Shown here one piece after another: positions 1-64,000 of a stretch of DNA of 64,000 bases. How positions within the stretch are numbered: the first letter of the stretch is position 1; every line of letters starts with the position of its first letter. The notes below the pieces were generated by a model that was given only the letters and a program-made list of their open reading frames with translations, did not search any database and was not told the DNA's origin. The stretch is from NCBI GenBank assembly GCA_038245855.1, contig JBBRSA010000015.1, positions 8,920 through 72,919 on the forward strand. Direction: 5' to 3'. Origin of the DNA: Burkholderiales bacterium (GTDB taxonomy: Bacteria > Pseudomonadota > Gammaproteobacteria > Burkholderiales > Burkholderiaceae_C). The position numbers and the translations under genes are program-made.

Positions 1-163
1 TGACATGGGTCGTGACCTGCGCCAGCAACGTTCCACCAAAAGGGGCTGCCACCTGAGCCACCGATGCGGTGACGGTGTTGGTGTTTAAGGCGGTTGCTTG
101 CGCGACGCCGAATGTGCCGAGCAGCGCCAATGCCAGCACGCTGTGTTTAGTTTTCAATTTCAT
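1..163 (-). CDS. secreted protein, N-terminal part only (gene runs off the left edge)
   Basis: ATG at 163-161 preceded by GGAG. Translation MKLKTKHSVLALALLGTFGVAQA... is a typical signal peptide. Absent from the ORF track because it is truncated. Confidence 0.5.
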   Translation of the reverse strand, partial: MKLKTKHSVLALALLGTFGVAQATALNTNTVTASVAQVAAPFGGTLLAQVTTHV

Positions 164-335
164 AAGGTACTCCAAAGGGTTTAAAAGTTGCGAGAGCCGC
201 CTGGCAATACACCACGCGACCCAACTGCAGGTTAGGGCTTGCGGCGAGCGCGGTCTGTGCGATGCGACACTTAGAGCGGGCATATTGAAAACGCGGCGCA
301 AAGGCCTGCGCCAGCGAGAGCTGCGGCGCCAATTG

Positions 336-406
336 CTACAAATAACATAGCTGCCTACGCATTGTTTTAGAGGGCTAGAGGCCTAAATTGCCATAAACTT
401 TTGTAG
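336..406 (+). repeat. copy 1 of a dispersed ~71-nt AT-rich repeat (core ATAGCTGC..CGCA..GAGGGCTAGAGGC..ATTTG)
   Basis: ctacaaataacatagctgcctacgcattgttttagagggctagaggcctaaattgccataaacttttgtag. Aligns position by position with 8053-8125(-), 42452-42522, 54890-54961 and 56560-56630. Intergenic, with termini ctacaaa/tttgtag inverted. Confidence 0.8.
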
Positions 407-463
407 TGTGACGTGTGTGTTTCACCTCATCACGCGTCACCACGTGTCACCACGGGCAGGCAA

Positions 464-479
464 TGTGCGCTGGCGCACA
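464..479 (+). promoter_or_regulatory. CRP-type palindrome box 1 (TGTGCGCTGGCGCACA), candidate activator site for the cheB/R-kinase operon
   Basis: Perfect TGTGC-N6-GCACA followed by GAC. 21 nt later comes TACGGT (501-506). Upstream of the ATG at 665. Confidence 0.6.
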
Positions 480-664
480 GACCGTTGCCATAGGCTGCGT
501 TACGGTCCGAGATGCCCAGCGCCCAAGGCGTCTAAAGCGACTAAGAATCCGCTGTTTTGGTGTGTGGGGCGGTGCGCGGGGGCTAGGCCCTGTCTAGGGA
601 TAAACTGGTTGTGCTCAAGTCCGGCAATGTGCCAGTCGACGGCGCCTTGCGAACGGAGAAGAGC

Positions 665-3600
665 ATGACAAGCAAAAAAAAGACCCCTATTGCGCCCATT
701 GCGCCCATTGCGACCATTGAACCCAGTGCAGCGGTTGCGCCTTTACAGCTTGGCCAGAGCCCCGTTGCCAGTTTCCCCATCGTTGGCATCGGCGCCTCCG
801 CCGGCGGCCTGGCGGCGTTTGAAGCCTTTTTTGCGGGTATGCCCGGCGATGCAGACCCCGACATGGCATTTGTGTTGGTGCAGCACCTAGCGCCCGACCA
901 CAAAAGTATTCTGACCGAGCTGATCCAGCGCTACACCCGCATGAAGGTGTTCGAGGTAGAAGACGGCATGGTGGTGCAGCCCAATTGCGCCTACATCATT
1001 CCGCCCAACCGCGACATGGCCTTTTTGAATGGCGCCCTGCACCTGCTGGAGCCTTCTGCACCGCGCGGCCAGCGCCTGCCCATCGACTTCTTGTTTCGTT
1101 CACTGGCGCAAGACCAGTGCGAGCGGGCCATTTGCATCGTGCTGTCGGGCACCGGCAGTGATGGTGCATTAGGCGTGCGGGCCATCAAGGATGCGGGCGG
1201 CATGGTGATGGTGCAGTCGCCTGCCACCGCTGAGTTCGATGGCATGCCCCGCAGTGCGGTGGCCACCGGCGTGGTGGATTACGAGTTACCGCCCTCTGAA
1301 ATGGCTGCCCAGCTAATGAATTACGTGGCCCACGCGTTTGGCAAACTGCCGCGCCTGACCGTGCAGGTGGCGCCGCAAAATGGCAATGCGCTCAAAAGAA
1401 TTTTTATATTGTTGCGGGCGCAAACCAGCCACGACTTTTCGCAGTACAAACCCAGCACCATTTACCGCCGTATTGAGCGGCGCATGGCGGTGAACCAGAT
1501 TGAGACGGTAGACGGCTACGTCAAGTTTTTGCAGCAATCGTCCCAAGAGGTGGAGGCGCTGTTTCGCGACCTGCTGATTGGGGTGACCAATTTCTTTCGT
1601 GACCCCGAGGTGTTCCGAACCCTGGAAGATCAGGTTATTCCCAAGCTCTTTGACAACAAGCCCGCAGGCAGTGTGGTGCGGGTATGGTCCACCGGCTGCT
1701 CTACGGGGGAAGAGGCCTATTCCATCGCTATTCTTCTGCAAGAGCGCATGGAAGCCCTCAAACAGCGCTACACCGTGCAGGTGTTTGCCACCGACATCGA
1801 CAGCCGGGCCATTGCCACGGCCCGGCTGGGGTTGTACCCGGCGGGTATTGCGGCCGACATTACGCCGCAACGGCTGGCGCGCTTTTTCACACCCGAGTCC
1901 GACGGCAGTGGCTACCGCATTCACAAGTCGATTCGCGACATGCTGGTGTTCTCTGAGCAAGACGTGCTCAAAGACCCGCCGTTCTCTAAGCTCGATCTGG
2001 TGAGTTGCCGAAACCTTTTGATCTACCTGGACGGGAATTTACAAAAGCGCTTGATCCCCCTGTTTCACTACGCGCTCAATCCCAATGGCATGCTGTTCTT
2101 GGGTAGCTCGGAAGGCGTGGGCGACTTTCATGATTTGTTCCATACGCTGGACCGCAAAGCCAAGCTATTCCAACGCAAGCCCGATTTTCACGGCATGCAG
2201 CGTGCGGTGCCCAGCCGCTTTTTGCCGGCCCCGGGCGCGGTCGATGTGGTGCCCACCGCAGGTGCCGCCAAGGCCGCAGCCCCTGCCAAGCTGCCGCTGC
2301 GCGATCTGACCGAACAGGCGCTCTTGAACGCGCTGGCGCCGCCCAGCGCGCTGGTGAACCGGGCGGGGGACATTCTTTATGTGTATGGCCGCACGGGCAT
2401 GTACCTGGAGCCGGCCTCGGGCGAGTCGGGTGTGAACAATATTCTGAAAATGGCGCGCGAAGGCTTGCGCCAAGACCTGACCATTGCCTTGCGCAAAGCC
2501 GTTAGCACCCATGAGACGGTGCGCGCCATGGGTCTGAGCATCAAAACCAATGGTCACTTCACCACCACGCACCTCAGCGTTTCGCCGGTTTCGATGGTTG
2601 CACCGGGTGCGACGGGCATAGCGGAGGATGCCGATTCGTCTCTCTACCTGGTGATGCTGCAAGCTGCGCCGGAACAAGGCCACGGCGTGACCCCGTTGCA
2701 TGTGGTGCGACCGTCGGCGCCACACTCCGAATCGGAAGCCAGCGCCGACGCCGCGGCCCAGATCGCCGCACTGCGCCACGAGTTGCGGGCCAAAGACGAA
2801 TACCTGCAGACCACGCATGAAGAGCTGGAGACCTCGAACGAAGAGCTCAAGTCGTCCAACGAAGAAATGCAATCGGTCAACGAGGAGCTGCAGTCGACCA
2901 ACGAAGAGCTGGAAACCTCGAAAGAAGAACTGCAGTCGGTCAACGAAGAACTGGCCACGGTCAATAACGAGCTGCAAACCAAGGTGGCCGACTTGTCACG
3001 CTCCAACAACGACATGAACAACCTGCTGGCCGGCACCGGTGTTGCCACCGTGTTTGTGGACCCGCAGCTGCGCATTTTGCGCTTTACCCCGGCGGTCACG
3101 CAGATCATCAACCTGATTCCGGGTGACGTGGGGCGGCCGGTGGGCCACATCGTCTCGAACCTGGTGGGCTACGACCAATTGGTGCAAGACGCCCAGGCGG
3201 TGCTGAACACCTTGGCGCCCAAAGAGGTGGAACTGCAGACCAAGGCCGGCAAGTGGTACATGATGCGCATCCAGCCCTACCGCACGCTGAACAATGTGAT
3301 TGAGGGCGTGGTGCTGTCGTTTGTGGACATTAACGACATGGTCAAAATACGCACCGCGCTGCACAAGACCAACGAGGTACTGCGCCTGGCCGTGGTGGTG
3401 CGCGATGCGCATGACGCCATCACCGTGCAAGACCTGGATGGCACGATTCTGGCCTGGAACCCCGGTGCGGTGAAGCTGTATGGCTGGTCAGAGGCCGAGG
3501 CACTGGCCATGAATGTGCGCAAGCGCATGCCCGCAGAACAGCATGCGCAAGCCAAGGCGCTGGTGCAGCAGCTCAGCCGGGGTGAAACTGTGGCACCCTA

Positions 3601-3730
3601 CACCGCGCAGCGGCTAAACAAGGCCGGCAATGCGTTGTCGGTACACATCACCGCAACCGGCTTGATTGACCACGCCGGCCAGGTGTATGCCATTGCCACC
3701 ACTGAGCACGTGCAGGATAGTCCGCAATGA
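665..3730 (+). CDS. CheB methylesterase / CheR methyltransferase fusion protein with heptad coiled coil and C-terminal PAS domains
   Basis: ORF 611-3730; ATG 665 has GGAG 6 nt upstream. Contains a CheB-like IVGIGASAGG motif, a CheR SAM-methyltransferase region, seven EELxSxN heptads and PAS-like C-terminal modules. Confidence 0.9.
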   Translation: MTSKKKTPIAPIAPIATIEPSAAVAPLQLGQSPVASFPIVGIGASAGGLAAFEAFFAGMPGDADPDMAFVLVQHLAPDHKSILTELIQRYTRMKVFEVEDGMVVQPNCAYIIPPNRDMAFLNGALHLLEPSAPRGQRLPIDFLFRSLAQDQCERAICIVLSGTGSDGALGVRAIKDAGGMVMVQSPATAEFDGMPRSAVATGVVDYELPPSEMAAQLMNYVAHAFGKLPRLTVQVAPQNGNALKRIFILLRAQTSHDFSQYKPSTIYRRIERRMAVNQIETVDGYVKFLQQSSQEVEALFRDLLIGVTNFFRDPEVFRTLEDQVIPKLFDNKPAGSVVRVWSTGCSTGEEAYSIAILLQERMEALKQRYTVQVFATDIDSRAIATARLGLYPAGIAADITPQRLARFFTPESDGSGYRIHKSIRDMLVFSEQDVLKDPPFSKLDLVSCRNLLIYLDGNLQKRLIPLFHYALNPNGMLFLGSSEGVGDFHDLFHTLDRKAKLFQRKPDFHGMQRAVPSRFLPAPGAVDVVPTAGAAKAAAPAKLPLRDLTEQALLNALAPPSALVNRAGDILYVYGRTGMYLEPASGESGVNNILKMAREGLRQDLTIALRKAVSTHETVRAMGLSIKTNGHFTTTHLSVSPVSMVAPGATGIAEDADSSLYLVMLQAAPEQGHGVTPLHVVRPSAPHSESEASADAAAQIAALRHELRAKDEYLQTTHEELETSNEELKSSNEEMQSVNEELQSTNEELETSKEELQSVNEELATVNNELQTKVADLSRSNNDMNNLLAGTGVATVFVDPQLRILRFTPAVTQIINLIPGDVGRPVGHIVSNLVGYDQLVQDAQAVLNTLAPKEVELQTKAGKWYMMRIQPYRTLNNVIEGVVLSFVDINDMVKIRTALHKTNEVLRLAVVVRDAHDAITVQDLDGTILAWNPGAVKLYGWSEAEALAMNVRKRMPAEQHAQAKALVQQLSRGETVAPYTAQRLNKAGNALSVHITATGLIDHAGQVYAIATTEHVQDSPQ

Positions 3731-5544
3731 GCCAACCCATGCAACCAGAGGCCCCCCTCATGTCAAACACAAACTCCGGCTTTGGGCCACTACTGCGCCG
3801 CCGGGCCGATGCCATTGCCGCGGCAACGGCCACCGATGCGTTTGAGGAAATTGTGAGCTTGGCGCCCAATGAAATACGGGCCACCTTGCACGAACTGCGG
3901 GTGCACCAGATCGAGCTGGGCATGCAAAACGAAGAGCTGCGCCGCGCGCAGGTGCAACTGGACGCCTCGCGGGCCCTCTATTTCGATCTGTACGACCTAG
4001 CGCCAGTGGGCTATTGCACCCTGAGCAAAGAGGGTGTGATTTTACATGCCAACTTGACCGCGGGCACCCTGCTGGGCCAGGCCCGCTCGCAGTTGATCGG
4101 CAAACCCATCTGCCGCTTTATCCTGAAAGCAGACCAAGATGTGTACTACCTGCACCGCAAAATGCTCTTGGAACACGGCGACTTGCAATCGTGTGAGTTG
4201 CACATGGTGCGAGGCGACGGACTTACGTTTTGGGCGAACCTGGTGTCCTCTGGGGTGGAAGACCCCGATGGCGTGGCGGTGCACCGTGTCGTTTTGAGCG
4301 ACATTTCAGACCGCAAACGCATGGAGCGGTCACTGCAAGAAAAAAACGCCGCATTGGAAGATGCGACGCAGGTGGCAGAAAAAGCCAACCGGGCCAAGTC
4401 TGAATTTCTGTCGAGCATGAGCCATGAGTTTCGCACCCCGCTCAACGCCATCTTGGGGTTTGCCCAATTGATGGAGGCCGGTGCACCGGCGCCCACGCCG
4501 GGTCAAAAATCCAGAATCGACCAAATTTTGAAGGCGGGTTGGTACCTGCTGGAGTTGGTGAACGAGATTTTGGACCTGGCGGTGATTGAGTCGGGCAGCG
4601 TGTCATTGACCATGGAGCCCTTGCTGCTGTGCGATGTGCTAACCGACTGCGAGGCCATGATCGAGCCCTTGGCGCAGACCAATGGCATTGCCGTCTCTTA
4701 CTGCCCGGTCGACCCGACTTGTTTTGTACACGCCGACCATTTGCACCTGAAGCAGGTGCTGATCAATTTGATCAGCAACGCGATCAAATACAACCGCGCC
4801 GGCGGCACCGTGACCGTGACGTGCGGCCTGGGCCCGAGTGGGCGCATACGCATTAGTGTGCGCGACACCGGCCACGGTTTGTCGGCCGATAAATTGAACC
4901 ATTTGTTTCAACCGTTTAACCGCTTGGGGCAAGAGGCCGGGGCCGTGAAAGGCACCGGCATTGGCCTGGTGGTGAGCAAACGTTTGGTGGAGCTGATGGG
5001 CGGCGAAATCGGGGTGCACAGCACCGTGGGCGAAGGCACGGTTTTTTGGTTTGAGTTGGACATGACGCATGCCCCCTCACCCGTGGCAGAGAGTGGGGCT
5101 TGCGAGCTGCACGGTGGCTCTAGGCCAGCGCCCCTGCACGGCGAACCGCTACAACATACCGTTTTGTATGTAGAAGACAACCTAGAGAACCTGCAACTGG
5201 TGGAGGAACTCATTGAGCGGCGACCCGAGCTGCATTTACTCACCGCCCGTGACGCGGTCAGCGGCATTGCACTGGCGCGCATCCACCAGCCCACGCTGAT
5301 TCTGATGGACATTCAGCTGCCGGGCATGAGTGGAATCGAGGCGCTCAAGGTGTTGCGTGAAGACCCGGTCACCCAGCACATACCCGTGCTGGCACTGACT
5401 GCCAATGCCATGGAATCGGGAATTGAACACGGCCTAGAGGCGGGGTTTTTTCGCTACATCACCAAGCCGATCAAGATCACCGCTTTTATGGATGTGTTGG
5501 ACGAGGCGCTGGTATTTGCGCACTCCAGCTGGCCGCCACTTTAG
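3727..5544 (+). CDS. PAS-containing hybrid sensor histidine kinase/response regulator (paralogue 1)
   Basis: ATGA overlap with the upstream gene. H-box SSMSHEFRTPLNAILGF, HATPase motifs (DTGHGL, GTGIGL) and a C-terminal REC domain (LMDIQLPGMSG). Confidence 0.9.
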   Translation: MSQPMQPEAPLMSNTNSGFGPLLRRRADAIAAATATDAFEEIVSLAPNEIRATLHELRVHQIELGMQNEELRRAQVQLDASRALYFDLYDLAPVGYCTLSKEGVILHANLTAGTLLGQARSQLIGKPICRFILKADQDVYYLHRKMLLEHGDLQSCELHMVRGDGLTFWANLVSSGVEDPDGVAVHRVVLSDISDRKRMERSLQEKNAALEDATQVAEKANRAKSEFLSSMSHEFRTPLNAILGFAQLMEAGAPAPTPGQKSRIDQILKAGWYLLELVNEILDLAVIESGSVSLTMEPLLLCDVLTDCEAMIEPLAQTNGIAVSYCPVDPTCFVHADHLHLKQVLINLISNAIKYNRAGGTVTVTCGLGPSGRIRISVRDTGHGLSADKLNHLFQPFNRLGQEAGAVKGTGIGLVVSKRLVELMGGEIGVHSTVGEGTVFWFELDMTHAPSPVAESGACELHGGSRPAPLHGEPLQHTVLYVEDNLENLQLVEELIERRPELHLLTARDAVSGIALARIHQPTLILMDIQLPGMSGIEALKVLREDPVTQHIPVLALTANAMESGIEHGLEAGFFRYITKPIKITAFMDVLDEALVFAHSSWPPL

Positions 5545-5891
5545 GCGGCTTCAGCCACCTCACTAGCGGCCACTTCTAGGCAGGCTTTCACGCAGGCCTG
5601 ACAGGCTTTGGCGCATTGCTGGCAATGGTCTGCGGTGTGTTTGGCGCACTCGTCGGCACACGACTGGCAAATGCTGGCGCACAGCTTGCAAATGGCGGCG
5701 GCGTGTTCACTGTCGCGTGCCATGGCCGCCGCAGCGGTGGTGCACATCGCAGCGCAGTCCATGTCCCATGCGATGCACAGGGCCATCATCTTCACGTCGG
5801 GCTCCTTCAGGCAGGCGGTTGAGCAATAGTTGCAGGCCATGGCGCAGTCGTTGCACGCATCAATACAGGTTTGAAAGTTGGAGTGAGTCAT
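5541..5891 (-). CDS. four-helix-bundle copper-binding protein (DUF326, Csp-like, Cys-rich)
   Basis: 116 aa with repeated CxxxC/CxxC motifs (CIDACNDCAMACNYC..., CKLCASICQSCADEC, CQQCAKACQAC). Confidence 0.85.
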   Translation of the reverse strand: MTHSNFQTCIDACNDCAMACNYCSTACLKEPDVKMMALCIAWDMDCAAMCTTAAAAMARDSEHAAAICKLCASICQSCADECAKHTADHCQQCAKACQACVKACLEVAASEVAEAA

Positions 5892-5944
5892 ATCAGTGGT
5901 TTAAAAGTTGAGCGGCCATTGTTCCAATCTGGGTCGCAAAGTTC

Positions 5945-5960
5945 CGTGCGGTAGTGAACA
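5945..5960. promoter_or_regulatory. CRP-type palindrome box 2, degenerate (CGTGCGGTAGTGAACA), possibly bidirectional
   Basis: 8/10 arm matches, followed by GAC. AAAAAT at 5982-5987 on the + side (FMN reductase); AACAAT (rc of 5918-5923) on the - side (copper protein). Both are 21 nt away. Confidence 0.4.
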
Positions 5961-6010
5961 GACGGGCCCTATTCGGGGTGAAAAAATGGCCTCTCAACTC
6001 GGAGAGAACG

Positions 6011-6661
6011 ATGACCAAACCCGTTACCAAACCGCTCACCATTCTGGGCATATCCGGTAGCTTGCGCGCCCACTCCTACAACCACGCGGCCCTGGTGGCA
6101 GCACAGGGGCTTTTGCCCCGGGGTGTGACGCTTAAAATTTTTGACCTGGCGGGTATTCCCTTGTTCAATCAGGACGAAGAAAACACCCCGTCGCCCCGCG
6201 TGGTGGCGTTCAAGAAGAGCATTCGCGCGGCGGACGCCATTCTCATTTCTACGCCAGAGTACAACTACTCGGTGCCAGGTGTCTTGAAGAACGCCATGGA
6301 CTGCGCCTCGCGCCCCTACGGCGACAGCGCGTGGGCGGGTAAACCCATTGCCATCATGGGGGCCTCGGTCAGCACGTTTGGATCGGCCCGCGCGCAGTAC
6401 CACCTGCGCCAGACCTTGGTCGCGTTGGATATGTTGGTGCTGAACCAGCCCGAAGTCATGATTGCCAACGCTGGCGATGTGGAAACGACGTTCAATGCCC
6501 ACGGGAAGTTGATCAATGCCCTCAGCCAAAACATGATTCGCCAGCTCTTGGTGGACCTGGCCGCGTGGACGCGCAAGCTCAAGCCAAAGCAGCCACAAAA
6601 GACGATTCAGACTAAGCAGCCCCATGCGGCGCGGGTGTCCACACTGGCGCATTCGGCATGA
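6011..6661 (+). CDS. NADPH-dependent FMN reductase family protein
   Basis: ATG 6011 with GGAGAG 5 nt upstream. LTILGISGSLRAHSYN... and STPEYNYSVPGVLKNAMD are typical of the family. Confidence 0.85.
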   Translation: MTKPVTKPLTILGISGSLRAHSYNHAALVAAQGLLPRGVTLKIFDLAGIPLFNQDEENTPSPRVVAFKKSIRAADAILISTPEYNYSVPGVLKNAMDCASRPYGDSAWAGKPIAIMGASVSTFGSARAQYHLRQTLVALDMLVLNQPEVMIANAGDVETTFNAHGKLINALSQNMIRQLLVDLAAWTRKLKPKQPQKTIQTKQPHAARVSTLAHSA

Positions 6662-7272
6662 TGGCCAAGGACGGTGCGCCCGGCCACAGCGAGAGCAAGG
6701 TTGCAGTGCGAAAGTGCCCCATTGTGTGTGTTGGTGGCTCGGCCGGTGGGCTAGATGCCTATATTCGGCTGCTGCAAAACCTGCCGGCGGACATGGGCGT
6801 GGCCATTGTCATCGTGAACCACATCACCATCATGCCAACCCAGTTGCATGAGGTGTTGCCGCGCTTTAGCGCCATGCCGGTTGAGCTCATCACGGAGCGC
6901 TTGCGCATTGAACCCAACCACGTTTTCATCATTCCTTCCAACCGCGATTTGCATGTCGATGGAGACGTTTTTTTGCTCAAACCCATCTCCAAACAACGTG
7001 GCTGGCCGGATGTAATCACGGTTTTTCTGCGCTCGCTCACCGAGTTTTGGGACGGCAAACTGATTGCGGTGATTGTGTCCGGCTACGACGGCGACGGTGC
7101 GGCCGCCCTGTGTGGCATCAAAGAAGTGGGCGGCATCACCATTGCACAGAAGCTGAGCACTGCCACCCAGCCCGACATGCCGGAGAGCGCCATTGACAGC
7201 GGGTGCATCGACTATATTTTGTCCCCCGAGGACATTGCCAAAGAAATCGTGCGGATTGCGCGCGAGAACTGA
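6658..7272 (+). CDS. stand-alone CheB-type methylesterase domain protein (no REC domain)
   Basis: ATGA overlap with the FMN reductase gene. IVCVGGSAGGLDAY..., VNH and SGYDGDGA match the CheB Ser/His/Asp catalytic-domain pattern. Confidence 0.8.
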   Translation: MMAKDGAPGHSESKVAVRKCPIVCVGGSAGGLDAYIRLLQNLPADMGVAIVIVNHITIMPTQLHEVLPRFSAMPVELITERLRIEPNHVFIIPSNRDLHVDGDVFLLKPISKQRGWPDVITVFLRSLTEFWDGKLIAVIVSGYDGDGAAALCGIKEVGGITIAQKLSTATQPDMPESAIDSGCIDYILSPEDIAKEIVRIAREN

Positions 7273-7274
7273 GC

Positions 7275-10262
7275 TTAGGCGCTGGGGTGGCCTGGCTGAA
7301 GCAACTGCCGCAACACAAACGGCAATATGCCCCCGGCGCGGTAGTAGTCCACCTCAATGGGGGTGTCAATGCGCAGCAGCAGGGTGTGCGTGGTTTGCGT
7401 GCCATCGGCATGGGTGACGAACAGTTGCGCGTCGCTCTGCGGTGTGAGGCCGGGGTCGGGGACGATGGCAATGGTCTCGGTGCCGGTCAGGCCCAAGGTG
7501 TGCCAGGATTCCCCCGCCTTGAACTGCAGCGGCAACACCCCCAAGCCGACCAGGTTGCTGCGGTGAATGCGCTCAAAGCTCTGCGCCACCACGGCTTTGA
7601 TGCCCAGCAACTGCGTGCCCTTGGCGGCCCAGTCGCGGCTGGACCCGGTGCCGTACTCTTCACCCGCAAACACCACGGTGGGAATGCCCGCCGCCATGTA
7701 GCGGGTGGCGGCGTCATAAATGGGCATCTTTTCGCCTGGCATATCGCCCGGCAGGCTGGCGACAGCGCCGCCGTAGTACAGCGTGACGCCGCCCTCCTCG
7801 CGCGAACCATCGGCCAGCTCCGGAATCATTTGGTTTTTGATGCGCACGTTGGCAAAGGTGCCGCGCACCATGACGTCGTGGTTGCCCCGGCGCGCGCCAT
7901 AGGAGTTGAAATCCGCCTTCTGCACGCCATTGGCCCGCAGCCACTGCCCAGCGGGTGAGCGTTCTGGGATGCTGCCCGCCGGGGAGATGTGGTCGGTGGT
8001 GATGGAGTTTCCAAACAGCGCCATGATGCGGGCACCCCGCACGCTTACCGGCGCAGACGAATTTTTAGTGCCAAATTGGCCTGTAGCCCTCGTAGATACT
8101 GCGTGAGCAGCTCCTGATTCAATAGCAAAATCATCGAAAAACGGTGGTTGTGCAATGTAGGTGCTGGGCGGCCAGGTGTAGGCCGTGCCGGCCACGCCCT
8201 TGATTTTTTCCCACAGTTTGCCGGGCTCGGTTGCCACCTTGGCGTAGTTGGCGCGGAAGGCCTTGCCCTTCATGGCGTACTTCATCAGCGCGTGAATCTC
8301 GTCACTGCTGGGCCAAATGTCGCCCAGGTACACGTCTTTTCCGCCCTTGCCTTGGCCCACGGGCTGGGTCATCAGGTCGACCATCACATTGCCGGCAATG
8401 GCGTAGGCCACCACCAGCGGCGGGCTGGCCAGAAAATTGGCCTTGAGGTTGGGGTGGATGCGGGCCTCGAAGTTGCGGTTGCCCGACAGCACGGCGGCAC
8501 AGACCAGGTCGTTTTTGGTGATGACCGCATTGAGCTCTGGCGCCAGGTCACCCGAGTTGCCAATGCAGGTGGTGCAGCCGTAGCCGGCCAGTGCAAAGCC
8601 CAGTTTCTCTAGGTAGGGCAACAAGCCCGCCTCGGTCAGGTATTCGGTCACGATGCGCGAGCCAGGGGCCAGGGATGTCTTGATGTGCGGCTGCACGCTC
8701 AGGCCCGCCGCGACGGCTTTCTTGGCCAGCAAACCGGCTGCCAGCATCACACTGGGGTTGGAGGTGTTGGTGCAACTGGTGATGGCGGCAATCAGCACAT
8801 CGCCGTTGCCAATGCGCAGGCCGTCGCTCTCAGGGTCTGGCGCGGTGGGGGCAGACACCTGGGCGGGCCCGGGCGCATTGGCCGCGGCTTTGGTGGACTC
8901 TAGCGTCGGGCGGTTGAGTACCATCTCCGCCACGTCGCGGGCTGCGCCCGGGAAAGGGGGTGCGACGACAGGGGCCACGGTCTCGTGCGGCAACGCGGCG
9001 CTGTGCAATGGGTAGCGCAGGGCCAGTTTGCCAGGCAGTTGGTTAAAGCCGTTCTCGGCATTGGATTTGCTAAACAGGCTGGCAAAGGTTGGGGCCACTT
9101 TACCCAGCTCAATGCGGTCTTGTGGCCGTTTGGGGCCGGCCAGGCTGGGGGTTACATCGCCCAGGTCGAGCGACACCACGCTGGTGTAGTCCACCTCACC
9201 GCGTAAGGGAATCCCAAACAAACCTTGCGCCTTGAAGTAGGCCGCAAAGGCCTCGATCTCGGCTTGGGTGCGGCCCGTGCCTTCAAAATAAGCAAGGGTC
9301 TTTTCATCAACCGGAAAAAAGCCCATGGTGGCGCCGTACTCGGGCGCCATATTGGCAATGGTGGCACGGTCGGGCAGCGCCAGGGTGCGTGTGCCTTCGC
9401 CAAAGAATTCGACAAACTTACCCACCACCTTGTGCTGGCGCAGCAGCTCGGTCACGGTGAGCACCAAGTCGGTGGCGGTGACGCCTTCGCGCAGGCGCCC
9501 GGTCAGCTCCATGCCCACCACGTCGGGGGTCAGCAGGTACACCGGCTGGCCCAGCATGGCGGCCTCGGCCTCAATGCCGCCCACGCCCCATCCCACCACG
9601 CCAATGCCGTTGATCATGGTGGTGTGGCTATCGGTGCCCACCAGCGTGTCGGGGTAGTAGATGCCTTTTGCCGACTGGTGCACACCGCGCGCCAAGTACT
9701 CCAGGTTCACCTGGTGCACGATGCCAAAGCCCGGTGGCACCACGCCAAAGGTGTCAAAGGCTTGCATGCCCCATTTCATGAACTCGTAGCGCTCGCGGTT
9801 GCGCACAAATTCGAGCTGCATGTTCAGCTCCAGCGAGTTCTTTTTGCCGTAGTGGTCCACCATGACCGAGTGGTCTACCACCAAGTCCACCGGCACCAGG
9901 GGTTCAATCTTTTTGGGGTCATACCCCAAGCGCTGGGCGGTGCTGCGCATGGCGGCCAGGTCGGCCAACAGCGGCACGCCGGTAAAGTCTTGCAGCACCA
10001 CGCGGCTGACCACAAAGGGGATTTCGTCGGTGCGCTCGGCCACGGGCTGCCACTGGGCCACCTGCGCTACGTGCTCGGCAGTGACCTTTTTGCCATCGCA
10101 GTTGCGCAGCACCGACTCCAGCACGATGCGCATAGAAACCGGCAGGCGCTGGATGTTGGGAAATTGGGCTGCCAGTGCAGGCAGCGAGTACAACTGCCCT
10201 TGCGTACCCGAGGCGGTGCGAAAGCTCGTAAGCGTGTGGGCAAAAGTGTGGGCGAGGGCCAT
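7275..10262 (-). CDS. acnA: aconitate hydratase A (long form, with insertions)
   Basis: ORF 7275-10310; ATG 10262 has AGGAG upstream. Conserved [19 protein letters not shown] and [15 protein letters not shown] motifs. Confidence 0.95.
8053..8125 (-). repeat. copy 2 of the ~71-nt AT-rich repeat, inside acnA and in frame
   Basis: The reverse complement ctattgaatcaggagctgctcacgcagtatctacgagggctacaggccaatttggcactaaaaattcgtctgc aligns with the other copies. Visibly AT-rich patch in a GC-rich gene. Encodes [26 protein letters not shown]. Confidence 0.75.
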
Positions 10263-10282
10263 GTGGAACTCCTGGTGGGTAA

Positions 10283-11662
10283 TCAGATCATCTGCTCGGG
10301 ACGAACCCATGCGTCAAACTGCGCGGCACTGACAAAACCCGAGGCCAGTGCGGCCTCGCGCAGGGTGCTGCCGCTAGTATGGGCCTGCTTGGCAATGTGT
10401 GCTGCACGGTCGTAGCCAATGTGCGGGGTGAGTGCGGTCACCAGCATCAAAGAGCGCCCCAGCGAATCGGCAATGCGCGTGCGATCTGGCTCCAAACCTT
10501 GCAAGCAATACGCATCCAAACTCTGCATGCTGTCGGCCAGCAAACGCACGCTTTGCAGAAAGTTGTGCGCAATCACCGGTTTGAACACGTTGAGCTCAAA
10601 ATTACCCATGGCGCCGCCCATACCGATGGCCACATCGTTGCCCATTACCTGGCAGCACACCATGGTCATGGCCTCGCATTGCGTGGGGTTGACTTTGCCC
10701 GGCATGATGGAGCTGCCGGGCTCGTTCTCGGGGATTTTCAGCTCACCCAGGCCGCAACGTGGGCCGCTGGCCAGCCAACGAATGTCGTTGGCAATTTTGA
10801 ACAAGGCCACCGCCAGCGTCTTGAGCGCGCCATGCGCTTGCACCAAGGGGTCGTGGCAGGCCAATGCGGCAAAGCGGTTTTCGGCACACGCGAACGCCAT
10901 ACCGGTTTCCAACGCCAGTTGCTGTGCCACACGGGCACCAAATTCGGGGTGGGTATTGAGACCGGTGCCCACCGCGGTGCCACCCACAGCGAGCGCCAGC
11001 AGAGCGGGCAGGCTGGCGGTGATGGCGTGGTCGGCATGGCGGAACTGGGCCACCCACCCGGATATTTCTTGCCCCAGCGTGAGGGGTGTGGCGTCTTGTA
11101 GGTGCGTTCGGCCGGTTTTGACGATGCTTGCAAAGTCGATGGCCTTGTGTTCCAACGTGGCCTGCATCGCCCGCAGTGCGGGCAGCAAATGGTGTTCGAT
11201 GGCGCCCACGGCGGCAACGTGCATGGCCGTTGGAAAAATGTCGTTGGACGATTGCCCCAGATTGACGTGGTCATTCGGGTGCACCCGCCGTGCAGCGCCC
11301 CGCTGGCCGCCCAACATCTGCGACGCCAGGTTTGCCAGCACCTCGTTCATGTTCATGTTGGTTTGGGTGCCCGACCCGGTTTGCCATACCGACAAGGGAA
11401 ACGCATCCCAGTGGGCACCCGCACGCACTGCGTCGGCCGCGCCGCAGATGGCGTCTGCGATGATGCCGTCCAGCAAGCCCAGCTCGCTGTTGACCACGGC
11501 ACCCAGGCGCTTGAGCTGCGCCAAGGCCCTGAGTAGCTCCACCGGCATGCGTTCGGTGGAGATATGAAAATGGAGCAGCGAGCGTTGGGTCTGGGCGCCC
11601 CACAAGGCGTTGTCATCGACCGCAATCGAACCCAGCGAGTCGGTCTCAAAACGGGTTGGCAT
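10283..11662 (-). CDS. fumC: class II fumarate hydratase
   Basis: 459 aa with the [16 protein letters not shown] signature and an [12 protein letters not shown]-terminus. Confidence 0.95.
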
Positions 11663-11686
11663 GGGAATTCCTTTTTCGTATCGACC

Positions 11687-13045
11687 TTAGGGCCACGCGG
11701 TAACGCGCCAGATGATGTTACCCACATCGTCGGCAACCAAAAGCGCGCCGCGCGTGTCTAACGCCACACCCACAGGGCGCCCATAGGCAGTTTTGGCCTC
11801 GCTCAAAAAGCCGGTCAACACGTCCAAGGGTTCGCCGGACGGCTTGCCGTCGGCGAAGGGAACGAAGATCACCTTGTAGCCACTGTGGGGGCGGCGGTTC
11901 CATGACCCATGTTGCCCAACGAACATGCCATTGGCAAAGGCCGTTGGCAGCGTGTTGCCGGCGGCAGCCGCCAGCCCGAGCGAGGCGGTGTGGGGGCCCA
12001 AGGCGTAGTCTGGCACCCGCGCACTGGCCACCAGGTCGGGCCGCGCTGGCTGCACCCGGGTATCGACATGCTGGCCAAAGTAGCTGTAGGGCCAGCCGTA
12101 AAAGTCGCCCTGGTGCACGCGGGTTAAGTAGTCGGGCACCAGGTCGCTGCCGAGTTCGTCGCGTTCATTCACCACGGTCCACAACGTATGGGTGGTGGGT
12201 TCCCACGCCATGCCGTTGGGGTTGCGCAGGCCGGAGGAAAAGACGCGGTGAGCACCGCTGGCAACATCGACCACCCAAATGGCGGCGCGGCCTGCCTCGG
12301 CTTCTATGCCGTTCTCTGCCACGTTGCTGTTAGAGCCTACCGTGACATAGAGTGTTTTACCGTCGGGGCTGGCGATGAGGTTTTTGGTCCAGTGGTGATT
12401 GATAGGCCCTGCGGGCAAATCAAGCACGGTGACGCCGGGGGTGGCAATGTGGGTGTCGCCGTCCGCGTAATCAAACCGAAGAACAGCGTCGGTATTGGCC
12501 ACAAAAAGATGCTTGCCCACCAGGGCCATGCCAAAGGGCGAGTGAAGCCCTTCTAGCAATACCGTGTGCAGATCGGCCACCCCATCGCCGTTGGTATCAC
12601 GCAAGAGAGAGATGCGGTCAGCGCTGGGCATACCGGCACCGGCCCACGCCATCACGATGCCCATCGCCCAGCCTTTGATGCCTTGGCCGTCAGCGGGGCG
12701 CTTGGGTGCGTTGCTTTCGGCCACCAGCACATCCCCGTTGGGCAACACGTAGACCCAGCGTGGGTGGCTCAACCCGCTGGCAAAGGCCTGCACCTGCATT
12801 CCCTGCGCGGCAAGCGGCGTTACGCCTGCCGGCCAGCCTTTGGCCGGTGCAATGTTCACCGTGGGAATCCAGCGGGTTTGGGGGCTGTCTAGCGTAGGAT
12901 TAGCGCCTACGCCCGCTGACACCGGGTGCTGCGCGATCTCGGTACAGGCCGTGAGGGCCGTGAGGGCCGTGAGGGCCGGTAGAGCAAGACGCAGGGCCAG
13001 CAAAACGGCACTGTTCCATGCACGGGTGAGCGAATGCGGGCGCAT
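11687..13045 (-). CDS. PQQ-dependent sugar dehydrogenase (sorbosone dehydrogenase family) lipoprotein
   Basis: Signal peptide with lipobox [16 protein letters not shown] and [10 protein letters not shown] are typical of soluble PQQ glucose/sorbosone dehydrogenases. Confidence 0.8.
12951..12977. repeat. 3 x 9-bp perfect tandem repeat GTGAGGGCC
   Basis: gtgagggcc gtgagggcc gtgagggcc. Encodes ALTALTALT in the signal-peptide h-region of the dehydrogenase. Confidence 0.9.
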
Positions 13046-13073
13046 GGTAATCCTCCGTTAGGCGTTGAATCCG

Positions 13074-13631
13074 TTATGCGTTGGAGGGTATGTGCTGCAG
13101 CAGGTCTGCCAGCTCATCGGCGTGCTCTTCTTCTACCGCCAAAATGGACTCCAGCATGCGCCGCGTGGTGGGGTCTTGATCGCCCAGGTAGGCAATGCTT
13201 TCGCGGTAGCTGTCAATGGCAATGCGTTCGGCCACCAGATTTTCTTTGATCATGTCGGCCAGTGTGACGCCCTCTACATATTCGGCGTGGCTGCGCCCCA
13301 GCAAGGTGGCCGGAGAAAAGTCTGGCGCGCCCCCTAATTGCACGATACGCGCCGCCAATTGGTCCGCATGGCCTTGCTCTTCGTTGGAGTGGGTCAAAAA
13401 TTCTGCGGCAAGGGCTTGGGAATGAATGCCACGGGCCATGAAATGGTGGCGGCGGTAGCGCAGCACGCACACCAGTTCTGTGGCCAGAGAATCGTTGAGC
13501 ATGCTGATCACCGCTTTGCAATCGGCCTTGTAGCCCGCCGTGACGGCGCCTGCCTCTATGTGTTGGCGTGCTTGCTCGCGCAACATGGTCACCGAGGTGG
13601 GTGTCAGTTTTGGTTTGTTGGTGGTGGTCAT
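13074..13631 (-). CDS. bacterioferritin-like ferritin-domain protein
   Basis: 185 aa. LNDSLATELVCVLRYRRHHF...EEQGHADQL...EEEHADEL matches the Bfr/ferritin di-iron helix pattern. Confidence 0.75.
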   Translation of the reverse strand: MTTTNKPKLTPTSVTMLREQARQHIEAGAVTAGYKADCKAVISMLNDSLATELVCVLRYRRHHFMARGIHSQALAAEFLTHSNEEQGHADQLAARIVQLGGAPDFSPATLLGRSHAEYVEGVTLADMIKENLVAERIAIDSYRESIAYLGDQDPTTRRMLESILAVEEEHADELADLLQHIPSNA

Positions 13632-13694
13632 GAAAGCCTTATAAAAAGTAGTAAAAACACCCGCACCATCATGGGATTTTCAGACCGTGGTGTC

Positions 13695-13710
13695 TGTGCG
13701 GTACAGCACA
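13695..13710 (-). promoter_or_regulatory. CRP-type palindrome box 3 (TGTGCGGTACAGCACA) upstream of the ferritin-like/dehydrogenase/fumC/acnA string
   Basis: Perfect arms. On the - strand it is followed by GAC and, 21 nt on, by CATGAT (rc of 13668-13673). 64 nt upstream of ATG 13631. Confidence 0.6.
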
Positions 13711-13718
13711 CGAGCGCT

Positions 13719-15725
13719 TTACACGTTCGCGGTAGCGGGGGGCCAAAAGAAACTCAAAGGTGCATGCCGCAGGCGTTGAAAGATGGCGGAGCGAACATGC
13801 GCGCGTGCATTGCGCGAGAGGCTTCGCGCCTGCAGTGCCACGCGAAAAGCCAGGTAAAAACTGACGGTCAGGTTCAGTGCACCAATGAATGGAATGGTGG
13901 CCACTGCCCACCACAGCGCGGGGTTGTACACCACGCTCCAACCCAGGCTGGCGCAGGCAGCGCCCAGTTGACCGGCGGAGAGGGTGACGTGGCGCACGTC
14001 CAGCCCAAGGCCAAAGAAGCCCATGATGGAGGGAACCAGCCCCAGCATAAAACCCAACGAAACATTGGAGTACAAGCCCGAAATGTTGTGCCGCAAAAAG
14101 TGCGCCCAGCGGTTGGCACGAGATGCGCCCAGGTACCGGGTGATGCGCGGGTTGTAGCGAATGGCCGAGTCCAGGCGGTGCAGCACGAACCAGTTCTCTG
14201 CCCACCCGCCAATGAGGCTGCTAAAAAATAGCAAGACTCCGGTAAACGCAGCAAACAGCACCGAGGGCCCCCACAGCACCAGAGACTCAAAAACATGGGC
14301 CGCGTGCGCCGCATCAATCATGGGGCTGGCGCTGACCCCTTGGTAAAGCACTGCAAGGAGGATAGTCGCCGGAAACACGACCACCACGTTACCCAGCACC
14401 GCCGCAATTTGTGAACGCACGAGGTGGGACACTTCATCGACAAAACCCGTTAACGTGGTTGCATCGTATGCCGTGACGTCCTGCAGTTTGGCGGCCATGG
14501 CGGGGGCCGTCATGGCGGGCTGCTTGGTGGCCAGCGTGAAGTGGCAGAGCTGAATCGCGACAAAGCTGACCGCGTAGACCACACCCGCCCAAAAGCCAAA
14601 CCAAAATGCGGATAAGCCGATGGCCATCACCCCAAATTTCAGGGCGGTGGTGAATGCGGTGAGTGCCCCGCCCCCAGCGGCCTGACCCAGCATGGTGCGG
14701 TATTCGCCCTGGTTGCGGGTAATGTAATGTTCGCCGGTCTCAGAACTGCTCTCAGCGACTTTGGCCGCCAAGATGGAACTGCTGTAGGTCACCAATGCAC
14801 GCAGGCTTTGTTGGCTCTGGCCCAAGCTCGCCAGTTGTGAAATAAGACGTGCGCATTGGGTGTGTTCGCGGTCATCTATCAAACAATCCAGCAATAGGCG
14901 AATACGCAAAACCCGTTCCCGCAACTGGCGCAGGCGAAACACCAGATCCATGGAAACACCATGCGCGTCCAAATGGCCGTACACCGAAGCGGCCGCTTGG
15001 CGACAGGCGTCAAGGCGCGCTTTGAAATGCACCACCGTCTGCGCCAGATCGTCTTCGTTTTGCAGCGCCAAGCGGACAGCGTCGAAATCGGAATCCAGCC
15101 GCTGAAAGGGGTTGGACTCGCGATGCAACGCGTGCATACGCAGACGCAATTCCGGCGAAAAACCCGCCGCCCGAATCTGGCTGGTGCAGTAGGTAATGGC
15201 GTCCACAAGGGCGTTTTGCCAGTGCGTCAGCGCCGGGGCATCCTGCGCTACGAATGCCTCTGCTGGCAACGTCAGCAATTGCGCCAATCGGCCTAAAGCA
15301 GGCGCTTGCAGCAATGCAAGCCATTGTGCATCGTGGGCCTTGTGCAGACACAGGCCAAAAAGCTCACCGGCATCGATCGTTTCGGGCGACGCAGGCAGAA
15401 TTTTCTTGTGAAACCGTTCTATGAATTCACTGACAAATGCGTTGCGCGAGGCAAAACCATAGTCACAGAGCAGCAAGCTGGTGTCGACCGTGGTGCATAC
15501 CCGTGCCCACAGCTGTTGCACACGTTCTTTGGCGTGGGGGCGTGCGTCCAGCGTATTGAGCAGCAAATCCACCCGGGCGACCGAGGCGGCGGCTGAACTT
15601 TCGCTGCCACGAATCCAGTCCAGCACCTCAATGAGCCACAAGTGACGGTGCACCAAGTCGGCGTTCGAATCCAGATCGTCCAGCAGTTCAATCAGGGCTG
15701 GATCAGGCTCATTTGGGTGGTTCAT
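13719..15725 (-). CDS. polytopic membrane protein of the family annotated as 'site-specific recombinase' (PF10136-like); real function doubtful
   Basis: 668 aa with a soluble helical N-half and several hydrophobic helices in the C-half. Family recognised from memory only. Confidence 0.65.
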   Translation of the reverse strand: MNHPNEPDPALIELLDDLDSNADLVHRHLWLIEVLDWIRGSESSAAASVARVDLLLNTLDARPHAKERVQQLWARVCTTVDTSLLLCDYGFASRNAFVSEFIERFHKKILPASPETIDAGELFGLCLHKAHDAQWLALLQAPALGRLAQLLTLPAEAFVAQDAPALTHWQNALVDAITYCTSQIRAAGFSPELRLRMHALHRESNPFQRLDSDFDAVRLALQNEDDLAQTVVHFKARLDACRQAAASVYGHLDAHGVSMDLVFRLRQLRERVLRIRLLLDCLIDDREHTQCARLISQLASLGQSQQSLRALVTYSSSILAAKVAESSSETGEHYITRNQGEYRTMLGQAAGGGALTAFTTALKFGVMAIGLSAFWFGFWAGVVYAVSFVAIQLCHFTLATKQPAMTAPAMAAKLQDVTAYDATTLTGFVDEVSHLVRSQIAAVLGNVVVVFPATILLAVLYQGVSASPMIDAAHAAHVFESLVLWGPSVLFAAFTGVLLFFSSLIGGWAENWFVLHRLDSAIRYNPRITRYLGASRANRWAHFLRHNISGLYSNVSLGFMLGLVPSIMGFFGLGLDVRHVTLSAGQLGAACASLGWSVVYNPALWWAVATIPFIGALNLTVSFYLAFRVALQARSLSRNARAHVRSAIFQRLRHAPLSFFWPPATANV

Positions 15726-15794
15726 AGGTGCAATAAGAGAGCGTTAGCCTTTGGATTCAAAGAGCGCATCATGCTGTGCTGCCGCGCGCGCCGC

Positions 15795-15810
15795 TGTGCG
15801 TTGGCATACA
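15795..15810. promoter_or_regulatory. CRP-type palindrome box 4 (TGTGCGTTGGCATACA), bidirectional candidate
   Basis: + side: GAC, then TACCGT at 15832-15837 (SGNH hydrolase). - side: CATGAT (rc of 15768-15773) (PF10136-like gene). Both are 21 nt away. Confidence 0.5.
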
Positions 15811-15846
15811 GACGCCACGGCGTTGCAACGGTACCGTGCGTGCCAT

Positions 15847-16584
15847 ATGGCTAGCTTTAAACGATATTTTTTGCTCATTCTCCTGAGTCCCATTCTTTGG
15901 TTGCAGGGAAAGCATGTGCGCCGGGTGACCCCCTTATTGCCCGAGGCACAGGGCCCGCGCCAAGGCACGTCAGGCGAGGGGCCGCCTCTTTCTATTTTGG
16001 TGGCCGGTGACTCGGGCGCGGCCGGCGTGGGGGTAGCCCGCCAAGACGAAGCTTTGTGCGGGCAACTGCTGCAACGCCTGGGCACGCAGCGCACGGTTCA
16101 CTGGCAACTGATGGCGCGGTCGGGCCTGGATTCACCGGGTTTGCTCAAACTGTTGGGCTGTGCGTTGGAAAAACAGTACGACGTTGTCATTTTGTGCGTT
16201 GGGGTGAACGACGCAACCGCGCTGCGCTCACCAGCCCAATGGCTGAAGTGGCAGGAACAGTTGGCCGAGCTGGTGCAGGAGCGGTTTAAGCCCGAGTTGT
16301 TAATTCACAGCGCCATGCCACCCATGCATGGCTTTAGGGCGTTGCCCCAGCCTCTGCGTTGGTTTATGGGGCGTTGGGCCCATGAAATGAACCAGCAACT
16401 GGCCAGCGTGTTGCCGATATTGGGCCAACGCGTTATGACGCGACCTTACCAAGGCGCGGTGCCGGAATGCTTGGCAACCGATGGGTTTCATCCGGGGCGC
16501 AAAGGCTACGCCGTGTGGGCCGAGGCCTTCAGTGCGCAGATTTTGGCGCATGGGGCCCCCATGGAGACGCTTCGGCGCAAATAG
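15847..16584 (+). CDS. SGNH/GDSL hydrolase family protein
   Basis: ILVAGDSGAAGVG (GDS block) and DGFHPG (DxxH block). ATG 15847 is the only Met before the hydrophobic N-terminus. Confidence 0.8.
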   Translation: MASFKRYFLLILLSPILWLQGKHVRRVTPLLPEAQGPRQGTSGEGPPLSILVAGDSGAAGVGVARQDEALCGQLLQRLGTQRTVHWQLMARSGLDSPGLLKLLGCALEKQYDVVILCVGVNDATALRSPAQWLKWQEQLAELVQERFKPELLIHSAMPPMHGFRALPQPLRWFMGRWAHEMNQQLASVLPILGQRVMTRPYQGAVPECLATDGFHPGRKGYAVWAEAFSAQILAHGAPMETLRRK

Positions 16585-17460
16585 ATGAGACGCCTGATTG
16601 TTCTTTGCACCGCGTTGTTCGCGTGGACGGCGAATGCCGGGGCCGGTTCGCCCGCGCAGTTGCTCGCCCGTTACCAGACACTGGCCCCACGGCTACAAAA
16701 AAATGCATTTCAGCAGCCTTTGGTGCTGGACTCCCGTGAAACGCAGCAGCGCCTCACGGGGGATGTTCATGCCGTGGTGGCCTACCCTTTTAGTGCGGTC
16801 AGTGCAGCTTTGAACGACCCACAGCATTGGTGTGACGTCATTTCTTTGCATTTCAACACCAAATACTGTCGGCCCCGTGTCACGCCGGGGGGCAGCCAAC
16901 TGCGGGTGCGAATGGGGACTAAAAATCCGCAAGAGTTGTCTCAGACGGAACAGCTCATGTTGCAGTACGCGGCCCTCGACGCGACGGCGCAGTACCTGCA
17001 CATTCAACTGGATGCGAAAGACGGGCCGATGGGCACCAGCGACTACCGAATCGTGCTGGAAGCCGTTCCACTACCCAACGGAACAACGTTTTTGCACCTG
17101 TCCTATTCTTACGGTACGGGCTTTGCCGGCCGACTGGCCATGCAGACCTACCTGCTCACCATTGGTCGCGGGAAAGTGGGATTTACCGAAGTGGGAAAAC
17201 GCGCCAACGGCGAGGTGGTGTACGTTGACGGCGTGCGGGGTGTGGCAGAGCGCAACACCATGCGCTATTACTTGGCGATTGATGCACTACTAGAGTCCAT
17301 GCGCGTTCCACCCACATCGCAGTTTGAAAAGCGCTTGCAAAGTTGGTTCTCCGCCACGGAGCGTTACCCCCTTCAATTGCATGAACTTGATCGAGGCGAG
17401 TACGTGGCCATGAAGCGTGCGGAACATGCCCGTGAAATGGCGGGCACCCCGTCGGATTGA
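16585..17460 (+). CDS. secreted hypothetical protein
   Basis: ATG directly follows the TAG of the previous gene. Signal peptide MRRLIVLCTALFAWTANAG. No family recognised. Confidence 0.7.
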   Translation: MRRLIVLCTALFAWTANAGAGSPAQLLARYQTLAPRLQKNAFQQPLVLDSRETQQRLTGDVHAVVAYPFSAVSAALNDPQHWCDVISLHFNTKYCRPRVTPGGSQLRVRMGTKNPQELSQTEQLMLQYAALDATAQYLHIQLDAKDGPMGTSDYRIVLEAVPLPNGTTFLHLSYSYGTGFAGRLAMQTYLLTIGRGKVGFTEVGKRANGEVVYVDGVRGVAERNTMRYYLAIDALLESMRVPPTSQFEKRLQSWFSATERYPLQLHELDRGEYVAMKRAEHAREMAGTPSD

Positions 17461-17499
17461 CCGCACCGCCCCACGGCACAAATTCACCGGTAGGCCGTC

Positions 17500-17515
17500 T
17501 GTTTGCTAGCGCACG
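17500..17515 (+). promoter_or_regulatory. CRP-type palindrome box 5, degenerate (TGTTTGCTAGCGCACG)
   Basis: GCTAGC spacer, followed by GAC, then GATGCT at 17537-17542 (21 nt). Upstream of the DUF3309 gene. Confidence 0.4.
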
Positions 17516-17589
17516 GACGACTTTGGATGCTGATGCGATGCTCAGACCCGTTCATTGCTGTCGGTGGACACTACTACAAGGAAAATCTC

Positions 17590-17748
17590 ATGAGTCTGGG
17601 AACCATACTATTAATCGTTTTAATTCTTTTGCTGATCGGAGCCTTCCCGAGCTGGCCCCATAGCCGAAGCTGGGGCTACGGACCCAGTGGTGGCTTGGGG
17701 TTGGTGGTGATCATCCTCATCGTGCTCTTGCTGATGGGACGTTTGTAA
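17590..17748 (+). CDS. DUF3309 family small membrane protein (52 aa)
   Basis: AAGGA RBS. MSLGTILLIVLILLLIGAFPSWPHSRSWGYGPSGGLGLVVIILIVLLLMGRL matches the family signature PxWPxSRxWGYxPSGG. Confidence 0.75.
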   Translation: MSLGTILLIVLILLLIGAFPSWPHSRSWGYGPSGGLGLVVIILIVLLLMGRL

Positions 17749-17783
17749 CCGGTTCAATTGCACACTCAGTTGCACTCTAAGCA

Positions 17784-17815
17784 CGGACTTGCCAGTCCGC
17801 GCTTTTTCTTTTTAA
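17784..17815 (+). terminator. Rho-independent terminator after the DUF3309 gene
   Basis: CGGACT-tgcc-AGTCCG hairpin followed by cgcTTTTTcTTTTT. Confidence 0.6.
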
Positions 17816-20800
17816 GTCCCGCCTATCGTGATCACATTCACTGCCACGGCGTGGGCCACCTGATCGTCGATCAAGGTCGCTGCGGCACTCGGCTGCACCA
17901 GCCCATCGACCGTCACCTGCACGGCCGCTGTGGGGCCGTGTGTTTGCACCACCACAATCGTGTACGGCGTTGTGCGGTAACGGTAGTGCACCGTAAAGCC
18001 TGCCCACGCTACCGGGATACAAGGCTTGATGCGCAGTTGCCCCGCTTCAATGTGCAGCCCCAGTAGCGACTCCAGAACCAAGCGGTACATCCAGCTGGCC
18101 GAGCCGGTGTACCAGGTCCACCCACCACGCCCGGTATGGGGCGCGACGGCATAGACATCGGCGGCAACCACATAGGGCTCGGCCTTGTAGGTAGCTATTG
18201 TTTCAGCGTCGCTTCCGTGGTGCACCGGATTGATCAAATCAAAGCATTCCCACGCCCTACGGCTGTCGCCTGATGCGGCAAATGCCATGGTGGCCCAGAT
18301 GGCCGCATGGGTGTATTGCCCACCGTTTTCCCGCACGCCCGGTACATAGCCTTTGATGTAGCCGGGGTTCATGGCTGCGGTGTTGAACGGCGGGTCTAGC
18401 AACTGGATCAGCGCGTTGTCGCGGCGCACCAGTCGCTGGTCTAGCGCGTTCATTGCGGTGCGCGAACGCTCTGGGTCACCTGCGCCCGACAGCACCGACC
18501 AGCTTTGGGAAATGGAGTCAATCTGGCATTCGGCGTTGGCAGACGAGCCTAGGGGTGTGCCGTCGTCAAAATACGCGCGCCGGTACCAGCCACCGTCCCA
18601 CCCGTGCTGGTCAATGGCTTGGCGCAATTGCTCGGCTTGCGCCAGGCATTCCTGTGCAAAGGCTTCATCACCATGTGCACGCGCCACGGGGCTGAAGCGC
18701 ACCAAGGTATCAAAGAGGAAGAAGGCCAGCCACACGCTTTCGCCCTGGCCCTTTATGCCGACCAAATTCATGCCGTCGTTCCAGTCTCCGGTGCCCATGA
18801 GGGGCAGTCCGTGCACCCCTTTGGGTAAGCCCCGCAAAATGGCCCGCACACAGTGTTCGTACAGCGTTGCCGTAGCGGTGGATTGGCTGGGCAAGTCGTA
18901 GTACGAGTCCTCCTCGGGCGGTACCGGGCGACCTTCGAGAAAGGCAACCGATTCATTGAGCACACCCGTGTCGCTGGTGGCCTGTACGTAGCGGCATGTC
19001 GCTTGGGGCAGCCACAAAAAATCGTCTGAGCAATGGGTGCGCACGCCCCGGCCCTGTGGCGGGTGCCACCAGTGTTGGACATCGCCCTCGATAAACTGGC
19101 GCGACGCACAGCGTAGCAAGTGCTCGCGCAGCAGGTGTGGGGCGGTGTGAACCAGGGCCATCGCGTCTTGCAGTTGGTCGCGGAAACCAAACGCACCGCC
19201 CGACTGGTAGTACCCGCTGCGGGCCCACAACCGACAGGCAATCGTTTGGTACAGCAACCAGCCGTTGGCCAGCACGTTTAGTGCTGCGTCGGGCGTGTTG
19301 ACCTGCACGGCGCCCAGGGTCTGTTCCCAGTAGGCGTGTACGGCGGGCAACACCTGCCGTGAGGCATCGGGGTCGCGCAGTGAATGGACCATCGCTCTGG
19401 CATCGTCAATACCCCGGCGCCCTGCGGCCCCGAGTCGGAACGTGATTTCGCGCTCTTGGCCGTCGGCCAATTCGAATGGCACTTGTATGGCGGCGCAGGG
19501 GTCCAGGCCTGCCCCCACCTTATTGGAGAGTCTGGCCCGCGTCATTGCAGCCGGGTTGGCCAGCGTTGCGTTGCGCCCGACAAACTCGCGGCGGTCTGCG
19601 CAAACGGTCACAAATGGCATTTGTGTCGCGCCATCGGCGTCGAAAAAGGCCACCCGGTCTGCAAATTCGGGGCTGTAGGGGTTGCGCGCCAAAATGGCGC
19701 CGCTAATGGGCTCTACTTCAGTGGTGACGTGCATGGCCGTTTTGGACTGCAAATCGCCCAGAACCCACTCGACATAGCCGGTTGCCGACAGTCTGCGTGG
19801 GCGTCCCGATTGGTTACGCACCTTGAGCCGTGAAAATTTGATGGCGGCATCCACGTCCACATAGATGGAGAGTTCTGAGTGAATGCCGTCTTCTTCGTGC
19901 TCAAACACGCTGTAGCCAAAGCCATGTCGGGTGGTGTACGGGGCCGTGCCGCCGCACGGCAGCGGCGTGGGTGACCAAAATAGCCCGGTGTCTTCATCGC
20001 GCAGGTAGATGGCCTCGCCACCGCCGTCGCTGACGGGGTCATTGCTCCAGGGCGTGTAGCGAAATTCATGGGCATTTTCGCTCCAGGTGTAAGCCGAACC
20101 GGACTCGGATATGACGGTTCCGAACCGGTCATTCGCAATCACGTTCACCCACGGTGCGGGGGTGGCTTGACCGCGCGCCGTGGTGATCACGTATTCGCGG
20201 CCATCGGGTGAAAAACCGCCTATGCCGTTGAAGAAGAGCAAGTCACGTGGCGCCACCACGCTGTTGTCTGTGGGGTCTAGGCGGTGTGTCCGGTTGAAGG
20301 CTTGCCGCACAAGGGCGGGTTCGCGTGTTTCCTTCGCACTGCGGCGGTTGACCTGGTCCGTCAGGCTGCCCCGAGTGTCGGTGATGATCACACGGGCGAC
20401 CGTCTGGAACAGGGCGCGGTCTTCGATCGAGATCTGTTCAGCGATCCGTACAAAAATGCCACCAGGCCGGTCGGTGTAGTTCGCCTCCACACCGGCAGAG
20501 ATCAAACCCATGATCTGTTCTTGCAGAAGCTGGCGGTATCCGGCGTGGTCTTCGTTCCAGATCACCAGGTCCACGATCAGGCCCTTCAAGCGCCAATAGG
20601 CGTGGGCCTGCACCAACTGCCGAACCAGTTCGATATTGTCTTGACTGCCGATTTGCAGCAACACAATTGGCAAATCGCCCGATATGCCGTAGCCCCACAG
20701 GCCGGACTGGCCCCTGCGGTTGCGTTTGAGCACGTCGGCATCGCCGCGTTGTGCCGGATTGGCGTAGATAACGGAGCTGGCCAACCGCCCATAGAGCTGT

Positions 20801-23800
20801 GCGTCGGATTCGGTCGCGTTGATTTGCTGCAGGTTGACCCAGCTGTGGGTCCAAGCCAGGTCAAAGACGCGGTCTGCCAAATGCCGGTCGCGGTATTTGC
20901 CGATCAGGCCCAAGGCTGCTTCGCGTGTTTCGCTGATGCCGTAGACCACGTCAATCGTGACCGTTTGCTGCGGGTCCAGCGTAATGAAGTGGCGAATTGC
21001 CACCATCGGGTCGAGCACAGCACCTTCGCTACCCGACAGTAGCCCCGGTGCTGCCATGGCCTGTGGCGCATGTACCGCGCGGGTGCGGCCAATGAAGCGC
21101 ATGCGGTCGGTCTCATAGGACGCGGTCCCACAGTCGCCGCCATGCACGGCCATCAGGTGGAACATCCAGGGCAGATGTTCCCCGTCGGAGCGGGGCCTGC
21201 GGTTACACAAAATGGCCTGCAGCGAACCCACAATTTCGGTTTGAACGAACAGGTTGCTAAACGCCGGGTGCACCGCGTCGGCTGCAGCGGGTGCTAGCAC
21301 CACTTCGGCGTAGCTGGTGACCTCGATCGTGCGGCGTGCGCGGGAGCGGTTGGTAATGTGCAGGCGTCGCAGCTCAATGTCATCTTCGGGTGAGACGACG
21401 ATTTCGGTATGCGTCTCGTAGCCGTGGTCGCGACGGCGAAATTCGGCCCGCCCTTCCGAAAAGATGGCTTCGTAGGTGTCTGCCTTTTTGAGCGTAGGCT
21501 GGTGGGCGGTGGACCAGAATTCTCCGCTGGCTACATCGCGCAGGTAACAAAAGGCGCCCCAATTGTCGCGCGTACCATCCTCGCGCCACCGGGTGACGGC
21601 GATGTCTTTCCAGCGGCTGTAGCCTCCGCCCGCTTGGCTGACCATGACGTGGTAGCGGCCGTTGGATAACAGTTGCACTTCGGGCACCGCGGTGTCGACG
21701 TTGCGCAGAATACGCATGGGCATCTCCGGGCCCAAGGTCGTGGTGCGTATGTCGGACAGGTCTGGGGTGCGAACATGGAACATGCCGGTTTTGGGTATAC
21801 GTTCCTGCAGCAGCAAGGCGGTGGCCTGGAAGAGCGGATCGGATTCAAACCGCTTTTGCATTGGCTGTTCTAGCAGCACGTAGGCCATGGCCAGCAGGCT
21901 CATGCCTTGGTGGTGTGCCATGAATGAGCGCACCACGCCGCTGGTTTGTCCGCGCGGCAGGCGCGATGGGGTGAAGTCAATCGCCTCGTACATGCCAAAG
22001 CGGCCTTTCAGACCATCGGCCGCCATACGCTGCAGGTTCTGGCATGCGGCGTCCGGCATCACCATCAGTGCCAAAGCGCAGGCGTACGGCGCAATCACCA
22101 AGTCCTCGGCCAAACCGCGCTTGAGCCCTAAGCCAGGAACACCAAAGGCGCGGTATTGGTAATTCAGAGCGGTATCGACGGTGTTGTAACCCGACTCGGA
22201 TATGCCCCACGGCACGCCGCGCTGATGCCCGTAGGTAATCTGGCGCTTCACGACCGCATGGCAGGTTTGGCTGAGCAGCGTGTTGGCGCACGATGGCATC
22301 ACCAACAGCGGCATCAGGTATTCGAACATCGAGCCACTCCAGGAGAGCAGTATCGGGTCGCCACCGGCTGAGGTGAGCAGCCGGCCCAATGCAAACCAGT
22401 TTTCTTGCGGCACCTGCCCTTGTGCAATGGCGACAAAGCTGCACAACCGGGCTTCAGAGGCCAGCAAATCGTAGTGCCCGGTGTCGCGCAGATGTTCGTC
22501 GACGTTGTAGCCCACGGTGAACAGGTGGCGGGCGTTGTCGTAAAGAAAGCTGTAGTCGGCCTGTGCCAGATCCGCCACCTGCTGTGCCAGGCGCTCAATG
22601 GTTTGCATGCGCTCAAGGGCGCGGGCACTGGCCAGCGTGACCAAGGGGCGTAGCCAAGTGGCCCAACTCTGATCGGCACCGGCTTGCACTGGCTGCTGCG
22701 CAAATGCGTGGTTCAGGGTGGCGCCCAGCTCGGCTATCTCGCGCAGGGTTGCCACGGCACCAAAGCCGGGTAGTGCTTTCAACCAACCAGGTAGGGGCGG
22801 GGCATCGTTCTCGTCCCACGGCACCAGAAAATCCAGATCGGCCAGCGCATCTTGGCATTGCTGCACCGCAGCCTGTGCCCACACCCGCCATTCGTTGTCG
22901 TCAGCATCCACTGCCCCTTGGATGGGCAGGCCAATCAGGCTGGCGCAGGGCGCTGCTATGGTGTTCAGCCAGCGTCGTACGGCGGTGGTGGTTGCCGGTC
23001 TGGCATCGCAGGCGGAGTCAATGCTGTGCTGAACCAGTGAGACGGTATGCACAAGTTCGGCGCTGGCCGTGGCTGGCAAGGCGCCCTGCAGATTGCCAAT
23101 GGCATCGCCAAGGCCTTCGAACGCCCTGGCGCCGAAGATCTTCTGCCCCGTCAGCGCCAACAAGCCGGGGCGCAGCGTTAATAAATGGCCGGACAAATTG
23201 CCGCTGTCCACTGACGAGATATACCGCGGAGACAAGGGTGCCAAGCTCAGGGTGTCATACCAGTTAAAGAAGTGGCCTGCATGGCGGTCTAAGGCCTGCA
23301 TGGTTTGCAGCGTGTCGTTGGTGCGCTTTAAGAGCGATGCAACCGAAATGTAGCCAAAGTCATACGCCGACAGGTTGGCCAACAGGGCCATGCCCATGTT
23401 GGTCGGCGACGTGCGGTGCGCCACCACCGCAGCCGGATGCTCCTGGTAGTTGTCGGGTGGCAGCCAATGGTCCTCGGCGGTGACGAAGGTTTCAAAGAAG
23501 TGCCAAGTCCGGCGCGCGAGCCTAAACAAGAAAACGCTCTGCTTGGGTTGCAGGCTTGCAGTGCGATCCATCAAGGGGCGGCTAACCCACCACGCAATGC
23601 CCGGTGCTGCCAGCCACAGAAGCAACATGGGTGCGGCGACCCACAAGGCCTGGGGGTGGGTGGCGAACACCACCACGGCAACCACGGCGGCCAGTGCCGG
23701 GCCGACCCACATCCTCGCTGCGGTTTGCAGGAGGTCACCCAGGCCGCCGGGCATGACCGGTTGTGCACTGGCGCCCAAGTGCGGGCGTGCTGTGTCACCT

Positions 23801-26616
23801 GAGGGCGCCCACTCCAGCATGTGGCGGTGGGTGAATGCCACGCGGGTGGTGGTGCGGATGATGGCATCGAGGCTGAAAAGTGCCTCGTAGGGCAGGCAGG
23901 CCAAATCGAACGTGGTCTGCGCCAACTGTTTGAACGCCTGCCGCATTGCCGCCATGAGGTGTTGCCCCACTGGCAGATTTTTGGGTTTTCGCAGCAAGCC
24001 CAGTGCGGTGTTCAGGAGCGGCGTGAGGTAGAGGAGCCCGAGGACCGAAAAGGTCCAGACGGCCCAGGCTTGTAGCTGCAGCCAACCCAGCACGAAAAGC
24101 GCCACCATGCTCACCGGGACCAGGCTGCGGCGCAAATTGTCAAAAATTTTCCACTGCGACAGTTTGGACAGCGGATTCAAACGCGTATGGAGCCCCGCTC
24201 CCGGAACGCGGTGCAGCAGCCAAGACGCAATCTGCCAGTCGCCGCGAATCCAGCGCTTGCGCCGACTGACATCGGCGCCATAACGCGCAGGGAAATCGTC
24301 GTAGAGCTGCACATCACTGATCAACCCGGCGCGGGCATAGCACCCCTCCAAAAGGTCGTGGCTGAGGATTCGATTTTCGGGAAAGCGGTCTTTGAGCGAG
24401 CGCTCGAATGCATCCACGTCATAAATACCCTTGCCAATAAAAGAGCCCTCTTGGAACAGGTCTTGGTAGACGTCTGACACCGCGCGGGTGTAGGGGTCAA
24501 CACCGGCTTCGCTGCCACACAAACGTGCGAAGCGTGAGCGGTTGGTGCTGGGCAAACTGACCGCCATGCGCGGCTGCAAGATGCCATACCCTTCCGTGAC
24601 CCGTTGCAGGATTTCATCGTAGCGGGGGCGGTTCAGGGGGTGGGCTAACGTGGCTGCAAAGACCCGTGCTGAATCGCGTTGCAACTGGGTGTCGGTGTCC
24701 AAGGTGATGACAAACTGCACTTGGCGTAAAGCGCTGGTGTCTCCCACCGTGTGCGAGAACGCTGGCTCGGAGCCGCCGCGCAACAAGGCGTTGAGCGCTG
24801 CCAGCTTGCCGCGTTTGCGCTCGTACCCCATCCAGATGCGCTCTTGCGGGTTCCAGCGCCGTGGGCGGTGGAGCAAAAAGAACGTGTCGCCACTGGTGCG
24901 GGGGTACTTGGTGTTGAGTGCTGTCATGCGCTCAACCGCCCGCTCTAGCAGTGGGGCATCGTCTGGCATGGTTTCTTGTGCTGCATCCCGAAAGTCGGTT
25001 AACAGGGCGAAGTGCAAGCAGGGGTCCTGGTTGGCCAGGTAGCGCACCTCCAATGCTTCGGTGAGTGCGTCGACCCCACTGAGGCTGCTTAACATGGTGG
25101 GGACGACCACCAGCGTGCGTGCTTGGGGGGCAATTCCTTTAGAAAAGTCCATACGCGGCAAGGTATGGGGCGTTGCCATCAAAGTGGCCGCCCAATTGAC
25201 CAGGGTGACAGCCAGTTGGCTCGTGCCTAGGATGGCGAAAACGGTCAGTAATGCCACCTGCCACAGCGGCAGGTTATGGGCTATGGCCAACCGCATCAAC
25301 CACGCTGTCAAAAGTGCCGTCAACAATCCCACCGCACCCAAATACAGCGATAGCGGATAGCGCCGCGCCCATGCGAACACGGCTTGCACGGTCGATGTCT
25401 GGGCTGCGACTGCGTGTTCGAGTTGGGAAAAGCCTTTGTCGATCAGGTAGTAGCCCACATGGCCTCGTGGGTCTTCGACTCTGTAGTCCCGCAGAGGCAG
25501 GCCCTTTTGCGCGAGCCCGATTGCTTGGCGCGCGACGTCGTGCTCACTCATCGCACCGCGACGGGCCAGTGCCTCAACGACGTGGCGGTAGCGGTCGCGC
25601 GTGGTGAAGTCCATTTGGGCGTACACCCCTTCGGGGTCTTCGTTGAGGGTGTGTTCGACCGCACTCATGGATTCAACAAACACGCGCCAGTCGGTGGCGC
25701 CCAGCAAGCGCAGGCTTCCAATCGAATTGCTGATGCAGACCTGATTGGCGGCTTGGCTTTGCGTTTCAGACTGCACCATGTGCTCGATGGTCTGATTGGA
25801 CTCAGACAATCGCTGTTCAATCCAGGTCAGTGGCAAGGCCAAAGCAGAACTATGCCCTTGCAGGCGCCGGGCCAATTCGGCCACAAAGGAGTTCACCATC
25901 GGTGGGGTGGACCGGGCCATGTCCGATATCACCAAGATCAGGCTTTTAGGATCGCGCTCGGCGACTTCCAGCATTTGATCGGCCCATACCCCTGCGCGAT
26001 TGCGGTCCACCATGCCGTTTGTGACGCGGGTGCTAACGCGGCGCAAATTCTCGATTAGTGCCAGGCGCAGCATGATCGGAATGGCCCACAGCTCACCCAA
26101 GGTCAGGACACACACCTTTTGGTACGCGGCTACAAAGCGGTCGATATTTTCGGGGTCTACTCTGCCATCGCCGTGTGCAATGACCTCTAGTGCAATGTCG
26201 TATACACGTGGCAACCCTTTGGAAGGGCCACCAGCCAATATCGGCAATGCGCGGCTGTAGCCTTTGGGCAGGTGGGCTCTGGCGGTGAGAATTTGCTCTT
26301 CAATGAGGTAGAAGTTGTCTAGCAGCCATTCCCCAGCAGGGGTTATGCGGCAGTTTTCCTTTGCGGCTTCCATGAGCAAAGCGCAGGCCACGTTCAGCCG
26401 CTCCTCGTTGTCGGTCAGGCGTTCCAGTAGTTGGTCTTTGCCGCGCTCGGACTGCAGTGTGTGGGAGTCTGCCAAGGTCTTGCCATGGCGCTCCATCTGG
26501 TCGGCGCTGAACAGTTCCGCACGCAAGGGCGGTTGGTCCGTCGCAGTGGGGCCAGTGAGTGCGCTTTTGTCGCCCTGGCTCCAAAAACGCGACAACGTTG
26601 CACGAAGGGTTTGCAT
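17812..26616 (-). CDS. ndvB: cyclic beta-1,2-glucan synthase (NdvB/ChvB/Cgs-like: membrane glycosyltransferase plus GH94 phosphorylase-like domains)
   Basis: ORF 17812-26730 (2972 aa). Size, TM segments, the glycosyltransferase region and the C-terminal GH94-like region fit. Start placed at ATG 26616 because the GTG at 26730 lies inside the promoter region. Confidence 0.85.
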   Translation of the reverse strand: MQTLRATLSRFWSQGDKSALTGPTATDQPPLRAELFSADQMERHGKTLADSHTLQSERGKDQLLERLTDNEERLNVACALLMEAAKENCRITPAGEWLLDNFYLIEEQILTARAHLPKGYSRALPILAGGPSKGLPRVYDIALEVIAHGDGRVDPENIDRFVAAYQKVCVLTLGELWAIPIMLRLALIENLRRVSTRVTNGMVDRNRAGVWADQMLEVAERDPKSLILVISDMARSTPPMVNSFVAELARRLQGHSSALALPLTWIEQRLSESNQTIEHMVQSETQSQAANQVCISNSIGSLRLLGATDWRVFVESMSAVEHTLNEDPEGVYAQMDFTTRDRYRHVVEALARRGAMSEHDVARQAIGLAQKGLPLRDYRVEDPRGHVGYYLIDKGFSQLEHAVAAQTSTVQAVFAWARRYPLSLYLGAVGLLTALLTAWLMRLAIAHNLPLWQVALLTVFAILGTSQLAVTLVNWAATLMATPHTLPRMDFSKGIAPQARTLVVVPTMLSSLSGVDALTEALEVRYLANQDPCLHFALLTDFRDAAQETMPDDAPLLERAVERMTALNTKYPRTSGDTFFLLHRPRRWNPQERIWMGYERKRGKLAALNALLRGGSEPAFSHTVGDTSALRQVQFVITLDTDTQLQRDSARVFAATLAHPLNRPRYDEILQRVTEGYGILQPRMAVSLPSTNRSRFARLCGSEAGVDPYTRAVSDVYQDLFQEGSFIGKGIYDVDAFERSLKDRFPENRILSHDLLEGCYARAGLISDVQLYDDFPARYGADVSRRKRWIRGDWQIASWLLHRVPGAGLHTRLNPLSKLSQWKIFDNLRRSLVPVSMVALFVLGWLQLQAWAVWTFSVLGLLYLTPLLNTALGLLRKPKNLPVGQHLMAAMRQAFKQLAQTTFDLACLPYEALFSLDAIIRTTTRVAFTHRHMLEWAPSGDTARPHLGASAQPVMPGGLGDLLQTAARMWVGPALAAVVAVVVFATHPQALWVAAPMLLLWLAAPGIAWWVSRPLMDRTASLQPKQSVFLFRLARRTWHFFETFVTAEDHWLPPDNYQEHPAAVVAHRTSPTNMGMALLANLSAYDFGYISVASLLKRTNDTLQTMQALDRHAGHFFNWYDTLSLAPLSPRYISSVDSGNLSGHLLTLRPGLLALTGQKIFGARAFEGLGDAIGNLQGALPATASAELVHTVSLVQHSIDSACDARPATTTAVRRWLNTIAAPCASLIGLPIQGAVDADDNEWRVWAQAAVQQCQDALADLDFLVPWDENDAPPLPGWLKALPGFGAVATLREIAELGATLNHAFAQQPVQAGADQSWATWLRPLVTLASARALERMQTIERLAQQVADLAQADYSFLYDNARHLFTVGYNVDEHLRDTGHYDLLASEARLCSFVAIAQGQVPQENWFALGRLLTSAGGDPILLSWSGSMFEYLMPLLVMPSCANTLLSQTCHAVVKRQITYGHQRGVPWGISESGYNTVDTALNYQYRAFGVPGLGLKRGLAEDLVIAPYACALALMVMPDAACQNLQRMAADGLKGRFGMYEAIDFTPSRLPRGQTSGVVRSFMAHHQGMSLLAMAYVLLEQPMQKRFESDPLFQATALLLQERIPKTGMFHVRTPDLSDIRTTTLGPEMPMRILRNVDTAVPEVQLLSNGRYHVMVSQAGGGYSRWKDIAVTRWREDGTRDNWGAFCYLRDVASGEFWSTAHQPTLKKADTYEAIFSEGRAEFRRRDHGYETHTEIVVSPEDDIELRRLHITNRSRARRTIEVTSYAEVVLAPAAADAVHPAFSNLFVQTEIVGSLQAILCNRRPRSDGEHLPWMFHLMAVHGGDCGTASYETDRMRFIGRTRAVHAPQAMAAPGLLSGSEGAVLDPMVAIRHFITLDPQQTVTIDVVYGISETREAALGLIGKYRDRHLADRVFDLAWTHSWVNLQQINATESDAQLYGRLASSVIYANPAQRGDADVLKRNRRGQSGLWGYGISGDLPIVLLQIGSQDNIELVRQLVQAHAYWRLKGLIVDLVIWNEDHAGYRQLLQEQIMGLISAGVEANYTDRPGGIFVRIAEQISIEDRALFQTVARVIITDTRGSLTDQVNRRSAKETREPALVRQAFNRTHRLDPTDNSVVAPRDLLFFNGIGGFSPDGREYVITTARGQATPAPWVNVIANDRFGTVISESGSAYTWSENAHEFRYTPWSNDPVSDGGGEAIYLRDEDTGLFWSPTPLPCGGTAPYTTRHGFGYSVFEHEEDGIHSELSIYVDVDAAIKFSRLKVRNQSGRPRRLSATGYVEWVLGDLQSKTAMHVTTEVEPISGAILARNPYSPEFADRVAFFDADGATQMPFVTVCADRREFVGRNATLANPAAMTRARLSNKVGAGLDPCAAIQVPFELADGQEREITFRLGAAGRRGIDDARAMVHSLRDPDASRQVLPAVHAYWEQTLGAVQVNTPDAALNVLANGWLLYQTIACRLWARSGYYQSGGAFGFRDQLQDAMALVHTAPHLLREHLLRCASRQFIEGDVQHWWHPPQGRGVRTHCSDDFLWLPQATCRYVQATSDTGVLNESVAFLEGRPVPPEEDSYYDLPSQSTATATLYEHCVRAILRGLPKGVHGLPLMGTGDWNDGMNLVGIKGQGESVWLAFFLFDTLVRFSPVARAHGDEAFAQECLAQAEQLRQAIDQHGWDGGWYRRAYFDDGTPLGSSANAECQIDSISQSWSVLSGAGDPERSRTAMNALDQRLVRRDNALIQLLDPPFNTAAMNPGYIKGYVPGVRENGGQYTHAAIWATMAFAASGDSRRAWECFDLINPVHHGSDAETIATYKAEPYVVAADVYAVAPHTGRGGWTWYTGSASWMYRLVLESLLGLHIEAGQLRIKPCIPVAWAGFTVHYRYRTTPYTIVVVQTHGPTAAVQVTVDGLVQPSAAATLIDDQVAHAVAVNVITIGGT

Positions 26617-26734
26617 TTGGCTTTTCAATGGTCGATGTCCCTGATTTGCGGCGCAATAGGGGCGCTCCGCGCCGGAGCACCGGACCACCCCGCTGACGTA
26701 TGCCCAAAGCTTAGTGAGGGCTTGCGCCACGGTC

Positions 26735-26750
26735 TGTGCGACAACGCACA
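26735..26750. promoter_or_regulatory. CRP-type palindrome box 6 (TGTGCGACAACGCACA), shared by divergent ndvB and the BON operon
   Basis: Perfect arms with GAC on both sides. GACACT at 26772-26777 (+ side) and TAAGCT (rc of 26708-26713, - side), both 21 nt away. Confidence 0.6.
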
Positions 26751-26841
26751 GACGCCCAGTGTGTCGGCGTTGACACTGTGCAGGTCACGGGTGGGTTCAC
26801 CTGTATGCCAGACCTTACACACACTGAAAAGAAAGCGCACT

Positions 26842-27459
26842 ATGAAAAATCGCCACCTTCCCATGGCCCTGAGCCTTGTGTTTGCAACGGGCGCAGCCCT
26901 TTTGGTTATGGGTTGCAGCCGTCACGACGATGACAGCGAGCTTGCCACTACCACTGCGCCCACCACCACCACCGCTCCCACGGCCACCACGGCCACCACG
27001 GTGGGCATGGAAATTGATGACACCGTGGTCACCACCCGTGTGAAGTCGGCGTTGATTGAAGACCAACAAACCAAGGGCTTTGACATCAAGGTCGAAACAC
27101 GCAAAGGTGTTGTGCAACTGACCGGCTTTGTCGACAACCGCACCCAGGCGGACCGTGCCATTGTCATTGCGCACGCGGTCGAAGGCGCTAAGTCGGTCGA
27201 CGACGGTATGACGATTAAGAGCGGCAAAGTGACCATCGGCAACCAGGTCGATGACAGCGTGGTCACGGCGAAAGTGAAGTCGGCGTTGATGGCTGATTCG
27301 GAAGTCAAAAGCCTCGAGATCGCGGTAGTCACCCGCAAAGGCGAAGTCCAACTCAGTGGGTTCGTCGGCACCCAAACGCAAATCGACCACGCCATTGCGG
27401 TTACCAAGGGTGTGGAGGGCGTGCAGTCCGTGGTGAGCAAGCTATCGATCAAACAGTAG
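26842..27459 (+). CDS. BON-domain lipoprotein (two BON domains, OsmY-like)
   Basis: Lipobox LVMGC, a Thr/Ala/Pro linker and two VxTRKGVVQLTGFV / VVTRKGEVQLSGFV BON repeats. The ORF-track start at 26431 is an upstream extension. Confidence 0.9.
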   Translation: MKNRHLPMALSLVFATGAALLVMGCSRHDDDSELATTTAPTTTTAPTATTATTVGMEIDDTVVTTRVKSALIEDQQTKGFDIKVETRKGVVQLTGFVDNRTQADRAIVIAHAVEGAKSVDDGMTIKSGKVTIGNQVDDSVVTAKVKSALMADSEVKSLEIAVVTRKGEVQLSGFVGTQTQIDHAIAVTKGVEGVQSVVSKLSIKQ

Positions 27460-27477
27460 TCTTGCAGAAAGGTCGTC

Positions 27478-27972
27478 ATGCAACGCAGTTTTCTTGGAAA
27501 GCCAAACCGCTCGGGTGTGCCCAGCATCCTTCAAATAGAAGCCGCGTTGGCGCTTGCGCGCCAACCTTCCCTGTTTGAAGTGCAGTACACCGAGGCCAGT
27601 CGCATGCGCCGCGCAGCCCAAGAGGCTGCCATTGCCCGCATTGCGGATGGGGCACTCGCAACCTGGGGCGCGGTTGACGCATGTTTGTCAACCACCCTGG
27701 GCCCCAAGGCCGTCACTGCGCTTTACTATCGCAGCCTCTACCTGACCCGCATCGACCACCCATGGCTGGTGGCCGCTTACGAGGGTGGTTCGTCGGCAGA
27801 TGTTTTTCAGAGTCTGAAAAACACGGTGTTGCGCCAAACCGTTGACCATGCCAATGCCGCTTTGAGCGCCCTGATGCATGTGTTTCGCCGTCTGCTCGTA
27901 GGCCTGCTCGGAGAGCCGCTCACCGAGCGCCTTTTGGAGCCCGTTGGCGTGCTGCCATTTAAGGCGTATTGA
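27478..27972 (+). CDS. hypothetical protein (164 aa)
   Basis: ATG 18 nt after the BON gene stop, with coding-like codon pattern. No family recognised. 14-nt convergent overlap with the GGDEF gene. Confidence 0.55.
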   Translation: MQRSFLGKPNRSGVPSILQIEAALALARQPSLFEVQYTEASRMRRAAQEAAIARIADGALATWGAVDACLSTTLGPKAVTALYYRSLYLTRIDHPWLVAAYEGGSSADVFQSLKNTVLRQTVDHANAALSALMHVFRRLLVGLLGEPLTERLLEPVGVLPFKAY

Positions 27973-28711
27973 CGTGAAACGTATATTGCCCGCCGCCGCG
28001 CCGCTTAGACTGGTACATGGCTGCATCAGCAAGGGCAATGAGGACGGTGGGGTCCTCACTGTCGTGTGGGTAAACGGCAATCCCCAGGCTTGCCGATAGC
28101 CCCAATTCCTGATGGGCGATGACGGCTGGAGCGCCAATCTCCATAAGCATGTTCTGCGCAATGGCGGCAATGTCTGCCACGCACGATACATCTACCAGCA
28201 GCACCAAAAATTCGTCACCGCCGTGGCGGCTGACCGCGTCGGAATCGCGCACCGCACAGGCCAGGCGTTTGGCGACCAGTTGTAAAACGGCATCGCCTGC
28301 GGCGTGGCCCAATGTGTCGTTGATTTTTTTGAAGTTGTCCAGGTCGACGAAAAAAATGGCAGCCTGGGTGCCCCGTCTTTGTGCCATGGTGATGGCACTT
28401 TCCAGTCGGTCTAACATGAGCGCCCGATTAGGGGTGTCGGTCAAGGCGTCGCGCTGGCTGGCGCGCGTCAATTCTCCAAAATTGGAGGTGGCTGTCTCGG
28501 CGGCAATTTGCGCTTCAAGGGCGGCCAGAACCAGGCGCTCATTGGTGGCCACCAACACGGCGGCACGGTCGGCGTTGATGTCGCGCCGCACGTCGCTCAG
28601 GTGGCGTTGCAAGCTGCGCAACTCGGCGCGCATGGCGTGTGCTTGCTCGTTGAGCCGCATCAGTGTCCGGGTTGCCGACGGCACTGTGCCATCGTCGAAT
28701 TCATCGTTCAT
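27959..28711 (-). CDS. GGDEF-domain diguanylate cyclase with coiled-coil N-terminus
   Basis: DALTDTPNRAL, FFVDLDNFKKINDTLGH, SRHGGDEFLVLL. Confidence 0.9.
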   Translation of the reverse strand: MNDEFDDGTVPSATRTLMRLNEQAHAMRAELRSLQRHLSDVRRDINADRAAVLVATNERLVLAALEAQIAAETATSNFGELTRASQRDALTDTPNRALMLDRLESAITMAQRRGTQAAIFFVDLDNFKKINDTLGHAAGDAVLQLVAKRLACAVRDSDAVSRHGGDEFLVLLVDVSCVADIAAIAQNMLMEIGAPAVIAHQELGLSASLGIAVYPHDSEDPTVLIALADAAMYQSKRRGGGQYTFHVNTP

Positions 28712-28729
28712 GGGAAATAGCGGCTCGTG

Positions 28730-29236
28730 TTATCCACACTGCTCGGTCAGACTGCGCAGGCGCGCCTCGCAGTCCTGCAACGCGGCCGTGCGTTCGCGCA
28801 CCTGGCGCTCCAACTCTTGGTTGTCATGCATCAACTGTTTGTAGCGCAGCCGCACTTCCAGCATGTTGTGGATACGTGTTCTGAGTTCGGTCAAGTCGAA
28901 GGGTTTGCTGACAAAGTCTTTGGCCCCGGCTTGCAGCGCCCGCAGTTTGTGGCCCGGTTGGGCGGTAATAGCCAGCACCGGAAGGTAGTCGTCCTGTTGG
29001 TCGGCTTTTAGGCCTGTGATGACTTGAAAGCCGTCCATCACGGGCATCTGCAGGTCCAGCAGAATCAGGTCATATTGGTTCTTTCTGTGCAGGGCACGCA
29101 CCTCCGTGGGTTGCTGCGTGGACGCCATGTTGGTGTATCCCGCATCTACGAGTATTTGCTCCAACAGGCGAACATTGGGCTCTTGATCGTCCACGATCAG
29201 AATGCTGGATTTGAGAATGTCTGATTCGGTAATCAT
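28730..29236 (-). CDS. response regulator (REC domain plus coiled-coil tail)
   Basis: ILIVDDQ...DLILLDLQMPVMDG...KPF. Close paralogue of the REC part of 37973-38797. Confidence 0.9.
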   Translation of the reverse strand: MITESDILKSSILIVDDQEPNVRLLEQILVDAGYTNMASTQQPTEVRALHRKNQYDLILLDLQMPVMDGFQVITGLKADQQDDYLPVLAITAQPGHKLRALQAGAKDFVSKPFDLTELRTRIHNMLEVRLRYKQLMHDNQELERQVRERTAALQDCEARLRSLTEQCG

Positions 29237-30945
29237 GGTTGTGCACCGTTGTTTCCTATCTGCCCCAAAGCCGATTGCGAGGCGGCCAATGCATCGTCGA
29301 GTGCGTCCATAAATTGGCGGACCTTGATGGGCTTGGTGATGTAGTTGAAGAACCCCGCCTCTATGCCTCTGGCGACATCACGCGGAACGGCATTGGCGCT
29401 CAGGGCGATGACGGGAATGTGGGCGGTACGTGGGTCGGCGCGCAAAATTCGCATGGCTTCAATGCCGCTGATTCCTGGCAGATTGATATCCATCAAAATA
29501 ATGGCGGGCTGACGCGTGCGTGCCAGTTCGATGCCCCTGCGGCCATCGGTTGCGCTTATGAGGCGCAGACCCACGCGGCGGGCAATGAGTTGTTCCACCA
29601 GGTCGAGGTTGGCCGGGTTGTCTTCCACATAGAGCAGGGTGAGCAGGTTTGTACCCGCAACGGCTTGCGCGCGCCAACCGGCGTCGTGCTCATACTCCAG
29701 GGTGTCCACCACCGGTGCTGCGGTTAGCGTCAGCTCAATCCAGAACACACTTCCCGCGTTTACTGTGCTTTCTACGCCAATCGCGCCACCCATCAATTCA
29801 ATCAGCCGCTTTGTCACCACCAAGCCTATGCCTGTGCCTTCCTCTGCGCTGGTTTCCCGGCCCAGGCGGTTGAATGGCTGAAACAGTTGTGCCATTTGCG
29901 CGTCGGTTAGGCCTAGGCCTGTATCGCGCACGTTGATGCGAATCGTGTCGCACGGGCCCAGCGCGTAGTCCACAGTAACCGCCCCATTGGGCTGGTTGTA
30001 TTTGACGGCGTTGAACAGCAGGTTGATCAGCACCTGCTTGACCCGCGTACGGTCGGCATTGACAAAGTGAGGGGTCACAAACGGTGCAAAACCCATGCTA
30101 ATGCCCCGGTGGTTGGCTTGAGGCTCAATCATGGCCTGGCATTCCTGCAACACTTCGGTGAGCGAGACCGCCTCTTTGGACAGGGTTAGTCGGCCGGACT
30201 CAATCAGCGCTAGGTCTAGTATCTCGTTGATCAAAGTCAACAGGTACCAGCCGGCCTTCAAGATTTGTTCTAGGTTGCGCCGCTGCGATGGTGTGGGTGT
30301 TGGTGTGCCGGTTTCGACCAACTGCGCAAAACCCAAAATGGCATTGAGGGGGGTGCGCAATTCATGGCTCATGCTGGAGAGAAAGTCCGACTTGGCCCGG
30401 TTTGCCTTATCAGCCGTCTCCATGGCGTGGCTCAGCGCCGCCTGCACTTGCTTACCGACGGAGTTGTTGGTTCCAATGAGCAAATAACCAATGACGTTGC
30501 TGCGATCGTCGCGCAGTGCGGTGATGGAGACGATGGCCGGAAAGCGGCGCCCGTCTTTGCAGATATAGGTCAACTCATAAATGTCTTCCAGGTTACGCAA
30601 CGCTTTGTACGCCAGCGCCTCAAAGCCGGGCGCAATGGGGGTCTTGAACTCTTCTGACAAGGCCGCAGCGCGGTCTAAAACCTCCTGTGGTTCATGGATG
30701 TCGCTGGGCTGCAGGCGGTTGACCACCTCGGCGGCTTCGTATCCCAGCATGTGCTCGGCGCCGGTGTTGAATACCTGGATGGTGCCGCGAGCGTCGGTGG
30801 CGATGATCGCAAAATCGGCGCTGCTCAGAATGGCCTGCTGCAACACGCCGGTTTTTGTAAAGTCATTTCTACCGCGCGGGTTGCGCCGGTCCACGTGGCA
30901 ATGCGTTCGTTGGACCGGTGAACGACGTTCCCTGATTTCTTGCAT
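29233..30945 (-). CDS. PAS-containing hybrid sensor histidine kinase/response regulator (paralogue 2)
   Basis: H-box SSMSHELRTPLNAILGF, HATPase and C-terminal REC. The PAS block is nearly identical in pattern to that of 35277-37976. ATGA overlap with the downstream RR gene. Confidence 0.9.
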   Translation of the reverse strand: MQEIRERRSPVQRTHCHVDRRNPRGRNDFTKTGVLQQAILSSADFAIIATDARGTIQVFNTGAEHMLGYEAAEVVNRLQPSDIHEPQEVLDRAAALSEEFKTPIAPGFEALAYKALRNLEDIYELTYICKDGRRFPAIVSITALRDDRSNVIGYLLIGTNNSVGKQVQAALSHAMETADKANRAKSDFLSSMSHELRTPLNAILGFAQLVETGTPTPTPSQRRNLEQILKAGWYLLTLINEILDLALIESGRLTLSKEAVSLTEVLQECQAMIEPQANHRGISMGFAPFVTPHFVNADRTRVKQVLINLLFNAVKYNQPNGAVTVDYALGPCDTIRINVRDTGLGLTDAQMAQLFQPFNRLGRETSAEEGTGIGLVVTKRLIELMGGAIGVESTVNAGSVFWIELTLTAAPVVDTLEYEHDAGWRAQAVAGTNLLTLLYVEDNPANLDLVEQLIARRVGLRLISATDGRRGIELARTRQPAIILMDINLPGISGIEAMRILRADPRTAHIPVIALSANAVPRDVARGIEAGFFNYITKPIKVRQFMDALDDALAASQSALGQIGNNGAQP

Positions 30946-30972
30946 GATGCGTTTCCGTGCAATCGGGATTTT

Positions 30973-32043
30973 TTACTGCACGGGGCGCTGCACCGAAATG
31001 TCTTCAATCTCTACCCGCCGATTGGCCTCTAGGCACTTGATGAGCGCACTCCTATTTTTATCGGAACACTGCACCACGGGGTTGGCTTCGCCTTTGCCAG
31101 CGGTCTCCAGGCGGTTGGCATCAAGGCCTTTTCCGACCAGGTAGTTTTTCACGGCTACGGCGCGGCGTTCAGACAACGCCTGGTTGTATTTTTGGGAGCC
31201 AAGACGGTCGGTGTAGCCGGTAATTTGGACGGCAGAAACATCACGATTGACATCCAGTGCTGCGGCGATTTCGTCCAGCTTGGGTTGCGGTGTATGCACT
31301 GTTGCGCTGTCAAAGCCAAACAATTCGGTGGCCGACAGGGTGTAGCGTTCAAAGCGCGGTGCCGGCGCTACGACGGGCGCGGGTGTGGGCAACGGTGCGG
31401 GCGGCGCTACATAGGGCGCAGGCGCAGCGGCTGCTACAGGTTCGCTGCGCGGCTCTTCGTATGACACGTGGCGGGCCGGTGTGGGCTTTTCGAATGTGTA
31501 AATTAAGCCGAAGTTGAGGTTGTTGGTATTGCTGCGGTCCATGCCCAGGGTGTTGCCGTCGGGGTAGCTGTGGTTGCGGCGCAGGTCCAGCTGAACGCCC
31601 CATTGGTCACTGAGGCCCATCTGCACGCCCAGGCCCGCGCTGAGGTAGGCTGCGTTTTGCGCCGTGTTGCCACTCGCTTGCTCAATCTCATCGCGCTGCA
31701 CACCGGTACCAATGAGCAAGAACGGGCGAACACTGCTGCGCGAGAACATGTACAAGCCGTCAACCCCCAGGGTCATTTGGCGCGCACGCGGAATGGTGTC
31801 GGGTGCACGCGTGGCCGTGATGCCCATTTGCACGTCCCATGTGGGTGAGGTTGGCACGCCAAAACGCAGACCCAGTCCGTTGGTGTTTTGGTCGGACCCG
31901 ATTTGTGTGTCCGGCTGCACCACAGTGATGCTAGGCAAGACGTACCACGACGGGTTGTAGTCTGTGGTCTGTGCGTGCGCGCTTGCCGACAAACCGGCGC
32001 ACAGGGTAGTAATAGCCAGCGCGAGGGGGGTGGAGTAGTTCAT
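30973..32043 (-). CDS. OmpA-family outer-membrane protein (N-terminal beta-barrel, Pro/Ala linker, OmpA C-terminal domain)
   Basis: Signal peptide ...SASAHA, PAPxVAP linker, TGYTDRLGSQKYNQALSERRA peptidoglycan-binding motif. Confidence 0.85.
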   Translation of the reverse strand: MNYSTPLALAITTLCAGLSASAHAQTTDYNPSWYVLPSITVVQPDTQIGSDQNTNGLGLRFGVPTSPTWDVQMGITATRAPDTIPRARQMTLGVDGLYMFSRSSVRPFLLIGTGVQRDEIEQASGNTAQNAAYLSAGLGVQMGLSDQWGVQLDLRRNHSYPDGNTLGMDRSNTNNLNFGLIYTFEKPTPARHVSYEEPRSEPVAAAAPAPYVAPPAPLPTPAPVVAPAPRFERYTLSATELFGFDSATVHTPQPKLDEIAAALDVNRDVSAVQITGYTDRLGSQKYNQALSERRAVAVKNYLVGKGLDANRLETAGKGEANPVVQCSDKNRSALIKCLEANRRVEIEDISVQRPVQ

Positions 32044-32145
32044 AGGTGTCCTAGTAGTAAAGCCATAACGGCGTGAGTAGAAGCCGACTTGCGATGGAAT
32101 TTCGCACGCCTGACCAGCAGATTACGTGGATGCAATACATTTATC

Positions 32146-32161
32146 TGTACGCTTGCGTACA
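32146..32161 (-). promoter_or_regulatory. CRP-type palindrome box 7 (TGTACGCTTGCGTACA) upstream of the ompA-kinase-RR-GGDEF string
   Basis: Perfect palindrome with arms TGTAC/GTACA. On the - strand, TAATCT follows 21 nt on (rc of 32119-32124). Confidence 0.55.
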
Positions 32162-32294
32162 CAATGGGCGAAGAGATAGAAACCGACGTGCAGCGTTCGC
32201 CAGCGTACCGACACGCTTGGGTAAGCTCGCTATCGTTCATGTGGGGGGTTAGACCCGGTTGCGGCGCCTGGCCGCGTAACAGGAAAGGAATGGT

Positions 32295-33044
32295 ATGTTG
32301 CAAAACAAAGTGGCAATGGTGAGTGGTGCGGCGTCGGGTATCGGGCGCGCTGTGGCGCTGGTGTGGGCACGTGAGGGCGCCAAAGTAGTCGTGGCGGACC
32401 TCAATATTGAAGGCGGTGAGGAAACGGTGAAGCTGGTGCACGCGCAGGGTGGCGATGCCTTATTTGTCGCGGTCGATGTCGGCAAGCCTTCAGAATGCGA
32501 AGCCCTGGTCAATGTGGCCGTGGCCCACTATGGCCGTTTGGACGTGGCCTGCAACAACGCCGGTATTGGCGGACCGATAGCCCCCACCGCCGACTATGCG
32601 CTGGATGCATGGGCGCAGGTTATCAACACCAACCTGTCGGGCGTTTTCTATGCCATGAAGTACCAGATTGCGGCCATGTTGAAAAATGGCGGTGGCGCGA
32701 TCACCAACATGGCATCTATTTTGGGCGCGGTGGGTTTTGCCAATAGCCCGGCATACACCGCAGCCAAGCACGGTGTGGTGGGTTTGACGCAGGCCGCCGC
32801 ACTGGAGTACAGCGCCCAGGGGGTCCGCATCAATACGGTGGCGCCCGGCTTCATCCGCACACCGATGATCAGCGGGCTTGCGGACGATAAAAACGTGCTT
32901 GCGCAATTGGTGGCCGCACACCCGATTGGGCGCCTGGGCAGCCCGCAGGAGGTGGCAGAACTGGTTGCGTGGCTGTCGTCAGACCGCGCCTCGTTTGTTA
33001 CGGGTGCCTATTACCCGGTGGATGGCGGCTTTCTGGCGCGCTAA
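32295..33044 (+). CDS. SDR family oxidoreductase
   Basis: VSGAASGIGRA cofactor motif, NNAG, YTAAK catalytic motif. Confidence 0.9.
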   Translation: MLQNKVAMVSGAASGIGRAVALVWAREGAKVVVADLNIEGGEETVKLVHAQGGDALFVAVDVGKPSECEALVNVAVAHYGRLDVACNNAGIGGPIAPTADYALDAWAQVINTNLSGVFYAMKYQIAAMLKNGGGAITNMASILGAVGFANSPAYTAAKHGVVGLTQAAALEYSAQGVRINTVAPGFIRTPMISGLADDKNVLAQLVAAHPIGRLGSPQEVAELVAWLSSDRASFVTGAYYPVDGGFLAR

Positions 33045-33081
33045 AACGACGCTATAAAAGCGGTTGCGCTTGCACACAGGT

Positions 33082-33107
33082 GCGTCTAGCCCGAGCGGGC
33101 TAGACGC
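33082..33107. terminator. hairpin between convergent genes (bidirectional terminator candidate)
   Basis: Perfect 12-bp inverted repeat GCGTCTAGCCCG-ag-CGGGCTAGACGC. No strong T-run. Confidence 0.5.
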
Positions 33108-33116
33108 TGTGTTGGT

Positions 33117-33698
33117 TTACTTCTGGCCGTACGTGGTTTTGGCTTTGGTCACGCACTTGTCTTTGGCGTCGCCCGCTAACGCGTCGCATTTTTCTTTGGC
33201 GACTGCATAAGCTGCATCGCGCTTGTCAGTGGCCGCTTCTTGGCGGACGTCGGCGGTCTTTTCGCGTGCAGTGGCGTTGGCATCGGACGTTTTCTCTGCC
33301 ACTTTGGCGTCAGCCTTGGCCGCAACGTAGGCGCTCTTGGCCTCCTTGTGGCAGACATCTTTCGCGTTGCCTGCTGCGTCGTCACATTTTTCTTTGGCGA
33401 CGGCATAGGCGGCATCGGCTTTGGCAACGCTAACGCGATAGCTACCTTCTTTAGAGGGTTTGTAGTTTTCTTCCAGTTCGGCCTGCGCAATTTTCTCTTG
33501 GCCTTTGGCTTCTTCGCTACAAATGTCCTTGGCATTTCCGCTCATGGATTTGCAGGCTGCTTTGCTGGTCTTGTATTGGTCTGATATTTCTACCTTCTTG
33601 GCCTTGTAATCCGCTTGTGAAAGCGGCGCCGCAAAGGCAGATGCGCTGGCCACCAAGAAAATGGCGGCTGATAGGGTAGTACGTGTAAATGTGTTCAT
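33117..33698 (-). CDS. secreted Lys/Ala-rich protein with three Cys-pair repeats
   Basis: Signal peptide ...ASAFA. Repeats are ACKSMSGNAKDICSEEAK, KCDDAAGNAKDVCHKEAK and KCDALAGDAKDKCVTKAK. Confidence 0.75.
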   Translation of the reverse strand: MNTFTRTTLSAAIFLVASASAFAAPLSQADYKAKKVEISDQYKTSKAACKSMSGNAKDICSEEAKGQEKIAQAELEENYKPSKEGSYRVSVAKADAAYAVAKEKCDDAAGNAKDVCHKEAKSAYVAAKADAKVAEKTSDANATAREKTADVRQEAATDKRDAAYAVAKEKCDALAGDAKDKCVTKAKTTYGQK

Positions 33699-33794
33699 AA
33701 CTGATTCCTGACTTTTAAGTGGGTGGATGTCTGGTGCGCCGCACGGTACTGTGGGCGCCCACTAGCAAGATTAAGTTGCTAAAACCGCCGAGTC

Positions 33795-33810
33795 TGTATG
33801 CCAGCGTACA
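33795..33810. promoter_or_regulatory. CRP-type palindrome box 8 (TGTATGCCAGCGTACA), bidirectional candidate
   Basis: + side: GAC, then TAACCT at 33832-33837 (BON operon). - side: GAC, then TAATCT (rc of 33768-33773) (Lys/Ala-rich protein). Both are 21 nt away. Confidence 0.55.
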
Positions 33811-33866
33811 GACGGCCCCTTGATCTGCAAATAACCTTGGGGCTTACATCAACAAGGAATACATCC

Positions 33867-34178
33867 ATGCGCCAAATCAAAACCATATCCGTGCTGCTTG
33901 CAGCACTTGCGCTGACCAGTCTGATTGGGTGCGCAGAAACCCACAAGCAAGAAAGCACGGCCCAGTACGTGGACGACAGCGCCATTACCGGAAAAGTGAA
34001 GGCCGCGATCTTCAATGAACCGACATTGAAATCGGCCGAGATCAATGTTGAAACCTACAAAGGACGCGTGCAACTCAGTGGTTTCGTGCGCTCACAGGCC
34101 GATATCAACCGGGCCATTGCGGTGGCACAAGCTGTCGGCGGCGTCACGTCGGTCAAGAACGACATGCGCATGAAGTAA
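33867..34178 (+). CDS. BON-domain lipoprotein (single BON)
   Basis: AAGGA RBS, lipobox LIGC, VETYKGRVQLSGFV. Paralogue of 39703-40017. Confidence 0.9.
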   Translation: MRQIKTISVLLAALALTSLIGCAETHKQESTAQYVDDSAITGKVKAAIFNEPTLKSAEINVETYKGRVQLSGFVRSQADINRAIAVAQAVGGVTSVKNDMRMK

Positions 34179-34218
34179 TACGTTATTTATTTTCCATTTT
34201 TTTAAAAGAGGTATCCCC

Positions 34219-34437
34219 ATGAAAATCAACAATCAATCGGCAATCCGTGCTTTGGCTGTAGTCGCTGTGCTGAGTCTCGGCGCCTGTGCGGGCATGTCCA
34301 CGCAAGACAAAAACACCGCCATTGGTGCAGGTGTAGGGGCCATTGGTGGCTCTGTCATTTCGGGCGGTAGCGCCGTCGGAACTGTCGGTGGGGCGGCCGT
34401 GGGCGGCTACATCGGCCACGAAGTCAACAAGAAATAA
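34219..34437 (+). CDS. glycine-zipper lipoprotein (OsmB / 17-kDa antigen-like)
   Basis: Lipobox LGAC, then GAGVGAIGGSVISGGSAVGTVGGAAVGGYIG. Confidence 0.85.
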   Translation: MKINNQSAIRALAVVAVLSLGACAGMSTQDKNTAIGAGVGAIGGSVISGGSAVGTVGGAAVGGYIGHEVNKK

Positions 34438-34465
34438 TTCCCCGCTTAGAAAAGGAAAATGCACT

Positions 34466-35173
34466 ATGCAATCGACCACCAAACTGCTACTCACCGCCAT
34501 TGCGGCCGCCACACTCATGCCGGTCGCGGCCTTGGCCCAAGCTGATTTTCCTAACCAAGGCTATTTGGTCGATGGCTCCGAAAGTGTTGTCAAGTCACCC
34601 GTGAGCGGCTGCTGGCATACCGGTGAGTGGAGCCCTGCACGCGCCACGATGGAGTGTGATCCATCGCTGGTGCGAGTGGCAGCTGTTACGCCTGCGCCCC
34701 GAGCCGCCGACCCTGCTGCTGTGGTGCCACCCGCAGCAGCGGTGGCCGTGGTGCCAGTGCCGGTAACACCTACGACGAAAAAGATCAGTTTTTCAGGCGA
34801 CGCGTTGTTTGCGTTTGACAAGTCCGACTTGAAACCCGCAGGTGTTGCCATGCTCGACACCTTGGTGGGCCAACTCAAGGGCGCTAGGTACGACTCTATC
34901 GTGGTCACGGGTCACACCGACCGCCTGGGCAGCAGCAAATACAACCAAAAGCTCTCTGAGCGCCGCGCCAACACCGTCAAGAACTACCTGGTGGCCCAAA
35001 GTGTGACGGCCGACCGTATTGATGCCCAAGGCAAAGGTGAAACCCAGCCAGAGACCAAAGCGGGCGACTGTAAAGGCGGTAAAAGCGCCAAACTCATCGC
35101 CTGCCTGCAGCCTGATCGCCGCGTAGATGTGGAAGTGACGGGCTCCAAAACGACGATGTCCAACGCGCAGTAG
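34466..35173 (+). CDS. OmpA-family (peptidoglycan-associated) protein
   Basis: AAAGGA RBS, signal peptide, TGHTDRLGSSKYNQKLSERRA. The ORF-track start at 34343 is an extension. Confidence 0.9.
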   Translation: MQSTTKLLLTAIAAATLMPVAALAQADFPNQGYLVDGSESVVKSPVSGCWHTGEWSPARATMECDPSLVRVAAVTPAPRAADPAAVVPPAAAVAVVPVPVTPTTKKISFSGDALFAFDKSDLKPAGVAMLDTLVGQLKGARYDSIVVTGHTDRLGSSKYNQKLSERRANTVKNYLVAQSVTADRIDAQGKGETQPETKAGDCKGGKSAKLIACLQPDRRVDVEVTGSKTTMSNAQ

Positions 35174-35193
35174 TTGGTATGCGGCCCCTTTTG

Positions 35194-35209
35194 TGTGCGC
35201 TAGCGCACA
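35194..35209 (+). promoter_or_regulatory. CRP-type palindrome box 9 (TGTGCGCTAGCGCACA) upstream of the kinase-RR-Crp operon
   Basis: Perfect 16-bp palindrome. TTATGG at 35231-35236 (21 nt). 68 nt upstream of ATG 35277. Confidence 0.6.
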
Positions 35210-35276
35210 TACGGGGTGAGAGCCTAGCTGTTATGGTCCAGACTCCCTCTGTGCCACGCAACCCCGGTCGAATTTC

Positions 35277-37976
35277 ATGCTCTCTAAAAAAAATGTGTTG
35301 GTCGAGCGGCTGATGCTGTTGGGCTTTGGACTTACGCTGGGGGTGTTGCTCTTGGTTGCGGGTATTGCCTGGAACATCGCGGCGCCCATGGCACCGTTCA
35401 GTTCGGTGGACCACACCCGCGACGTCATGGCGACGCTGGACAAATTGCGCGGCTACACGGACAGGGCTGAGAAATACCAACAAAGGTATTTTTTGACGCA
35501 AGAAAAAGTTACGTTGGTGCAGCGTGACGACGCACTGCGGCTCCTCCAAATGAGCGTGCAGCAGTTGCTGGCCCTGACGGATGACAACAGCCTGCAGCAA
35601 CAGCGGATTCTGAAATTGCAGACCGCTGTGAATGAGCGCATCCGTATATTGAACGCCAATCAGGCAGCCTTTGAACACCAAGGCAACAAGGTTATCCATG
35701 CGCTGATCAGCGAGGGTGACGATGCGTCATCCGAAGTGCGCAGTGTCACCGAGGCCGCCTTCCAAGAAGAGCAAACATTGCTGGCGACGCGAAAGGCCAA
35801 CGAGACCCTGCTCTTGAGAATCATCATCGCCAGTGTGTTGGCGTTGCTTGTATTTTTGGTGCCATTGACGGTGAGAATACGGCGCGTTGTACGCAGCCGT
35901 CTTGCCGATGATTTGGCTTTAGAGGTGGTGCGCGAGGCATTGATCAAATCTGGCACCTTGCAAGACGCCATCTTTAACAGTGCAAACTTTTCCAGCATCG
36001 CCACCGACGCGCAGGGCGTGATTCAGATTTTTAACGTAGGCGCCGAACGTATGTTGGGCTACAAGGCCGAAGAGGTGGTAGACAAGGTCACGCCAGCGGG
36101 TATTTCAGACGCGCAGGAGTTGGTGGTGCGGGCGGCCGCATTGAGCCATGAATTGGGCACCCCAATTACCCCGGGCTTTGACGCGCTGGTGTTCAAGGCC
36201 TCGCGTGGTATTGAAGACATTTACGAACTCACCTACATCCGAAAAGACGGCAGCCGTTTCCCGGCCATTGTGTCGGTCACCGCACTGCGTGATGAGCAAG
36301 GAAAAGTCATCGGCTACTTGCTGATTGGCACCGACAACACGGCGCGTAAACAAGTGGAAGCCGAGCAAGCGCTGTTAGACCAGCGCTTGCGCGACCAACA
36401 GTTCTATACCCGCTCCCTGATTGAGTCCAACATTGACGCACTGATGACGACCGACCCACGCGGCATCATCAGCGACGTGAACCAGCAGATGGAGGTCTTG
36501 ACGGGTTGCACGCGTGATGAGCTGATTGGCGCCCCGTTTAAGAATTTTTTCACCGACCCGCTACGCGCTGAGGCGGCGATCACCCGTGTGCTACGTGAAG
36601 GCAAGGTGACCAATTACGAGCTAACGGCCCACGCAAGAGGTGGCACACAGACGGTTGTCTCGTACAACGCCACGACCTTCCATGACCGAGACCGCAAGCT
36701 GCAAGGGGTGTTTGCGTCGGCGAGAGACATCACCGATCGCAAGCAATTCGAGCTTGCACTAGAGGTCAATAACCTGGAGCTGGAAGCGGCCACCGCTGCG
36801 GCAGAGAAGGCCAACCGCGCAAAGTCAGACTTTCTCTCCAGCATGAGCCATGAATTACGCACTCCGCTTAACGCCATTTTGGGCTTCACGCAGTTGCTCG
36901 AATCCGGGACGCCCGTGCCCACAGCGTCGCAGCAGCGCAGCATTCACCAGATTCTTAAGGCGGGCTGGTATTTGCTTGAATTGATCAATGAAGTTCTAGA
37001 CTTGGCGTTGATTGAATCTGGACGTTTGACGCTGTCAACCGAGCCGGTCGCTTTGCTGGAAGTGATGCTCGAATGCCAGACCATGATCGAGCCGCAGGCG
37101 CAGCAGCGTGGCATTGGTATGACCTTCGCGCGCGCCAAAGAGCCCTATTTTGTGCTGGCCGACCGAACCCGCGTCAAACAAATTTTGATCAATATTTTGT
37201 TCAACGCCATCAAGTACAACAAGGTCGGTGGGTTGGTGGTGGTGGAGTATGTTCAAAAGTCGCCAGGGGTTGTTCGCATCAGCGTGCGGGACACGGGCGC
37301 CGGACTCAGCCCGGAACAATTGGGACACTTGTTTCAGCCCTTTAACCGGCTCGGCCAAGAAGCCAGTAGCGAAGAAGGCACCGGTATCGGCCTGGTGGTG
37401 ACCAAGCAGTTGGTCGAATTGATGGGGGGTACCATCGGGGCCGACAGCGTTGTCGGGGAGGGCAGTGTATTTTGGTTTGAGCTGAATCTGACCATGCCAC
37501 CGATTCTTGATGTGCTGCAGGTGGAGCATGCGGCAGTGGTGCCCTTGCCGACGCCGGGGGGGGCTATGCACACATTGCTTTACGTCGAAGACAATCCGGC
37601 CAACCTGGAATTGGTGGAACAAATCATCATGCGGCGCACCGACCTGCGCTTGATCAGCGCCACCGACGGCACCATCGGCATTGGGTTTGCGCGGGCCTAC
37701 CAGCCAGCGGTTATTTTGATGGACATCAACCTGCCGGGCATCAGCGGAATAGAAGCCATGCGTATTTTGCGCGCTGACCCGAAAACGGCGCATATTCCGG
37801 TGATCGCGGTCAGTGCCAATGCCATTCCAGGGGATATCGAAAAAGGCATTAACTCTGGTTTCTTTAGTTACGTTACCAAACCCATTCAAGTGAGCCAGTT
37901 TATGACTGCGTTGAACGCCGCGTTGGTCTTTTCGCAAACCACTGCCGCAGACGCTGTCAAGGAAGAAACACCATGA
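35277..37976 (+). CDS. CHASE3/TM/2xPAS hybrid sensor histidine kinase/response regulator (paralogue 3)
   Basis: N-terminal TM, a CHASE3-like periplasmic region and a second TM, then PAS x2. H-box SSMSHELRTPLNAILGF, HATPase and REC. Confidence 0.9.
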   Translation: MLSKKNVLVERLMLLGFGLTLGVLLLVAGIAWNIAAPMAPFSSVDHTRDVMATLDKLRGYTDRAEKYQQRYFLTQEKVTLVQRDDALRLLQMSVQQLLALTDDNSLQQQRILKLQTAVNERIRILNANQAAFEHQGNKVIHALISEGDDASSEVRSVTEAAFQEEQTLLATRKANETLLLRIIIASVLALLVFLVPLTVRIRRVVRSRLADDLALEVVREALIKSGTLQDAIFNSANFSSIATDAQGVIQIFNVGAERMLGYKAEEVVDKVTPAGISDAQELVVRAAALSHELGTPITPGFDALVFKASRGIEDIYELTYIRKDGSRFPAIVSVTALRDEQGKVIGYLLIGTDNTARKQVEAEQALLDQRLRDQQFYTRSLIESNIDALMTTDPRGIISDVNQQMEVLTGCTRDELIGAPFKNFFTDPLRAEAAITRVLREGKVTNYELTAHARGGTQTVVSYNATTFHDRDRKLQGVFASARDITDRKQFELALEVNNLELEAATAAAEKANRAKSDFLSSMSHELRTPLNAILGFTQLLESGTPVPTASQQRSIHQILKAGWYLLELINEVLDLALIESGRLTLSTEPVALLEVMLECQTMIEPQAQQRGIGMTFARAKEPYFVLADRTRVKQILINILFNAIKYNKVGGLVVVEYVQKSPGVVRISVRDTGAGLSPEQLGHLFQPFNRLGQEASSEEGTGIGLVVTKQLVELMGGTIGADSVVGEGSVFWFELNLTMPPILDVLQVEHAAVVPLPTPGGAMHTLLYVEDNPANLELVEQIIMRRTDLRLISATDGTIGIGFARAYQPAVILMDINLPGISGIEAMRILRADPKTAHIPVIAVSANAIPGDIEKGINSGFFSYVTKPIQVSQFMTALNAALVFSQTTAADAVKEETP

Positions 37977-38797
37977 AAATCGACCAAACCGATATTTTGA
38001 ACGCCCGGATTTTGATCGTTGACGACCAGCAGGCCAATGTGAGTCTGCTGGAAACCATGCTGCTGGATGTGGGCTACACCTGCATCAGCGCCACGACGAA
38101 TCCGACTGAAGTCTGCGCGTTGCACCGCGCAAACAGTTATGACCTGATTTTGCTGGACCTGCAAATGCCGGTTATGGATGGTTTTGCGGTCATGGAAGCG
38201 CTTAACGCACAGAATACGATGGGTTATGTTCCGGTGCTGGTGATAACGGCCCAGCCAGCACACAAGCTGCGCGCCTTGCAGGCTGGGGCCAAAGACTTCA
38301 TCAGCAAACCCTTTGACCTGGTAGAGGCCAAAACCCGTATCCACAACATGCTAGAAGTGCGCCTGCTCTACAAAAAGCTGGACGACTACAGCAAAGTGTT
38401 GGAGCAGACGGTGCTGGAGCGCACCGCCGAATTGCGCGAGAGCGAAGCCCGCTACCGAAGCCTGACCGAGCTGGCCTCAGACTGGTATTGGGAGCAAGAC
38501 GATACGGGTAGTTTTACCAAGGTGTCCGGCCCTGTTTTGGAGATGCTTGGTATTCAGGTTGGCACCAGTTCAGAGCCGCCCGCCGATGCCTTGGTTGCGA
38601 ACTGGAATGAGGCTGAACGCGAGACGCTGAAATCCAAGATATTTGCGCGGCAACCGTTTCTGGACTTTATTTTTAGCCGGGCCAATGCCGATGGCTCCAA
38701 GCAGCGGTTCAAGGTGAGTGGAGAGCCCATGTTCAACCAGGCCAGCCGATTTATTGGCTATCGGGGCATTGGTGTTGAACTGGCCGACAACGAATAG
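37973..38797 (+). CDS. response regulator with REC, coiled coil and PAS domains
   Basis: ATGA overlap with the kinase gene. ILIVDDQ...LLDLQMPVMDG...KPF, then WYWEQD...PAS-like C-terminus. Confidence 0.9.
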   Translation: MKIDQTDILNARILIVDDQQANVSLLETMLLDVGYTCISATTNPTEVCALHRANSYDLILLDLQMPVMDGFAVMEALNAQNTMGYVPVLVITAQPAHKLRALQAGAKDFISKPFDLVEAKTRIHNMLEVRLLYKKLDDYSKVLEQTVLERTAELRESEARYRSLTELASDWYWEQDDTGSFTKVSGPVLEMLGIQVGTSSEPPADALVANWNEAERETLKSKIFARQPFLDFIFSRANADGSKQRFKVSGEPMFNQASRFIGYRGIGVELADNE

Positions 38798-38820
38798 TGC
38801 TCTGCACCACACCGCCCGCT

Positions 38821-39558
38821 ATGACACTGCTTCACCATCCTAATCAAAACCATTTGCTGGCCGCCTTGCCTGCGGCTGAGTTTGAGCGTCTGGCGCCGAA
38901 CCTGCAACTGGTGCCCATGCCGCTGGGTGAGATCCTTTACGAGTCCAGCGCCAAGCAAAGCCACGCCTATTTCCCCACCACCGCCATTGTTTCACTGCAT
39001 TACGTTACCGAGACTGGCGCTTCGTCAGAGATCGCTGGTGTTGGCTTAGAGGGTTTGGTGGGCGTGTCATTGTTCATGGGCGGCAACAGCACTCCCAGTG
39101 CCGCTGTGGTGCAGACAGCAGGCCATGCCTACCGTTTAGAGCGCAGTGTGCTCAAGCAGGAATTCGAACAGAGCGGCGTACTGCAAAGTCTGCTGCTGCG
39201 TTATACCCAAGCGCTAATGACGCAGATGTCCCAGATCGCCGTGTGTAACCGCCACCATTCGGTAGAGCAGCAATTGTGCCGCTGGTTATTGGGCACGCTA
39301 GACCGCATTCCGAGCGGCGAATTGGTGATGACGCAAGAGCTGGTAGCCAGCATGCTGGGTGTACGCCGCGAGGGCGTCACCGAGGCGGCTGGCAAGCTGC
39401 AGCAGGCGGGCTACATCCGCTACCGGCGTGGGCATATCTCGGTGCTGGACCGCACCGGACTGGAGTCGCGCGCGTGCGAGTGTTATGGCGTGGTCAAGAA
39501 AGAATTTGACCGCTTGTTGTCTGACGGGTTACATCGCCAGACCGAAGCCCCTGCCTGA
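38821..39558 (+). CDS. Crp/Fnr-family transcriptional regulator (cNMP-binding-like domain plus C-terminal HTH)
   Basis: LLAALPAAEFERLAPNLQLVPMPLGEILYE... beta-roll region. HTH is QELVASMLGVRREGVTEAAGKLQQAGYI. Alternative GTG start at 38797 overlaps the RR stop. Confidence 0.85.
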   Translation: MTLLHHPNQNHLLAALPAAEFERLAPNLQLVPMPLGEILYESSAKQSHAYFPTTAIVSLHYVTETGASSEIAGVGLEGLVGVSLFMGGNSTPSAAVVQTAGHAYRLERSVLKQEFEQSGVLQSLLLRYTQALMTQMSQIAVCNRHHSVEQQLCRWLLGTLDRIPSGELVMTQELVASMLGVRREGVTEAAGKLQQAGYIRYRRGHISVLDRTGLESRACECYGVVKKEFDRLLSDGLHRQTEAPA

Positions 39559-39592
39559 CGTTTTCGATTATTTGGTGATTGCGCGCACGCAA

Positions 39593-39608
39593 GGTGCGCT
39601 AGCGCACA
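39593..39608 (+). promoter_or_regulatory. CRP-type palindrome box 10 (GGTGCGCTAGCGCACA)
   Basis: 9/10 arm matches, followed by GAC. TATTCT at 39630-39635 (21 nt). Upstream of BON gene 39703. Confidence 0.6.
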
Positions 39609-39702
39609 GACGCTTTCCCCGCGCCTTCGTATTCTTGACCCGTCGCAGCAGGTGGCCCTAGGCCACCGGGTGAATATCCCTTATTTAATTGGAGAACTTA
39701 CG

Positions 39703-40017
39703 ATGAAAAAGAGTTTTAAAAGCATTTCTGCCACCATGGCAGCCATTGCCCTGATCACGCTGGCAGGTTGCGCTGCAACCCCTACCCACGAGGCAACAGG
39801 CCAGTATGTGGACGATTCCGTCATCACCACAAAAACTAAGGCGGCCATCTTCAATGATGCGACGCTGAAGTCGGCCGAAATCAATGTGGAAACTTTCAAG
39901 GGCAAGGTTCAATTGAGCGGCTTTGTGCGTAGCCAGGCCGATGTCAATCGGGCGGTTGAAATCGCCCGTGGCATTGACGGTGTGAAGTCCGTTAAGAACG
40001 ATATGAGCTTGAAATAA
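39703..40017 (+). CDS. BON-domain lipoprotein (single BON)
   Basis: GGAG RBS, lipobox LAGC, VETFKGKVQLSGFV. Confidence 0.9.
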   Translation: MKKSFKSISATMAAIALITLAGCAATPTHEATGQYVDDSVITTKTKAAIFNDATLKSAEINVETFKGKVQLSGFVRSQADVNRAVEIARGIDGVKSVKNDMSLK

Positions 40018-40046
40018 ATCGTGTTTATGCAAGCGTGGTCGGCTTG

Positions 40047-40062
40047 TGTGCGCAAGCGCACA
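40047..40062 (+). promoter_or_regulatory. CRP-type palindrome box 11 (TGTGCGCAAGCGCACA)
   Basis: Perfect arms, followed by GAC. TAATCT at 40084-40089 (21 nt). Upstream of 40178. Confidence 0.6.
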
Positions 40063-40177
40063 GACGTTCAACTTGTAAATCGTTAATCTACCCACTGCAC
40101 TCGGCGATGCGCGCCCAAAACGCGCATCGACCCAGCCGCATTTCTTCCATTTCACCCCCCATTAAGGACTACTGACT

Positions 40178-40462
40178 ATGTCAAAACGCGACGAATACAC
40201 TGCAAAAATGAAAACCCAGCTTGACGACCTGAACAAGCAAATGGACGACTTGTCTGCCAAGGCAAAAGACGCCAAAGCCGATGCCCGCGAAGCTTACAAC
40301 GCCGAAATGGCCAAGCTGCGCCACCAGTCCAAATTGGCAGTGGCCAAGTATGAAGAGATCAAAGCCGCTGGCGAAGACAAATGGGACAGCATGGTCGCCG
40401 AAATGGACAACATCAAAGATGCGTTTGTCCATTCGTTCAAATACTTCAAGTCGCAGATTTAA
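40178..40462 (+). CDS. small coiled-coil protein (94 aa), stress-island associated
   Basis: AAGGA RBS. Lys/Asp/Ala-rich helical sequence MSKRDEYTAKMKTQLDDLNKQMDDL... Confidence 0.75.
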   Translation: MSKRDEYTAKMKTQLDDLNKQMDDLSAKAKDAKADAREAYNAEMAKLRHQSKLAVAKYEEIKAAGEDKWDSMVAEMDNIKDAFVHSFKYFKSQI

Positions 40463-40510
40463 GGTTCGCGTGGAATGCCTGGGTTTAAACCCAGGCACCA
40501 CGAACCATAT

Positions 40511-40546
40511 AAAAAGGGGGCGTTCCGCAAGGAATGCCCCCTTTTT
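40511..40546. terminator. bidirectional Rho-independent terminator between convergent genes
   Basis: AAAAA-GGGGGCGTTCC-gcaa-GGAATGCCCCC-TTTTT. A second long hairpin lies just upstream at 40463-40506 (GGTTCGCGTGG...CCACGAACC with inner CCTGGGTTTAAACCCAGG). Confidence 0.8.
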
Positions 40547-40576
40547 ATATGGCAACCACGCAAGGGGCTGCGGCTA

Positions 40577-41389
40577 TCAGTCGCGTGGATCGCCGTTGCG
40601 GTTGACCAAAATGGTGCGCCCCGGCTCTTTGCTCATCTGAACCCGGTGCGTTTGGCCGCGGTACTTGTAAGTCACATCCCAATAGGTTGGTGTGGCGCTG
40701 GGTGTTTTTTCACAGCGTCGTACGTCGTGCTCGGTCGAAGGCGCGGTCGTGTTTCGGCCCACATTGGAGCCAATGTATCCACCCGCCGCCGCACCGCCTA
40801 CCGTGGCAATGTCTTTGCCAACACCGCCGCCGACCTGGTGGCCCAGGATGCCGCCAATCAACGCGCCAGCAATGGCGCCACCGACGTTGGGCCCGCCTCG
40901 GGTCGTGGCACCCGCTACCTGTTGCCGCTCGACCCAGCAACGTTCGTTGGGCGGGCCAACCACGGCACGCACGGACGTGACGGGTGCTTGCTGAAGACGT
41001 TCGTTGGGCCGCCTGCGGTATTCATAGGCACTCACATTGGTGGGCGCGTAAACATCGTCATCCATGTTGGCATGGGCATCGGCAGGGTGTACCGATGAAA
41101 TGCGGTTGTTCATGCCCATGGATTTCAGGGTGTCGTAATTGCCGGGGCGTAACACCACGCAGCGGCCCGCGTAACGCGCGTCCTCACACACCTCCCAGCG
41201 GCCCCGGTCCACGATCACGGAGGATGCGCGGTCATTGAACCCATGGCGGGCGAAATTTTCAACCGGTTTGTCGGTCAAAAAGGTGCGGCCTAAAAAGGAT
41301 TCGTTTTCATAAAAGGTGATTTGCGCACTGGCCACTGTGGCTAGGCCCAGCAGGGCAAGAGCCACGGTGCTTTTGAGGTGCAATTTCAT
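40577..41389 (-). CDS. secreted beta/gamma-crystallin-like domain protein with glycine-zipper segment
   Basis: GGAG RBS at ATG 41389 and a signal peptide. ITFYENESFLGRTF...NDRASSVIV...GRWEVCED...RISSV crystallin-type repeats, then GGAIAGALIGGILGHQVGGGVG. Confidence 0.7.
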   Translation of the reverse strand: MKLHLKSTVALALLGLATVASAQITFYENESFLGRTFLTDKPVENFARHGFNDRASSVIVDRGRWEVCEDARYAGRCVVLRPGNYDTLKSMGMNNRISSVHPADAHANMDDDVYAPTNVSAYEYRRRPNERLQQAPVTSVRAVVGPPNERCWVERQQVAGATTRGGPNVGGAIAGALIGGILGHQVGGGVGKDIATVGGAAAGGYIGSNVGRNTTAPSTEHDVRRCEKTPSATPTYWDVTYKYRGQTHRVQMSKEPGRTILVNRNGDPRD

Positions 41390-41406
41390 AGAGGACTCCG
41401 GTGCCG

Positions 41407-41556
41407 CTAAAGGGGGGAGCGTCCGCTGATGACGCGCAGCAAGACCATCACGATAGCGACCACCAGCAAGATGTGAATGAAACCACCCAGCGTGTAAGAG
41501 GTGACCAGTCCGAGTAGCCACAAGACGAGTAAGACGACGGCGATGGTGTAAAGCAT
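41407..41556 (-). CDS. lmo0937-family small membrane protein (49 aa)
   Basis: AAGGAA RBS. MLYTIAVVLLVLWLLGLVTSYTLGGFIHILLVVAIVMVLLRVISGRSPL. Confidence 0.75.
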   Translation of the reverse strand: MLYTIAVVLLVLWLLGLVTSYTLGGFIHILLVVAIVMVLLRVISGRSPL

Positions 41557-41609
41557 GGTGTGTTCCTTTAGAGTGTGCATGTATGGTGGTTCAAATGGCG
41601 GGAAAGCTC

Positions 41610-41625
41610 TGTTGGCTGGCGCACA
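41610..41625 (-). promoter_or_regulatory. CRP-type palindrome box 12 (rc TGTGCGCCAGCCAACA)
   Basis: 9/10 arm matches on the - strand, followed by GAG. CACCAT (rc of 41583-41588) 21 nt on. Upstream of ATG 41556. Confidence 0.5.
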
Positions 41626-41633
41626 CAAGGCAT

Positions 41634-41665
41634 AAAAAAAGACCGCTGTAGAGCGGCCTTTTTAG
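41634..41665 (-). terminator. Rho-independent terminator after csbD
   Basis: CCGCT-gtag-AGCGG hairpin flanked by A7 (plus strand) and T5. The - strand transcript ends in a U7 run. Confidence 0.6.
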
Positions 41666-41685
41666 GAGAGGGTCAGTGCAAGACG

Positions 41686-41865
41686 TTATTTCTTGATGTT
41701 TTTAACGGCTTGCTTGACGTCGCCAACATGCTCTTGAACCTTGCCTTCGGCTTGGCGCACCAGGCCCTTGGCTTGTTGCTTTTTGCTGTCGATCAGCTTT
41801 CCGGTTTCTTCTTGGATTTTTCCAGCGAGGTCTTTGGCAGCGCCTTTGATTTGGTCTTTGTTCAT
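41686..41865 (-). CDS. CsbD-family stress protein (59 aa; below the ORF-track cutoff)
   Basis: My translation is MNKDQIKGAAKDLAGKIQEETGKLIDSKKQQAKGLVRQAEGKVQEHVGDVKQAVKNIKK, the canonical CsbD pattern. Confidence 0.8.
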   Translation of the reverse strand: MNKDQIKGAAKDLAGKIQEETGKLIDSKKQQAKGLVRQAEGKVQEHVGDVKQAVKNIKK

Positions 41866-41986
41866 GGGTAATTCCTAGTAGTGAAGTTGCTTACTGATGC
41901 CCCGTTTTACCGGGACTCAGACCGTCTACCGAACAACGAAATTGTTGTGTCGATAGATTACTTTATGAAACTGCGGCACTTTGTTC

Positions 41987-42002
41987 GGTGCGCTGACCAA
42001 CA
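41987..42002 (-). promoter_or_regulatory. CRP-type palindrome box 13, degenerate (rc TGTTGGTCAGCGCACC)
   Basis: On the - strand TAAAGT (rc of 41960-41965) follows 21 nt on. About 120 nt upstream of the csbD ATG. Confidence 0.45.
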
Positions 42003-42146
42003 TAAGGGCGTTATTTCTATCTGTGCGGCCTATGTGCTCCAGCGAACGGAAATTGGGAGCGCCGCAGATTACCGTGTTACTTGCAAGTTCGCCCAACGGT
42101 GTGTTGTGGGGGCTGCATTTCTTCAGCATTTAACCCAAGGATTTTT

Positions 42147-42416
42147 ATGAAATATTCAATTGTTTTTCCGGCGCTGGTCGTTGCTATGGGACTGGTTGCC
42201 TGCGAACGTGCGGTGGTTGTTCCGGCGCCTGCGGTTGTGACGGTACCCGGTCCGGCAGGTCCAGCCGGGCCAGCAGGTGGAAATGGGGCGGTGGGTGCCA
42301 CCGGCGACACGGGGGCTACGGGTAATACCGGAGCTACGGGTGACACGGGTGCGGCGGGGCAGCGTGGAAAAACCGGTGGCGACACCGTGGTCGTTGTTCC
42401 GGCACCGACGCAGTAA
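42147..42416 (+). CDS. small lipoprotein with collagen-like Gly-X-Y repeats (89 aa)
   Basis: AAGGA RBS, lipobox LVAC, then 15 consecutive GXY triplets (GPAGPAGPAGGNGAVGATGDTGATGNTGATGDTGAAGQRGKTGGD) flanked by VVVPAP motifs. Confidence 0.65.
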   Translation: MKYSIVFPALVVAMGLVACERAVVVPAPAVVTVPGPAGPAGPAGGNGAVGATGDTGATGNTGATGDTGAAGQRGKTGGDTVVVVPAPTQ

Positions 42417-42451
42417 TGCCGTTGCGGAGCTGCGGATATAGCAATAAATTG

Positions 42452-42522
42452 CTATATAAAAAAGAGCAGCTTACGCAGGTTGCATGAGGTCTAGAGGCCC
42501 ATTTGAATGGAAAAATCCCCGG
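42452..42522 (+). repeat. copy 3 of the ~71-nt AT-rich repeat, preceded by a 22-bp palindrome
   Basis: ctatataaaaaagagcagcttacgcaggttgcatgaggtctagaggcccatttgaatggaaaaatccccgg. ATATAGCAAT-aa-ATTGCTATAT at 42436-42457 overlaps its 5' end. Confidence 0.75.
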
Positions 42523-42550
42523 CCCCGCTTGTAGCGTTGACCGGGGATTT
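42509..42550 (-). terminator. Rho-independent terminator of the DUF4398/OmpA operon
   Basis: AATCCCCGG...CCGGGGATT 9-bp stem. The - strand transcript continues with UUUCC. Confidence 0.6.
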
Positions 42551-42570
42551 ATTCCCTCCTCGTTGCAGCC

Positions 42571-43476
42571 TTATTTGGCAATAACAACGCCGCTATTCGG
42601 GGTGAAGATGATTTCCACGCGGCGGTTCATCTGGCGGCCCGCTGCCGTGTCGTTGGTGGCGGCAGGGTTGCTTTCACCCATGCCCCGCGTGCTGAGCTGG
42701 CTGGCAAGCACGCCCTGGCTCATCAGCGCCGCCATGACGGTCCTGGCCCTGCGATCTGAGAGTTCGAAATTGGCGGCCTTGCTGCCGACGCTGTCGGTGT
42801 AACCCTCGATGGATGCCTGCAGGGCCGTGTTGCGTTTGAAGGCTTCTGCCAAGCGAACCATATAGCCTGCACCCGCTGGCAGCAGGCGGTCTTGGCCGCT
42901 GTCAAACAGCACATCACCCAGGGTGATCACAAAACCACGTTCGGTTTTTTTGGCGTTGAGGTCTTTTAACTCCAACTCCAGCGCATGGGCACGGGCGTCG
43001 CTGTAGTCAACACGCGCTTGGTCCTGCTTGGCTGCGGCATCGGCCTGAGCCAGTTCGTTGGTTTTGCGGGCATTGCTGCGCTCAGAGGCTGCAAGTTGCT
43101 GGTGTGCCAGATCGGCCTCTGCCGTACGCTGGGCCAGGCGCAGTTTGTCGCGTTCGGCTGAGGCATTGGCGGTGATGGCTTGGGACGCTCGGCTGGACGC
43201 GGTCTCTTGCGCAATGACGACCCGTTGTGCTGTCATGTAGGACAGGTGGTCTACCGTGGCTTTGGGTTGCCCTTTGTCCCAGGCATGTTGTGCCTGATCC
43301 AGGGCGGCGCCTGCCTGCTTCAATTCTTCGGGTGCCAGTGTTACCACTTGTGCATCGTGCTGTGCCATGTTGAAGCTGCCGCGTGCGCGGTCCAGGTCGC
43401 TATTGCGTTCGGGCACGGTACTGCAGGCTGCCAGGGCAGCGGTAACGGCAATGAGGGTTAAGAGTCGGGTGGTCAT
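42571..43476 (-). CDS. OmpA-family lipoprotein with N-terminal DUF4398-like coiled coil
   Basis: AGGA RBS at ATG 43476, lipobox LAAC, EGYTDSVGSKAANFELSDRRA. The TTG at 43497 in the ORF track is unlikely. Confidence 0.85.
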   Translation of the reverse strand: MTTRLLTLIAVTAALAACSTVPERNSDLDRARGSFNMAQHDAQVVTLAPEELKQAGAALDQAQHAWDKGQPKATVDHLSYMTAQRVVIAQETASSRASQAITANASAERDKLRLAQRTAEADLAHQQLAASERSNARKTNELAQADAAAKQDQARVDYSDARAHALELELKDLNAKKTERGFVITLGDVLFDSGQDRLLPAGAGYMVRLAEAFKRNTALQASIEGYTDSVGSKAANFELSDRRARTVMAALMSQGVLASQLSTRGMGESNPAATNDTAAGRQMNRRVEIIFTPNSGVVIAK

Positions 43477-43493
43477 GGTGTTTCCTGGTGGGT

Positions 43494-43886
43494 TCAACGG
43501 GTGGTCGGACGGTTAATTTCTTCTTTGAGCGCACGTGCGGCGTCCTGAGACTCCAGCGCCGCCTTGCGGGAGCGCTCGGCTTCGGCATGTATCAGGGTCA
43601 CTTGGGCATCGACTTGGGTTTCATCGGCCAATTGCTGCGCAAGCACATAGTTTTTGTCGACCAACGCCTTGCGGGCGCTGATGAGTTTGGCAGTGGCAAT
43701 TTGCAGTTCGTTGGCTGCATTTTCGGCGTTGCTGGTGGTGTTGGCTTGCTGGACCGAGGCTTCGGCAACTGCCATCTTTTCGCTGAGCTCTAACGGCGCT
43801 GCGGCGAACGCTGGCAAGGCCAGCAGCAGTGTCAGCACAAGGGCGGGAGCAGACAGTCGGCTGTGAATACACAGTGGTTTTTTCAT
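43494..43886 (-). CDS. DUF4398-domain secreted protein
   Basis: Signal peptide, then a helical region ...ELQIATAKLISARKALVDKNYVLAQQLADE... typical of DUF4398. Confidence 0.75.
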   Translation of the reverse strand: MKKPLCIHSRLSAPALVLTLLLALPAFAAAPLELSEKMAVAEASVQQANTTSNAENAANELQIATAKLISARKALVDKNYVLAQQLADETQVDAQVTLIHAEAERSRKAALESQDAARALKEEINRPTTR

Positions 43887-43985
43887 GAATTTTCCTTGAG
43901 GTTCCGTGTGGCTACGGCAGGTGAAAGGGTCGGCCTGATAGGGTTTCGGGCTGTGGGCAGTGTCGGCTGCCTAATCTGTTTGGTC

Positions 43986-44001
43986 TGTGGGCTAGCGCAC
44001 C
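43986..44001. promoter_or_regulatory. CRP-type palindrome box 14 (rc GGTGCGCTAGCCCACA)
   Basis: GAC on both sides. - side: GACACT (rc of 43959-43964), 21 nt, for the DUF4398 operon. + side: ATTGGT at 44023-44028, 21 nt. Confidence 0.5.
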
Positions 44002-44137
44002 GACGCCGCAGTGGACGGCGTGATTGGTAGTGAGTGCGGCAACGCCGTTAGTCGCTTAGCAGAGCCCAATACACAGCCTTCCCACGGGGGCATGTGCAAA
44101 GGGCTGGGCACGCCCAGCAGCGCTGTGCCCAGTATGT

Positions 44138-44166
44138 GTGGGGCGCTATGCGCCCCACTTTTTATT
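44138..44166 (+). terminator. strong hairpin plus T5, oriented for a plus-strand transcript
   Basis: GTGGGGCGC-tat-GCGCCCCAC followed by TTTTTATT. The T-run overlaps the stop codon of the - strand gene 44162-45445. Confidence 0.6.
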
Positions 44167-45445
44167 GCGAGGTCATGTTGGTGCCCAAGGCACCCACTGC
44201 AACATATTTGAAGGTTGGGTTGATGACGCTAAACAGTGTCTTGGTGCCAGACGCCACGGTACTGGCGCTGCCGGTGCCACCACCGGTGGTGGTGGTTTGC
44301 GCCCAGGTGAGGTCCGCGCCGGTAGTACTGACAAATGCTGCCCCGCCGCTGCCTACCGCCAGGAATTGCACCGAGGAGGCGGTGATGGCATAGAAATCGT
44401 TGGACAAGCCAGTGATCGCAGTCCAACTCAGGCCATCACTACTTTGCCAGCCGGCCCCGCCCATTCCCAATGCAACATAAGAGAATATGGTGCCGTTTTG
44501 CTGGGCCGCGACCGCGCGCAAGTCATTGCCACTTGCGTTGCGACTAGTCCAAATATAGCCATCAGGGCTGGTCAGGATGGTGCCGCCCGCACCTACGGCA
44601 AACCACAAGCCGGTAGGGGAGTAGGAAACGCCGTATAAATTGACGCCGGTTGGGACCGTGGTGGCTGCGGTCCAGTTCGCCGTGTCGGTTGAGGTAAAGA
44701 TTTTTCCGCCATCACCCACTGCTATCGCCAGAGCGCCGCTAGTGGCCAATGCATTGATGCTGGTACCACCGCTGATGCTGCCCGTGATGCCTCCGACGGC
44801 GCCGGCCGTCCAGGTCACCAGGTCGGAGCTGCGGTAAATATTGCCAGTGGTATCTGCTGCAAGGAAGTAGCCCAATGCATTTTGGGCCGCAGTGAAATCG
44901 GCCGTTGGGCCTGTGATGGAAGTCCAGGTGGTACCGTCCAGGCTCTTGAACATGGCATTGCCAGTACCGACTGCTAGGTAATCTACGGTGGCGTCAGACG
45001 CCGTGCCGTAGGTCAAGCCCTTCAGGTTATTGGCGCCCAAAGCGGTGCCCGCAGTCCAATAACCACCCGCTGGGCGGGGAGTTACCGTGACCGATGCCGA
45101 GCTTGCGCCGCCGGGGCCGTTGTCGGTCCGGCCATTCATGGCAAAGGCGTAGGCGGTGCCGTTGAGCAACCCATTGATGACATAGGGCGAGGTGACACTG
45201 GTTTTCCAGTTGTAATTGGCGGGGAAGTTGGTGCCTTCGGTCGAAATGGAAGTGCCCGGCGCGTAGATGATCCAGTACTCCACATTGGGGTCCGCCGTCC
45301 AGCTGATAGTTACTTGCCCATCACCCGGTACCACGGTAATGCCACCTGCTGGTGGGGGGGCGGTATTACCGCCGCCAATGCAACCGCCCAATAGAACAGT
45401 AACAAACAGGGCGGCCAGTAATGATCGAAGGGAATGAAAAGTCAT
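44162..45445 (-). CDS. lipoprotein with FN3-like domain and BNR/Asp-box beta-propeller repeats (Ycf48-like)
   Basis: Lipobox LLGGC. Repeated SxDxGxTW-type motifs (SLDGTTWTS, SSDLVTWTA, STDTANWTA, SPDGYIWTS, SSDGLSWTA). Confidence 0.8.
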   Translation of the reverse strand: MTFHSLRSLLAALFVTVLLGGCIGGGNTAPPPAGGITVVPGDGQVTISWTADPNVEYWIIYAPGTSISTEGTNFPANYNWKTSVTSPYVINGLLNGTAYAFAMNGRTDNGPGGASSASVTVTPRPAGGYWTAGTALGANNLKGLTYGTASDATVDYLAVGTGNAMFKSLDGTTWTSITGPTADFTAAQNALGYFLAADTTGNIYRSSDLVTWTAGAVGGITGSISGGTSINALATSGALAIAVGDGGKIFTSTDTANWTAATTVPTGVNLYGVSYSPTGLWFAVGAGGTILTSPDGYIWTSRNASGNDLRAVAAQQNGTIFSYVALGMGGAGWQSSDGLSWTAITGLSNDFYAITASSVQFLAVGSGGAAFVSTTGADLTWAQTTTTGGGTGSASTVASGTKTLFSVINPTFKYVAVGALGTNMTSQ

Positions 45446-45602
45446 GGGTGCACACGCTGGCGTGTCCGAATGGTCGGGGTGGTATGGATAAAGGCTCGGC
45501 CATTTTAGAGTATCCGTGGCGCGCGTCGGACCGGTGAAGGCCGGTGAAGTATTGCAAAGTCCGTGCTGGCTATGGCGTGCCGTGCCGTGCCCTGCGGTCT
45601 AT

Positions 45603-46883
45603 TCAGACCATCCACTGCAACCAAGCCGCCGTAGCCACCAGCGTTGCCAGTGTCACCGGGATACCCACCTGCGCATGCTGCTTCCAGTGGATGGCCACGC
45701 CGCCTTGGCGGGCCAGGTCCACCACAATCAGGTTGGCAATCGAGCCCACCAACAGCAGGTTGCCCGCCAACGTGCTGCCCAGGGCCAGCACCAGGCCTGC
45801 ATGCTGCGCAGCCCCAGCATCGCTGCCCACATGGGGTAAGAGCAGCATGACGGCGGGCACGTTGGAGACCAGGTTGGATAGCGCAACACCCACCACCAAC
45901 AGCGTCCCTGGGTTGGCCAGGTGTACGCCATGCGCGGAGAGCCACACTACCGCCTGGGCGGACAAACCGGTGGCCGCGAAGGCGTGGTTCACTACAAACA
46001 GACCCATGAACAGCAACAGCAGCTGCCAGTCGACAAAACCTATCACATCGGCCGACCGCAGGCGCCGGCTCAGTAGCAAAACGGCCGCACCTACCAAGGC
46101 CGACACATCGCGCGGCCAGTTGGTGAACAAAAAGGTGCACAGCAGTGCACCAGCGACCAACAGGCCTTTGGCGGTTTGAAACGCGTCAAACGCGGGGTCT
46201 TCATCCCGCGCGGGCGTGCTGCCCATCACAGCGGCGAAGGTGGCCTGGTCGGTCTGTGCCGCTGCCGCCGCGCCCGGCCCATAGACCAACCACAGCCACA
46301 GCAGCAGCAAGCTGACGGCCACCGGCCCCAACGCCTGGCGTACATAGTTGGCAAAATGCAAATGCAGCACCGAGCCAATCAACATGTTTTGCGGGTTGCC
46401 GATCAGGGTTGCGGCCGAACCTATATTGGCCGCGCACGCCAGAGCCAGCAAAAACGGCACCGGTGCCAAGCCACGCTGGCGGCACAGGCGCACGACCACT
46501 GGCGCCATGGCCAGGCAAATGATGTCGTTAGAAAAGACGGCTGACAACGCCCCGGCTGCCACCACGAGTGCGCCCAACAAACCGCTGCGCGACAGGGGCA
46601 GGGCGCCCACCCAACGCGTGATGGTGATGTAAAACCCGCTCAAGCGCATTTGCGCCGACACCACCATGAAAGAAAACAGGAGCACGATGGTGGGCAGGTC
46701 TACTGCGCGGGCCGCCTCATCAACTGACCAACCCAGTAGCGCAATCACCGCAATGGCACCCAACAGCGCAACGCCAGAGCGGTCCAATTTGAGGTGCGGC
46801 AAACCACCCAAAAACATGCCCAGGTAGACGGCGGCAAACACGGCCACGACGCCCCAGTCTTGCATGGTCAAGGTTAAATTCAT
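45603..46883 (-). CDS. anion permease of the ArsB/NhaD (CitMHS-like) superfamily
   Basis: 426 aa, highly hydrophobic with about 10-12 TM helices. Family assigned from overall pattern only. Confidence 0.75.
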   Translation of the reverse strand: MNLTLTMQDWGVVAVFAAVYLGMFLGGLPHLKLDRSGVALLGAIAVIALLGWSVDEAARAVDLPTIVLLFSFMVVSAQMRLSGFYITITRWVGALPLSRSGLLGALVVAAGALSAVFSNDIICLAMAPVVVRLCRQRGLAPVPFLLALACAANIGSAATLIGNPQNMLIGSVLHLHFANYVRQALGPVAVSLLLLWLWLVYGPGAAAAAQTDQATFAAVMGSTPARDEDPAFDAFQTAKGLLVAGALLCTFLFTNWPRDVSALVGAAVLLLSRRLRSADVIGFVDWQLLLLFMGLFVVNHAFAATGLSAQAVVWLSAHGVHLANPGTLLVVGVALSNLVSNVPAVMLLLPHVGSDAGAAQHAGLVLALGSTLAGNLLLVGSIANLIVVDLARQGGVAIHWKQHAQVGIPVTLATLVATAAWLQWMV

Positions 46884-46933
46884 GGCCTCAGCCGATGGCC
46901 CACAGCGTGTGCTTGGGCATGGAACTGTGCGGT

Positions 46934-48865
46934 TTAAAACTCAATGGGTGGTCGCATTTCGGTGTGCTCCACGTAGCGCCAGCGCCCCACAAAGCTGGCC
47001 ATAACCATGGCTGCCAAGCCCGCCAAGGCGACCTGCATCAGTGGCGCCATCCAACCGTCGTCGTAGGCGCCAAACATGCTGGCCTTGACGGCTTGAACCA
47101 CCCAAGTCATCGGTAGCCAGGGGCTGATGTAGGCAAATACGCCACCACTGAGTTCCACGGGCAGCACGCCGCCCGAGGACGACAGTTGCACCGCCAAAAA
47201 CAACATGGCCAAGGCTTTCCCGGCATCGCCCAGCGCACGAGTCAGGGCGAATACGATGCTTAAAAATGTCAGCGAGGAAATGGTGAGCGTCAATACAAAG
47301 GCGTCCGGATGCAGGATGTTGATGTGCAGCATGTACATCACCGCCACCAGTACCAAAAATGCCTGCATCAGCACCACGGTGGCTGGCACCATGACCTTGC
47401 CAAGGAACTGGGTCAGCGGCCGATAGTGCTGGGCCATACGCGGCATGACCCGCACATTGAACAAGAAAGCAATGATGCCCGCGCCCAGCCACAGCGCGGC
47501 GGGCAGCACATTGGGTGCAAAACCACTGCCTTGGTTTTGTACCGGTGCGTCGACCTCAATCTGGGGTTGTACCGAGTTGGCCAGGCCCTCGGCGCTGCCC
47601 TCTAAGGTGTTGATGGCCGCAGGCAGGGAGTGGGCGAGCAGTTCAATGCCGTCATGCAGGCGCAGTGCGCCGTTTTTGACTTTGTCGGTGCCGTCGGCCA
47701 GTGCGGTTGACCCGGCCAATAGTTGCGCCGAGCCCTCGCTCAGTGTGTTGAGCTTGTGGTCGTCCGGAAGTTTGACCACCATGGTGTGAATGCCGTTACC
47801 CATAGCCTGCATGCCTTGGGTGAGGGCATTCACGCCACCGCTGACACGGGTGGCGCCATCGGCCAGTTTGCCTTGTGCGTCGGCGGCGGTGTGTAGCCCG
47901 GCGTCGAGCTGGGCTACACCGTCTGCCACTTTGTCAAGGCCGTCGGTCACGCTGGAGGGCACCAAAAGGCTGTCGGCCGTTTCGTTGCGAAACCCAACTA
48001 CGCCTTCGTTCAGGCGCTTGGTTCCGCTTTTGAGTTCTACAAAACCTTTTTCTAGTTCGCCATGGCCAGCGGCCAGTGCTTCGGCGCCGTTTTTCAGGCG
48101 GGCCAAATCGGCATTGGATGGGCGTGCTGCATCCATGGTTCGCAGCCCCGTGCCCAGCTGGTGCATGCCGTCAACCACTTGATCCACGCCGCCGTTGAGC
48201 CGTACCATGCCACCGCTTAGCGCGCGTGCGCCGTTGGCGGTGAGTGCAGCACCGTCGCTGAGTTCTTTGGCGCCCGCGCGCAGCTGGTTAGCGCCGTCGC
48301 GCAATTGCTCTAGGCTGTGCTCAGACCCCGCCGCGGTGCTCAGCACCAGTGCCCAGCGCCGCTCGTTGAGGCTGGAGTTCACTGCAGTGCCCAGGTCGGT
48401 TGCAAACCGGCGCGCCAGGTGGGCGCCCTGGTAGTTGTTGCCCTCGGAGGTGTAGACCACCAGTTTCCCGCCACCCGTGCGTGCGCCAGGCACGGCGTTG
48501 GAGCTGAAGTCGGCCGGTATTACCAAAGCAAAGGCGATTTTTCCCTGGCGTACCGCGCGCCGGGCCAGTGCCTCATCGGTGAAGTCTTGAAAGCCAAAGG
48601 TTTTTTTGGCTTTGAGTTTCTCGCTGACCTCATTGCCGATGTTGAACACATGGTCATGGAAGGCAACGCCTTTATCCAGGTTCACCAGCGCCACCGCAAG
48701 CGAGTGGGTGTTGGCCGCAGGGTCCCATACGCTGGAAAGGTAAATGACGGTGTAGAGCGCTGGAATGCAGGCGACCACCATCGCGGCGAAGGCGAAACTG
48801 CGAAAGCGGATGATGAAGTCGGCTTCAACCCGCGCGATTTGAAAGACTTGGAGCAGCGGATTCAA
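46934..48865 (-). CDS. YhgE/Pip domain-containing membrane protein
   Basis: N-terminal TM, a long Ala/Gly/Leu-rich helical repeat region (LxxGxxxLxxG) and a C-terminal 5-TM ABC-2-like domain. Confidence 0.8.
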   Translation of the reverse strand: MNPLLQVFQIARVEADFIIRFRSFAFAAMVVACIPALYTVIYLSSVWDPAANTHSLAVALVNLDKGVAFHDHVFNIGNEVSEKLKAKKTFGFQDFTDEALARRAVRQGKIAFALVIPADFSSNAVPGARTGGGKLVVYTSEGNNYQGAHLARRFATDLGTAVNSSLNERRWALVLSTAAGSEHSLEQLRDGANQLRAGAKELSDGAALTANGARALSGGMVRLNGGVDQVVDGMHQLGTGLRTMDAARPSNADLARLKNGAEALAAGHGELEKGFVELKSGTKRLNEGVVGFRNETADSLLVPSSVTDGLDKVADGVAQLDAGLHTAADAQGKLADGATRVSGGVNALTQGMQAMGNGIHTMVVKLPDDHKLNTLSEGSAQLLAGSTALADGTDKVKNGALRLHDGIELLAHSLPAAINTLEGSAEGLANSVQPQIEVDAPVQNQGSGFAPNVLPAALWLGAGIIAFLFNVRVMPRMAQHYRPLTQFLGKVMVPATVVLMQAFLVLVAVMYMLHINILHPDAFVLTLTISSLTFLSIVFALTRALGDAGKALAMLFLAVQLSSSGGVLPVELSGGVFAYISPWLPMTWVVQAVKASMFGAYDDGWMAPLMQVALAGLAAMVMASFVGRWRYVEHTEMRPPIEF

Positions 48866-49054
48866 GAGGTTCCTTCCGGCGCTGCTGCGATTGTGCGCAG
48901 CAGTTCAGCCGCCTGCTGGCGGTGGTGGGAGGGCGATGCGAGGTTGCTTGCGCTGGTCATGCCGGGCTCTTGCTAGGTAAGTTGGTGATACTGGCGGATT
49001 GTCACCCAATTACCCGTTATTACATTCACTGGCCTTGATGGCGATTTTTTTACC

Positions 49055-50125
49055 ATGACAACTTCAATTTCGGCTTCCCCAGAGCCCCGTTTGACAACCC
49101 TCTCCCACGGCGGCGGATGCGGCTGCAAGATTGCGCCTGGGGTGCTGTCGCAGATTCTCAAAACCACCACCGCCATGCCTGTTCCACCCGAGTTGTTGGT
49201 GGGCCTGGAGACAGCGGACGATGCGGCCGTGTACCAGCTCAACGCCGAACAGGCCCTGATCGCCACGACCGATTTTTTTATGCCGATCGTGGACGACCCG
49301 TTTGACTTTGGCCGCATCGCCGCTACCAACGCTATCTCAGATGTGTATGCCATGGTGGGAACGCCCATCATGGCGCTGGCCTTGGTCGGCATGCCTATTG
49401 GTGTACTTTCGGTAGAGACCATTGGCAAAATTTTGGCCGGTGGTGCAGCGGTGTGTAAGGCAGCAGGCATTCCTATTGCTGGTGGGCACACGATTGACTC
49501 AGTCGAGCCTATTTACGGTTTGGTGGCGTTGGGGCTGGTGCACCCCCAACGTGTGAAGCGCAATGCAGATGCCCGTGTGGGTGACCGCCTTATATTGGGC
49601 AAACCGCTGGGCGTAGGTATTTTGTCGGCGGCACTCAAGAAAGAGCAACTTGACGCTGCAGGCTACGCCCGCATGGTGGCTGTCACCACCCAGCTCAATA
49701 CCCCCGGCCCCGAATTGGCGACGCTGGATGGCGTACACGCCCTCACCGATGTCACCGGTTTTGGGCTGGCAGGGCACGTGCTGGAGATTGCGCGCGGCGC
49801 GCAGTGTGTGGTGCAAATCGATTGGCGCCGGGTGCCGTTGATTGACGGGGTGCAGGCACTGGCCCGTGCGGGCGTGGTGACTGGGGCGTCGGCGCGCAAT
49901 TGGGATGCTTATGGGCCTGAAGTTGCGCTGCCGATCGGTTTTGCGGCGGCGGACCAGGCCTTGCTCAGTGACCCGCAAACCAGTGGCGGGTTGCTGGTAA
50001 CCTGCGCGCCCGAGGTCGTGGATGCGGTGCTGGCGATTTTTAAACGCCATGGGTTTGACGAGGCGGCTGATATTGGGGTGGTGCTGCCCGCTGTCAATAG
50101 TGGGGCGGCGTTGCAGGTGGTGTGA
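49055..50125 (+). CDS. selD: selenide, water dikinase
   Basis: SHGGGCGCKIAP N-terminal motif (Cys form) and an AIR-synthase-like fold pattern. Confidence 0.95.
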   Translation: MTTSISASPEPRLTTLSHGGGCGCKIAPGVLSQILKTTTAMPVPPELLVGLETADDAAVYQLNAEQALIATTDFFMPIVDDPFDFGRIAATNAISDVYAMVGTPIMALALVGMPIGVLSVETIGKILAGGAAVCKAAGIPIAGGHTIDSVEPIYGLVALGLVHPQRVKRNADARVGDRLILGKPLGVGILSAALKKEQLDAAGYARMVAVTTQLNTPGPELATLDGVHALTDVTGFGLAGHVLEIARGAQCVVQIDWRRVPLIDGVQALARAGVVTGASARNWDAYGPEVALPIGFAAADQALLSDPQTSGGLLVTCAPEVVDAVLAIFKRHGFDEAADIGVVLPAVNSGAALQVV

Positions 50126-50629
50126 TACGGGGATGCCGGTGACGGTGGCCATCACGCTGCCAGAGTTGTCCCCATAGTTGGCGTCGAAATAAAACAGCTT
50201 CAAGGTGTCTGTGGCCGAAGCGATGCCGGCGTAGGATGTGCCGACGCTGAAAAACGCGCCGCTTCCGAATTGCCCCACCAGGGTTCCATAGGCTGCTGTC
50301 AGACCGTTTTGGGTCCAAGTGCCAAAGTTGCCGCCAATCTGGGTGCCGTTGGCGTAAACGGGCACCTCAGCGTCGGTGCCGCTGCCATAGAGCAAACCAC
50401 CAGTTAACCCATCCGCGTTAGACCAACGCGGCAGATCACCGGCATTCCACAGATCGGTTGCGCCGACCGAAACCGAGAAACTTTGGCCTGCAGTGAGCGA
50501 CACAGTGGACACGCCCACGCCGCCACTGGTGCTGTTGTCATAAGCCTTGACCACAAAAGTCTGGGCAGACGCCAGCGACGACAGGGCCGTGATGGCCAGT
50601 GCGGCAGCGATTTGTTTGAGCTTTGGCGT

Positions 50630-52700
<2,071 letters not shown>

Positions 52701-52728
52701 GTAATCCTGTGCAAACTGGAGCAATGTG

Positions 52729-53778
52729 ATGCGTATTGGAATCGCAGGCGCTGGCCTGTTGGGGCGCTTGTTGGCGCTGGCGCTCAGCAGCAAGGGGCAC
52801 CACGTCGAAGTGTTTGACCCCGCACGCGATGCCGGCCCGCGCGAAACCTCGGGTACGCAAGCGGCGGCCTGGACAGCCGCCGGCATGCTCAGCCCCGTGG
52901 CTGAGCTGGACCGGGGCAATGAGGCCGTGTTCCGCATGGGCCTGCGTTCCTGTGCGTTGTGGCCCGGCACTGTGCAGGCGCTGGGCATGCCCAGCCTGTG
53001 CCACTTTGACGGTAGCCTGCTGGTGGCGCACCGCTCTGACGCGGGTGCCGCCCAGCGTCTGGTGGGCCTGCTGCAAGCCAAGGCCGACGCTGGCTACCAG
53101 CCCGAAGCGCTGGCGGCAGATGCCCTGGCCACGCTAGAGCCCAGCGTGCATGGCCCCTCGCTGGGGTGGCTGCTGCCCAGTGAAGGCTATATCGAAGTAC
53201 ACAACACCCTGCACGCGCTGCACGCCCAGGCCACGCGCCAAGGCGTGCAATGGCATTGGGGTTGCCCAGTACAAACTGTGGAGGAGGGCCAGTTGCACTG
53301 CACACAAGACGGCCAACAAAAAACGCTGCATTTCGACCATGTCTTCGACGTGCGTGGCGTGGGCGCCCGTCCGCAGCTACCGATGCGCGGTGTGCGCGGC
53401 GAAATTTTTTTGCTGCACGCGCCCGAGGTCACGTTGTCGCGGCCTTTGCGGCTCATGCACCCGCGCCACAGCGTGTACATCGTGCCCCGGCCGGACCGCT
53501 ACTTTGTGGTCGGCGCCAGCGAGATCGAAAGCGAAGACCGATCAAGCGTGTCGCTGCGCAGCACGCTAGAACTGCTCAGTGCCGCGCACAGTGCCATTCC
53601 CGCCTTGTCGGAAGCGCGCATCATCCACACCGAAAGCAACCTGCGCCCCGCGTTGCCCGACAACCTGCCACTGCTGGAGCGCAGCAGCGGCTGTACCCGC
53701 ATCAACGGTCTGTACCGCCACGGCTGGCTCTTGGCACCGGCTCTGGTGGAAGATGCGCTGGCAGAAGGGTTTGCATGA
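52729..53778 (+). CDS. thiO: FAD-dependent glycine oxidase
   Basis: GGAG RBS, IGIAGAGLLGR dinucleotide motif, position within the thi operon. Confidence 0.8.
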   Translation: MRIGIAGAGLLGRLLALALSSKGHHVEVFDPARDAGPRETSGTQAAAWTAAGMLSPVAELDRGNEAVFRMGLRSCALWPGTVQALGMPSLCHFDGSLLVAHRSDAGAAQRLVGLLQAKADAGYQPEALAADALATLEPSVHGPSLGWLLPSEGYIEVHNTLHALHAQATRQGVQWHWGCPVQTVEEGQLHCTQDGQQKTLHFDHVFDVRGVGARPQLPMRGVRGEIFLLHAPEVTLSRPLRLMHPRHSVYIVPRPDRYFVVGASEIESEDRSSVSLRSTLELLSAAHSAIPALSEARIIHTESNLRPALPDNLPLLERSSGCTRINGLYRHGWLLAPALVEDALAEGFA

Positions 53779-53999
53779 ACGCCACGGAGCATGCCAACAC
53801 CATCACTGTGCAGGTCAACGGCGCACCGCAGCCCACCACCGCCCACACGCTGGCGCAGTGGGTACAGGCGCAGGGGCTGTCGGCAGACGCACTGGCCACC
53901 GCCGTCAACGGCCAGTTTGTCCCCCGCACCCTGCGCGCCCAGCAGCCGCTGGCGGAAGGCGACACCATCGTCACTTTTCAACCGATTGAGGGAGGCTAG
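53775..53999 (+). CDS. thiS: sulfur-carrier protein ThiS (74 aa, C-terminal GG)
   Basis: ATGA overlap with thiO and ends ...TFQPIEGG. It is the 3' end of ORF-track entry 53250-53999. Confidence 0.85.
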
Positions 54000-54001
54000 G
54001 T

Positions 54002-54895
54002 ATGCCCACGACAGCACAAGACCGGTCGGCAATGCGTTCTGCGCAGGTAAAGGAGGAGCCCGCAAAGCGGGCGGGGGACACGGAGCAGAGCGCATTGCTG
54101 ACTGGTCGCTCCGGAGGAAATGCGTGGCACATAGGCGGCCGCACCCTCACCAGCCGCTTCTTCCTAGGCACCGCCGGTTACCCCTCACCCGACATACTGC
54201 AACAAGCCATCGCCGCCAGCGGAGCGCAAGTCGTCACCATGGGCCTGCGCCGCCAGTTGTCTGCGAGTGGAAAGGCCGATGATTTCTTCGCATTGGTTAA
54301 AGCCACCGGTGCCCACCTGCTGCCCAACACCGCTGGCTGCCACACCGCACGCGAAGCCATCACCCTGGCCCACATGGCACGCGAGCTGTTTGATACGAAC
54401 TGGATCAAGCTCGAAGTCATTGGCGACGCCCACACCCTGCAACCCGACCCGTTTGAGTTGGTCGAAGCCGCCCGCCAGTTGGCCAAAGACGGCTTTGAAG
54501 TCTTCCCCTACTGCATGGATGACCTGGTCAGTTGCCAGCGCCTGCTGGACGTGGGCTGCACTATCCTCATGCCCTGGGGCGCGCCCATTGGCTCCGGCCA
54601 GGGTCTGGTCAACCCCGGCGCGCTGCGCACCTTGCGTGCCCGCTTGCCCGGTGTGCCGCTGATTGTGGATGCCGGCATCGGCCGCCCATCGGATGCGGCG
54701 CAGGCACTGGAGCTGGGGCTGGATGGCGTGCTGCTCAATACCGCCGTGGCTCAAGCCATCGACCCGATTCGCATGGCGCATGCGTTCAAACTCGGCATTG
54801 AGGCCGGACGTTTGGCTTTTGAAGCCGGTGTCATGGCCAAGCAAGACATGGCCGTAGCCTCGACCCCGGTGGCGGGTTACCCCATTTTGCTATGA
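54002..54895 (+). CDS. thiG: thiazole synthase
   Basis: [19 protein letters not shown]...KLEVIGD...IVDAGIG. The true start may be the in-frame TTG at 54095 (GGAG 9 nt upstream), giving a typical 266-aa protein. Confidence 0.9.
54021..54106. repeat. ~86-nt palindromic element between thiS and the conserved part of thiG
   Basis: Arms accggtcggcaatgcgttctgc / gcagagcgcattgctgactggt match 19 of 22 as inverted repeats. Inner hairpin GCCCGC-aaa-GCGGGC. Confidence 0.7.
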
Positions 54896-54961
54896 ATATA
54901 ATAGCTGCTTGCGCAGATTCCATGAGGGCTAGAAGCACATTTGGCACTAAGAATTCCACAG
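54890..54961 (+). repeat. copy 4 of the ~71-nt AT-rich repeat at the thiG/thiDE junction
   Basis: ctatgaatataatagctgcttgcgcagattccatgagggctagaagcacatttggcactaagaattccacag. Contains the thiG stop and the ATG that opens the thiDE ORF. Confidence 0.8.
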
Positions 54962-56571
54962 CACCCCACGGCACACGGCCGGTAGTGTGGAGCATTGCCG
55001 GGTCTGACTCGGGCGGCGGCGCGGGCCTGCAGGCCGACCTCAAAGCCTTGGCCGCCTTTGGTGTACATGGCTGCACGGCGGTAGCGGCCATCACCGCGCA
55101 AAACTCACAGGCCGTCACCTTGGTGGAGCCCGTCAGTGCTGCGTTGCTGGATGCCCAGTTAGCTGCATTGGCGCATGACATGCCGCCCCAGGCCATCAAA
55201 ACTGGCCTCTTGGGCAGCGTGGCCAATGTGCAGGTCGTCTGCCGCTGGGTAGACCGGCTGCGTGAAGATGCGGCCGCCCACGGCCACACCATCGCCCTGG
55301 TGGTAGACCCGGTGCTGGGCGCCACCACCGGCGCCACCTTTGCCAATGCTGAGGTACTGAACGCCTATGTGACCGAGCTACTACCGCGCGCCACGCTGAT
55401 TACCCCCAATCACGCCGAAGCCGCGCGTTTGTTGGGGCTGGACGGTTTGCCCGAGGGTGGGGTGGAGGCCGCCGCCTTGGCGCTGACACAGCGCTACCCT
55501 CAGTTGGCGGTAGCCATCACCGGCGGCGACGTTGCGCATGGTCACGCAAAGGATGATGCCCCAGGTACTGAGCAGGCCCATGACTACCTACACTGCGGCC
55601 AAACTCGTGGCTGGCTGACATTGCCGCGCGTGGAAACCTCGCACCACCACGGCACCGGTTGCACCTTTGCCTCCACCGCCGCAGCCGCACTGGCCAGCGG
55701 CTACTGCGTGGCCGACGCAGTGGTGCTGGCCAAAATGGCCACCACCCACGCCTTGCGCCATGGCTACGCAGCAGGGCAGGGCGCAGGACCGGTGCGCGCG
55801 CAGGCAGACTTTGCGCAACACGCAGACAACCTGCCTGGCCTTTCCATTGACGCAGACAGCGTTGCGACCAACGCGGCACGGCCGCTTGGTAATGCCACAC
55901 ATAAAATTAACAGCCCCCATGCTGCAGCCCACGTTGGCTTCCCGCCGCTGCAGAACGCCGACATGAGCATCTATGCCGTAGTGGATTCCGCCCAGTGGGT
56001 ACGTCGCGTGCTGGCTGCCGGCATCCGTACGGTGCAACTGCGTATCAAAGACCCACAGGAATCGACACTGGTCGCGCAGATCACAGAAGCCGTCGCCATC
56101 GCCCGTGCCACCCCCGGCGCTCAACTCTTCATCAATGACCATTGGCAGCTCGCCCTGCAGTACGGCGCCTATGGTGTGCATCTGGGGCAAGAGGATTTGG
56201 AGTTAGTCGACCTGCACGCCCTGCGCAGTGCTGGTGTGCGTCTGGGCCTGAGCACCCACAGCTACTGGGAAGTCTGCCGCGCCTGGGCGCTGCGCCCGAG
56301 TTACATCGCCTGTGGCCCCATCTTTGCCACCCACAGCAAAGACATGCCCTGGATCCCCCAAGGCCTTGGCAACTTACGCTACTGGGCGCAGCTGCTGCCG
56401 TTGCCGGTGGTGGGTATTGCCGGCATTGGCGTGCACAACGTGGCCGAGGTCGCCGCTACCGGCGCAGCCAGCGCGGCAGTCATCAGCGCCATTACCCAGG
56501 CGGATGAACCGGCGCAGGCTTGCCGAGCGTTGATGGCGGGATTCGTGCAGGGTAAATCGCTATCTTTATAG
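54892..56571 (+). CDS. thiDE: bifunctional hydroxymethylpyrimidine/phosphomethylpyrimidine kinase and thiamine-phosphate synthase (ThiD-ThiE fusion)
   Basis: N-half is [18 protein letters not shown] (ThiD). C-half is VQLRIKD...FINDHWQLA...GVHLGQEDL...GLSTHS (ThiE). The true start may be the in-frame GTG at 54985, after the repeat. Confidence 0.85.
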
Positions 56572-56630
56572 GAGCTACCTGCGCAATGTGTACGAGGGCT
56601 GGGTGGTGTTTTGATGGGCATTCTTGGAGG
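56560..56630 (+). repeat. copy 5 of the ~71-nt AT-rich repeat at the 3' end of thiDE
   Basis: ctatctttataggagctacctgcgcaatgtgtacgagggctgggtggtgttttgatgggcattcttggagg. Supplies the last codons (LSL) and the TAG of thiDE. Confidence 0.7.
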
Positions 56631-56717
56631 TATCTCGCGCGCCTCAATCAGACACGCTAAACGTGCCGGATGTCGGCTGGTCCACCCATACCCTGTGCAG
56701 GTACGCAAGCCGCACTG

Positions 56718-57896
56718 ATGGATATACTGAATCCACCATCTACTGCTTCCTTTTTTCTGCCCATGACATCTCTCGATCCGCGCTCCCTCATCACCATGGG
56801 CTGCTTCAATGCCTTGGTGATGGCGGTCGTGCTGGGGGCGATGCGGCGCTATTACCCGCCCAACATTCAAGGGTTGGGCTATTGGGCATGGATGCCTGTG
56901 GCTCTGCTCACGGCCGGCGTTCTGTTTGTGCTGCCTGCAGGCGCGTGGCTTGATCTGACTCGGCTGCTGGGCAACGCCCTGCTGATAAGCGGTTTTGGAC
57001 TCTTTCACATTGGTTGTCGGCGTTTTTTTACGCAGTCGTCAGAATGGAAGAGGATGCTGGCTGGATGGGCGTTCACCATGCTGGCGCTGGCGTGGTTCTC
57101 GTGGCTGAGTCCATCCTTCGCGGTGCGGACCGCGCTGGTCACCCTTGCCATTGCCTGCTTGCATGCTGCGACGCTCTGGTTCCTTTGGCGCCACGGCAAT
57201 CGCAATTTCCCCGTGCGCATGGTGCAACTCACCTTGCTGCTGCATTTGGGCATATTGCTGGTGCGGCTGCAGGGGCTATTCAGACCAGATGCCGTGGCCG
57301 ACTTGATGGTTGCCTCGGTAGTGCAGACCTACTACCTTGGCGCTTACGTCGTGGTGATTTTGTTGCTCTGCATTGGCGCCGTACTCATGGCGACCGACCG
57401 CGTGCGGACCGAGCTGGAACATATAGCTTCCCACGACACACTGACCGGCACGCTCAACCGGCGTGCCATTCTTGGGCTCTGTGGGGATGAGCATGAGCGC
57501 AGCCTGCGCTACGGCCAGCCCTTCTGCCTGATGATGATCGACCTCGATCATTTCAAGACCATCAACGACACCCATGGCCACCAGCACGGCGACCGCGTAC
57601 TGGTGCACTTTGCCGAATGCACCCGCGCCGCTCTGCGCCGCGCAGACCGCTTGGGGCGCTACGGCGGCGAGGAATTTGTCGTGCTGCTGCCCAACACCAC
57701 CACCGACACGGCCCTGCCGGTGGCTGAGCGCATGCGCGCTGCATTGTCTACCGGCCATGCGCTGGACTGCACGGCCAGCATAGGCATCACCTACTGGCAA
57801 GGGCCGCACGACGCGCTGGACGCCATGCTGGCCCGTGCTGACGTCGCCCTGTACCGCGCCAAGGCGCAGGGGCGCGACCAGGCCTGCGTTGGTTAA
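56718..57896 (+). CDS. membrane-anchored GGDEF diguanylate cyclase
   Basis: About 6 TM helices, then HDTLTGTLNRRA, MMIDLDHFKTINDTHGH, GRYGGEEFVVLL. Start uncertain (56670, 56718 or 56763). Confidence 0.85.
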   Translation: MDILNPPSTASFFLPMTSLDPRSLITMGCFNALVMAVVLGAMRRYYPPNIQGLGYWAWMPVALLTAGVLFVLPAGAWLDLTRLLGNALLISGFGLFHIGCRRFFTQSSEWKRMLAGWAFTMLALAWFSWLSPSFAVRTALVTLAIACLHAATLWFLWRHGNRNFPVRMVQLTLLLHLGILLVRLQGLFRPDAVADLMVASVVQTYYLGAYVVVILLLCIGAVLMATDRVRTELEHIASHDTLTGTLNRRAILGLCGDEHERSLRYGQPFCLMMIDLDHFKTINDTHGHQHGDRVLVHFAECTRAALRRADRLGRYGGEEFVVLLPNTTTDTALPVAERMRAALSTGHALDCTASIGITYWQGPHDALDAMLARADVALYRAKAQGRDQACVG

Positions 57897-58039
57897 CTGG
57901 TATTTCTGGGGCTACCGGGGTTTTCGGTGCAATGGGGCGCAGTCCGTCCAAATCGGCACATATGTCTTTTGATACTGGTGGCACGTGCCCACCCACTGAA
58001 CAAGCAGCCGTGTCACCCGCAGCTTGCCTGCCCAATGTC

Positions 58040-58395
58040 ACGAAAACTCCAATACAAGTGACAACCTAGTTTTGCCACGGTGCTGCAATATTGCACCCCT
58101 ACGGTGGCACCGGCGCCTTGCCACGCCCGGCGTCTGAGGTGGATGAGGAGACGGCAATTCACGGCGTCTCGGTCGTCGAAGTGAATTACACCAGCGGACA
58201 ATGGGTCACCGTGGCGGCTTCGGCGTTTAACTATCGCCTCACCAGCCTGAGTGACAACATCTAGCTCAACAGCCCAGCGCGCGTAACGCCCTGTTGGCAA
58301 CCAAGTTCGCCACAGTCGGCATCAAGTCCCAGGTCACGTTGAACCACTGCGGCACCGGCAAAACGACCTAGGGTACCTTTTTAACCGGTGCAAGC
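58040..58395 (+). pseudogene. remnant of a PhoX-like (DUF839) phosphatase gene
   Basis: Broken frames give ...DNLVLPR..LRW..., ETAIHGVSVVEVNYTSGQWVTVAASAFNYRLTS...NI* and VTLNHCGTGKTT*GTFLTG. These resemble conserved PhoX blocks (AHGVSVVE, NRRIT, NNCAGGxTPWGTYLT, from memory). Interrupted by stops and frameshifts. Confidence 0.45.
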
Positions 58396-58493
58396 TGGTC
58401 GCCAGCTGTATGCGCTCGCTACCTGTAACCACGCATAATCCGCCCATGGCTGACCAAAATTTTTGTGACCAGACGGATATTCATCCCTGCCGA

Positions 58494-59912
58494 ATGAAAA
58501 AGGCGCTGGTGTCACCTCTTTTTGCAGTGCTATTTTTCATGCTGCTTGCCGCCGTATCGGGCGCATCAGCACAAACGCCGGCCATTGTCTTTACGCCCGC
58601 TGAAGCGACGTATATCCACCAATCAGCGGGTATCAAAATGTGTGTTGATCCGGATTGGGTGCCGTTTGAGCGCATCACGCCTGACGGGCGGCACGAGGGT
58701 ATTGCCGCCGATCTGGTGCAGTTGGTAGCCCAGCGCGTAGGGCTGCGGATCACGCTTTATCCGGTAAAAAACTGGGATGAAAGTCTGGCAGCGTCCAAGG
58801 CAGGTCATTGTCAGATCATGAGCTTTCTGAACCGGACCCCCAAGCGCGAAGAGTGGCTGCGTTTCACCGAGCCGATCTTCTACGATCCCAACATCCTCGT
58901 GACACGGGAGGAACATCCTTTTGTGGCCGACATGCAAGGCTTGTCTAATGAATCGGTGGCACTGCCGCGCGGCACCATGGTGGAAGAACGCATCCGCAAA
59001 GAATTCCCCAATCTGCGCGTGGTGTTGACGGGGAGCGAGGATGAGTCGGTAGCGTTGGTGTCGGATCGTAAAGCAGATCTGACCGTTCGCTCGCTGATCG
59101 TCGCCGCTTATGCGATCAAGAAAGAAGGATTGTTCAACCTCAAGATAGCGGGGCAGGTGCCACAGTTCACTAACCAGCTGCGCATTGGCGTGTTGAAGAA
59201 CGAAACGCTGTTGCTGTCCATTCTTGATAAGGGTGTGCGCACCATTACGCCGCAAGAGCGTGAAGCGATATCCAACCGCCATGTAGCAGTCAGCGTGCAG
59301 CAGGGAATTGACTACCAGTTGCTGTGGAAAGTGGTGGCTGCCGCCTCCGGGCTTTTGCTGGTGGCTTTCTACTGGAACCGTAAGCTTAGCCGATTGAACC
59401 GGGAACTGGCGCGCCTGTCGGTCACCGACCCGCTAACCGGGCTTTACAACCGGCTCAAGGTCGACCAGACCCTGGACGTCGAAATCCAGCGCGTGCAGCG
59501 CACGGGTCAGGCTTTGAGCCTAATCATGCTGGACATAGACCACTTCAAGCAAATCAACGACACGTTTGGCCACCAGGTTGGCGATCAGGTACTGGTTACC
59601 TTGGCTGAACTATTGCGCCAGCGAACCCGCGAAATCGACGTCGTCGGGCGCTGGGGCGGTGAGGAGTTTATGGTGATCTGCCCGTACACCACGTTGGAGG
59701 GAACTTTGTTGTTGGCAGAGAACGTGCGCGCCACCATAGACGCCCACCTATTTGCACACGGCCAGCACGTCAGTGCAAGCATGGGCGTGTCGTGCTACGT
59801 GGCGGGAGATTCGGGCAAGGACTTGGTTGCACGCGCTGACGCCGCGCTCTACGTCGCGAAGAAAGCGGGCCGCAACCGCGTGCAGGTGCACAGCGTGGCA
59901 CCACCAGCCTGA
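58494..59912 (+). CDS. periplasmic solute-binding (SBP family 3)-TM-GGDEF diguanylate cyclase
   Basis: Signal peptide, an SBP_bac_3-like domain, one TM, then TDPLTGLYNRL, IMLDIDHFKQINDTFGH, GRWGGEEFMVIC. Visibly lower GC than its neighbours. Confidence 0.9.
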   Translation: MKKALVSPLFAVLFFMLLAAVSGASAQTPAIVFTPAEATYIHQSAGIKMCVDPDWVPFERITPDGRHEGIAADLVQLVAQRVGLRITLYPVKNWDESLAASKAGHCQIMSFLNRTPKREEWLRFTEPIFYDPNILVTREEHPFVADMQGLSNESVALPRGTMVEERIRKEFPNLRVVLTGSEDESVALVSDRKADLTVRSLIVAAYAIKKEGLFNLKIAGQVPQFTNQLRIGVLKNETLLLSILDKGVRTITPQEREAISNRHVAVSVQQGIDYQLLWKVVAAASGLLLVAFYWNRKLSRLNRELARLSVTDPLTGLYNRLKVDQTLDVEIQRVQRTGQALSLIMLDIDHFKQINDTFGHQVGDQVLVTLAELLRQRTREIDVVGRWGGEEFMVICPYTTLEGTLLLAENVRATIDAHLFAHGQHVSASMGVSCYVAGDSGKDLVARADAALYVAKKAGRNRVQVHSVAPPA

Positions 59913-60070
59913 TGCAACCAAATTAAGTTCGTTGACAACGAACAACGGTGACCATTCTCGGAAGGTCGTTTACCTACAAAAATGCCTTGTAAAGGCCTAC
60001 CGTGCCAAACCATGGGTGCGTGCCCGCAGTTGCTGTAATGGCTGTTAGGCTTGACATTCAAGGAGCCTTC

Positions 60071-60877
60071 ATGACACCGCATCTTTTTGACCAAGCCATC
60101 GCGCTGACAGCACAGTCCAATGACCATTTTTCAGGCCACACCAGTCCAGCGTATGCCAACATGGTGGGCCCGTTTGGCGGCATTACCGCAGCGCAGGCGC
60201 TCAACGCGGTGCTCCAGCATCCCCAGCTTCTGGGAGAGCCGGTATCGCTAACGGTTAATTTCGTTGCCGCACTGGCCGATGGCCCGTTTGATGTGCAGGC
60301 CCGCCCCGCGCGCACCAACCGATCAACCCAGCACTGGGTGGTGGAGTTTTTTCAGGCTGGGCAGACCGTGCTCACCGCCACCGTGTTTACGGCCACACGC
60401 CGTGATACCTGGGGCCTGGATGACGAGCCCATGCCTGTGGTGTCCGCACCCAGCCAAGTGCCGCCCCCGGCCATGCAGGCACCCATGGCGTTTATAAAAC
60501 GCTACGAACTGCGGCCTATTGCCGGTTATATGCCATCGGTGTGGGATGGCGGTGGCAGCAGCAGCCTGTCGCAGCTGTGGGTGCGTGACAATCCGCCGCG
60601 TCCGCTGGACTTTGCTGCGCTCAGCGCTTTTGCCGACATTTTCTTCCCCCGCGTGTTCATCCGGCGGGCCAAGATGGTGTCGGTGGGAACCGTCACCATG
60701 ACGGTGTACTTCCACGCCGACTCCGAGCAGCTTGCGGCCACCGGCTGTGGCTATTTGTTGGCCCAGGCCCGGGCGCAGGTGTTTCGCAACGGCTATTTCG
60801 ACCACAGTGCTCAACTCTGGAATGAGGCCGGTGTCCTGCTGGCGACTACGCACCAGATCGTGTATTACAAAGAGTGA
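60071..60877 (+). CDS. acyl-CoA thioesterase (double hot-dog, TesB-like)
   Basis: AAGGAG RBS. ANMVGPFGGITAAQAL... and a second half with the ...LWNEAGVLLATTHQIVYYK pattern. Confidence 0.75.
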   Translation: MTPHLFDQAIALTAQSNDHFSGHTSPAYANMVGPFGGITAAQALNAVLQHPQLLGEPVSLTVNFVAALADGPFDVQARPARTNRSTQHWVVEFFQAGQTVLTATVFTATRRDTWGLDDEPMPVVSAPSQVPPPAMQAPMAFIKRYELRPIAGYMPSVWDGGGSSSLSQLWVRDNPPRPLDFAALSAFADIFFPRVFIRRAKMVSVGTVTMTVYFHADSEQLAATGCGYLLAQARAQVFRNGYFDHSAQLWNEAGVLLATTHQIVYYKE

Positions 60878-60914
60878 TGCAATCAGGGCTTGCACGCCAA
60901 GAAAGAGGAAGACC

Positions 60915-61679
60915 ATGCAAGATGTTTTGATCCATACCGCCGGCGGGGTGACGACTCTCACCATCAACCGTTTGGACAAGAAAAATTCGCTGACAGCTGC
61001 CATGTATGGCGCCATGGCCGACACCCTGCAGCAGGCGCAGGACGATGATGCTGTGCGCGTGGTGGTCATCCAGGGCGACGTCACCGTCTTCAGCGCCGGC
61101 AATGACGTGAGTGATTTTTTGAACGGCACGCCCGCCACCCCCGACGCACCGGTGTCACGTTTTTTGCGTGCCATTGCCACCTTCCCCAAACCCTTGCTGG
61201 CGGCGGTGTGCGGCCCGGCCGTGGGCGTGGGCACCACCATGCTATTCCATTGCGATCTGGTGTATGCCGGCGACAACGCCGCGTTTTCTATGCCCTTCGT
61301 GAACCTGGGGCTGTGTCCGGAGGCGGCCTCTAGCTTGCTGGAGCCGCAGATGATGGGTTACCACCGCGCCGCTGAGGCGCTGCTTTTGGGTGAGCCGTTC
61401 ATGGCCGAGGCCGCGCAGGAAGTGGGGCTGGTCAACCGTATTGTGCCGCCGCTGGAGGCCAACGCCTTCACCCAAACCCAGGCGCGCAAGCTGGCGCTCA
61501 AGCCCCTGTCTTCTCTAGTGGAGACCAAGCGGCTGATGAAAAAAGGGCAGATGGCCCGGGTGCTGGCGCACATGGATGAAGAAGGCCTGAGCTTTGGTCG
61601 CATGCTGCGCGAACCGGCCGCCAAAGAGGCCTTCACGGCCTTTCTGGAGAAGCGCAAGCCGAATTTTTCAAAATTCTAA
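60915..61679 (+). CDS. enoyl-CoA hydratase/isomerase family protein
   Basis: TLTINRLDKKNSL...FSAGNDVSDF...AAVCGPAVGVGTTM crotonase motifs. Confidence 0.9.
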   Translation: MQDVLIHTAGGVTTLTINRLDKKNSLTAAMYGAMADTLQQAQDDDAVRVVVIQGDVTVFSAGNDVSDFLNGTPATPDAPVSRFLRAIATFPKPLLAAVCGPAVGVGTTMLFHCDLVYAGDNAAFSMPFVNLGLCPEAASSLLEPQMMGYHRAAEALLLGEPFMAEAAQEVGLVNRIVPPLEANAFTQTQARKLALKPLSSLVETKRLMKKGQMARVLAHMDEEGLSFGRMLREPAAKEAFTAFLEKRKPNFSKF

Positions 61680-61705
61680 GAACGAAATAGTGCCTTCGTC
61701 ACGCC

Positions 61706-63076
61706 ATGACACAGCCCCACACGCCGCCTCCTTCATTTACGCCGCCGCTGTGGCGCAGCTATTTGGCGTTTTTGGTGCCCATGATTCTGAGCAACATCTT
61801 GCAGGCGTTGTCGGGCACGGTGAACAACATCTATCTGGGCCAGATGCTGGGCGTGCAGGCCATGGCTTCGGTATCGGCATTTTTCCCGGTGCTGTTTTTG
61901 CTGATCGCCTTCATGATCGGGCTGGGCTCGGGTGCTGCAGTGCTGATTGGCCAGGCCTGGGGCGCGCGCGAGGTCGACCGGGTGCGTGCTATTGCTGGCA
62001 CCACGCTGACGGTGGGCTTGTGCGCCGGTCTGCTGGTGGCGGTGTTTGGTGGCACTTACACCGAGATCATGCTGCGTGCGTTGGGCACTCCGGTTGACAT
62101 CCTGCCAGGGGCCACCGCCTATGCCCGCATCATGCTGCTGGCGGCGCCGGGTGTGTTTTTGTTTCTGCTGACCACCTCCATGCTGCGGGGTGTGGGCGAC
62201 ACCAAAACACCACTGCTCACGTTGATGATCTCCACTTCCGTTGGCTTGTTGGTCACACCGGCGTTGATCCGCGGTTGGTTGGGTTTGCCACAAATGGGTG
62301 TAGCCAGCGGCGCCTATGCCGCCGTGGTGTCGTACTTGGTGGCGCTGGGTTGGACGGCATGGCACCTGCGCCGCAAGAACCACGTGCTGGCACCCGACGC
62401 GCACTTCATGCGTTACCTCACGATCAACCGCGCTCTTTTGCTAAAAGTGTTGCGCATCGGCCTACCCACGGCAGTGTCCATGATCACCGTCTCGGTGGCA
62501 GAAATCGCGGTGCTGTTTCTGGTGAATCGCTATGGCTCGCAGGCCACCGCGGCCTACGGTGCGGTGAATCAGATCGTGTCGTACGTGCAGTTTCCGGCTA
62601 TCTCCATTGCCATCACTGCGTCCATCTTGGGGGCACAGGCCATTGGCGCTGGGCGGGGCCATACGCTGGGTCATATTGCCCGTACTGGCATTGTGCTGAA
62701 CTTGCTGCTGACCGGCTCTCTGGTGCTGCTGGGTTATCTGTTTTCTCGCAGCATCGTGGGACTTTTTATCACCGATGCGAAGGTGGTCGACATGGCGCAA
62801 TCGCTCTTGCACATCATGCTGTGGAGCAGTGTGGTCATGGGCATGTCGATGGTGCTGTCGGGCCTGATGCGCGCCAGCGGTACGGTACTGGTACCTACCG
62901 TGTTGAGCATGTTGGCCATTGCCGGGGTGGAGGTGCCGGTGGCTTGGGTACTGAGCACGCACTATGGGCTCGGCGGTATTTGGGCAGCGTACCCCGTGGC
63001 ATTTTTGGCGATGCTGGGTATGCAAACAACCTACTACCGACTGGTGTGGCGCAAGAAACCCATCCGGCGGCTCTAA
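61706..63076 (+). CDS. MATE family efflux transporter
   Basis: 456 aa, 12 TM, N-terminal ...LWRSYLAFLVPMILSNILQALSGTVNNIYLG pattern. Confidence 0.9.
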   Translation: MTQPHTPPPSFTPPLWRSYLAFLVPMILSNILQALSGTVNNIYLGQMLGVQAMASVSAFFPVLFLLIAFMIGLGSGAAVLIGQAWGAREVDRVRAIAGTTLTVGLCAGLLVAVFGGTYTEIMLRALGTPVDILPGATAYARIMLLAAPGVFLFLLTTSMLRGVGDTKTPLLTLMISTSVGLLVTPALIRGWLGLPQMGVASGAYAAVVSYLVALGWTAWHLRRKNHVLAPDAHFMRYLTINRALLLKVLRIGLPTAVSMITVSVAEIAVLFLVNRYGSQATAAYGAVNQIVSYVQFPAISIAITASILGAQAIGAGRGHTLGHIARTGIVLNLLLTGSLVLLGYLFSRSIVGLFITDAKVVDMAQSLLHIMLWSSVVMGMSMVLSGLMRASGTVLVPTVLSMLAIAGVEVPVAWVLSTHYGLGGIWAAYPVAFLAMLGMQTTYYRLVWRKKPIRRL

Positions 63077-63111
63077 GCGCCGCTGCCTTCGCCATCATGT
63101 GCCGTCGCAGA

Positions 63112-63828
63112 TCAACTGCCGAGGTAGGCCTCTTGTACGCGCGGATTGCCTAACAACTCGCGACCCGTGCCTTCCAAAATGATGGAGCCGGTTTCGATCA
63201 CGTAAGCATGGTCAGAAATCTTAAGCGCCTGGCGCACGTTTTGTTCGACCAGAAAGATCGTCAAACCGGCCTGATTGATGTCGCGCAGGGTGCGAAAAAT
63301 GTCCTGCACGATGATCGGTGCCAACCCCATAGAGGGCTCGTCCAGCAGCAGCACACGCGGCTTGGCCATGAGCGCACGGCCAATGGCCAGCATCTGCTGC
63401 TCACCGCCTGACAGATTGCCCGCCAAGCCGCTGGCGCGGTCTTTGAGCACAGGGAAAAGCCCATACACATAATCCAGATCGGCGGCGCGGTTGCCCTTGT
63501 CCCGGCGGCTGTAGGCACCCAGTTCCAGGTTTTCTTGCACCGTGAGCGTCGTCAGAGTAGCGCGACCTTCCGCCACTTGCACCATGCCGCTGGACACAAT
63601 TTTGTGTGGTGGCATGGTGGTGAGGTCTTTGCGGTCGAGCACCACCCGACCGGCGGCCTTTTTCACCAGCCCGGAGAGGGCCAGCAGGGTGGTTGACTTG
63701 CCAGCGCCATTGGCGCCCACCAGGGTGGTGATCTGTCCTTCATGCAGCGCGAAATCAATGCCCTTGACGGCTTCAATATGGCCGTAGTGGACCTTCAGAC
63801 CGCTGACCTGTAACAGCGCCGCGCTCAT
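63112..63828 (-). CDS. livF: branched-chain amino-acid ABC transporter ATP-binding protein
   Basis: Walker A GANGAGKST, signature LSGGEQQMLAIGRAL, Walker B LLLDEPS, C-terminal EAYLG. Confidence 0.9.
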   Translation of the reverse strand: MSAALLQVSGLKVHYGHIEAVKGIDFALHEGQITTLVGANGAGKSTTLLALSGLVKKAAGRVVLDRKDLTTMPPHKIVSSGMVQVAEGRATLTTLTVQENLELGAYSRRDKGNRAADLDYVYGLFPVLKDRASGLAGNLSGGEQQMLAIGRALMAKPRVLLLDEPSMGLAPIIVQDIFRTLRDINQAGLTIFLVEQNVRQALKISDHAYVIETGSIILEGTGRELLGNPRVQEAYLGS

Positions 63829-64000
63829 GTCGCTGCACCCCGGTCGTCTAGAGTGACTTCGTCATCTTCGCGACCCAGGTAGGCCTCGATCACCTGCGGG
63901 TCATTGCGGATGACATCGGGACTACCGCGCGCAATGATGCGGCCGAAATTCAGAACCGCAATGTCGCTGCACAAGCCCATGACAAAACGCATGTCGTGCT
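63825..64000 (-). CDS. livG: branched-chain amino-acid ABC transporter ATP-binding protein, C-terminal part (runs off the right edge)
   Basis: ATGA overlap with livF. My translation is ...HDMRFVMGLCSDIAVLNFGRIIARGSPDVIRNDPQVIEAYLGRE... Confidence 0.8.
   Translation of the reverse strand, partial: HDMRFVMGLCSDIAVLNFGRIIARGSPDVIRNDPQVIEAYLGREDDEVTLDDRGAAT

Follow-up and report, generated by a model that had tools for sequence, protein, structure and literature searches.

The window, the whole 64-kb stretch of DNA that was analysed, carries a repeated intergenic palindrome that is probably (we put it at roughly 70%) the operator of a CRP/FNR-family protein encoded at 38821–39558, a predicted class II activator of stress promoters. 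The predicted regulon appears to comprise ~20 transcription units in the window, with envelope and general stress functions. The sites, their promoter geometry, their conservation and their linkage to the regulator gene were established by comparative sequence analysis. No description of this regulator or regulon was found in the literature, where subscription-journal papers were thinly covered; the result agrees with the preliminary description, which called the regulon undescribed, and is consistent with, not proof of, both being new.

The repeated palindrome is real. Perfect TGTGC-N6-GCACA arms occur at 464, 13695, 26735, 35194 and 40047, five sites versus a mean of 0.42 and a maximum of 3 in dinucleotide shuffles of the window; none of 100 shuffles reached five. 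The same five had been reported with a chance expectation of 0.06, which is too low because the DNA is GC-rich, and the excess survives the correction. The bare 5-N6-5 pattern with two mismatches allowed is not enriched in the window (67 matches vs 75 expected), so the nine degenerate sites originally listed could not be justified from the arms alone. The centre, previously taken as an unconserved N6, is GCTAGC in the weight matrix of the sites and is conserved; the motif is therefore a full palindrome of 20–22 bp, T-n-TGTGCGCTAGCGCACA-n-A. A weight matrix of arms, conserved centre and flanks scored all 14 listed palindromes at 18–30 bits against a background of ≤10 bits in the window, and also recovered 42033 and 32194. 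An extended promoter model (core, GAC and -10), trained on 187 sites of other species, identified 24 oriented promoters at 17 positions in the window at ≥19 bits, while shuffled sequence gave a maximum of 17.9 bits and ~0.45 matches of ≥12 bits per shuffled window. The 17 positions, all between called genes, are the 14 original sites plus 32194, 42033 and the weaker 256, which the first list lacked. No extended-model match lies right of 44001 within the window, as had been stated. The predicted operators and targets are as follows, with the promoter-side flank and the -10-like hexamer.

256–271, minus strand: weak candidate with a good left half only; GAC, TAACCT at 21 nt; extended model 20.7 bits, core alone weak; target a secreted protein on the minus strand, start 163, running past the left window edge.
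464–479, plus strand: perfect arms; GAC, TACGGT; CheB-CheR-PAS gene 665–3730, hybrid histidine kinase 3727–5544.
5945–5960, both strands: shared operator of divergent promoters; plus side AAAAAT, FMN reductase 6011–6661 and CheB-like protein 6658–7272; minus side AACAAT, DUF326 Cys-rich protein 5541–5891.
13695–13710, minus strand: perfect arms; CATGAT; Dps/ferritin-like protein 13074–13631.
15795–15810, both strands: shared operator; minus side CATGAT, PF10136 protein 13719–15725; plus side TACCGT, toward a GDSL-lipase ORF 15751–16584 of uncertain start.
17500–17515, plus strand: GAC on both flanks; GATGCT, DUF3309 peptide 17590–17748; gene on the plus side only.
26735–26750, both strands: shared operator, perfect arms, GTC...GAC flanks; plus side GACACT, double-BON protein in frame 26431–27459.
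32146–32161, minus strand: TAATCT; OmpA 30973–32043, PAS hybrid kinase 29233–30945, REC protein 28730–29236, GGDEF protein 27959–28711.
32194–32209, plus strand: added site, 26.1 bits; GAC, TATCGT; short-chain dehydrogenase 32295–33044.
33795–33810, both strands: shared operator, GTC...GAC flanks; plus side TAACCT, BON lipoprotein 33867–34178, glycine-zipper lipoprotein 34219–34437, OmpA within 34343–35173; minus side TAATCT, 193-aa secreted Cys-repeat protein 33117–33698.
35194–35209, plus strand: perfect consensus operator of the regulator's own operon; flank TAC, best -10 TATGGT at 22 nt.
39593–39608, plus strand: GAC, TATTCT; BON lipoprotein 39703–40017.
40047–40062, plus strand: perfect arms, 35.9 bits, the best of the window; GAC, TAATCT; sll1863-family stress protein 40178–40462.
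41610–41625, minus strand: GAG, CACCAT; DUF5670 membrane peptide 41407–41556, beta/gamma-crystallin and glycine-zipper protein 40577–41389.
41987–42002, minus strand: GAA, TAAAGT; CsbD 41686–41865.
42033–42048, plus strand: added site, 27.0 bits; GAA, TACCGT; collagen-like Gly-rich lipoprotein 42147–42416.
43986–44001, minus strand: GTC...GAC flanks; GACACT; DUF4398 protein 43494–43886, DUF4398-OmpA protein 42571–43497.

The target families proposed earlier were confirmed by Pfam and NCBIfam: three BON and three OmpA proteins, glycine-zipper lipoproteins, CsbD, DUF5670 (lmo0937-like), DUF3309, DUF4398, a Dps/ferritin-like protein, a GH94 cyclic-glucan-synthase-like giant and three sensor-kinase operons. 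The accompanying label of an osmotic, envelope and general stress response is a reading of this gene content, which suggests osmotic, desiccation or stationary-phase stress. The 150 ORFs downstream of the sites in other species have a similar composition, with 29 BON proteins, ~23 glycine-zipper matches, ~13 PAS-domain signalling proteins, 11 copies of the regulator, 4 crystallin and 4 OmpA proteins. The GSDH, FumC and aconitase genes come after the Dps/ferritin-like gene on the same strand.

A minimal -10 element, nAnnnT, lies exactly 21 nt from the palindrome in 20 of the 24 oriented candidates in the window. The spacing had been described as 21 nt in every case; it is 22 nt at 35194 on the plus strand, where TATGGT fits better than the TTATGG originally proposed, and the minus orientations of 17500 and 35194 and the plus orientation of 43986 have neither a usable hexamer nor a gene to drive. 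Transcription starts predicted earlier at 513, 32112, 33844, 39642 and 40096 agree with those derived here. The fixed, class II-like distance was reproduced at 80 loci of other species, where TAnnnT again follows at exactly 21 nt, and only on the GAC side; the sites were found with the window-derived matrix, which makes the comparison of cores partly circular and leaves that of the -10 elements independent. Among the 187 sites from these species, the GA-flanked side has A at +23 in 150/186 and T at +27 in 145/186, and no -10 signal was detected on the opposite side. In the cross-species alignment the 16-bp core spans -49 to -34 and is followed by G-A-C at -33 to -31, in register with the GAC of the -35 consensus TTGACA, and the 21-nt gap thus centres the site at -41.5. 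The spacing is 22 nt in about one third of a metagenomic sample. The cross-species promoters have weak elements, with no more than 3 of the 6 consensus bases at the -35 and a -10 whose first T occurs in only 48% of the sites. Such weakness fits dependence on an activator; neither a -13C signature nor ECF-type boxes were seen in these promoters.

Activation rather than repression is read from this geometry. The same protein might instead act as a repressor that covers -51 to -32 and keeps sigma region 4 off the -35 until stress lifts the block, since the operator overlaps the -35, where a repressor would sit too. CRP/FNR-family proteins are able to repress, and the best core, at the regulator's own promoter, has an atypical TAC flank and 22-nt spacing. 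However, with no TT in the -35 and often no initial T in the -10, the promoters seem too weak to need repression; moreover, the phasing is kept to a single base pair at -41.5 across 80 species, and one site can serve a divergent promoter pair symmetrically, a combination that is the hallmark of class II activation by CRP and FNR. Repression is therefore considered unlikely.

The candidate regulator is the product of the last gene of a three-gene operon that carries the perfect site at 35194. The three sensor-kinase operons had all been recognized, whereas the probable cognate regulator at the end of one of them was overlooked.

35277–37976, plus strand: CHASE3-PAS-PAS-HisKA-HATPase-REC hybrid histidine kinase (Pfam), first gene.
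37973–38797, plus strand: response regulator of REC, coiled coil and PAS without a DNA-binding domain; 4-bp overlap of its start with the kinase stop.
38821–39558, plus strand: 245-aa CRP/FNR-family protein, last gene, with the recognition helix GVRREGVTE.

The regulator matches HTH_Crp_2 at 4e-14, and its cNMP-domain match of 25.7 bits lies under the Pfam cut-off of 27.5. Its AlphaFold model is poor in the beta-barrel, with a mean pLDDT of 63. Full-length Foldseek matches are GlxR, CRP, Clr and FNR, and identity to solved CRP-family proteins is 14–20%. The cAMP-binding Arg is absent from the corresponding loop, as is the Cys cluster of FNR, and no Cys precedes residue 142 of 245. C142-N-R-H-H146 and C219-E-C221-Y are invariant, and C153 is nearly so.

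The regulator has relatives in at least 528 species, and the system appears to be kept in hundreds of Betaproteobacteria; the B. cenocepacia orthologue (L081) is 69% identical. Upstream of orthologous genes, where the preliminary description had proposed to look for conservation, sites are retained while the spacers diverge. Around the regulator gene, 189 motif matches were found vs 8 in shuffled sequence, a ~24-fold excess (80 loci, 1.23 Mb). In other species the motif often lies 100–170 bp upstream of the regulator gene itself, and L002, L003 and L063 each have a counterpart of site 39593 with its BON gene on the downstream side of the regulator. The REC-PAS response regulator is linked to the regulator in all cases among the 80 loci (58–73% identity in most, 89% in L063), and the hybrid kinase gene adjoins the regulator gene in most. 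In the reverse test, 120 short metagenome contigs (median 3.6 kb) were picked by the motif alone; 22 encode the regulator, the commonest window protein among them, and signalling genes, not BON genes, dominate this sample.

Alignment of the recognition helix to that of E. coli CRP pairs R183 with R180, E184 with E181 and E188 with R185; the Arg-Glu pair of CRP is retained, as are the TGTG...CACA arms of its operator. Glu181 of CRP reads the second G:C pair of TGTGA. At loci of the RRE type (n = 96), half-site position 4 is G in 66%, whereas at the RRS-type loci of Burkholderia and Ralstonia (n = 3), in which Ser replaces Glu and the operator is GGTACG-N4-CGTACC, it is A or C in 87%. An RRE-type copy in P. 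aeruginosa, as diverged as the RRS types, keeps G/T-type sites, and no site was found in 20.7 kb of each of the Duganella loci with E188V (n = 3). Helix and operator thus co-vary at the Glu181-equivalent position in these alignments, the basis being three RRS and three Duganella loci that are related to one another.

This co-variation bears on a second alternative, that the palindrome is bound by another factor encoded elsewhere, a paralogous CRP-like protein or one of an unrelated family, and that the linked CRP-like gene is merely one more target. Paralogues with 38–46% identity do adjoin the orthologue on several metagenome contigs, and TGTGC-N6-GCACA has been reported as the site of the LysR-type HpdR/MmsR in Pseudomonas putida (PMC5431877). 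Against it stand the co-variation, the regulator gene turning up beside the motif more often than any other window gene in the unbiased sample, LysR sites lacking -41.5 phasing, and the absence of another DNA-binding protein among those left-hand genes that were scanned; we regard it as quite unlikely. A third alternative makes the motif a REP/MITE-like intergenic repeat with no regulatory role, or else the -35 element recognized by an alternative sigma factor of the ECF type. It is suggested by the many intergenic copies in one region and by an asymmetric GAC that is followed at a fixed distance by a second element, as two-block sigma promoters have, and is very improbable given that the flanks are alike only in GAC and the hexamer, that sites persist before orthologous genes with diverged spacers, that the core is truly palindromic and used in both directions, that the -10 is a sigma-70-like TAnnnT rather than an ECF motif, and that no gene for a sigma or anti-sigma factor was seen in the window.

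Under class II activation by the 38821–39558 protein, a regulator dimer would occupy the palindrome with its centre at -41.5, sometimes -42.5, abutting a vestigial -35 in which the last two site bases and GAC read CAGAC versus TTGACA. The bound dimer would enable sigma-70-type RNA polymerase to use promoters with only the minimal -10, as CRP and FNR do. GAC on both flanks would let one site serve two divergent promoters; paired sites in opposite directions, 48 bp (32194 and 32146) or 46 bp (42033 and 41987) apart, would be an alternative layout to the same end. The regulator would also activate its own operon. Not cAMP but, as synteny suggests, the co-conserved CHASE3/PAS hybrid kinase and REC-PAS response regulator probably control its activity, possibly together with the invariant Cys/His residues. 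The predicted output consists of periplasmic and outer-membrane stress proteins (BON/OsmY-like, OmpA-like and glycine-zipper lipoproteins, DUF4398, crystallin), small general-stress proteins (CsbD, DUF3309, DUF5670, sll1863-like, Dps), the cyclic-glucan-synthase-like enzyme and more signalling proteins.

The class II site of E. coli cAMP-CRP, TGTGA-N6-TCACA, is centred at -41.5. The system described here resembles it in the CRP fold with HTH_Crp_2, the Arg-Glu pair and arms, the 16-bp core 21 nt from the -10 and the weak -35. It differs in having C, not A, at half-site position 5, a conserved GC-TA-GC centre, Glu at the Arg185 equivalent, no cAMP-binding Arg in the loop, linkage to a hybrid kinase and a REC-PAS response regulator, and a predicted stress/envelope rather than catabolic regulon. 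Alternative sigma factors govern the general stress regulons of E. coli (RpoS), Bacillus (SigB) and Alphaproteobacteria (EcfG), which include BON/OsmY, Dps, CsbD/YjbJ, OsmB/glycine-zipper small lipoproteins and small hydrophilic or membrane peptides. The overlap in gene content is strong; unlike in those regulons, the predicted activator site lies at -41.5, the -10 is sigma-70-like and no sigma gene is present in the cluster. Thermus SdrP and the c-di-GMP binders Clp of Xanthomonas and Bcam1349 of B. cenocepacia are cAMP-independent CRP-fold regulators of stationary-phase, stress or envelope functions. The regulator here shares with them the fold, a predicted independence of cAMP and predicted stress/envelope targets, with GGDEF genes among them, but the similarity is remote (E 0.0024, a weak sequence match, to PDB 2zcw, which we take to be SdrP). 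To our knowledge, none of the three is known with a CHASE3 kinase and REC-PAS module or a C-terminal C-E-C-Y motif. The lxa locus of Burkholderia cenocepacia is a ~50-gene chromosomal stress cluster induced by low oxygen. It contains genes for universal stress proteins and metabolism, has a single palindrome repeated at 17 intergenic positions, and includes the genes of the CRP-family regulator BCAM0287 and of a two-component pair (Sass et al. 2013, PMC3721108). The lxa motif consists of a 4-bp inverted repeat around a 6-bp spacer and has TGA-N6-TCA in common with Anr and FNR sites (PMC3721108), whereas here the motif is TGTGCGC-TA-GCGCACA and the first Cys of the regulator is C142. The layout is nevertheless alike, a stress cluster with a repeated palindrome, a CRP-family regulator and two-component genes.

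A pattern scan of the window recovers exactly the five perfect TGTGC-N6-GCACA palindromes of the preliminary description, at 464, 13695, 26735, 35194 and 40047 (start coordinates of the 16-bp core). Dinucleotide-preserving shuffles contain a mean of 0.42 perfect copies, and none of 100 shuffles reaches five. The bare 5-N6-5 pattern at two mismatches is not enriched in the window (67 matches versus 75 expected), so the other nine of the 14 sites cannot be defended from their arms alone and have to be defined by a matrix covering centre and flanks as well. Alignment of the 14 sites yields the consensus TGTGCGCTAGCGCACA, flanked by GTC and GAC. G2, T3, A14 and C15 are invariant, and the half-sites conserve C5 (22/28), G6 (26/28), C7 (21/28) and T8 (20/28). 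The 14 sites are thus real palindromes, but the 'N6' does not stand as a free spacer because the centre is conserved. C5 and the centre are likewise conserved in the sites of other species. With C at position 5 and a conserved centre, the window motif does not match the canonical E. coli CRP operator, TGTGA-N6-TCACA, in which the spacer is weakly conserved. A matrix built on the consensus pattern scores all 14 sites at 18–30 bits and everything else in the window at 10 bits or less, with the exception of two extra sites at 42033 (18.8 bits) and 32194 (13.8 bits).

Promoter geometry was evaluated with 187 sites from 80 other-species loci, which were oriented by the GA flank alone before the downstream bases were profiled. 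A TAnnnT hexamer appears at +22 to +27 (bases past the core on the GAC side). Of 186 sites, 150 have its A and 145 its last T, and positions +4 to +21 are uninformative. The same sites in the opposite orientation give no hexamer signal. The -10 part of this cross-species comparison is independent of the window. The 21-nt spacing to the -10-like hexamer places the core at -49 to -34 and its centre at -41.5, the position of a class II dimer site as measured relative to the predicted hexamer. The flanking G-A-C then occupies -33 to -31 and coincides exactly with the GAC of a TTGACA element with 17-bp spacing. In core numbering, A at +2 and T at -17 are symmetric and represent operator bases, and G at +1 occurs on the promoter side only. 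A -13C preference is absent from the other-species sites (A31 C52 G52 T51 at +21), the -10 being a generic TAnnnT. Within a metagenome sample of perfect-core sites, 47% have the minimal pattern nAnnnT at offset 21 and 33% at offset 22, each other offset accounting for at most 6%.

A cross-species promoter model comprising the core, GAC and -10, trained on the sites of other species, identifies 24 oriented promoters at 17 positions in the window, all scoring at least 19 bits compared with a shuffle maximum of 17.9. These positions comprise the 14 original sites, 32194(+), 42033(+) and a weak 256(-). All are intergenic, and a start codon lies 17–150 nt past the predicted start for each good orientation. 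Transcription is predicted to begin near 513, 5994, 13661(-), 17549, 26701(-), 32112(-), 32243, 33844, 33761(-), 35244, 39642, 40096, 41576(-), 41953(-), 42082 and 43952(-). The model finds nothing of 12 bits or more beyond 44001, in agreement with the earlier statement that no site occurs right of 44 kb. The fixed 21-nt spacing proposed earlier holds in the window and in the 187 sites of 80 species, except that 35194 is better read at 22 nt, with TATGGT. Six single sites between divergent genes (5945, 15795, 26735, 33795, 43986 and 17500) carry GAC or a near variant on both flanks. The first five have a hexamer to either side, that of 43986(+) being unconvincing; at 17500 only the + side faces a gene. 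Two divergent gene pairs, at 32146/32194 and 41987/42033, are served by two sites 46–48 bp apart. The orientations 17500-, 35194- and 43986+ are probably silent, having neither a hexamer nor a gene.

Four other readings of the palindrome were considered and rejected. The sole match to TGTGC-N6-GCACA in the literature searched is a LysR-type site of P. putida (PMC5431877), but LysR sites lack the -41.5 phasing. An ECF promoter is contradicted by the sigma-70-like TAnnnT hexamer, and no sigma factor gene was found among the window genes scanned. A LexA-like site, CTGT-N8-ACAG, has the wrong spacing. A REP or MITE repeat is disfavoured, as the flanks share no similarity beyond GAC and the hexamer.

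The perfect site 35194 precedes three genes:

35277-37976, + strand, CHASE3-PAS hybrid histidine kinase (Pfam), first gene behind the site
37973-38797, + strand, REC-PAS response regulator without a DNA-binding domain (Pfam), second gene
38797-39558, + strand, ORF of a CRP/FNR-family regulator (HTH_Crp_2) with likely start ATG 38821, third gene

The genes overlap or adjoin one another at their stop and start codons, so the kinase, response regulator and regulator form one operon. Site 39593 lies 35 bp beyond the regulator stop codon. The three sensor-kinase operons of the preliminary description are confirmed, but the regulator as the third gene of one of them had gone unseen. Homologues of the regulator number in the thousands, the top matches being 76–98% identical. 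With each species represented by a single genome, relatives turn up in at least 528 species; complete genomes that carry the three-gene module include those of Rhodoferax sp. BP02, Janthinobacterium sp. GW458P and Undibacterium sp. Ren11W. The best 80 loci, with 68–81% identity, are almost all from Betaproteobacteria (Rhodoferax, Polaromonas, Janthinobacterium, Massilia, Collimonas, Noviherbaspirillum, Undibacterium, Sulfuriferula, Thiobacillus, Nitrosomonas, Gallionella and Roseateles). The regulator is strictly syntenic with a CHASE3 hybrid kinase, present beside it in most of the 80 loci, and a REC-PAS protein, in the order kinase-RR-Crp or Crp-kinase-RR. The REC-PAS protein is 58–73% identical in most loci and 89% identical in the closest relative, L063. 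NCBIfam holds no model specific to the regulator. On five metagenome contigs (L089, L109, L122, L160 and L197), two to three paralogous CRP-like genes with 38–46% identity to the regulator adjoin the orthologue, suggesting that related regulators form families at a single locus.

The motif and the regulator are found together in both directions of search. Within 1.23 Mb around the 80 regulator loci, the 16-mer matrix identifies 189 sites compared with 8 in shuffled DNA. Many Oxalobacteraceae-type loci have a site 100–170 bp upstream of the regulator gene, and of the 150 ORFs that follow sites in other species, 11 encode the regulator itself; autoregulation is predicted to be widespread. In the reverse direction, metagenomes were searched by TGTGCGCNNGCGCACAGAC alone, which yielded 120 contigs, half of them no longer than about 3.6 kb (the median). 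The regulator is encoded on 22 of these 120 motif-chosen contigs, 16 of them at 55% identity or more, and is the commonest window protein there.

The regulator contains a winged helix-turn-helix of the PF13545 HTH_Crp_2 family (E 4.3e-14, 52.7 bits versus a cut-off of 27). The PF00027 cNMP domain scores 25.7 bits, slightly below its 27.5 cut-off, and is precomputed for nearly all homologues. A PDB sequence search returned remote matches only (E ~2e-4). The AlphaFold model, obtained from a shallow alignment (mean pLDDT 63, poor at residues 55–99), is adequate for the fold class and inadequate for the spatial clustering of C142, C153, C219 and C221. Foldseek aligned this model over its full length (~230 columns, TM ~0.6, 14–20% identity) with GlxR, mycobacterial CRP, Clr, Cmr and FNR, with a weak β-barrel, and a helix is predicted at residues 119–145. 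In E. coli CRP, E72 and R82-S83 of the β-barrel loop contact the cyclic-nucleotide phosphate. The cAMP-binding Arg and Glu have no counterparts in a phmmer alignment, where the GlxR RTS motif pairs with S-T-P and the Glu with a gap, and the family-conserved segment LFMGGxxTPSxAVVQT contains neither residue. An N-terminal Cys cluster of the FNR type is also absent, with no Cys before residue 142 in 32 of 32 aligned family members. Both features argue that the protein is neither a cAMP receptor nor an FNR. FNR and Anr combine the site TTGAT-N4-ATCAA with a [4Fe-4S] Cys cluster, whereas the regulator combines the operator TGTGCGC-TA-GCGCACA with no such cluster. The dimerisation helix ends with an invariant C142-N-R-H-H146, C153 is nearly invariant, and an invariant C219-E-C221-Y at the C-terminus is followed by an extra helix. 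The phosphorelay formed by the CHASE3 kinase and the REC-PAS protein would supply the input to the regulator, possibly together with a redox or metal centre.

The hhalign comparison with E. coli CRP, limited to the helix-turn-helix, pairs the recognition helix GVRREGVTE with GCSRETVGR; Arg180 and Glu181 are thereby retained, and Glu stands in place of Arg185. Glu181 of CRP reads the second G:C pair of TGTGA. Among 96 loci with an R-R-E helix, half-site position 4 is G in 66%, whereas it is A or C in 87% for the three loci with an R-R-S helix. The latter loci, from Burkholderia cenocepacia (L081), R. solanacearum pRsT78 (L082) and B. multivorans p1 (L204), have the operator GGTACG-N4-CGTACC followed by GAC, with CAnnnT at 21 nt. 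The equally diverged regulator of P. aeruginosa pKLC102 (67% identity) has R-R-E, and its sites are still of the G/T type. The R-R-E to R-R-S exchange with its shifted operator would represent a natural specificity change, in the direction that the CRP code predicts, seen in small and related samples. Three Duganella loci (L067, L068 and L075) have Val at the equivalent of CRP Arg185 (GVTVAA), and no site was found in the 20.7 kb around each (best score 3.9); either the specificity has changed or the system has decayed.

Pfam and NCBIfam annotation of the site-adjacent ORFs upholds the proposed gene list: three BON and three OmpA proteins, glycine-zipper lipoproteins, CsbD, DUF3309, DUF5670 and DUF4398. 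Domain annotation likewise confirms the Dps/ferritin-like protein and a cyclic-glucan-synthase-like GH94 protein of 2972 aa. An sll1863-family protein and a β/γ-crystallin are also encoded next to window sites. In other species, BON proteins account for 29 of the 150 ORFs downstream of sites near the regulator, accompanied by glycine-zipper lipoproteins, PAS kinases, response regulators, crystallin and OmpA. Downstream genes on the metagenome contigs (L083–L202) encode mainly PAS, GGDEF and kinase proteins and FAD oxidoreductases, with two KaiC and two ice-binding proteins. As signalling genes rather than BON predominate, this sample is no simple replicate of the regulator-anchored census.

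Within 7275-13631 (-), the site-driven Dps gene is followed on the same strand by genes for a GSDH-like protein (glucose/sorbosone dehydrogenase), a class II fumarase of the FumC type and a 1011-aa aconitase, which may be co-transcribed from the 13695 promoter. FumC and AcnA are stress-type isoenzymes in E. coli. A 193-aa secreted protein at 33117-33698 (-) has three to four repeats of A-x-x-K-x-K-C-D-x-x-A-G-x-A-K-D-x-C and no Pfam or NCBIfam match. Its homologues lie about 10 kb or less from the regulator gene in nine other loci, making it a conserved unnamed neighbour and, here, a predicted site-driven target. The 201-aa ORF at 26922-27527 (-), whose GC3 is high and whose product is rich in Val and Ala, is picked by a naive ORF caller but was rejected as a gene, being a shadow of the + strand double-BON gene.

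CsbD, DUF3309 and glycine-zipper genes accompany the regulator on R. solanacearum pRsT78 and on the B. multivorans plasmid. On pKLC102, a well-known ICE/plasmid of P. aeruginosa clone C, the orthologue (L203, NC_019202, 84800-103480) lies beside a GH94 'chvB' glucan synthase gene, with four good sites at the correct spacing. The orthologue, the GH94 gene and the four sites point to horizontal mobility of the regulator and part of the regulon into Gammaproteobacteria. Within the window, the regulon is densest at 32000-42000, a stretch that encodes many short secreted or hydrophilic proteins and has a G+C content of 0.55–0.57 compared with ~0.61 elsewhere. A tRNA scan of the window found none and there is no integrase, hence no obvious island boundary. 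Further right, a TPP riboswitch (RF00059, 65.7 bits, 50635-50735, +) precedes thiC in an ordinary thiamine operon (50769-56571: thiC, DAO/ThiO-like, thiG and a thiD-thiE fusion) without a palindrome site. Two GGDEF genes at 56670-57896 and 58410-59912 (+), one with a periplasmic solute-binding domain, also lie outside the regulon region and have no site.

The proposal of one regulon with class-II-like geometry is supported, and a candidate regulator, a cross-species promoter model and specificity co-variation are added to it. The gene content, the sigma-70-type -10 and the lack of a nearby sigma gene argue for a general, osmotic or envelope stress regulon under a class II activator. From sequence, we infer a class II activator of the CRP/FNR family that has an operator of its own, lacks the known effector sites and is coupled to a two-component module; its binding, sign, signal and physiology are predictions. 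More broadly, with a probability of roughly 0.35, the three-gene module would govern, as a master switch, a general-stress, osmotic, desiccation or dormancy response across Betaproteobacteria and be a functional counterpart of RpoS, SigB or EcfG built on a cAMP-blind class II activator, its activity being set by the phosphorelay partner or a redox/metal centre rather than a nucleotide, and mobile on plasmids and ICEs such as pKLC102.

Many Betaproteobacteria are environmental, among them Rhodoferax, Polaromonas, Janthinobacterium, Massilia, Thiobacillus and Nitrosomonas, and to our knowledge the control of their general-stress proteins is poorly understood. The analysis supplies a widely conserved candidate, with a regulator gene, an operator with base-level rules, predicted starts, a core regulon and a linked kinase, each testable in tractable relatives (Janthinobacterium, Burkholderia, Ralstonia, and P. 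aeruginosa clone C with pKLC102). The putative natural specificity-swap pair, Glu/TGTG versus Ser/GGTA, would extend the classic CRP recognition code, and a CRP-family protein is seemingly fed by a two-component module. The regulator is carried by plasmids and ICEs of opportunistic pathogens, which suggests that a regulon for stress tolerance can be transferred along with its own regulator.

A full-text literature search, whose coverage leaves out most subscription-journal papers, turned up no account of either the motif or the regulator. Among published layouts the closest is that of the B. cenocepacia lxa locus, which comprises 50 genes with 17 intergenic FNR-like palindromes that share TGA-N6-TCA with Anr/FNR sites, and contains a CRP-family regulator and a two-component pair (PMC3721108). 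The window cluster follows the same design but differs in operator, sensor features and gene set; the record of the B. cenocepacia orthologue is unannotated. The gene content of the window regulon is similar to that of the RpoS, SigB and EcfG general-stress sets. However, those sets are read from dedicated sigma promoters, whereas the -10 of the window regulon is of the ordinary sigma-70 type, with no gene for a sigma factor close by.

Follow-up and report, generated by a model that had tools for sequence, protein, structure and literature searches.

The gene acnA lies on the minus strand of the 64-kb window, by which we mean the whole stretch of DNA analyzed here, and encodes an IRP1/AcnA-type aconitase of 995 amino acids (7275..10262). 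Its open frame runs without interruption over 7275-10310(-), extending upstream of 10262 to 10310, and the 995-residue protein read from 10262 is 100% identical to database protein P0001 and matches human IRP1 (2B3X) with E=6e-268 in phmmer. Embedded in this frame, at 8055..8131 on the minus strand, is a copy of a two-hairpin repeat of the Comamonadaceae. The original prediction, made from the letters and ORFs alone, held that a repeat copy sits in frame within an uninterrupted acnA, and both parts of that claim proved correct. Two successive profiles, based on 22 and 57 intergenic copies and free of any acnA sequence, matched acnA 8129-8059/8062(-) in nhmmer at 56.1 bits (E=2.9e-15) and 53.8 bits (E=1.7e-14), respectively, which is the level reached by the best intergenic copies. 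An independent repeat search paired 8050-8131 with 54884-54965 (82 nt, 73%). The G+C content of the insert is 46%, compared to 63% for the whole gene and 80% at its third codon positions.

The insertion falls where it had been placed, in the linker ahead of the C-terminal swivel domain. The 19 codons S716-N734 (8061..8117, minus strand) have no counterpart in human IRP1 in phmmer alignments to 2B3X and 3SN2, and the 19-residue gap in 2B3X lies exactly opposite them, between the PPFF and TTDHISPAG blocks, as a net gain in the hinge linker. The distance between these blocks is 49 residues in the window AcnA versus 31 in outgroups, so that the predicted lengthening amounts to ~18-19 residues beyond the ancestral length. 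Domain 4 of IRP1/AcnA swings on this flexible hinge linker, according to the structural account in PMC7181819, which cites Walden 2006 and Dupuy 2006. An AlphaFold model of AcnA (md679490d1cf6) reached a mean pLDDT of 77.4 and a pTM of 0.82 when eukaryotic IRP1 sequences were added to the input alignment; close homologues alone gave a mean pLDDT of 45 and an unusable model. In the usable model, pLDDT fell below 50 solely at residues 716-737 (8052..8117, minus strand), and the adjoining 10-residue blocks stood at 74 and 91. Mapped in this way, as had been suggested, the insert appears as a low-confidence excursion between confident flanks, and together with the IRP1 alignment gap where the hinge linker ends this points to a structurally permissive insertion point.

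Four copies besides that of acnA occur in the window, all on the plus strand. The intergenic copy at 328..406 (nhmmer, 51.2 bits) carries TAG at 368-370 in the frame read in acnA, as originally reported. Another lies between convergent ORFs at 42444..42522 (52.9 bits), with a G+C-rich hairpin and a T run immediately after it. The copy at the thiG/thiDE junction (54882..54960; 56.5 bits, with sequence, ORFs and Pfam limits considered) provides the final 4 codons and TGA stop of thiG and includes the earliest ATG of the thiDE ORF; stop and start overlap as ATGA (54892-54895). As originally noted, the thiDE ORF does start in the same repeat frame, but the peptide is an ORF reading only: Pfam places the beginning of the ThiD domain at ORF residue 39, and the true start codon may lie further downstream. 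A partial copy at the end of thiDE (56552..56630; 34.7 bits, E=1.4e-8) provides the final 5 codons and TAG stop (56569-56571) of this gene in another frame.

The repeat is ~75 nt long and has the consensus TTTGCTAT-N7-ATAGCTGCTAGCGC-loop-GCGCTAGAGGCCnATTTGGCTTAAAA. Relatives were sampled as loci of ~20 kb each and the source genome as 64 kb, which yielded ~90 non-acnA copies in 1.5 Mb of Comamonadaceae loci and a density of ~8 copies per 100 kb in the sampled Comamonadaceae genomes. The repeat is predominantly extragenic and lies downstream of genes; ~4% of the sampled copies are intragenic, and copies adjoin or overlap stop codons, namely those of thiG, of thiDE and of a TetR and a FAD_binding_3 gene. 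Across 45 intergenic copies, a two-helix structure specified by hand pairs in 73.8% of cells, compared to 25-46% in controls with the partners slid by 1-3 columns. Covariation in these copies is modest (28 double-sided cells versus 20.6 expected), and RNAalifold predicted no consensus structure from their alignment. ATAGC, GTAGC or GGAGC precedes hairpin 2, and the same head doubles as the 3' arm of hairpin 1. By inspection of 22 copies with flanks, we found no terminal inverted repeats and no co-varying flank duplication, and the element is therefore not classed as a MITE. At gathering or E-value thresholds, no copy was matched by an Rfam family. One sense frame, here called frame 'a', is without stops in 48/75 intergenic copies, compared to 3-20 for each of the other sense frames, and it reads F-A-I-x-x-I-A-A-x-A-...-A-R-G-x-F.

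Besides acnA and the start of the thiDE ORF in the window, frame 'a' is used in a RimO-like protein (L017), an IleS (L064) and an HIBADH-like dehydrogenase (L084) of related genomes; these three candidates are the only in-frame cases counted outside acnA. Eleven candidate intragenic copies in long frame-'a' ORFs, flagged by a crude GC3-based gene caller (24 genes in 64 kb), were rejected because those ORFs proved spurious, being either antisense or shifted. Two further hits, in a molybdopterin oxidoreductase (L001) and a histidine kinase (L026), resemble native sequence.

Most acnA orthologues from Rhodoferax, Acidovorax, Polaromonas, Giesbergeria, Ottowia and Melaminivora also contain a copy, with insertion site, strand and frame unchanged. 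The acnA ORF is intact in 36/36 insert-bearing orthologues examined. Thirty-six acnA copies align over 60 nt without gaps, whereas intergenic copies differ by indels, and the intergenic-only model matches 24 acnA linkers, with every match beginning at the Phe codon. Whether the extra residues were specific to a strain or to a lineage had been left to an orthologue alignment, and they belong to the lineage, being common to most of the Comamonadaceae genera sampled; given the shared site, strand and register, the insert is old. The original prediction would have been refuted had orthologues lacking the repeat family shown the same linker sequence; instead, orthologues without detectable nearby copies have short, unrelated linkers. 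This applies to the outgroups, where the linker is 31 residues long (FTMxPxQ..GVxGAR) and 0 repeat copies were found in 175 kb, as well as to Hydrogenophaga and Caenimonas; in the outgroups and some Comamonadaceae, which include these two genera and R. antarcticus, the linker measures 31-33 residues. Linker length across all orthologues ranges from 31 to 63 residues. Some orthologues retain just the 5' part after a partial deletion of the repeat (L082, L083, a 35-residue type in Polaromonas, and Comamonas/Delftia), and within insert-bearing genera the insert is nearly all lost in Acidovorax L019/L023, Polaromonas CF318, P0004 and P0005.

We consider it probable that the acnA copy stems from one old insertion of a REP-like repeat that was tolerated as a flexible loop and has been slowly eroding, an explanation that requires no DNA, RNA or peptide function of the insert's own. 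A short REP-like two-hairpin repeat would have landed at the end of the acnA hinge linker, just 5' of the part encoding domain 4, and would then have been inherited vertically through much of the Comamonadaceae. The stop-free frame, the landing in frame and a surface tether tolerant of length could together explain why the gene stayed functional, with the insert presumably read as a flexible, low-complexity loop rich in Gly, Ala and Ser. Later evolution may have been near-neutral, with fast amino-acid change, decay of the hairpin potential and replacement of hydrophobic by hydrophilic codons. Frequent in-frame deletions and additions would account for linker lengths that today extend from 32 to 63 residues, and the window copy would be one of the best-preserved descendants. 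The insert is probably translated, given that its frame has long been intact across genera and its composition has shifted toward hydrophilic residues: the Kyte-Doolittle value is -0.79 for acnA insert peptides versus +0.51 for conceptual translations of intergenic copies, and the former are poor in I, L, F, Y, W and C. Insert dN is 0.14-0.46 compared to 0.03-0.06 for the flanks in pairs with reliable flanks, namely those with a flank pN of ~0.03-0.06, as the others are inflated by unaligned indels. That a single insertion event occurred and that the insert evolved neutrally is likewise inferred.

An unlikely alternative is that the acnA linker is an insertion hot spot or conversion target, in which case the shared site would make the window copy look much older than it is. 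Against a single insertion stands the patchy distribution of the insert on the AcnA tree; monophyly of the insert-bearing lineages receives 0% bootstrap, and the never-inserted 'APP'-linker lineages (Hydrogenophaga, R. antarcticus with L028, and the Caenimonas group) fall among the insert bearers, but support is only 13-34% at the nodes on which multiple gains depend. One orthologue (L065) has its copy 4 codons (12 nt) further downstream, with a native-looking F-R-L kept before it, and judging from this arrangement the offset copy could be a separate event. A native TTCACGATG also resembles the 5' end of the repeat, TTTGCTATG, and may have offered microhomology. Set against these points is the one ungapped register, strand and frame of 36/36 copies. 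A candidate 3' microhomology, AAGGATGCC in L028, was dropped because the RimO copy also has GGCCAAAATGAT, and the stretch thus belongs to the repeat.

The state of the window copy bears on the same question. It scores 54-56 bits, and the orthologue copies score 44 or less (a margin of ~10-35 bits). Its canonical ATTTGG 3' part is shared with L081, with CAAAAWG in nearly all other acnA copies, and over ATTTGG..ACTnAAAAT the acnA copies of the window and L081 match the thiG/thiDE copy of the window at 17/18 positions by hand count. This similarity would fit conversion, but the presence of the same 3' part in L081 indicates that it is not recent, and intermediate variants among the orthologues (Q-I-G, Q-K-G and Q-N-G) connect both 3' types via single substitutions; for both reasons a recent gene conversion was downgraded. 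The acnA copies are slightly nearer to intergenic copies of their own clade (0.65 for the window versus 0.55-0.59), a small excess that hints at some exchange between copies. They are nevertheless nearer to one another than to any intergenic class, with identities of 62-75% among acnA copies across genera, 50-65% between acnA and intergenic copies, and 54-62% among intergenic copies themselves. Insert divergence also climbs with that of the host protein, starting at 0.30 and reaching 0.43 (Mantel r=0.27, p=0.01). We are more doubtful still that the linker is repeatedly entered or converted and that its embedded copy is live, being exchanged with the intergenic copies or recognized like them, for instance as an RNA hairpin on which apo-aconitase or a repeat-binding factor acts. 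If this were true, a selfish or regulatory nucleic-acid element would be actively maintained family-wide within the coding part of a gene for a TCA-cycle enzyme.

We also considered that the peptide might have been co-opted, such that a longer flexible tether alters the opening of domain 4, and with it substrate access, Fe-S lability or RNA binding, under selection at the protein level. The long retention of the insert in most genera, its position at a functional hinge (PMC7181819) and the consistently hydrophilic, Gly/Ala/Ser/Asp/Glu-rich peptides, which follow a loosely conserved pattern (GAAxAxSxGAxGQ), are compatible with such a role. However, the insert has a dN/dS of ~0.2-1.4, far above that of the flanks, it has no confident structure in the AlphaFold model, and both the highly variable linker length and the near-total losses described above argue against selection for the peptide. 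We regard co-option as very improbable.

The least credible proposal is that the acnA copy is still a working nucleic-acid element, an RNA or DNA hairpin recognized by a repeat-binding factor or by apo-aconitase and kept by nucleotide selection. Bacterial apo-aconitases bind mRNA, which counts in its favor, as do the repeat-like third positions that persist in the insert (codons such as TTT and GCT, against a GC3 of 80% for the gene), the 4.5/5 and 6.5/10 hairpin pairs that HMM-detected acnA copies retain, as many as intergenic copies in a sample biased to well-preserved ones, and, for a few pairs (window/L084/L085 and L040/L044), an insert dS below that of the flanks. Over most pairs, however, insert dS is not clearly below flank dS, the MFE z-score of the acnA copies (-0.59, n=36; -0.34 for the window copy) equals that of control coding windows (-0.66) and reaches only half the value for intergenic copies (-1.30), many lineages have deleted the element in half or in full without consequence, and a genus-level flank dS of ~0.7-0.8 would still leave a neutral relic recognizable.

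If a single, tolerated insertion is the correct explanation, the acnA case is informative because the insertion is old and spread over many genera, and the sampled genomes hold the intact, half-deleted and never-inserted states. It would illustrate a route from selfish or structural DNA to a part of a protein, which starts with an open frame in the element and a permissive hinge and continues with hairpin loss, replacement of hydrophobic codons and gradual erosion of the insert. The length polymorphism of the linker could be used as a lineage marker. For annotation, repeat-derived gene ends (as in thiG and thiDE) and internal loops are to be expected in Comamonadaceae genomes.

Several known repeat systems resemble this family in part. 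Like REP/RAYT elements, it is a short imperfect palindrome, the ATAGC/GTAGC before it may correspond to their [AG]TAG-like head, and like REPs it would occur in hundreds of copies per genome, mostly just 3' of genes and rarely between divergent genes. REPs are extragenic by definition. The present repeat differs from them in having two hairpins and in exceeding a single REP in length, its copies showed no inverted REPIN/BIME pairs, and copies within one genome are only ~55-75% identical. The family is unnamed, and its one glimpse in the literature is a spaced motif, GCTTAT(N)5AAGCG, reported as a 'potential novel motif' of Acidovorax ebreus TPSY (BMC Genomics 2017 18:27, PMC5217627). This motif is the apex of hairpin 2, given that 12/12 of its matches in the sampled loci lie inside nhmmer-defined copies. 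Its 114 copies in A. ebreus include 5 that lie within genes and 2 that extend across a gene end, with 44 in convergent, 59 in co-oriented and 4 in divergent settings (PMC5217627). That study gives a spaced-motif statistic only, without a full consensus, the family-wide distribution, a reading-frame analysis or acnA. The Polaromonas naphthalenivorans motif ATAGCT(N)22CAAAAG from the same source had 0 matches in the sampled loci, and we therefore do not equate it with the repeat. The BRE family (Hot et al. 2011, PMC3110155) is likewise present in Comamonadaceae genomes with some copies in coding sequences, but identity with BRE was rejected, as the sequences in its supplement are unrelated, 69% G+C (TTTTTGGCCGCGGGCCGCCCAAGGCAAAAAAGCCCCC...) and often tandem.

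Intergenic repeats that occasionally form in-frame fusions are also known from intragenic ERIC and other small mobile sequences with ORFs in enterobacteria (Delihas 2007, as covered in PMC10969869). Those are other sequence families in other hosts, and in that coverage the ERIC-type cases are mostly at the strain or species level, whereas the acnA case crosses genera and concerns a central enzyme. The closest parallel is provided by the Rickettsia palindromic elements, or RPEs (Ogata et al. 2000 Science 290:347; Ogata et al. 2002 Genome Res 12:808), in the terms summarized in PMC10969869. RPEs are ~100-150 nt long, compared to ~75 nt here, their host is a reduced obligate intracellular alphaproteobacterium rather than a free-living betaproteobacterial family of 60-65% G+C, and nearly half of the copies are intragenic for some RPE families versus ~4% of the sampled copies here. 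Given the different length and host, homology with RPEs is unlikely, and we do not file the element as a member; RPE-like denotes a functional class, not sequence homology. At that level the parallel drawn by the original prediction is sound, with an in-frame palindromic copy in an intact ORF and the same frame used in other genes. In both systems a dispersed palindromic family has one coding-compatible frame, enters unrelated housekeeping genes in frame without destroying them, and occupies positions compatible with the fold, and old copies are common to several species and decaying; in both, too, one peptide frame recurs in different host proteins, here in AcnA, RimO, IleS, an HIBADH-like enzyme and possibly ThiDE. 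Protein-coding palindromic repeats, described as a peculiarity of Rickettsia, thus extend to the free-living, G+C-rich Comamonadaceae.

The minus-strand acnA open reading frame (7275-10310) runs without interruption; read from 10262, it gives a 995-aa product that has an identical database entry and aligns to human IRP1 with E=6e-268. A profile seeded from three window copies of the repeat, a palindromic element of about 75 nt, found five copies in the window: four on the plus strand (328-406, 42444-42522, 54882-54960 and 56552-56630) and one in acnA (8055-8131, minus strand). To avoid circularity, the profile was rebuilt from intergenic copies only, with acnA left out. The acnA segment 8129-8059 (minus strand) scored 56.1 bits (E=2.9e-15) when the profile comprised 22 intergenic copies taken from 80 related loci as well as the window, and the acnA copy scored 53.8 bits (E=1.7e-14) with a second profile of 57 copies, which is the level of the best intergenic copies. 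Independent repeat finding within the window paired 8050-8131 with 54884-54965, and the insert has a G+C content of 46% versus 63% for acnA and 80% at third codon positions. The in-frame copy and the peptide listed in the original prediction were both confirmed. The phmmer alignment placed a 19-residue gap in IRP1 exactly opposite S716-N734, between PPFF and TTDHISPAG, where the extra residues had been expected. The insert falls where the hinge linker ends, just ahead of domain 4, the aconitase domain that swings on this linker (PMC7181819).

The intergenic consensus of the repeat, TTGGTTTGCTATTAAATTAATAGCTGCTAGCGCTTTATTCACAAGGGCTAGAGGCCGATTTGGCTTAAAATT, contains two hairpins, GCTAY-N7-RTAGC and GCTGCYAGCGC-loop-GCGCTRGAGGC. 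Across 45 intergenic copies, 74% of cells were paired in this structure compared to 25-46% in controls in which the pairing partners were shifted by 1-3 columns, and covariation was only modest. Identity between intergenic copies is only about 55-62%. Non-acnA copies occur at 8.3 per 100 kb in genomes with the acnA insert, at 1.7 per 100 kb in Comamonadaceae with a 31-33-residue linker, and at 0 in 175 kb of outgroup DNA. Neither terminal inverted repeats nor duplicated target sites were seen in the repeat copies, which matched no family in an Rfam search. The BRE (Hot et al.), which is G+C rich and different, was ruled out as the identity of the repeat. A motif listed without a name in Acidovorax ebreus, GCTTAT(N)5AAGCG, has 114 copies, with 5 inside genes, 44 flanked by convergent genes and 4 by divergent ones (PMC5217627). 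It corresponds to the apex of hairpin 2, and all 12 pattern matches in the studied loci lie inside repeat copies. Copies often adjoin or overlap the upstream gene's stop codon, as at thiG, thiDE and an FAD_binding_3 gene. Given that the last of these carries an orthologous copy at its stop in four related genomes (L081 16366-16434, L082 12010-12077, L083 5270-5342 and L085 22396-22465), single intergenic copies can also be old and positionally conserved. In Acidovorax, a sense-oriented copy at a conserved position precedes the acnA start by ~150-250 nt (L002 9797-9858, L004 9746-9806, L005 ~9771, L006 9745-9816 and L011 9717-9783).

The window also contains other repetitive sequence. Seven tandem 21-nt (heptad) units at 2775-2984, within the long open reading frame 611-3730, encode NEEL-type repeats. 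Long stretches are also repeated in inverted and direct orientation with 71-77% identity (28741-30687 versus 36114-38471, and 4363-5066 versus 30290-30426 and 37059-37492); the most likely explanation is paralogous genes of the sensor-kinase type that face opposite ways.

Of the 120 closest AcnA proteins (75-86% identity; Rhodoferax, Acidovorax, Polaromonas), about 115 have a lengthened linker that loosely follows FA[IM]xSGAAxAxSTGAxGQ. The orthologue alignment answered the earlier query of whether the extra residues are strain-specific: they are not, being common to most Comamonadaceae genera compared. Among 85 loci with DNA, the linker from PPFF to TTDHISPAG measures 31 residues in outgroups (Pelomonas, Rubrivivax, Aquabacterium and others; FTMxPxQ..GVxGAR), 31-33 residues with an ancestral-looking APP motif in Hydrogenophaga, the Caenimonas group, Pseudorhodoferax and R. 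antarcticus, and 43-63 residues in most other Comamonadaceae. In the long linkers, the repeat can be recognised directly in the DNA (TTTGCTATnGAnnnnnnAGCTGCnnGCGC...GGGCTnnAGGCCAAAA). Long linkers matched the intergenic-only profile in 24 cases, each time on one and the same strand and with the match beginning at the Phe codon, and 36 acnA copies gave a 60-nt alignment with zero gaps. Short linkers in insert-bearing genera (L082, L083, the Polaromonas 35-residue type and Comamonas/Delftia) retain the 5' part of the repeat or a 3' GGCCAGAAAGA remnant, marking them as deletion derivatives.

We consider a single old insertion event to be the probable origin of the acnA insert, given that all acnA copies agree in register, strand and frame, that across genera these copies are 62-75% identical to each other and 50-65% to intergenic copies, and that inserts differ more between more divergent AcnA proteins (Mantel r=0.27, p=0.01). 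It is unlikely that reinsertion or conversion contributed, even to some extent. Never-inserted lineages are interspersed in the AcnA NJ tree, which would speak for such events, but the relevant nodes have only 13-34% bootstrap. Also against one insertion, the window copy is unusually near the consensus, sharing canonical ATTTGG in its 3' part with L081 where other acnA copies have CAAAAWG, and acnA copies show a slight excess of similarity to intergenic copies of their own clade. In one MAG (L065, 2400-2456), the copy is displaced 12 nt, or four codons, downstream (PPFF-QN-FRLGD-AIES...) with a native-looking F-R-L kept. This copy, too, counts against one insertion; it arose either by a separate insertion or through a later gain of 12 nt. 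A true insertion hot spot would be more exciting but is not supported by the evidence.

The repeat is embedded in the acnA-type frame in three more genes of related genomes. In a RimO-like methylthiotransferase of an Ottowia MAG (L017 14832-14890; GCLGA[KTIAASAGGAGAIGQNDSEN]LVRHLHP), the Pfam UPF0004 match is interrupted, ending exactly at the insert. The copy in IleS (L064 9192-9252, minus strand) immediately precedes the C-terminal CxxCW zinc motif, and the third is in a HIBADH-like NAD-binding dehydrogenase (L084 16007-16063, minus strand). In the window, copy 54882-54960 supplies the last four codons and TGA stop of thiG (54002-54895) and contains the first ATG of the thiDE open reading frame (54892-56571), with an ATGA stop/start overlap. 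This frame does start in the same repeat frame as the acnA insert, as the original prediction had it. The Pfam ThiD domain begins only at residue 39, so the first ATG is a candidate ThiDE start, and as many as ~25 residues encoded by the repeat may be translated there. The last five codons (SLSL) and TAG stop of thiDE come from partial copy 56552-56630, in a frame unlike that of acnA. The thiamine gene cluster also has a TPP riboswitch (Rfam RF00059, 65.7 bits) at 50635-50735 (plus strand), upstream of open reading frame 50769-52700.

The frame used in acnA is the most open frame of the repeat, stop-free in 48 of 75 intergenic copies; TAG at 368-370 does close it in copy 328-406, as had been noted. 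Translated conceptually, intergenic copies give hydrophobic peptides (Kyte-Doolittle +0.51) with many I, F, L, C and Y residues, whereas the inserts in acnA score -0.79 and are hydrophilic, with G, D, E, N, Q and K abundant, a contrast whose p-value ignores shared ancestry. This shift is an argument for translation of the segment and for its adjustment to a solvent-exposed loop. In the AlphaFold model, judged usable (mean pLDDT 77, pTM 0.82), residues 716-737 have pLDDT <50 between blocks of 74 and 91. A second insertion relative to IRP1 (residues 422-479, ~58 residues, window about 8826-8999) is lineage-specific, Pro/Ala-rich and also below pLDDT 50; it gave no match to the repeat model, and some Rhodoferax orthologues (928-934 aa) apparently lack part of it. 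With reliable flanks only, dN was 0.14-0.46 in the insert versus 0.03-0.06 in the flanks. The dN/dS of the insert was about 0.2-1.4, and its dS was not consistently under flank dS. Genus-level flank dS is only about 0.7-0.8, so a neutral relic can remain recognisable. Mean folding z-scores were -0.59 for all 36 acnA copies (-0.34 for the window copy alone), -0.66 for ordinary acnA coding windows and -1.30 for intergenic copies, so the hairpins are not being maintained in acnA; the high hairpin-pair counts of acnA copies reflect a sample biased to well-preserved ones. A nucleic-acid function of the acnA copy, although more exciting, is not supported.

In a search of the open-access literature, neither the acnA insertion nor a coding frame of the repeat turned up. 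Functionally, the acnA insert is an instance of the RPE phenomenon, reportedly described by Ogata in 2000 and 2002. RPEs are dispersed palindromic repeats with a coding-compatible frame, found in frame in housekeeping genes at permissive sites (PMC10969869), and the likeness proposed in the original prediction holds for the dispersed palindrome, the open frame and the in-frame housekeeping insertion at a permissive site. The repeat is not counted as a sequence member of the RPE families, from which length and host set it apart, nor is it one of BRE or Rfam families, and in architecture and placement it resembles REP elements.

Follow-up and report, generated by a model that had tools for sequence, protein, structure and literature searches.

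In the MrpA-MrpB-MrpC system of Myxococcus and the rhizobial FixL-FixJ-FixK system, a response regulator (of the NtrC type or FixJ) binds DNA and activates a gene of the crp family, while Clp of Xanthomonas and Bcam1349 of Burkholderia are CRP-family factors responsive to c-di-GMP. For FNR, class II activation is the usual mode of action. An FNR-like motif, TGA-N6-TCA, has been described for the lxa (low-oxygen-activated) locus of Burkholderia cenocepacia, BCAM0287-0289 (PMC3721108), and in Bacillus cereus the RsbK-RsbM-RsbY system exerts control of sigma-B, its output being a PP2C phosphatase and a sigma factor (PMC4574943).

The gene considered here occupies positions 38821-39558 of the window, as we call the whole 64-kb stretch of DNA that was analysed. 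A first-pass annotation proposed that it encodes a Crp/Fnr-family protein which is the candidate cognate regulator of a set of palindromic boxes in the same DNA and which appears to regulate its own synthesis. The gene and its companions have the following features, all on the + strand:

35277..37976, +, hybrid histidine kinase with CHASE3, two PAS, HisKA, HATPase_c and REC domains (Pfam; orthologues adjoin the regulator in most of the 80 loci)
37973..38797, +, stand-alone response regulator (RR) with a REC domain and a PAS-like C-terminal domain, no DNA-binding domain (Pfam, PDB match)
38821..39558, +, Crp/Fnr-fold transcription factor of 245 aa, "the regulator" (Pfam, family profile, profile alignment, AF2/Foldseek, orthologue starts)
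39244..39258, +, C142-x3-H146 at the end of the dimerisation helix, aligned with CRP N133 and L137, beside the hinge residue D138 (invariant in the subfamily)
39334..39405, +, helix-turn-helix (HTH), residues 172-195, with the recognition helix GVRREGVTEAAGKL containing R183/E184/E188 (profile alignment, AF2)
39475..39483, +, C219-E-C221, opening a C-terminal helix specific to the subfamily (invariant in the subfamily)

As in the Mrp and Fix systems, the genes for a kinase, a response regulator and a factor of the CRP family are linked, and this factor is apparently autoregulated, but the response regulator of our locus is devoid of a DNA-binding domain. The lxa locus is similar in being a stress-gene island (BON 'phospholipid-binding' proteins and others) in which one palindromic motif recurs, with a CRP-family regulator adjoining a two-component system. 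Its regulators are, however, Anr-related, whereas the protein studied here is only ~16-17% identical to FNR, and B. cenocepacia possesses a separate homologue of it (68% identical) with GTACG-type boxes. We rejected lxa as the identity of the present system, lxa being of the FNR/Anr type with the TGA-N6-TCA motif. An identity with FNR or Anr themselves was discarded, too: the N-terminal Cys cluster of FNR is missing (no Cys occurs in the first 141 residues), the helix reads RREGVTE where FNR and Anr have E-x-x-S-R, and the box differs from their TTGAT-N4-ATCAA site. Clp and Bcam1349 resemble the regulator in combining the CRP fold with a mode of action that probably dispenses with cAMP, and in the presence of diguanylate cyclase genes in or beside the regulon; the Cys3-His motif and the kinase/RR linkage set the regulator apart from Clp. 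Finally, RsbK-RsbM-RsbY likewise involves a CHASE3 hybrid kinase for a general stress regulon and a CheR-type methyltransferase associated with the kinase; the output predicted here is instead an activator of the CRP fold.

The gene, its fold and its family

The ATG at 38821 had been preferred as the start codon over an alternative GTG at 38797, and the orthologues agree with that choice: an ATG stands at the equivalent codon in 31 of the 40 orthologue loci inspected, conservation is absent and in-frame stops are frequent 5' of it, and the closest database proteins are also 245 aa long. The GTG, which overlaps the RR stop as TAGTG, finds no support in the orthologue comparison. The ORF is closed by TGA at 39556-39558.

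In Pfam, the protein exceeds the gathering score of HTH_Crp_2 (52.7 bits vs 27), whereas cNMP_binding stays below threshold (25.8 bits vs 27.5). A profile of the regulator family matches GlxR with an E of 2.4e-16 and also Mtb CRP, DNR, NtcA, FNR and E. coli CAP, and the best PDB sequence matches are GlxR and Mtb CRP. The AF2 model computed from an MSA (pLDDT 93.9; it was used in place of a single-sequence model that proved unusable, with a pLDDT of 46) consists of a beta-barrel, a long dimerisation helix and a C-terminal winged HTH. Foldseek aligns this model with Mtb CRP (cAMP-bound, with and without DNA), GlxR and FNR at a query-normalised TM-score of ~0.75, sequence identity to CRPs being ~20%; 3iwz, the structure of Clp, is among the matches as well. 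With HTH_Crp_2, the GlxR profile match, AF2 and Foldseek all in agreement, the initial assignment to the Crp/Fnr family is upheld: by its modelled fold and its HTH_Crp_2 domain, the regulator is a member of the CRP/FNR superfamily. It represents a very large and apparently unstudied subfamily (3766 clusters at 50% identity, E below 1e-30) that ranges over Beta-, Gamma- and Alphaproteobacteria and is found also on plasmids and ICEs, e.g. P. aeruginosa pKLC102. A literature search with the box sequence and related concepts yielded no paper describing the subfamily or the motif and no characterised member, the subfamily is not set apart in the CRP/FNR classifications of PMC3590769 and PMC12531629, and no specific model or equivalog in NCBIfam matches the regulator.

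The regulator had further been described as the last gene of an operon, 35277-39558. This is borne out by the layout of the genes: the kinase ends and the RR begins within a shared ATGA (37973-37976), a gap of only 23 nt separates the RR stop from the ATG of the regulator, and a weight-matrix scan finds no box of at least 13 bits inside 35210-39592. The three genes are predicted to form a translationally coupled operon. The trio is kept in 78 of the 80 orthologue loci in two gene orders, HK-RR-Crp (43 loci) and Crp-HK-RR (34 loci). The regulator also keeps its place as the only recognisable DNA-binding regulator of the island, as Pfam scans of 52 ORFs in the window reveal no other DNA-binding domain.

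The palindromic box

The box is a 16-bp palindrome, tGTgCGcy-rgCGcACa, with the core GTnCG-N4-CGnAC. It shares with the CRP site the 5-6-5 geometry and the outer TGT...ACA, but unlike that of CRP (TGTGA), its informative core, GTnCG, reaches inward to positions 8-9. TGTG had been suggested as a core common to both sites; the outer bases do read TGTG...CACA, but the informative core is GTnCG, and the second G of TGTG is only ~60% conserved.

The pattern TGTGCGCNNGCGCACA with at most two mismatches occurs 10 times in the window against 1.66 expected, and none of 100 shuffles reaches 10. A weight matrix detects 17 window sites that score 13 bits or more; they are confined to the part up to 44 kb, and 45-64 kb is free of them. 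A crude gene caller places 14 of the 17 outside coding sequence, in agreement with an earlier count of 14 boxes; the one at 26735, called coding, touches just two ORFs, in each case the over-extended 5' end. The site previously singled out as the most perfect box, at 35194-35209, is indeed the top-scoring one of the window. The boxes, to which no strand is assigned, and the genes near them are as follows (GAC and the hexamers are candidate promoter elements discussed below; the promoters are predicted):

464..479, perfect box, GAC and TACGGT at offset 21 (+ side); promoter of the CheB-CheR-PAS/hybrid kinase operon 611-5544
13695..13710, weaker box (14.7 bits) upstream of a Dps/ferritin-like gene, 13074-13631 (-)
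15795..15810, box followed on the + side by GAC and TACCGT; promoter of a GDSL-lipase-like gene
17500..17515, box 5' of a DUF3309 gene
26735..26750, box followed on the - side by GAC and TAAGCT; promoter of a 2972-aa GH94 (cyclic beta-1,2-glucan synthase-like) gene, from which a double-BON gene diverges at this box
32146..32161, box followed on the - side by TAATCT; promoter of an OmpA-like gene, 30973-32043, ahead of kinase-REC-GGDEF genes
32194..32209, box followed on the + side by GAC and TATCGT; promoter of a short-chain dehydrogenase gene, 32295-33044
33795..33810, single box with GAC and TAnnnT at offset 21 on both sides, between divergent genes for a BON lipoprotein (+) and a 193-aa secreted protein (-)
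35194..35209, best box TGTGCGCTAGCGCACA (24.6 bits, top in the window), predicted operator/activator site of the kinase-RR-Crp operon
35232..35237, + strand, candidate -10 hexamer TATGGT of that operon, which puts the box centre at -42.5 (from family-wide spacing)
39593..39608, box with one mismatch, GAC and TATTCT; promoter of a BON lipoprotein gene directly 3' of the regulator
40047..40062, perfect box, GAC and TAATCT; promoter of an sll1863-family stress protein gene, 40178-40462
41610..41625, box 5' of a DUF5670 membrane protein gene (- strand)
41987..42002, weak box, followed on the - side by TAAAGT; promoter of a CsbD-like 59-aa gene, 41686-41865 (-)
42033..42048, weak box, followed on the + side by TACCGT; promoter of a collagen-like repeat lipoprotein gene, 42081-42416 (+)
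43986..44001, box between a divergent DUF4398/OmpA operon (-) and a 99-aa gene (+)

Across 1.3 Mb (the window and the 80 orthologue loci), 233 sites of at least 14 bits were found against ~16 in Markov shuffles, a ~15-fold enrichment that is inflated because the matrix was trained on the loci it scored; the spacing and position-4 analyses presented below are independent of the matrix. Intergenic positions account for 210 of 257 sites (82%), in sequence of which 24% is non-coding. At least one site is present in 68 of the 80 loci, and three 20-kb Duganella loci contain the trio and no site of at least 13 bits. Boxes adjoin the homologue also in loci outside the matrix training, namely P. aeruginosa pKLC102 and a Halomonas plasmid; the 2.4-kb contig of a distant family member carries no informative box.

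Predicted recognition of the box and promoter geometry

The profile-profile alignment to E. coli CRP, a computed result like the fold, equates R183 with R180, E184 with E181 and E188 with R185. It reproduces what had been read by eye before, i.e. that the Arg-Glu pair is kept and that Glu replaces R185. The regulator has the same fold and HTH register as CRP and the Arg-Glu at 180/181, and differs from it in the Glu for R185 and in an extra Arg at the position of S179. Compared with the CRP-type R-E-x-x-x-R/K helix, R and E are present and the third position is Glu, the core of the box being GTnCG rather than TGTGA. The RRE of the recognition helix is nearly invariant in 66 diverse subfamily members, and covariation within the 80 orthologue loci is uninformative because the helix is too conserved; the signal comes only from the Burkholderia and Paraburkholderia homologues, which have GVRRSGVTEAAL (E184S) and boxes of the form GT[A/C]CG-N4-CG[T/G]AC. 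G at box position 4 is found in 1 of 76 half-sites in E184S loci (1 of 46 with identical sites collapsed) versus 131 of 236 in RRE loci, a difference that stems from one clade and amounts essentially to one evolutionary event. Box position 4 corresponds to CRP half-site position 7, the base pair that E181 reads, as reportedly established by Ebright in 1984, Schultz in 1991 and Parkinson in 1996. E184 appears to read the same base pair as CRP E181, and this apparent rule lends itself to a simple designed specificity test.

Taken together with the -41.5 position of the sites and the box of the own operon (see below), the E184S covariation supports the claim of a cognate pair of regulator and box at the level of the subfamily. 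The claim is firm at that level but not for any single paralogue, because the paralogues share the recognition helix and carry boxes: other genomes have two or three of them side by side with near-identical recognition helices, and even the genes of paralogues ~40% identical are preceded by the same box type. Given this situation and the huge size of the subfamily (3766 clusters), the boxes of the window might be bound by another Crp-subfamily or CRP/FNR protein encoded elsewhere in the genome, the targets of the regulator being different or overlapping. We consider this unlikely, since the 64-kb window holds no paralogue, the box-rich neighbourhood follows the orthologue (at least 70% identity) across Beta- and Gammaproteobacteria, and the best box of the window belongs to the regulator's own operon. 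DNA binding by the regulator itself is what we infer.

The architecture of the sites, as computed, speaks to the effect of such binding. Of 208 intergenic sites (416 directional flanks), 108 have a TAnnnT that lies exactly 21 nt past the box; most other offsets have counts of 0-6, and the next highest is 17. The sole conserved -35 element is GAC at -33 to -31, with frequencies of 85%, 96% and 71%. These -10 elements emerged only through box-anchored alignment; a simple sigma-70 consensus scan of 33-44.5 kb gave 1 match versus 4.7 expected. With positions counted relative to the -10 hexamer, the 21-nt distance puts the box centre at -41.5, the class II position of CRP/FNR activators, over the -35 as in class II CRP promoters (e.g. 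galP1). By their sequence, the box promoters fit the activator-dependent class II (-41.5) type, in which the site overlaps a poor -35. An ECF-sigma reading of GAC...CGT was also considered and rejected because the 21-nt spacing is too long for it.

The window's own operon promoter is off-consensus, with TAC for GAC and the -10 hexamer at offset 22, one base farther. Since crude operon calling merged the OmpA gene with the window operon, we relied on a promoter-anchored census, in which the first gene 3' of a box-plus-(-10) promoter is the regulator in 18 cases, from 17 loci, and the hybrid kinase in 10 cases, from 9 loci. In Crp-first loci, a box with at most three mismatches is found upstream in 14 of 34, compared with 6.5% of random windows. 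The suspected autoregulation gains support from these data, as the operon of the regulator has a box in front of it whichever the gene order is, and in many genera; with ~22% of all genes in the orthologue loci having a box upstream, the regulator's own promoter is no more box-associated than its neighbours.

A site over the -35-like GAC is also a classical position for a repressor, and negative autoregulation is common for transcription factors, so the regulator might bind the boxes to occlude the -35 until the phosphorelay relieves repression. We give this reading little credence. In more than 100 promoters from many genera, the distance between box and -10 does not vary by a single base pair, a precision that activator-RNAP contacts would demand and occlusion would not; in addition, the -35 is reduced to GAC, one box can serve two divergent promoters symmetrically, and the position is identical to that of CRP/FNR class II sites. 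Activation is thus the direction of regulation that we infer.

Pocket residues, Cys-His motif and proposed phosphorelay

In the alignment with CRP, E72 falls on a gap, R82 on Thr91 and S83 on Pro92, and no Arg occurs in residues 86-99 of the regulator. With the phosphate-binding Glu and Arg missing, the regulator does not look like a cAMP receptor, and cAMP and cGMP are unlikely ligands. It is very improbable that the protein is an ordinary cAMP receptor protein (an orthologue of CRP, Vfr or GlxR) controlling catabolite-type genes, as the TGTG...CACA outer bases and the rank of GlxR and Mtb CRP among the PDB matches might suggest: besides the lost pocket, the cNMP_binding score is under the Pfam gathering score, identity to CRPs is only ~20%, no NCBIfam equivalog matches, and the putative targets are stress and envelope genes, not catabolic ones. 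Hardly worth entertaining is the notion that the palindromes, GC-rich, perfect and able to form hairpins as they are, represent REP-like repeats, terminator stems or a compositional artefact, given that they are 82% intergenic, stand upstream rather than downstream of genes at a fixed distance to the -10 hexamer, have unconserved flanks, are kept at orthologous promoters across classes, and are matched in number by none of 100 shuffles.

Unlike CRP, the regulator has a C-terminal extension with CxC, and CxxxH at the hinge. All 66 diverse members keep C142, H146, C219 and C221 without exception, and 125 of 150 cluster representatives contain both motifs; most of the others look truncated or frameshifted when inspected by eye. 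This Cys3-His set may constitute a metal or second-input site at the hinge, which suggests a sensing mechanism that we have not found described for the family.

Another difference from CRP is the operon shared with a kinase and an RR, along with a regulon of stress rather than catabolic genes. The parts of a phosphorelay are complete by sequence, with HisKA, HATPase_c and REC in the kinase and the acidic pocket (D17, D18), Asp (D62), Thr (T92) and Lys (K112) of the receiver in place in the RR, whose PAS domain is weak (Pfam E 0.008; PDB PAS domain 3eeh, E 0.002). Control of the regulator by these two proteins had been raised as a possibility, one that the near-obligate synteny, itself a computed observation, supports. 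Because the RR has no DNA-binding domain, such control would have to be post-translational or indirect.

We consider it probable that the regulator is a class II activator that acts through the palindrome on its own operon and a stress regulon, and that its activity is set by the phosphorelay and not by cAMP. The genes it most likely switches on are those of its own kinase operon and about a dozen envelope/stress genes nearby. In the mechanism we propose, the dimeric CRP/FNR-fold protein would recognise tGTgCGcy-rgCGcACa, with R183, E184 and E188 reading the palindrome in the same register as E. coli CRP. From a box centred at -41.5, over a weak -35-like GAC that lies 17 nt 5' of the TAnnnT -10, it would act as a class II activator of a sigma-70-family holoenzyme. 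The regulon would comprise BON/OsmY-like lipoproteins, OmpA-like, Dps, CsbD and sll1863-like proteins, DUF3309/DUF5670 small membrane proteins, the giant cyclic-glucan-synthase-like protein, signalling proteins and the regulator's own operon, the inclusion of which would create positive feedback; we propose an envelope, osmotic and general stress character for it. The hybrid kinase would phosphorylate the REC-PAS protein, which, being without an output domain, most likely acts on the regulator by protein-protein contact, and the invariant Cys3-His site at the hinge may supply a second input.

A bolder version of this scheme, which we put forward only tentatively and regard as doubtful in its entirety, is that the regulator is a master activator of a mobile stress island governed by a Cys3-His switch instead of a nucleotide pocket, and coupled to the kinase and the REC-PAS protein. 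The Cys3-His site would staple the family-specific C-terminal helix to the CRP hinge as a NEET/IscR-like labile [2Fe-2S] cluster or a redox-sensitive Zn site, many lineages would have a dedicated hybrid kinase and an output-less REC-PAS protein in direct contact with the regulator, and an RpoS-like envelope, osmotic or dormancy regulon would travel with it as a mobile island.

If the class II activator scheme is confirmed, thousands of genes annotated as 'Crp/Fnr family transcriptional regulator' will gain a motif (GTnCG-N4-CGnAC at -41.5), a regulon (BON/OsmY-like, OmpA-like, Dps, CsbD, cyclic-glucan synthase and small membrane stress proteins) and a signalling input (the hybrid kinase and the REC-PAS protein). 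This would define a stress or dormancy circuit of Betaproteobacteria and some Gammaproteobacteria, comparable in content to the RpoS or EcfG general stress responses but run by a CRP-fold activator. Homologous regulator-plus-cargo modules occur on Burkholderia plasmids and P. aeruginosa pKLC102, which opens the circuit to study in tractable, clinically relevant hosts. As a side observation, a CheB-CheR-PAS fusion adjoins a hybrid kinase in the window and belongs, in other loci, to the same operon as RR-Crp.

A CRP/FNR-family regulator in a kinase-response regulator operon

The gene for the regulator shares its strand with genes for a hybrid kinase and a response regulator (RR), laid out as follows.

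35277-37976, + strand: hybrid kinase with CHASE3, two PAS, HisKA, HATPase_c and REC domains (Pfam)
37973-38797, + strand: RR with a REC domain and a weak PAS-like C-terminal domain (domain searches)
ATG 38821 to TGA 39558, + strand: Crp/Fnr-type regulator, 245 aa (ORF reading)

The first-pass annotation had placed the regulator last in an operon with the other two genes, and this reading holds: the RR start overlaps the kinase stop (ATGA), 23 nt separate the RR stop from the regulator ATG, and a weight-matrix scan detected no internal copy of the box, a 16-bp palindrome with the core GTnCG-N4-CGnAC. The perfect box previously reported ahead of the operon is indeed present, as TGTGCGCTAGCGCACA at 35194-35209, 68-83 nt 5' of the kinase ATG. 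An alternative GTG at 38797 shares a base with the upstream gene's stop codon (TAGTG), and ATG 38821 had been preferred over it. In the 40 orthologue loci inspected, the equivalent codon is ATG in 31 and the 15 codons ahead of it are unconserved with frequent stops, while the closest database proteins are 245 aa long, which together argue that the true start is ATG 38821 and not the GTG.

The regulator belongs to the CRP/FNR superfamily. It matches the Pfam family HTH_Crp_2 over threshold (52.7 bits) and cNMP_binding with 25.8 bits, under the gathering score of 27.5, and a profile built from 66 diverse homologues hits GlxR (E 2.4e-16) as well as M. tuberculosis CRP, DNR, NtcA, FNR and E. coli CAP. 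From the 66-homologue alignment AlphaFold2 predicts, at pLDDT 93.9 and pTM 0.90, a beta-barrel, a long helix (119-145), a helix-turn-helix (172-179 and 183-195), a wing and, at the C-terminus, an additional helix (220-242); in Foldseek the model falls among CRP/FNR structures (query-normalised TM-score about 0.75, identity about 20%). Profile alignment to E. coli CRP pairs R183, E184 and E188 with R180, E181 and R185, the same pairs that had earlier been aligned by eye. By the tests that define them, the protein is neither a cAMP-CRP nor an FNR, and NCBIfam has no specific model for it. Its subfamily is very large, comprising 3766 clusters at 50% identity with E < 1e-30 and at least 8000 proteins with E < 1e-10 in the 90% collection. 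Searches of the open-access full-text literature, a corpus that is not exhaustive and that includes PMC3590769 and PMC12531629, yielded no characterised member. The nearest described analogue in layout is the B. cenocepacia lxa locus, whose regulators are, however, Anr-like and whose motif is of the FNR type (PMC3721108).

The box and the promoters associated with it

Allowing up to two mismatches, the window has 10 copies of the box pattern where 1.66 are expected, a count reached by none of 100 shuffles; no boxes occur past 44 kb. Scanning species-representative genomes gave 80 loci (L001-L080) with orthologues 70-81% identical, from Rhodoferax, Polaromonas, Oxalobacteraceae, Nitrosomonas, Thiobacillus, Gallionella, Sulfuriferula and a few Gammaproteobacteria. 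Refining a symmetric weight matrix on these loci gave tGTgCGcy-rgCGcACa, with most information at G2, T3, C5, G6 and their mirror images, position 4 being G in just about 60% of half-sites. At a cutoff of 14 bits the matrix picks out 233 sites over 1.3 Mb, where Markov shuffles give about 16, a ratio inflated by training the matrix on the same data. At least one site is present in 68 of the 80 loci, the exceptions being mostly short contigs, and 210 of the 257 sites of at least 13 bits lie in the 24% of sequence outside ORFs.

The decisive result concerns promoter geometry, and its 21-nt spacing does not rest on the weight matrix. A TAnnnT hexamer starts exactly 21 nt past the box in 108 of 416 directional flanks (208 intergenic sites); rival offsets mostly receive 0-6 each, with a runner-up of 17. 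If the hexamer is numbered -12 to -7, the box extends from -49 to -34, with its centre at -41.5. GAC follows at -33 to -31 (85%, 96% and 71%) on the promoter-proximal side only, and we read it as a residual -35 element with a 17-nt spacer. Among the -10 hexamers at this offset in the window and the 80 loci (81 sequences), 54% have C at -8 (TAnnCT or TAnCGT), lending them a seemingly sigma-S-like flavour. Class II CRP/FNR-dependent promoters have this layout, with a site centred at -41.5 over the -35, and the match argues that the factor acting on the boxes is a CRP/FNR-type activator.

Ten window sites have this geometry on at least one side, including those at 464, 15795, 26735, 32146, 32194, 39593 and 40047. 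The box at 33795-33810 has GAC and TAnnnT at offset 21 symmetrically on both strands, so that one dimer site appears to drive two divergent promoters, with a BON lipoprotein and a 193-aa secreted Ala/Lys-rich protein (no Pfam match) as predicted targets. The operon's own box at 35194 has TAC for GAC and a TATGGT hexamer one base farther, giving a centre of -42.5.

Assignment of the regulator to the box

The earlier proposal that the regulator is cognate to the boxes is supported, and is extended by promoter geometry, synteny, specificity covariation and a Cys3-His signature. As first noted, of the 52 window ORFs scanned, only that of the regulator encodes a recognisable DNA-binding domain. In a census of first genes after a box plus -10 promoter (81 sequences), BON lipoproteins lead with 23, followed by the regulator itself (18 times, 17 loci) and the hybrid kinase (10 times, 9 loci), and then by STAS-MlaE, OmpA, CsbD, AsmA, glycine-zipper, CHASE-PAS-GGDEF-EAL, sll1863-like, DUF3309 and DUF5670 genes. 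Gene order is kinase-RR-regulator in 43 loci and regulator-kinase-RR in 34; the census therefore suggests that autoregulation of the module, proposed before from the window, recurs in either order.

Covariation of helix and box provides further evidence. Searching plasmid records with tblastn brought up homologues at 63-70% identity in Burkholderia, Paraburkholderia, Ralstonia, Cupriavidus, Acidovorax, Variovorax, Halomonas and P. aeruginosa pKLC102. Those of Burkholderia and Paraburkholderia (L082-L086) have the recognition helix GVRRSGVTEAAL, that is, E184S, and a core regex with position 4 left free recovered neighbourhood boxes of the form GT[A/C]CG-N4-CG[T/G]AC. Position-4 half-sites are A 48, C 24, T 3 and G 1 at E184S loci, and G 131, T 60, A 45 and C 0 at loci retaining E184 (the RRE helix); with identical 16-mers collapsed, Burkholderia has G at 1 of 46. 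We take box position 4 to be CRP half-site position 7, the base pair that E181 reads, and E181 substitutions reportedly relax the G:C preference there. The change falls on exactly the predicted combination of residue and base pair. It represents one clade-level event and is suggestive, short of statistical proof. The pKLC102 and Halomonas records keep RRE, with G/T/A-type boxes adjoining the homologue gene. Several of the Burkholderia/Paraburkholderia boxes (L082-L086) are followed by GAC and then, at the same offset, CAACGT rather than TAnnnT.

The window holds no paralogue of the regulator. Occupation of the boxes by a paralogue encoded elsewhere is unlikely, even though paralogues have the same helix and their genes bear boxes. 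Two or three subfamily paralogues lie near the orthologue in L006, L038, L046, L048, L054 and L074 (in tandem in the last), and a group about 40% identical, some members of which read GVRRVGVT(N/K)AA (E184V), is preceded by the same box type, which hints at a regulatory cascade or cross-talk. Repression by occlusion of the -35 seems slightly less probable still, as the spacing is exact to the base pair and the -35 is degenerate; the regulator more plausibly works like a class II CRP/FNR activator. Canonical cAMP-CRP is ruled out by the unconserved pocket (CRP E72 opposite a gap, R82 opposite Thr91, no Arg in residues 86-99), and a non-protein repeat by the position and conservation of the boxes.

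Signal input and the predicted regulon

The kinase/REC-PAS/Crp trio is nearly obligate: one or both partner genes flank the regulator on the same strand in 78 of the 80 loci, consistent with the earlier suggestion that they could control it. The RR receiver has its acidic pocket, D62, T92 and K112, and domain searches found no DNA-binding domain in the RR, so the signal would pass from the kinase to RR~P and on to the regulator by protein contact. A second candidate input is a set of four residues in the regulator.

39244-39258, + strand: C142-x3-H146, invariant, aligned to the CRP hinge
39475-39483, + strand: C219-x-C221, invariant, opening the family-specific C-terminal helix

All four are invariant in 66 of 66 diverse members, and both motifs occur in 125 of 150 cluster representatives, most exceptions looking truncated or frameshifted by eye. 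C142 and H146 lie opposite CRP N133 and L137, beside hinge residue D138; the CxC falls just past the GlxR and CRP C-terminus, where the extra helix starts. The spacing of CxC plus CxxxH is that of the ligands in NEET-type 3Cys-1His [2Fe-2S] sites and is typical of Zn sites too; we hypothesize that the hinge carries a metal (Fe-S or Zn) or redox site. No kinase and RR genes adjoin those of the Burkholderia and pKLC102 homologues; the phosphorelay would thus be a lineage-specific layer and the Cys3-His set universal in the subfamily.

611-7272: CheB-CheR-PAS fusion (1039 aa), PAS hybrid kinase and lone CheB-like gene, behind the perfect box at 464

In several Rhodoferax loci such a fusion lies in the regulator's operon together with a second hybrid kinase and a lone CheB, and in L007, L021, L024, L063 and L077 these genes are fused into the RR-Crp operon. 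This association of a CheR-type gene with a hybrid kinase, in the window and in Rhodoferax, resembles B. cereus RsbK, a methylation-tuned CHASE3 kinase (PMC4574943), and by analogy with RsbK/RsbM suggests that the kinase may be tuned by methylation-based adaptation.

The predicted window regulon comprises the signalling proteins, three BON/OsmY-like proteins, OmpA-like proteins, Dps, two CsbD-type and sll1863-type small proteins, DUF3309, DUF5670, a beta/gamma-crystallin/glycine-zipper protein and a giant GH94 protein. Three genes behind boxes have these coordinates.

17812-26730, - strand: GH94/glucoamylase protein of cyclic beta-1,2-glucan synthase type, 2972 aa, behind box 26735
41686-41865, - strand: CsbD-like protein, 59 aa, likely target of weak box 41987
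42081-42416, + strand: lipoprotein with collagen-like G-x-T/G-P-A repeats, likely target of weak box 42033

The last two fill an apparently empty 940-bp gap. By analogy, the regulon is similar in content to the general-stress regulons of RpoS or EcfG, with weight on envelope and osmotic functions. The pairing of a Crp homologue with a giant GH94 gene recurs on plasmids of Burkholderia and Paraburkholderia and on P. aeruginosa pKLC102 (L083, L085, L086, L088), there with no kinase or RR and usually with a fatty-acid desaturase and the small stress genes CsbD, DUF3309, DUF3096 and PRC-barrel; the assembly looks like a mobile stress island bringing its own regulator.

Downstream of a boxed OmpA-like gene lies an operon for a PAS hybrid kinase, a REC protein and a GGDEF protein (27959-30945, - strand), with further GGDEF genes at 56670-57896 and 58410-59912; c-di-GMP may be linked to the regulon. 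Within the island, between the Dps and GDSL-lipase-like genes, is a gene of the PF10136 'site-specific recombinase' family (13719-15725, - strand, E 1e-218). A TPP riboswitch (Rfam RF00059, 65.7 bits; 50635-50735, + strand) 5' of thiC, which is followed by thiamine-biosynthesis genes including thiG, is ordinary and has no relation to the island.
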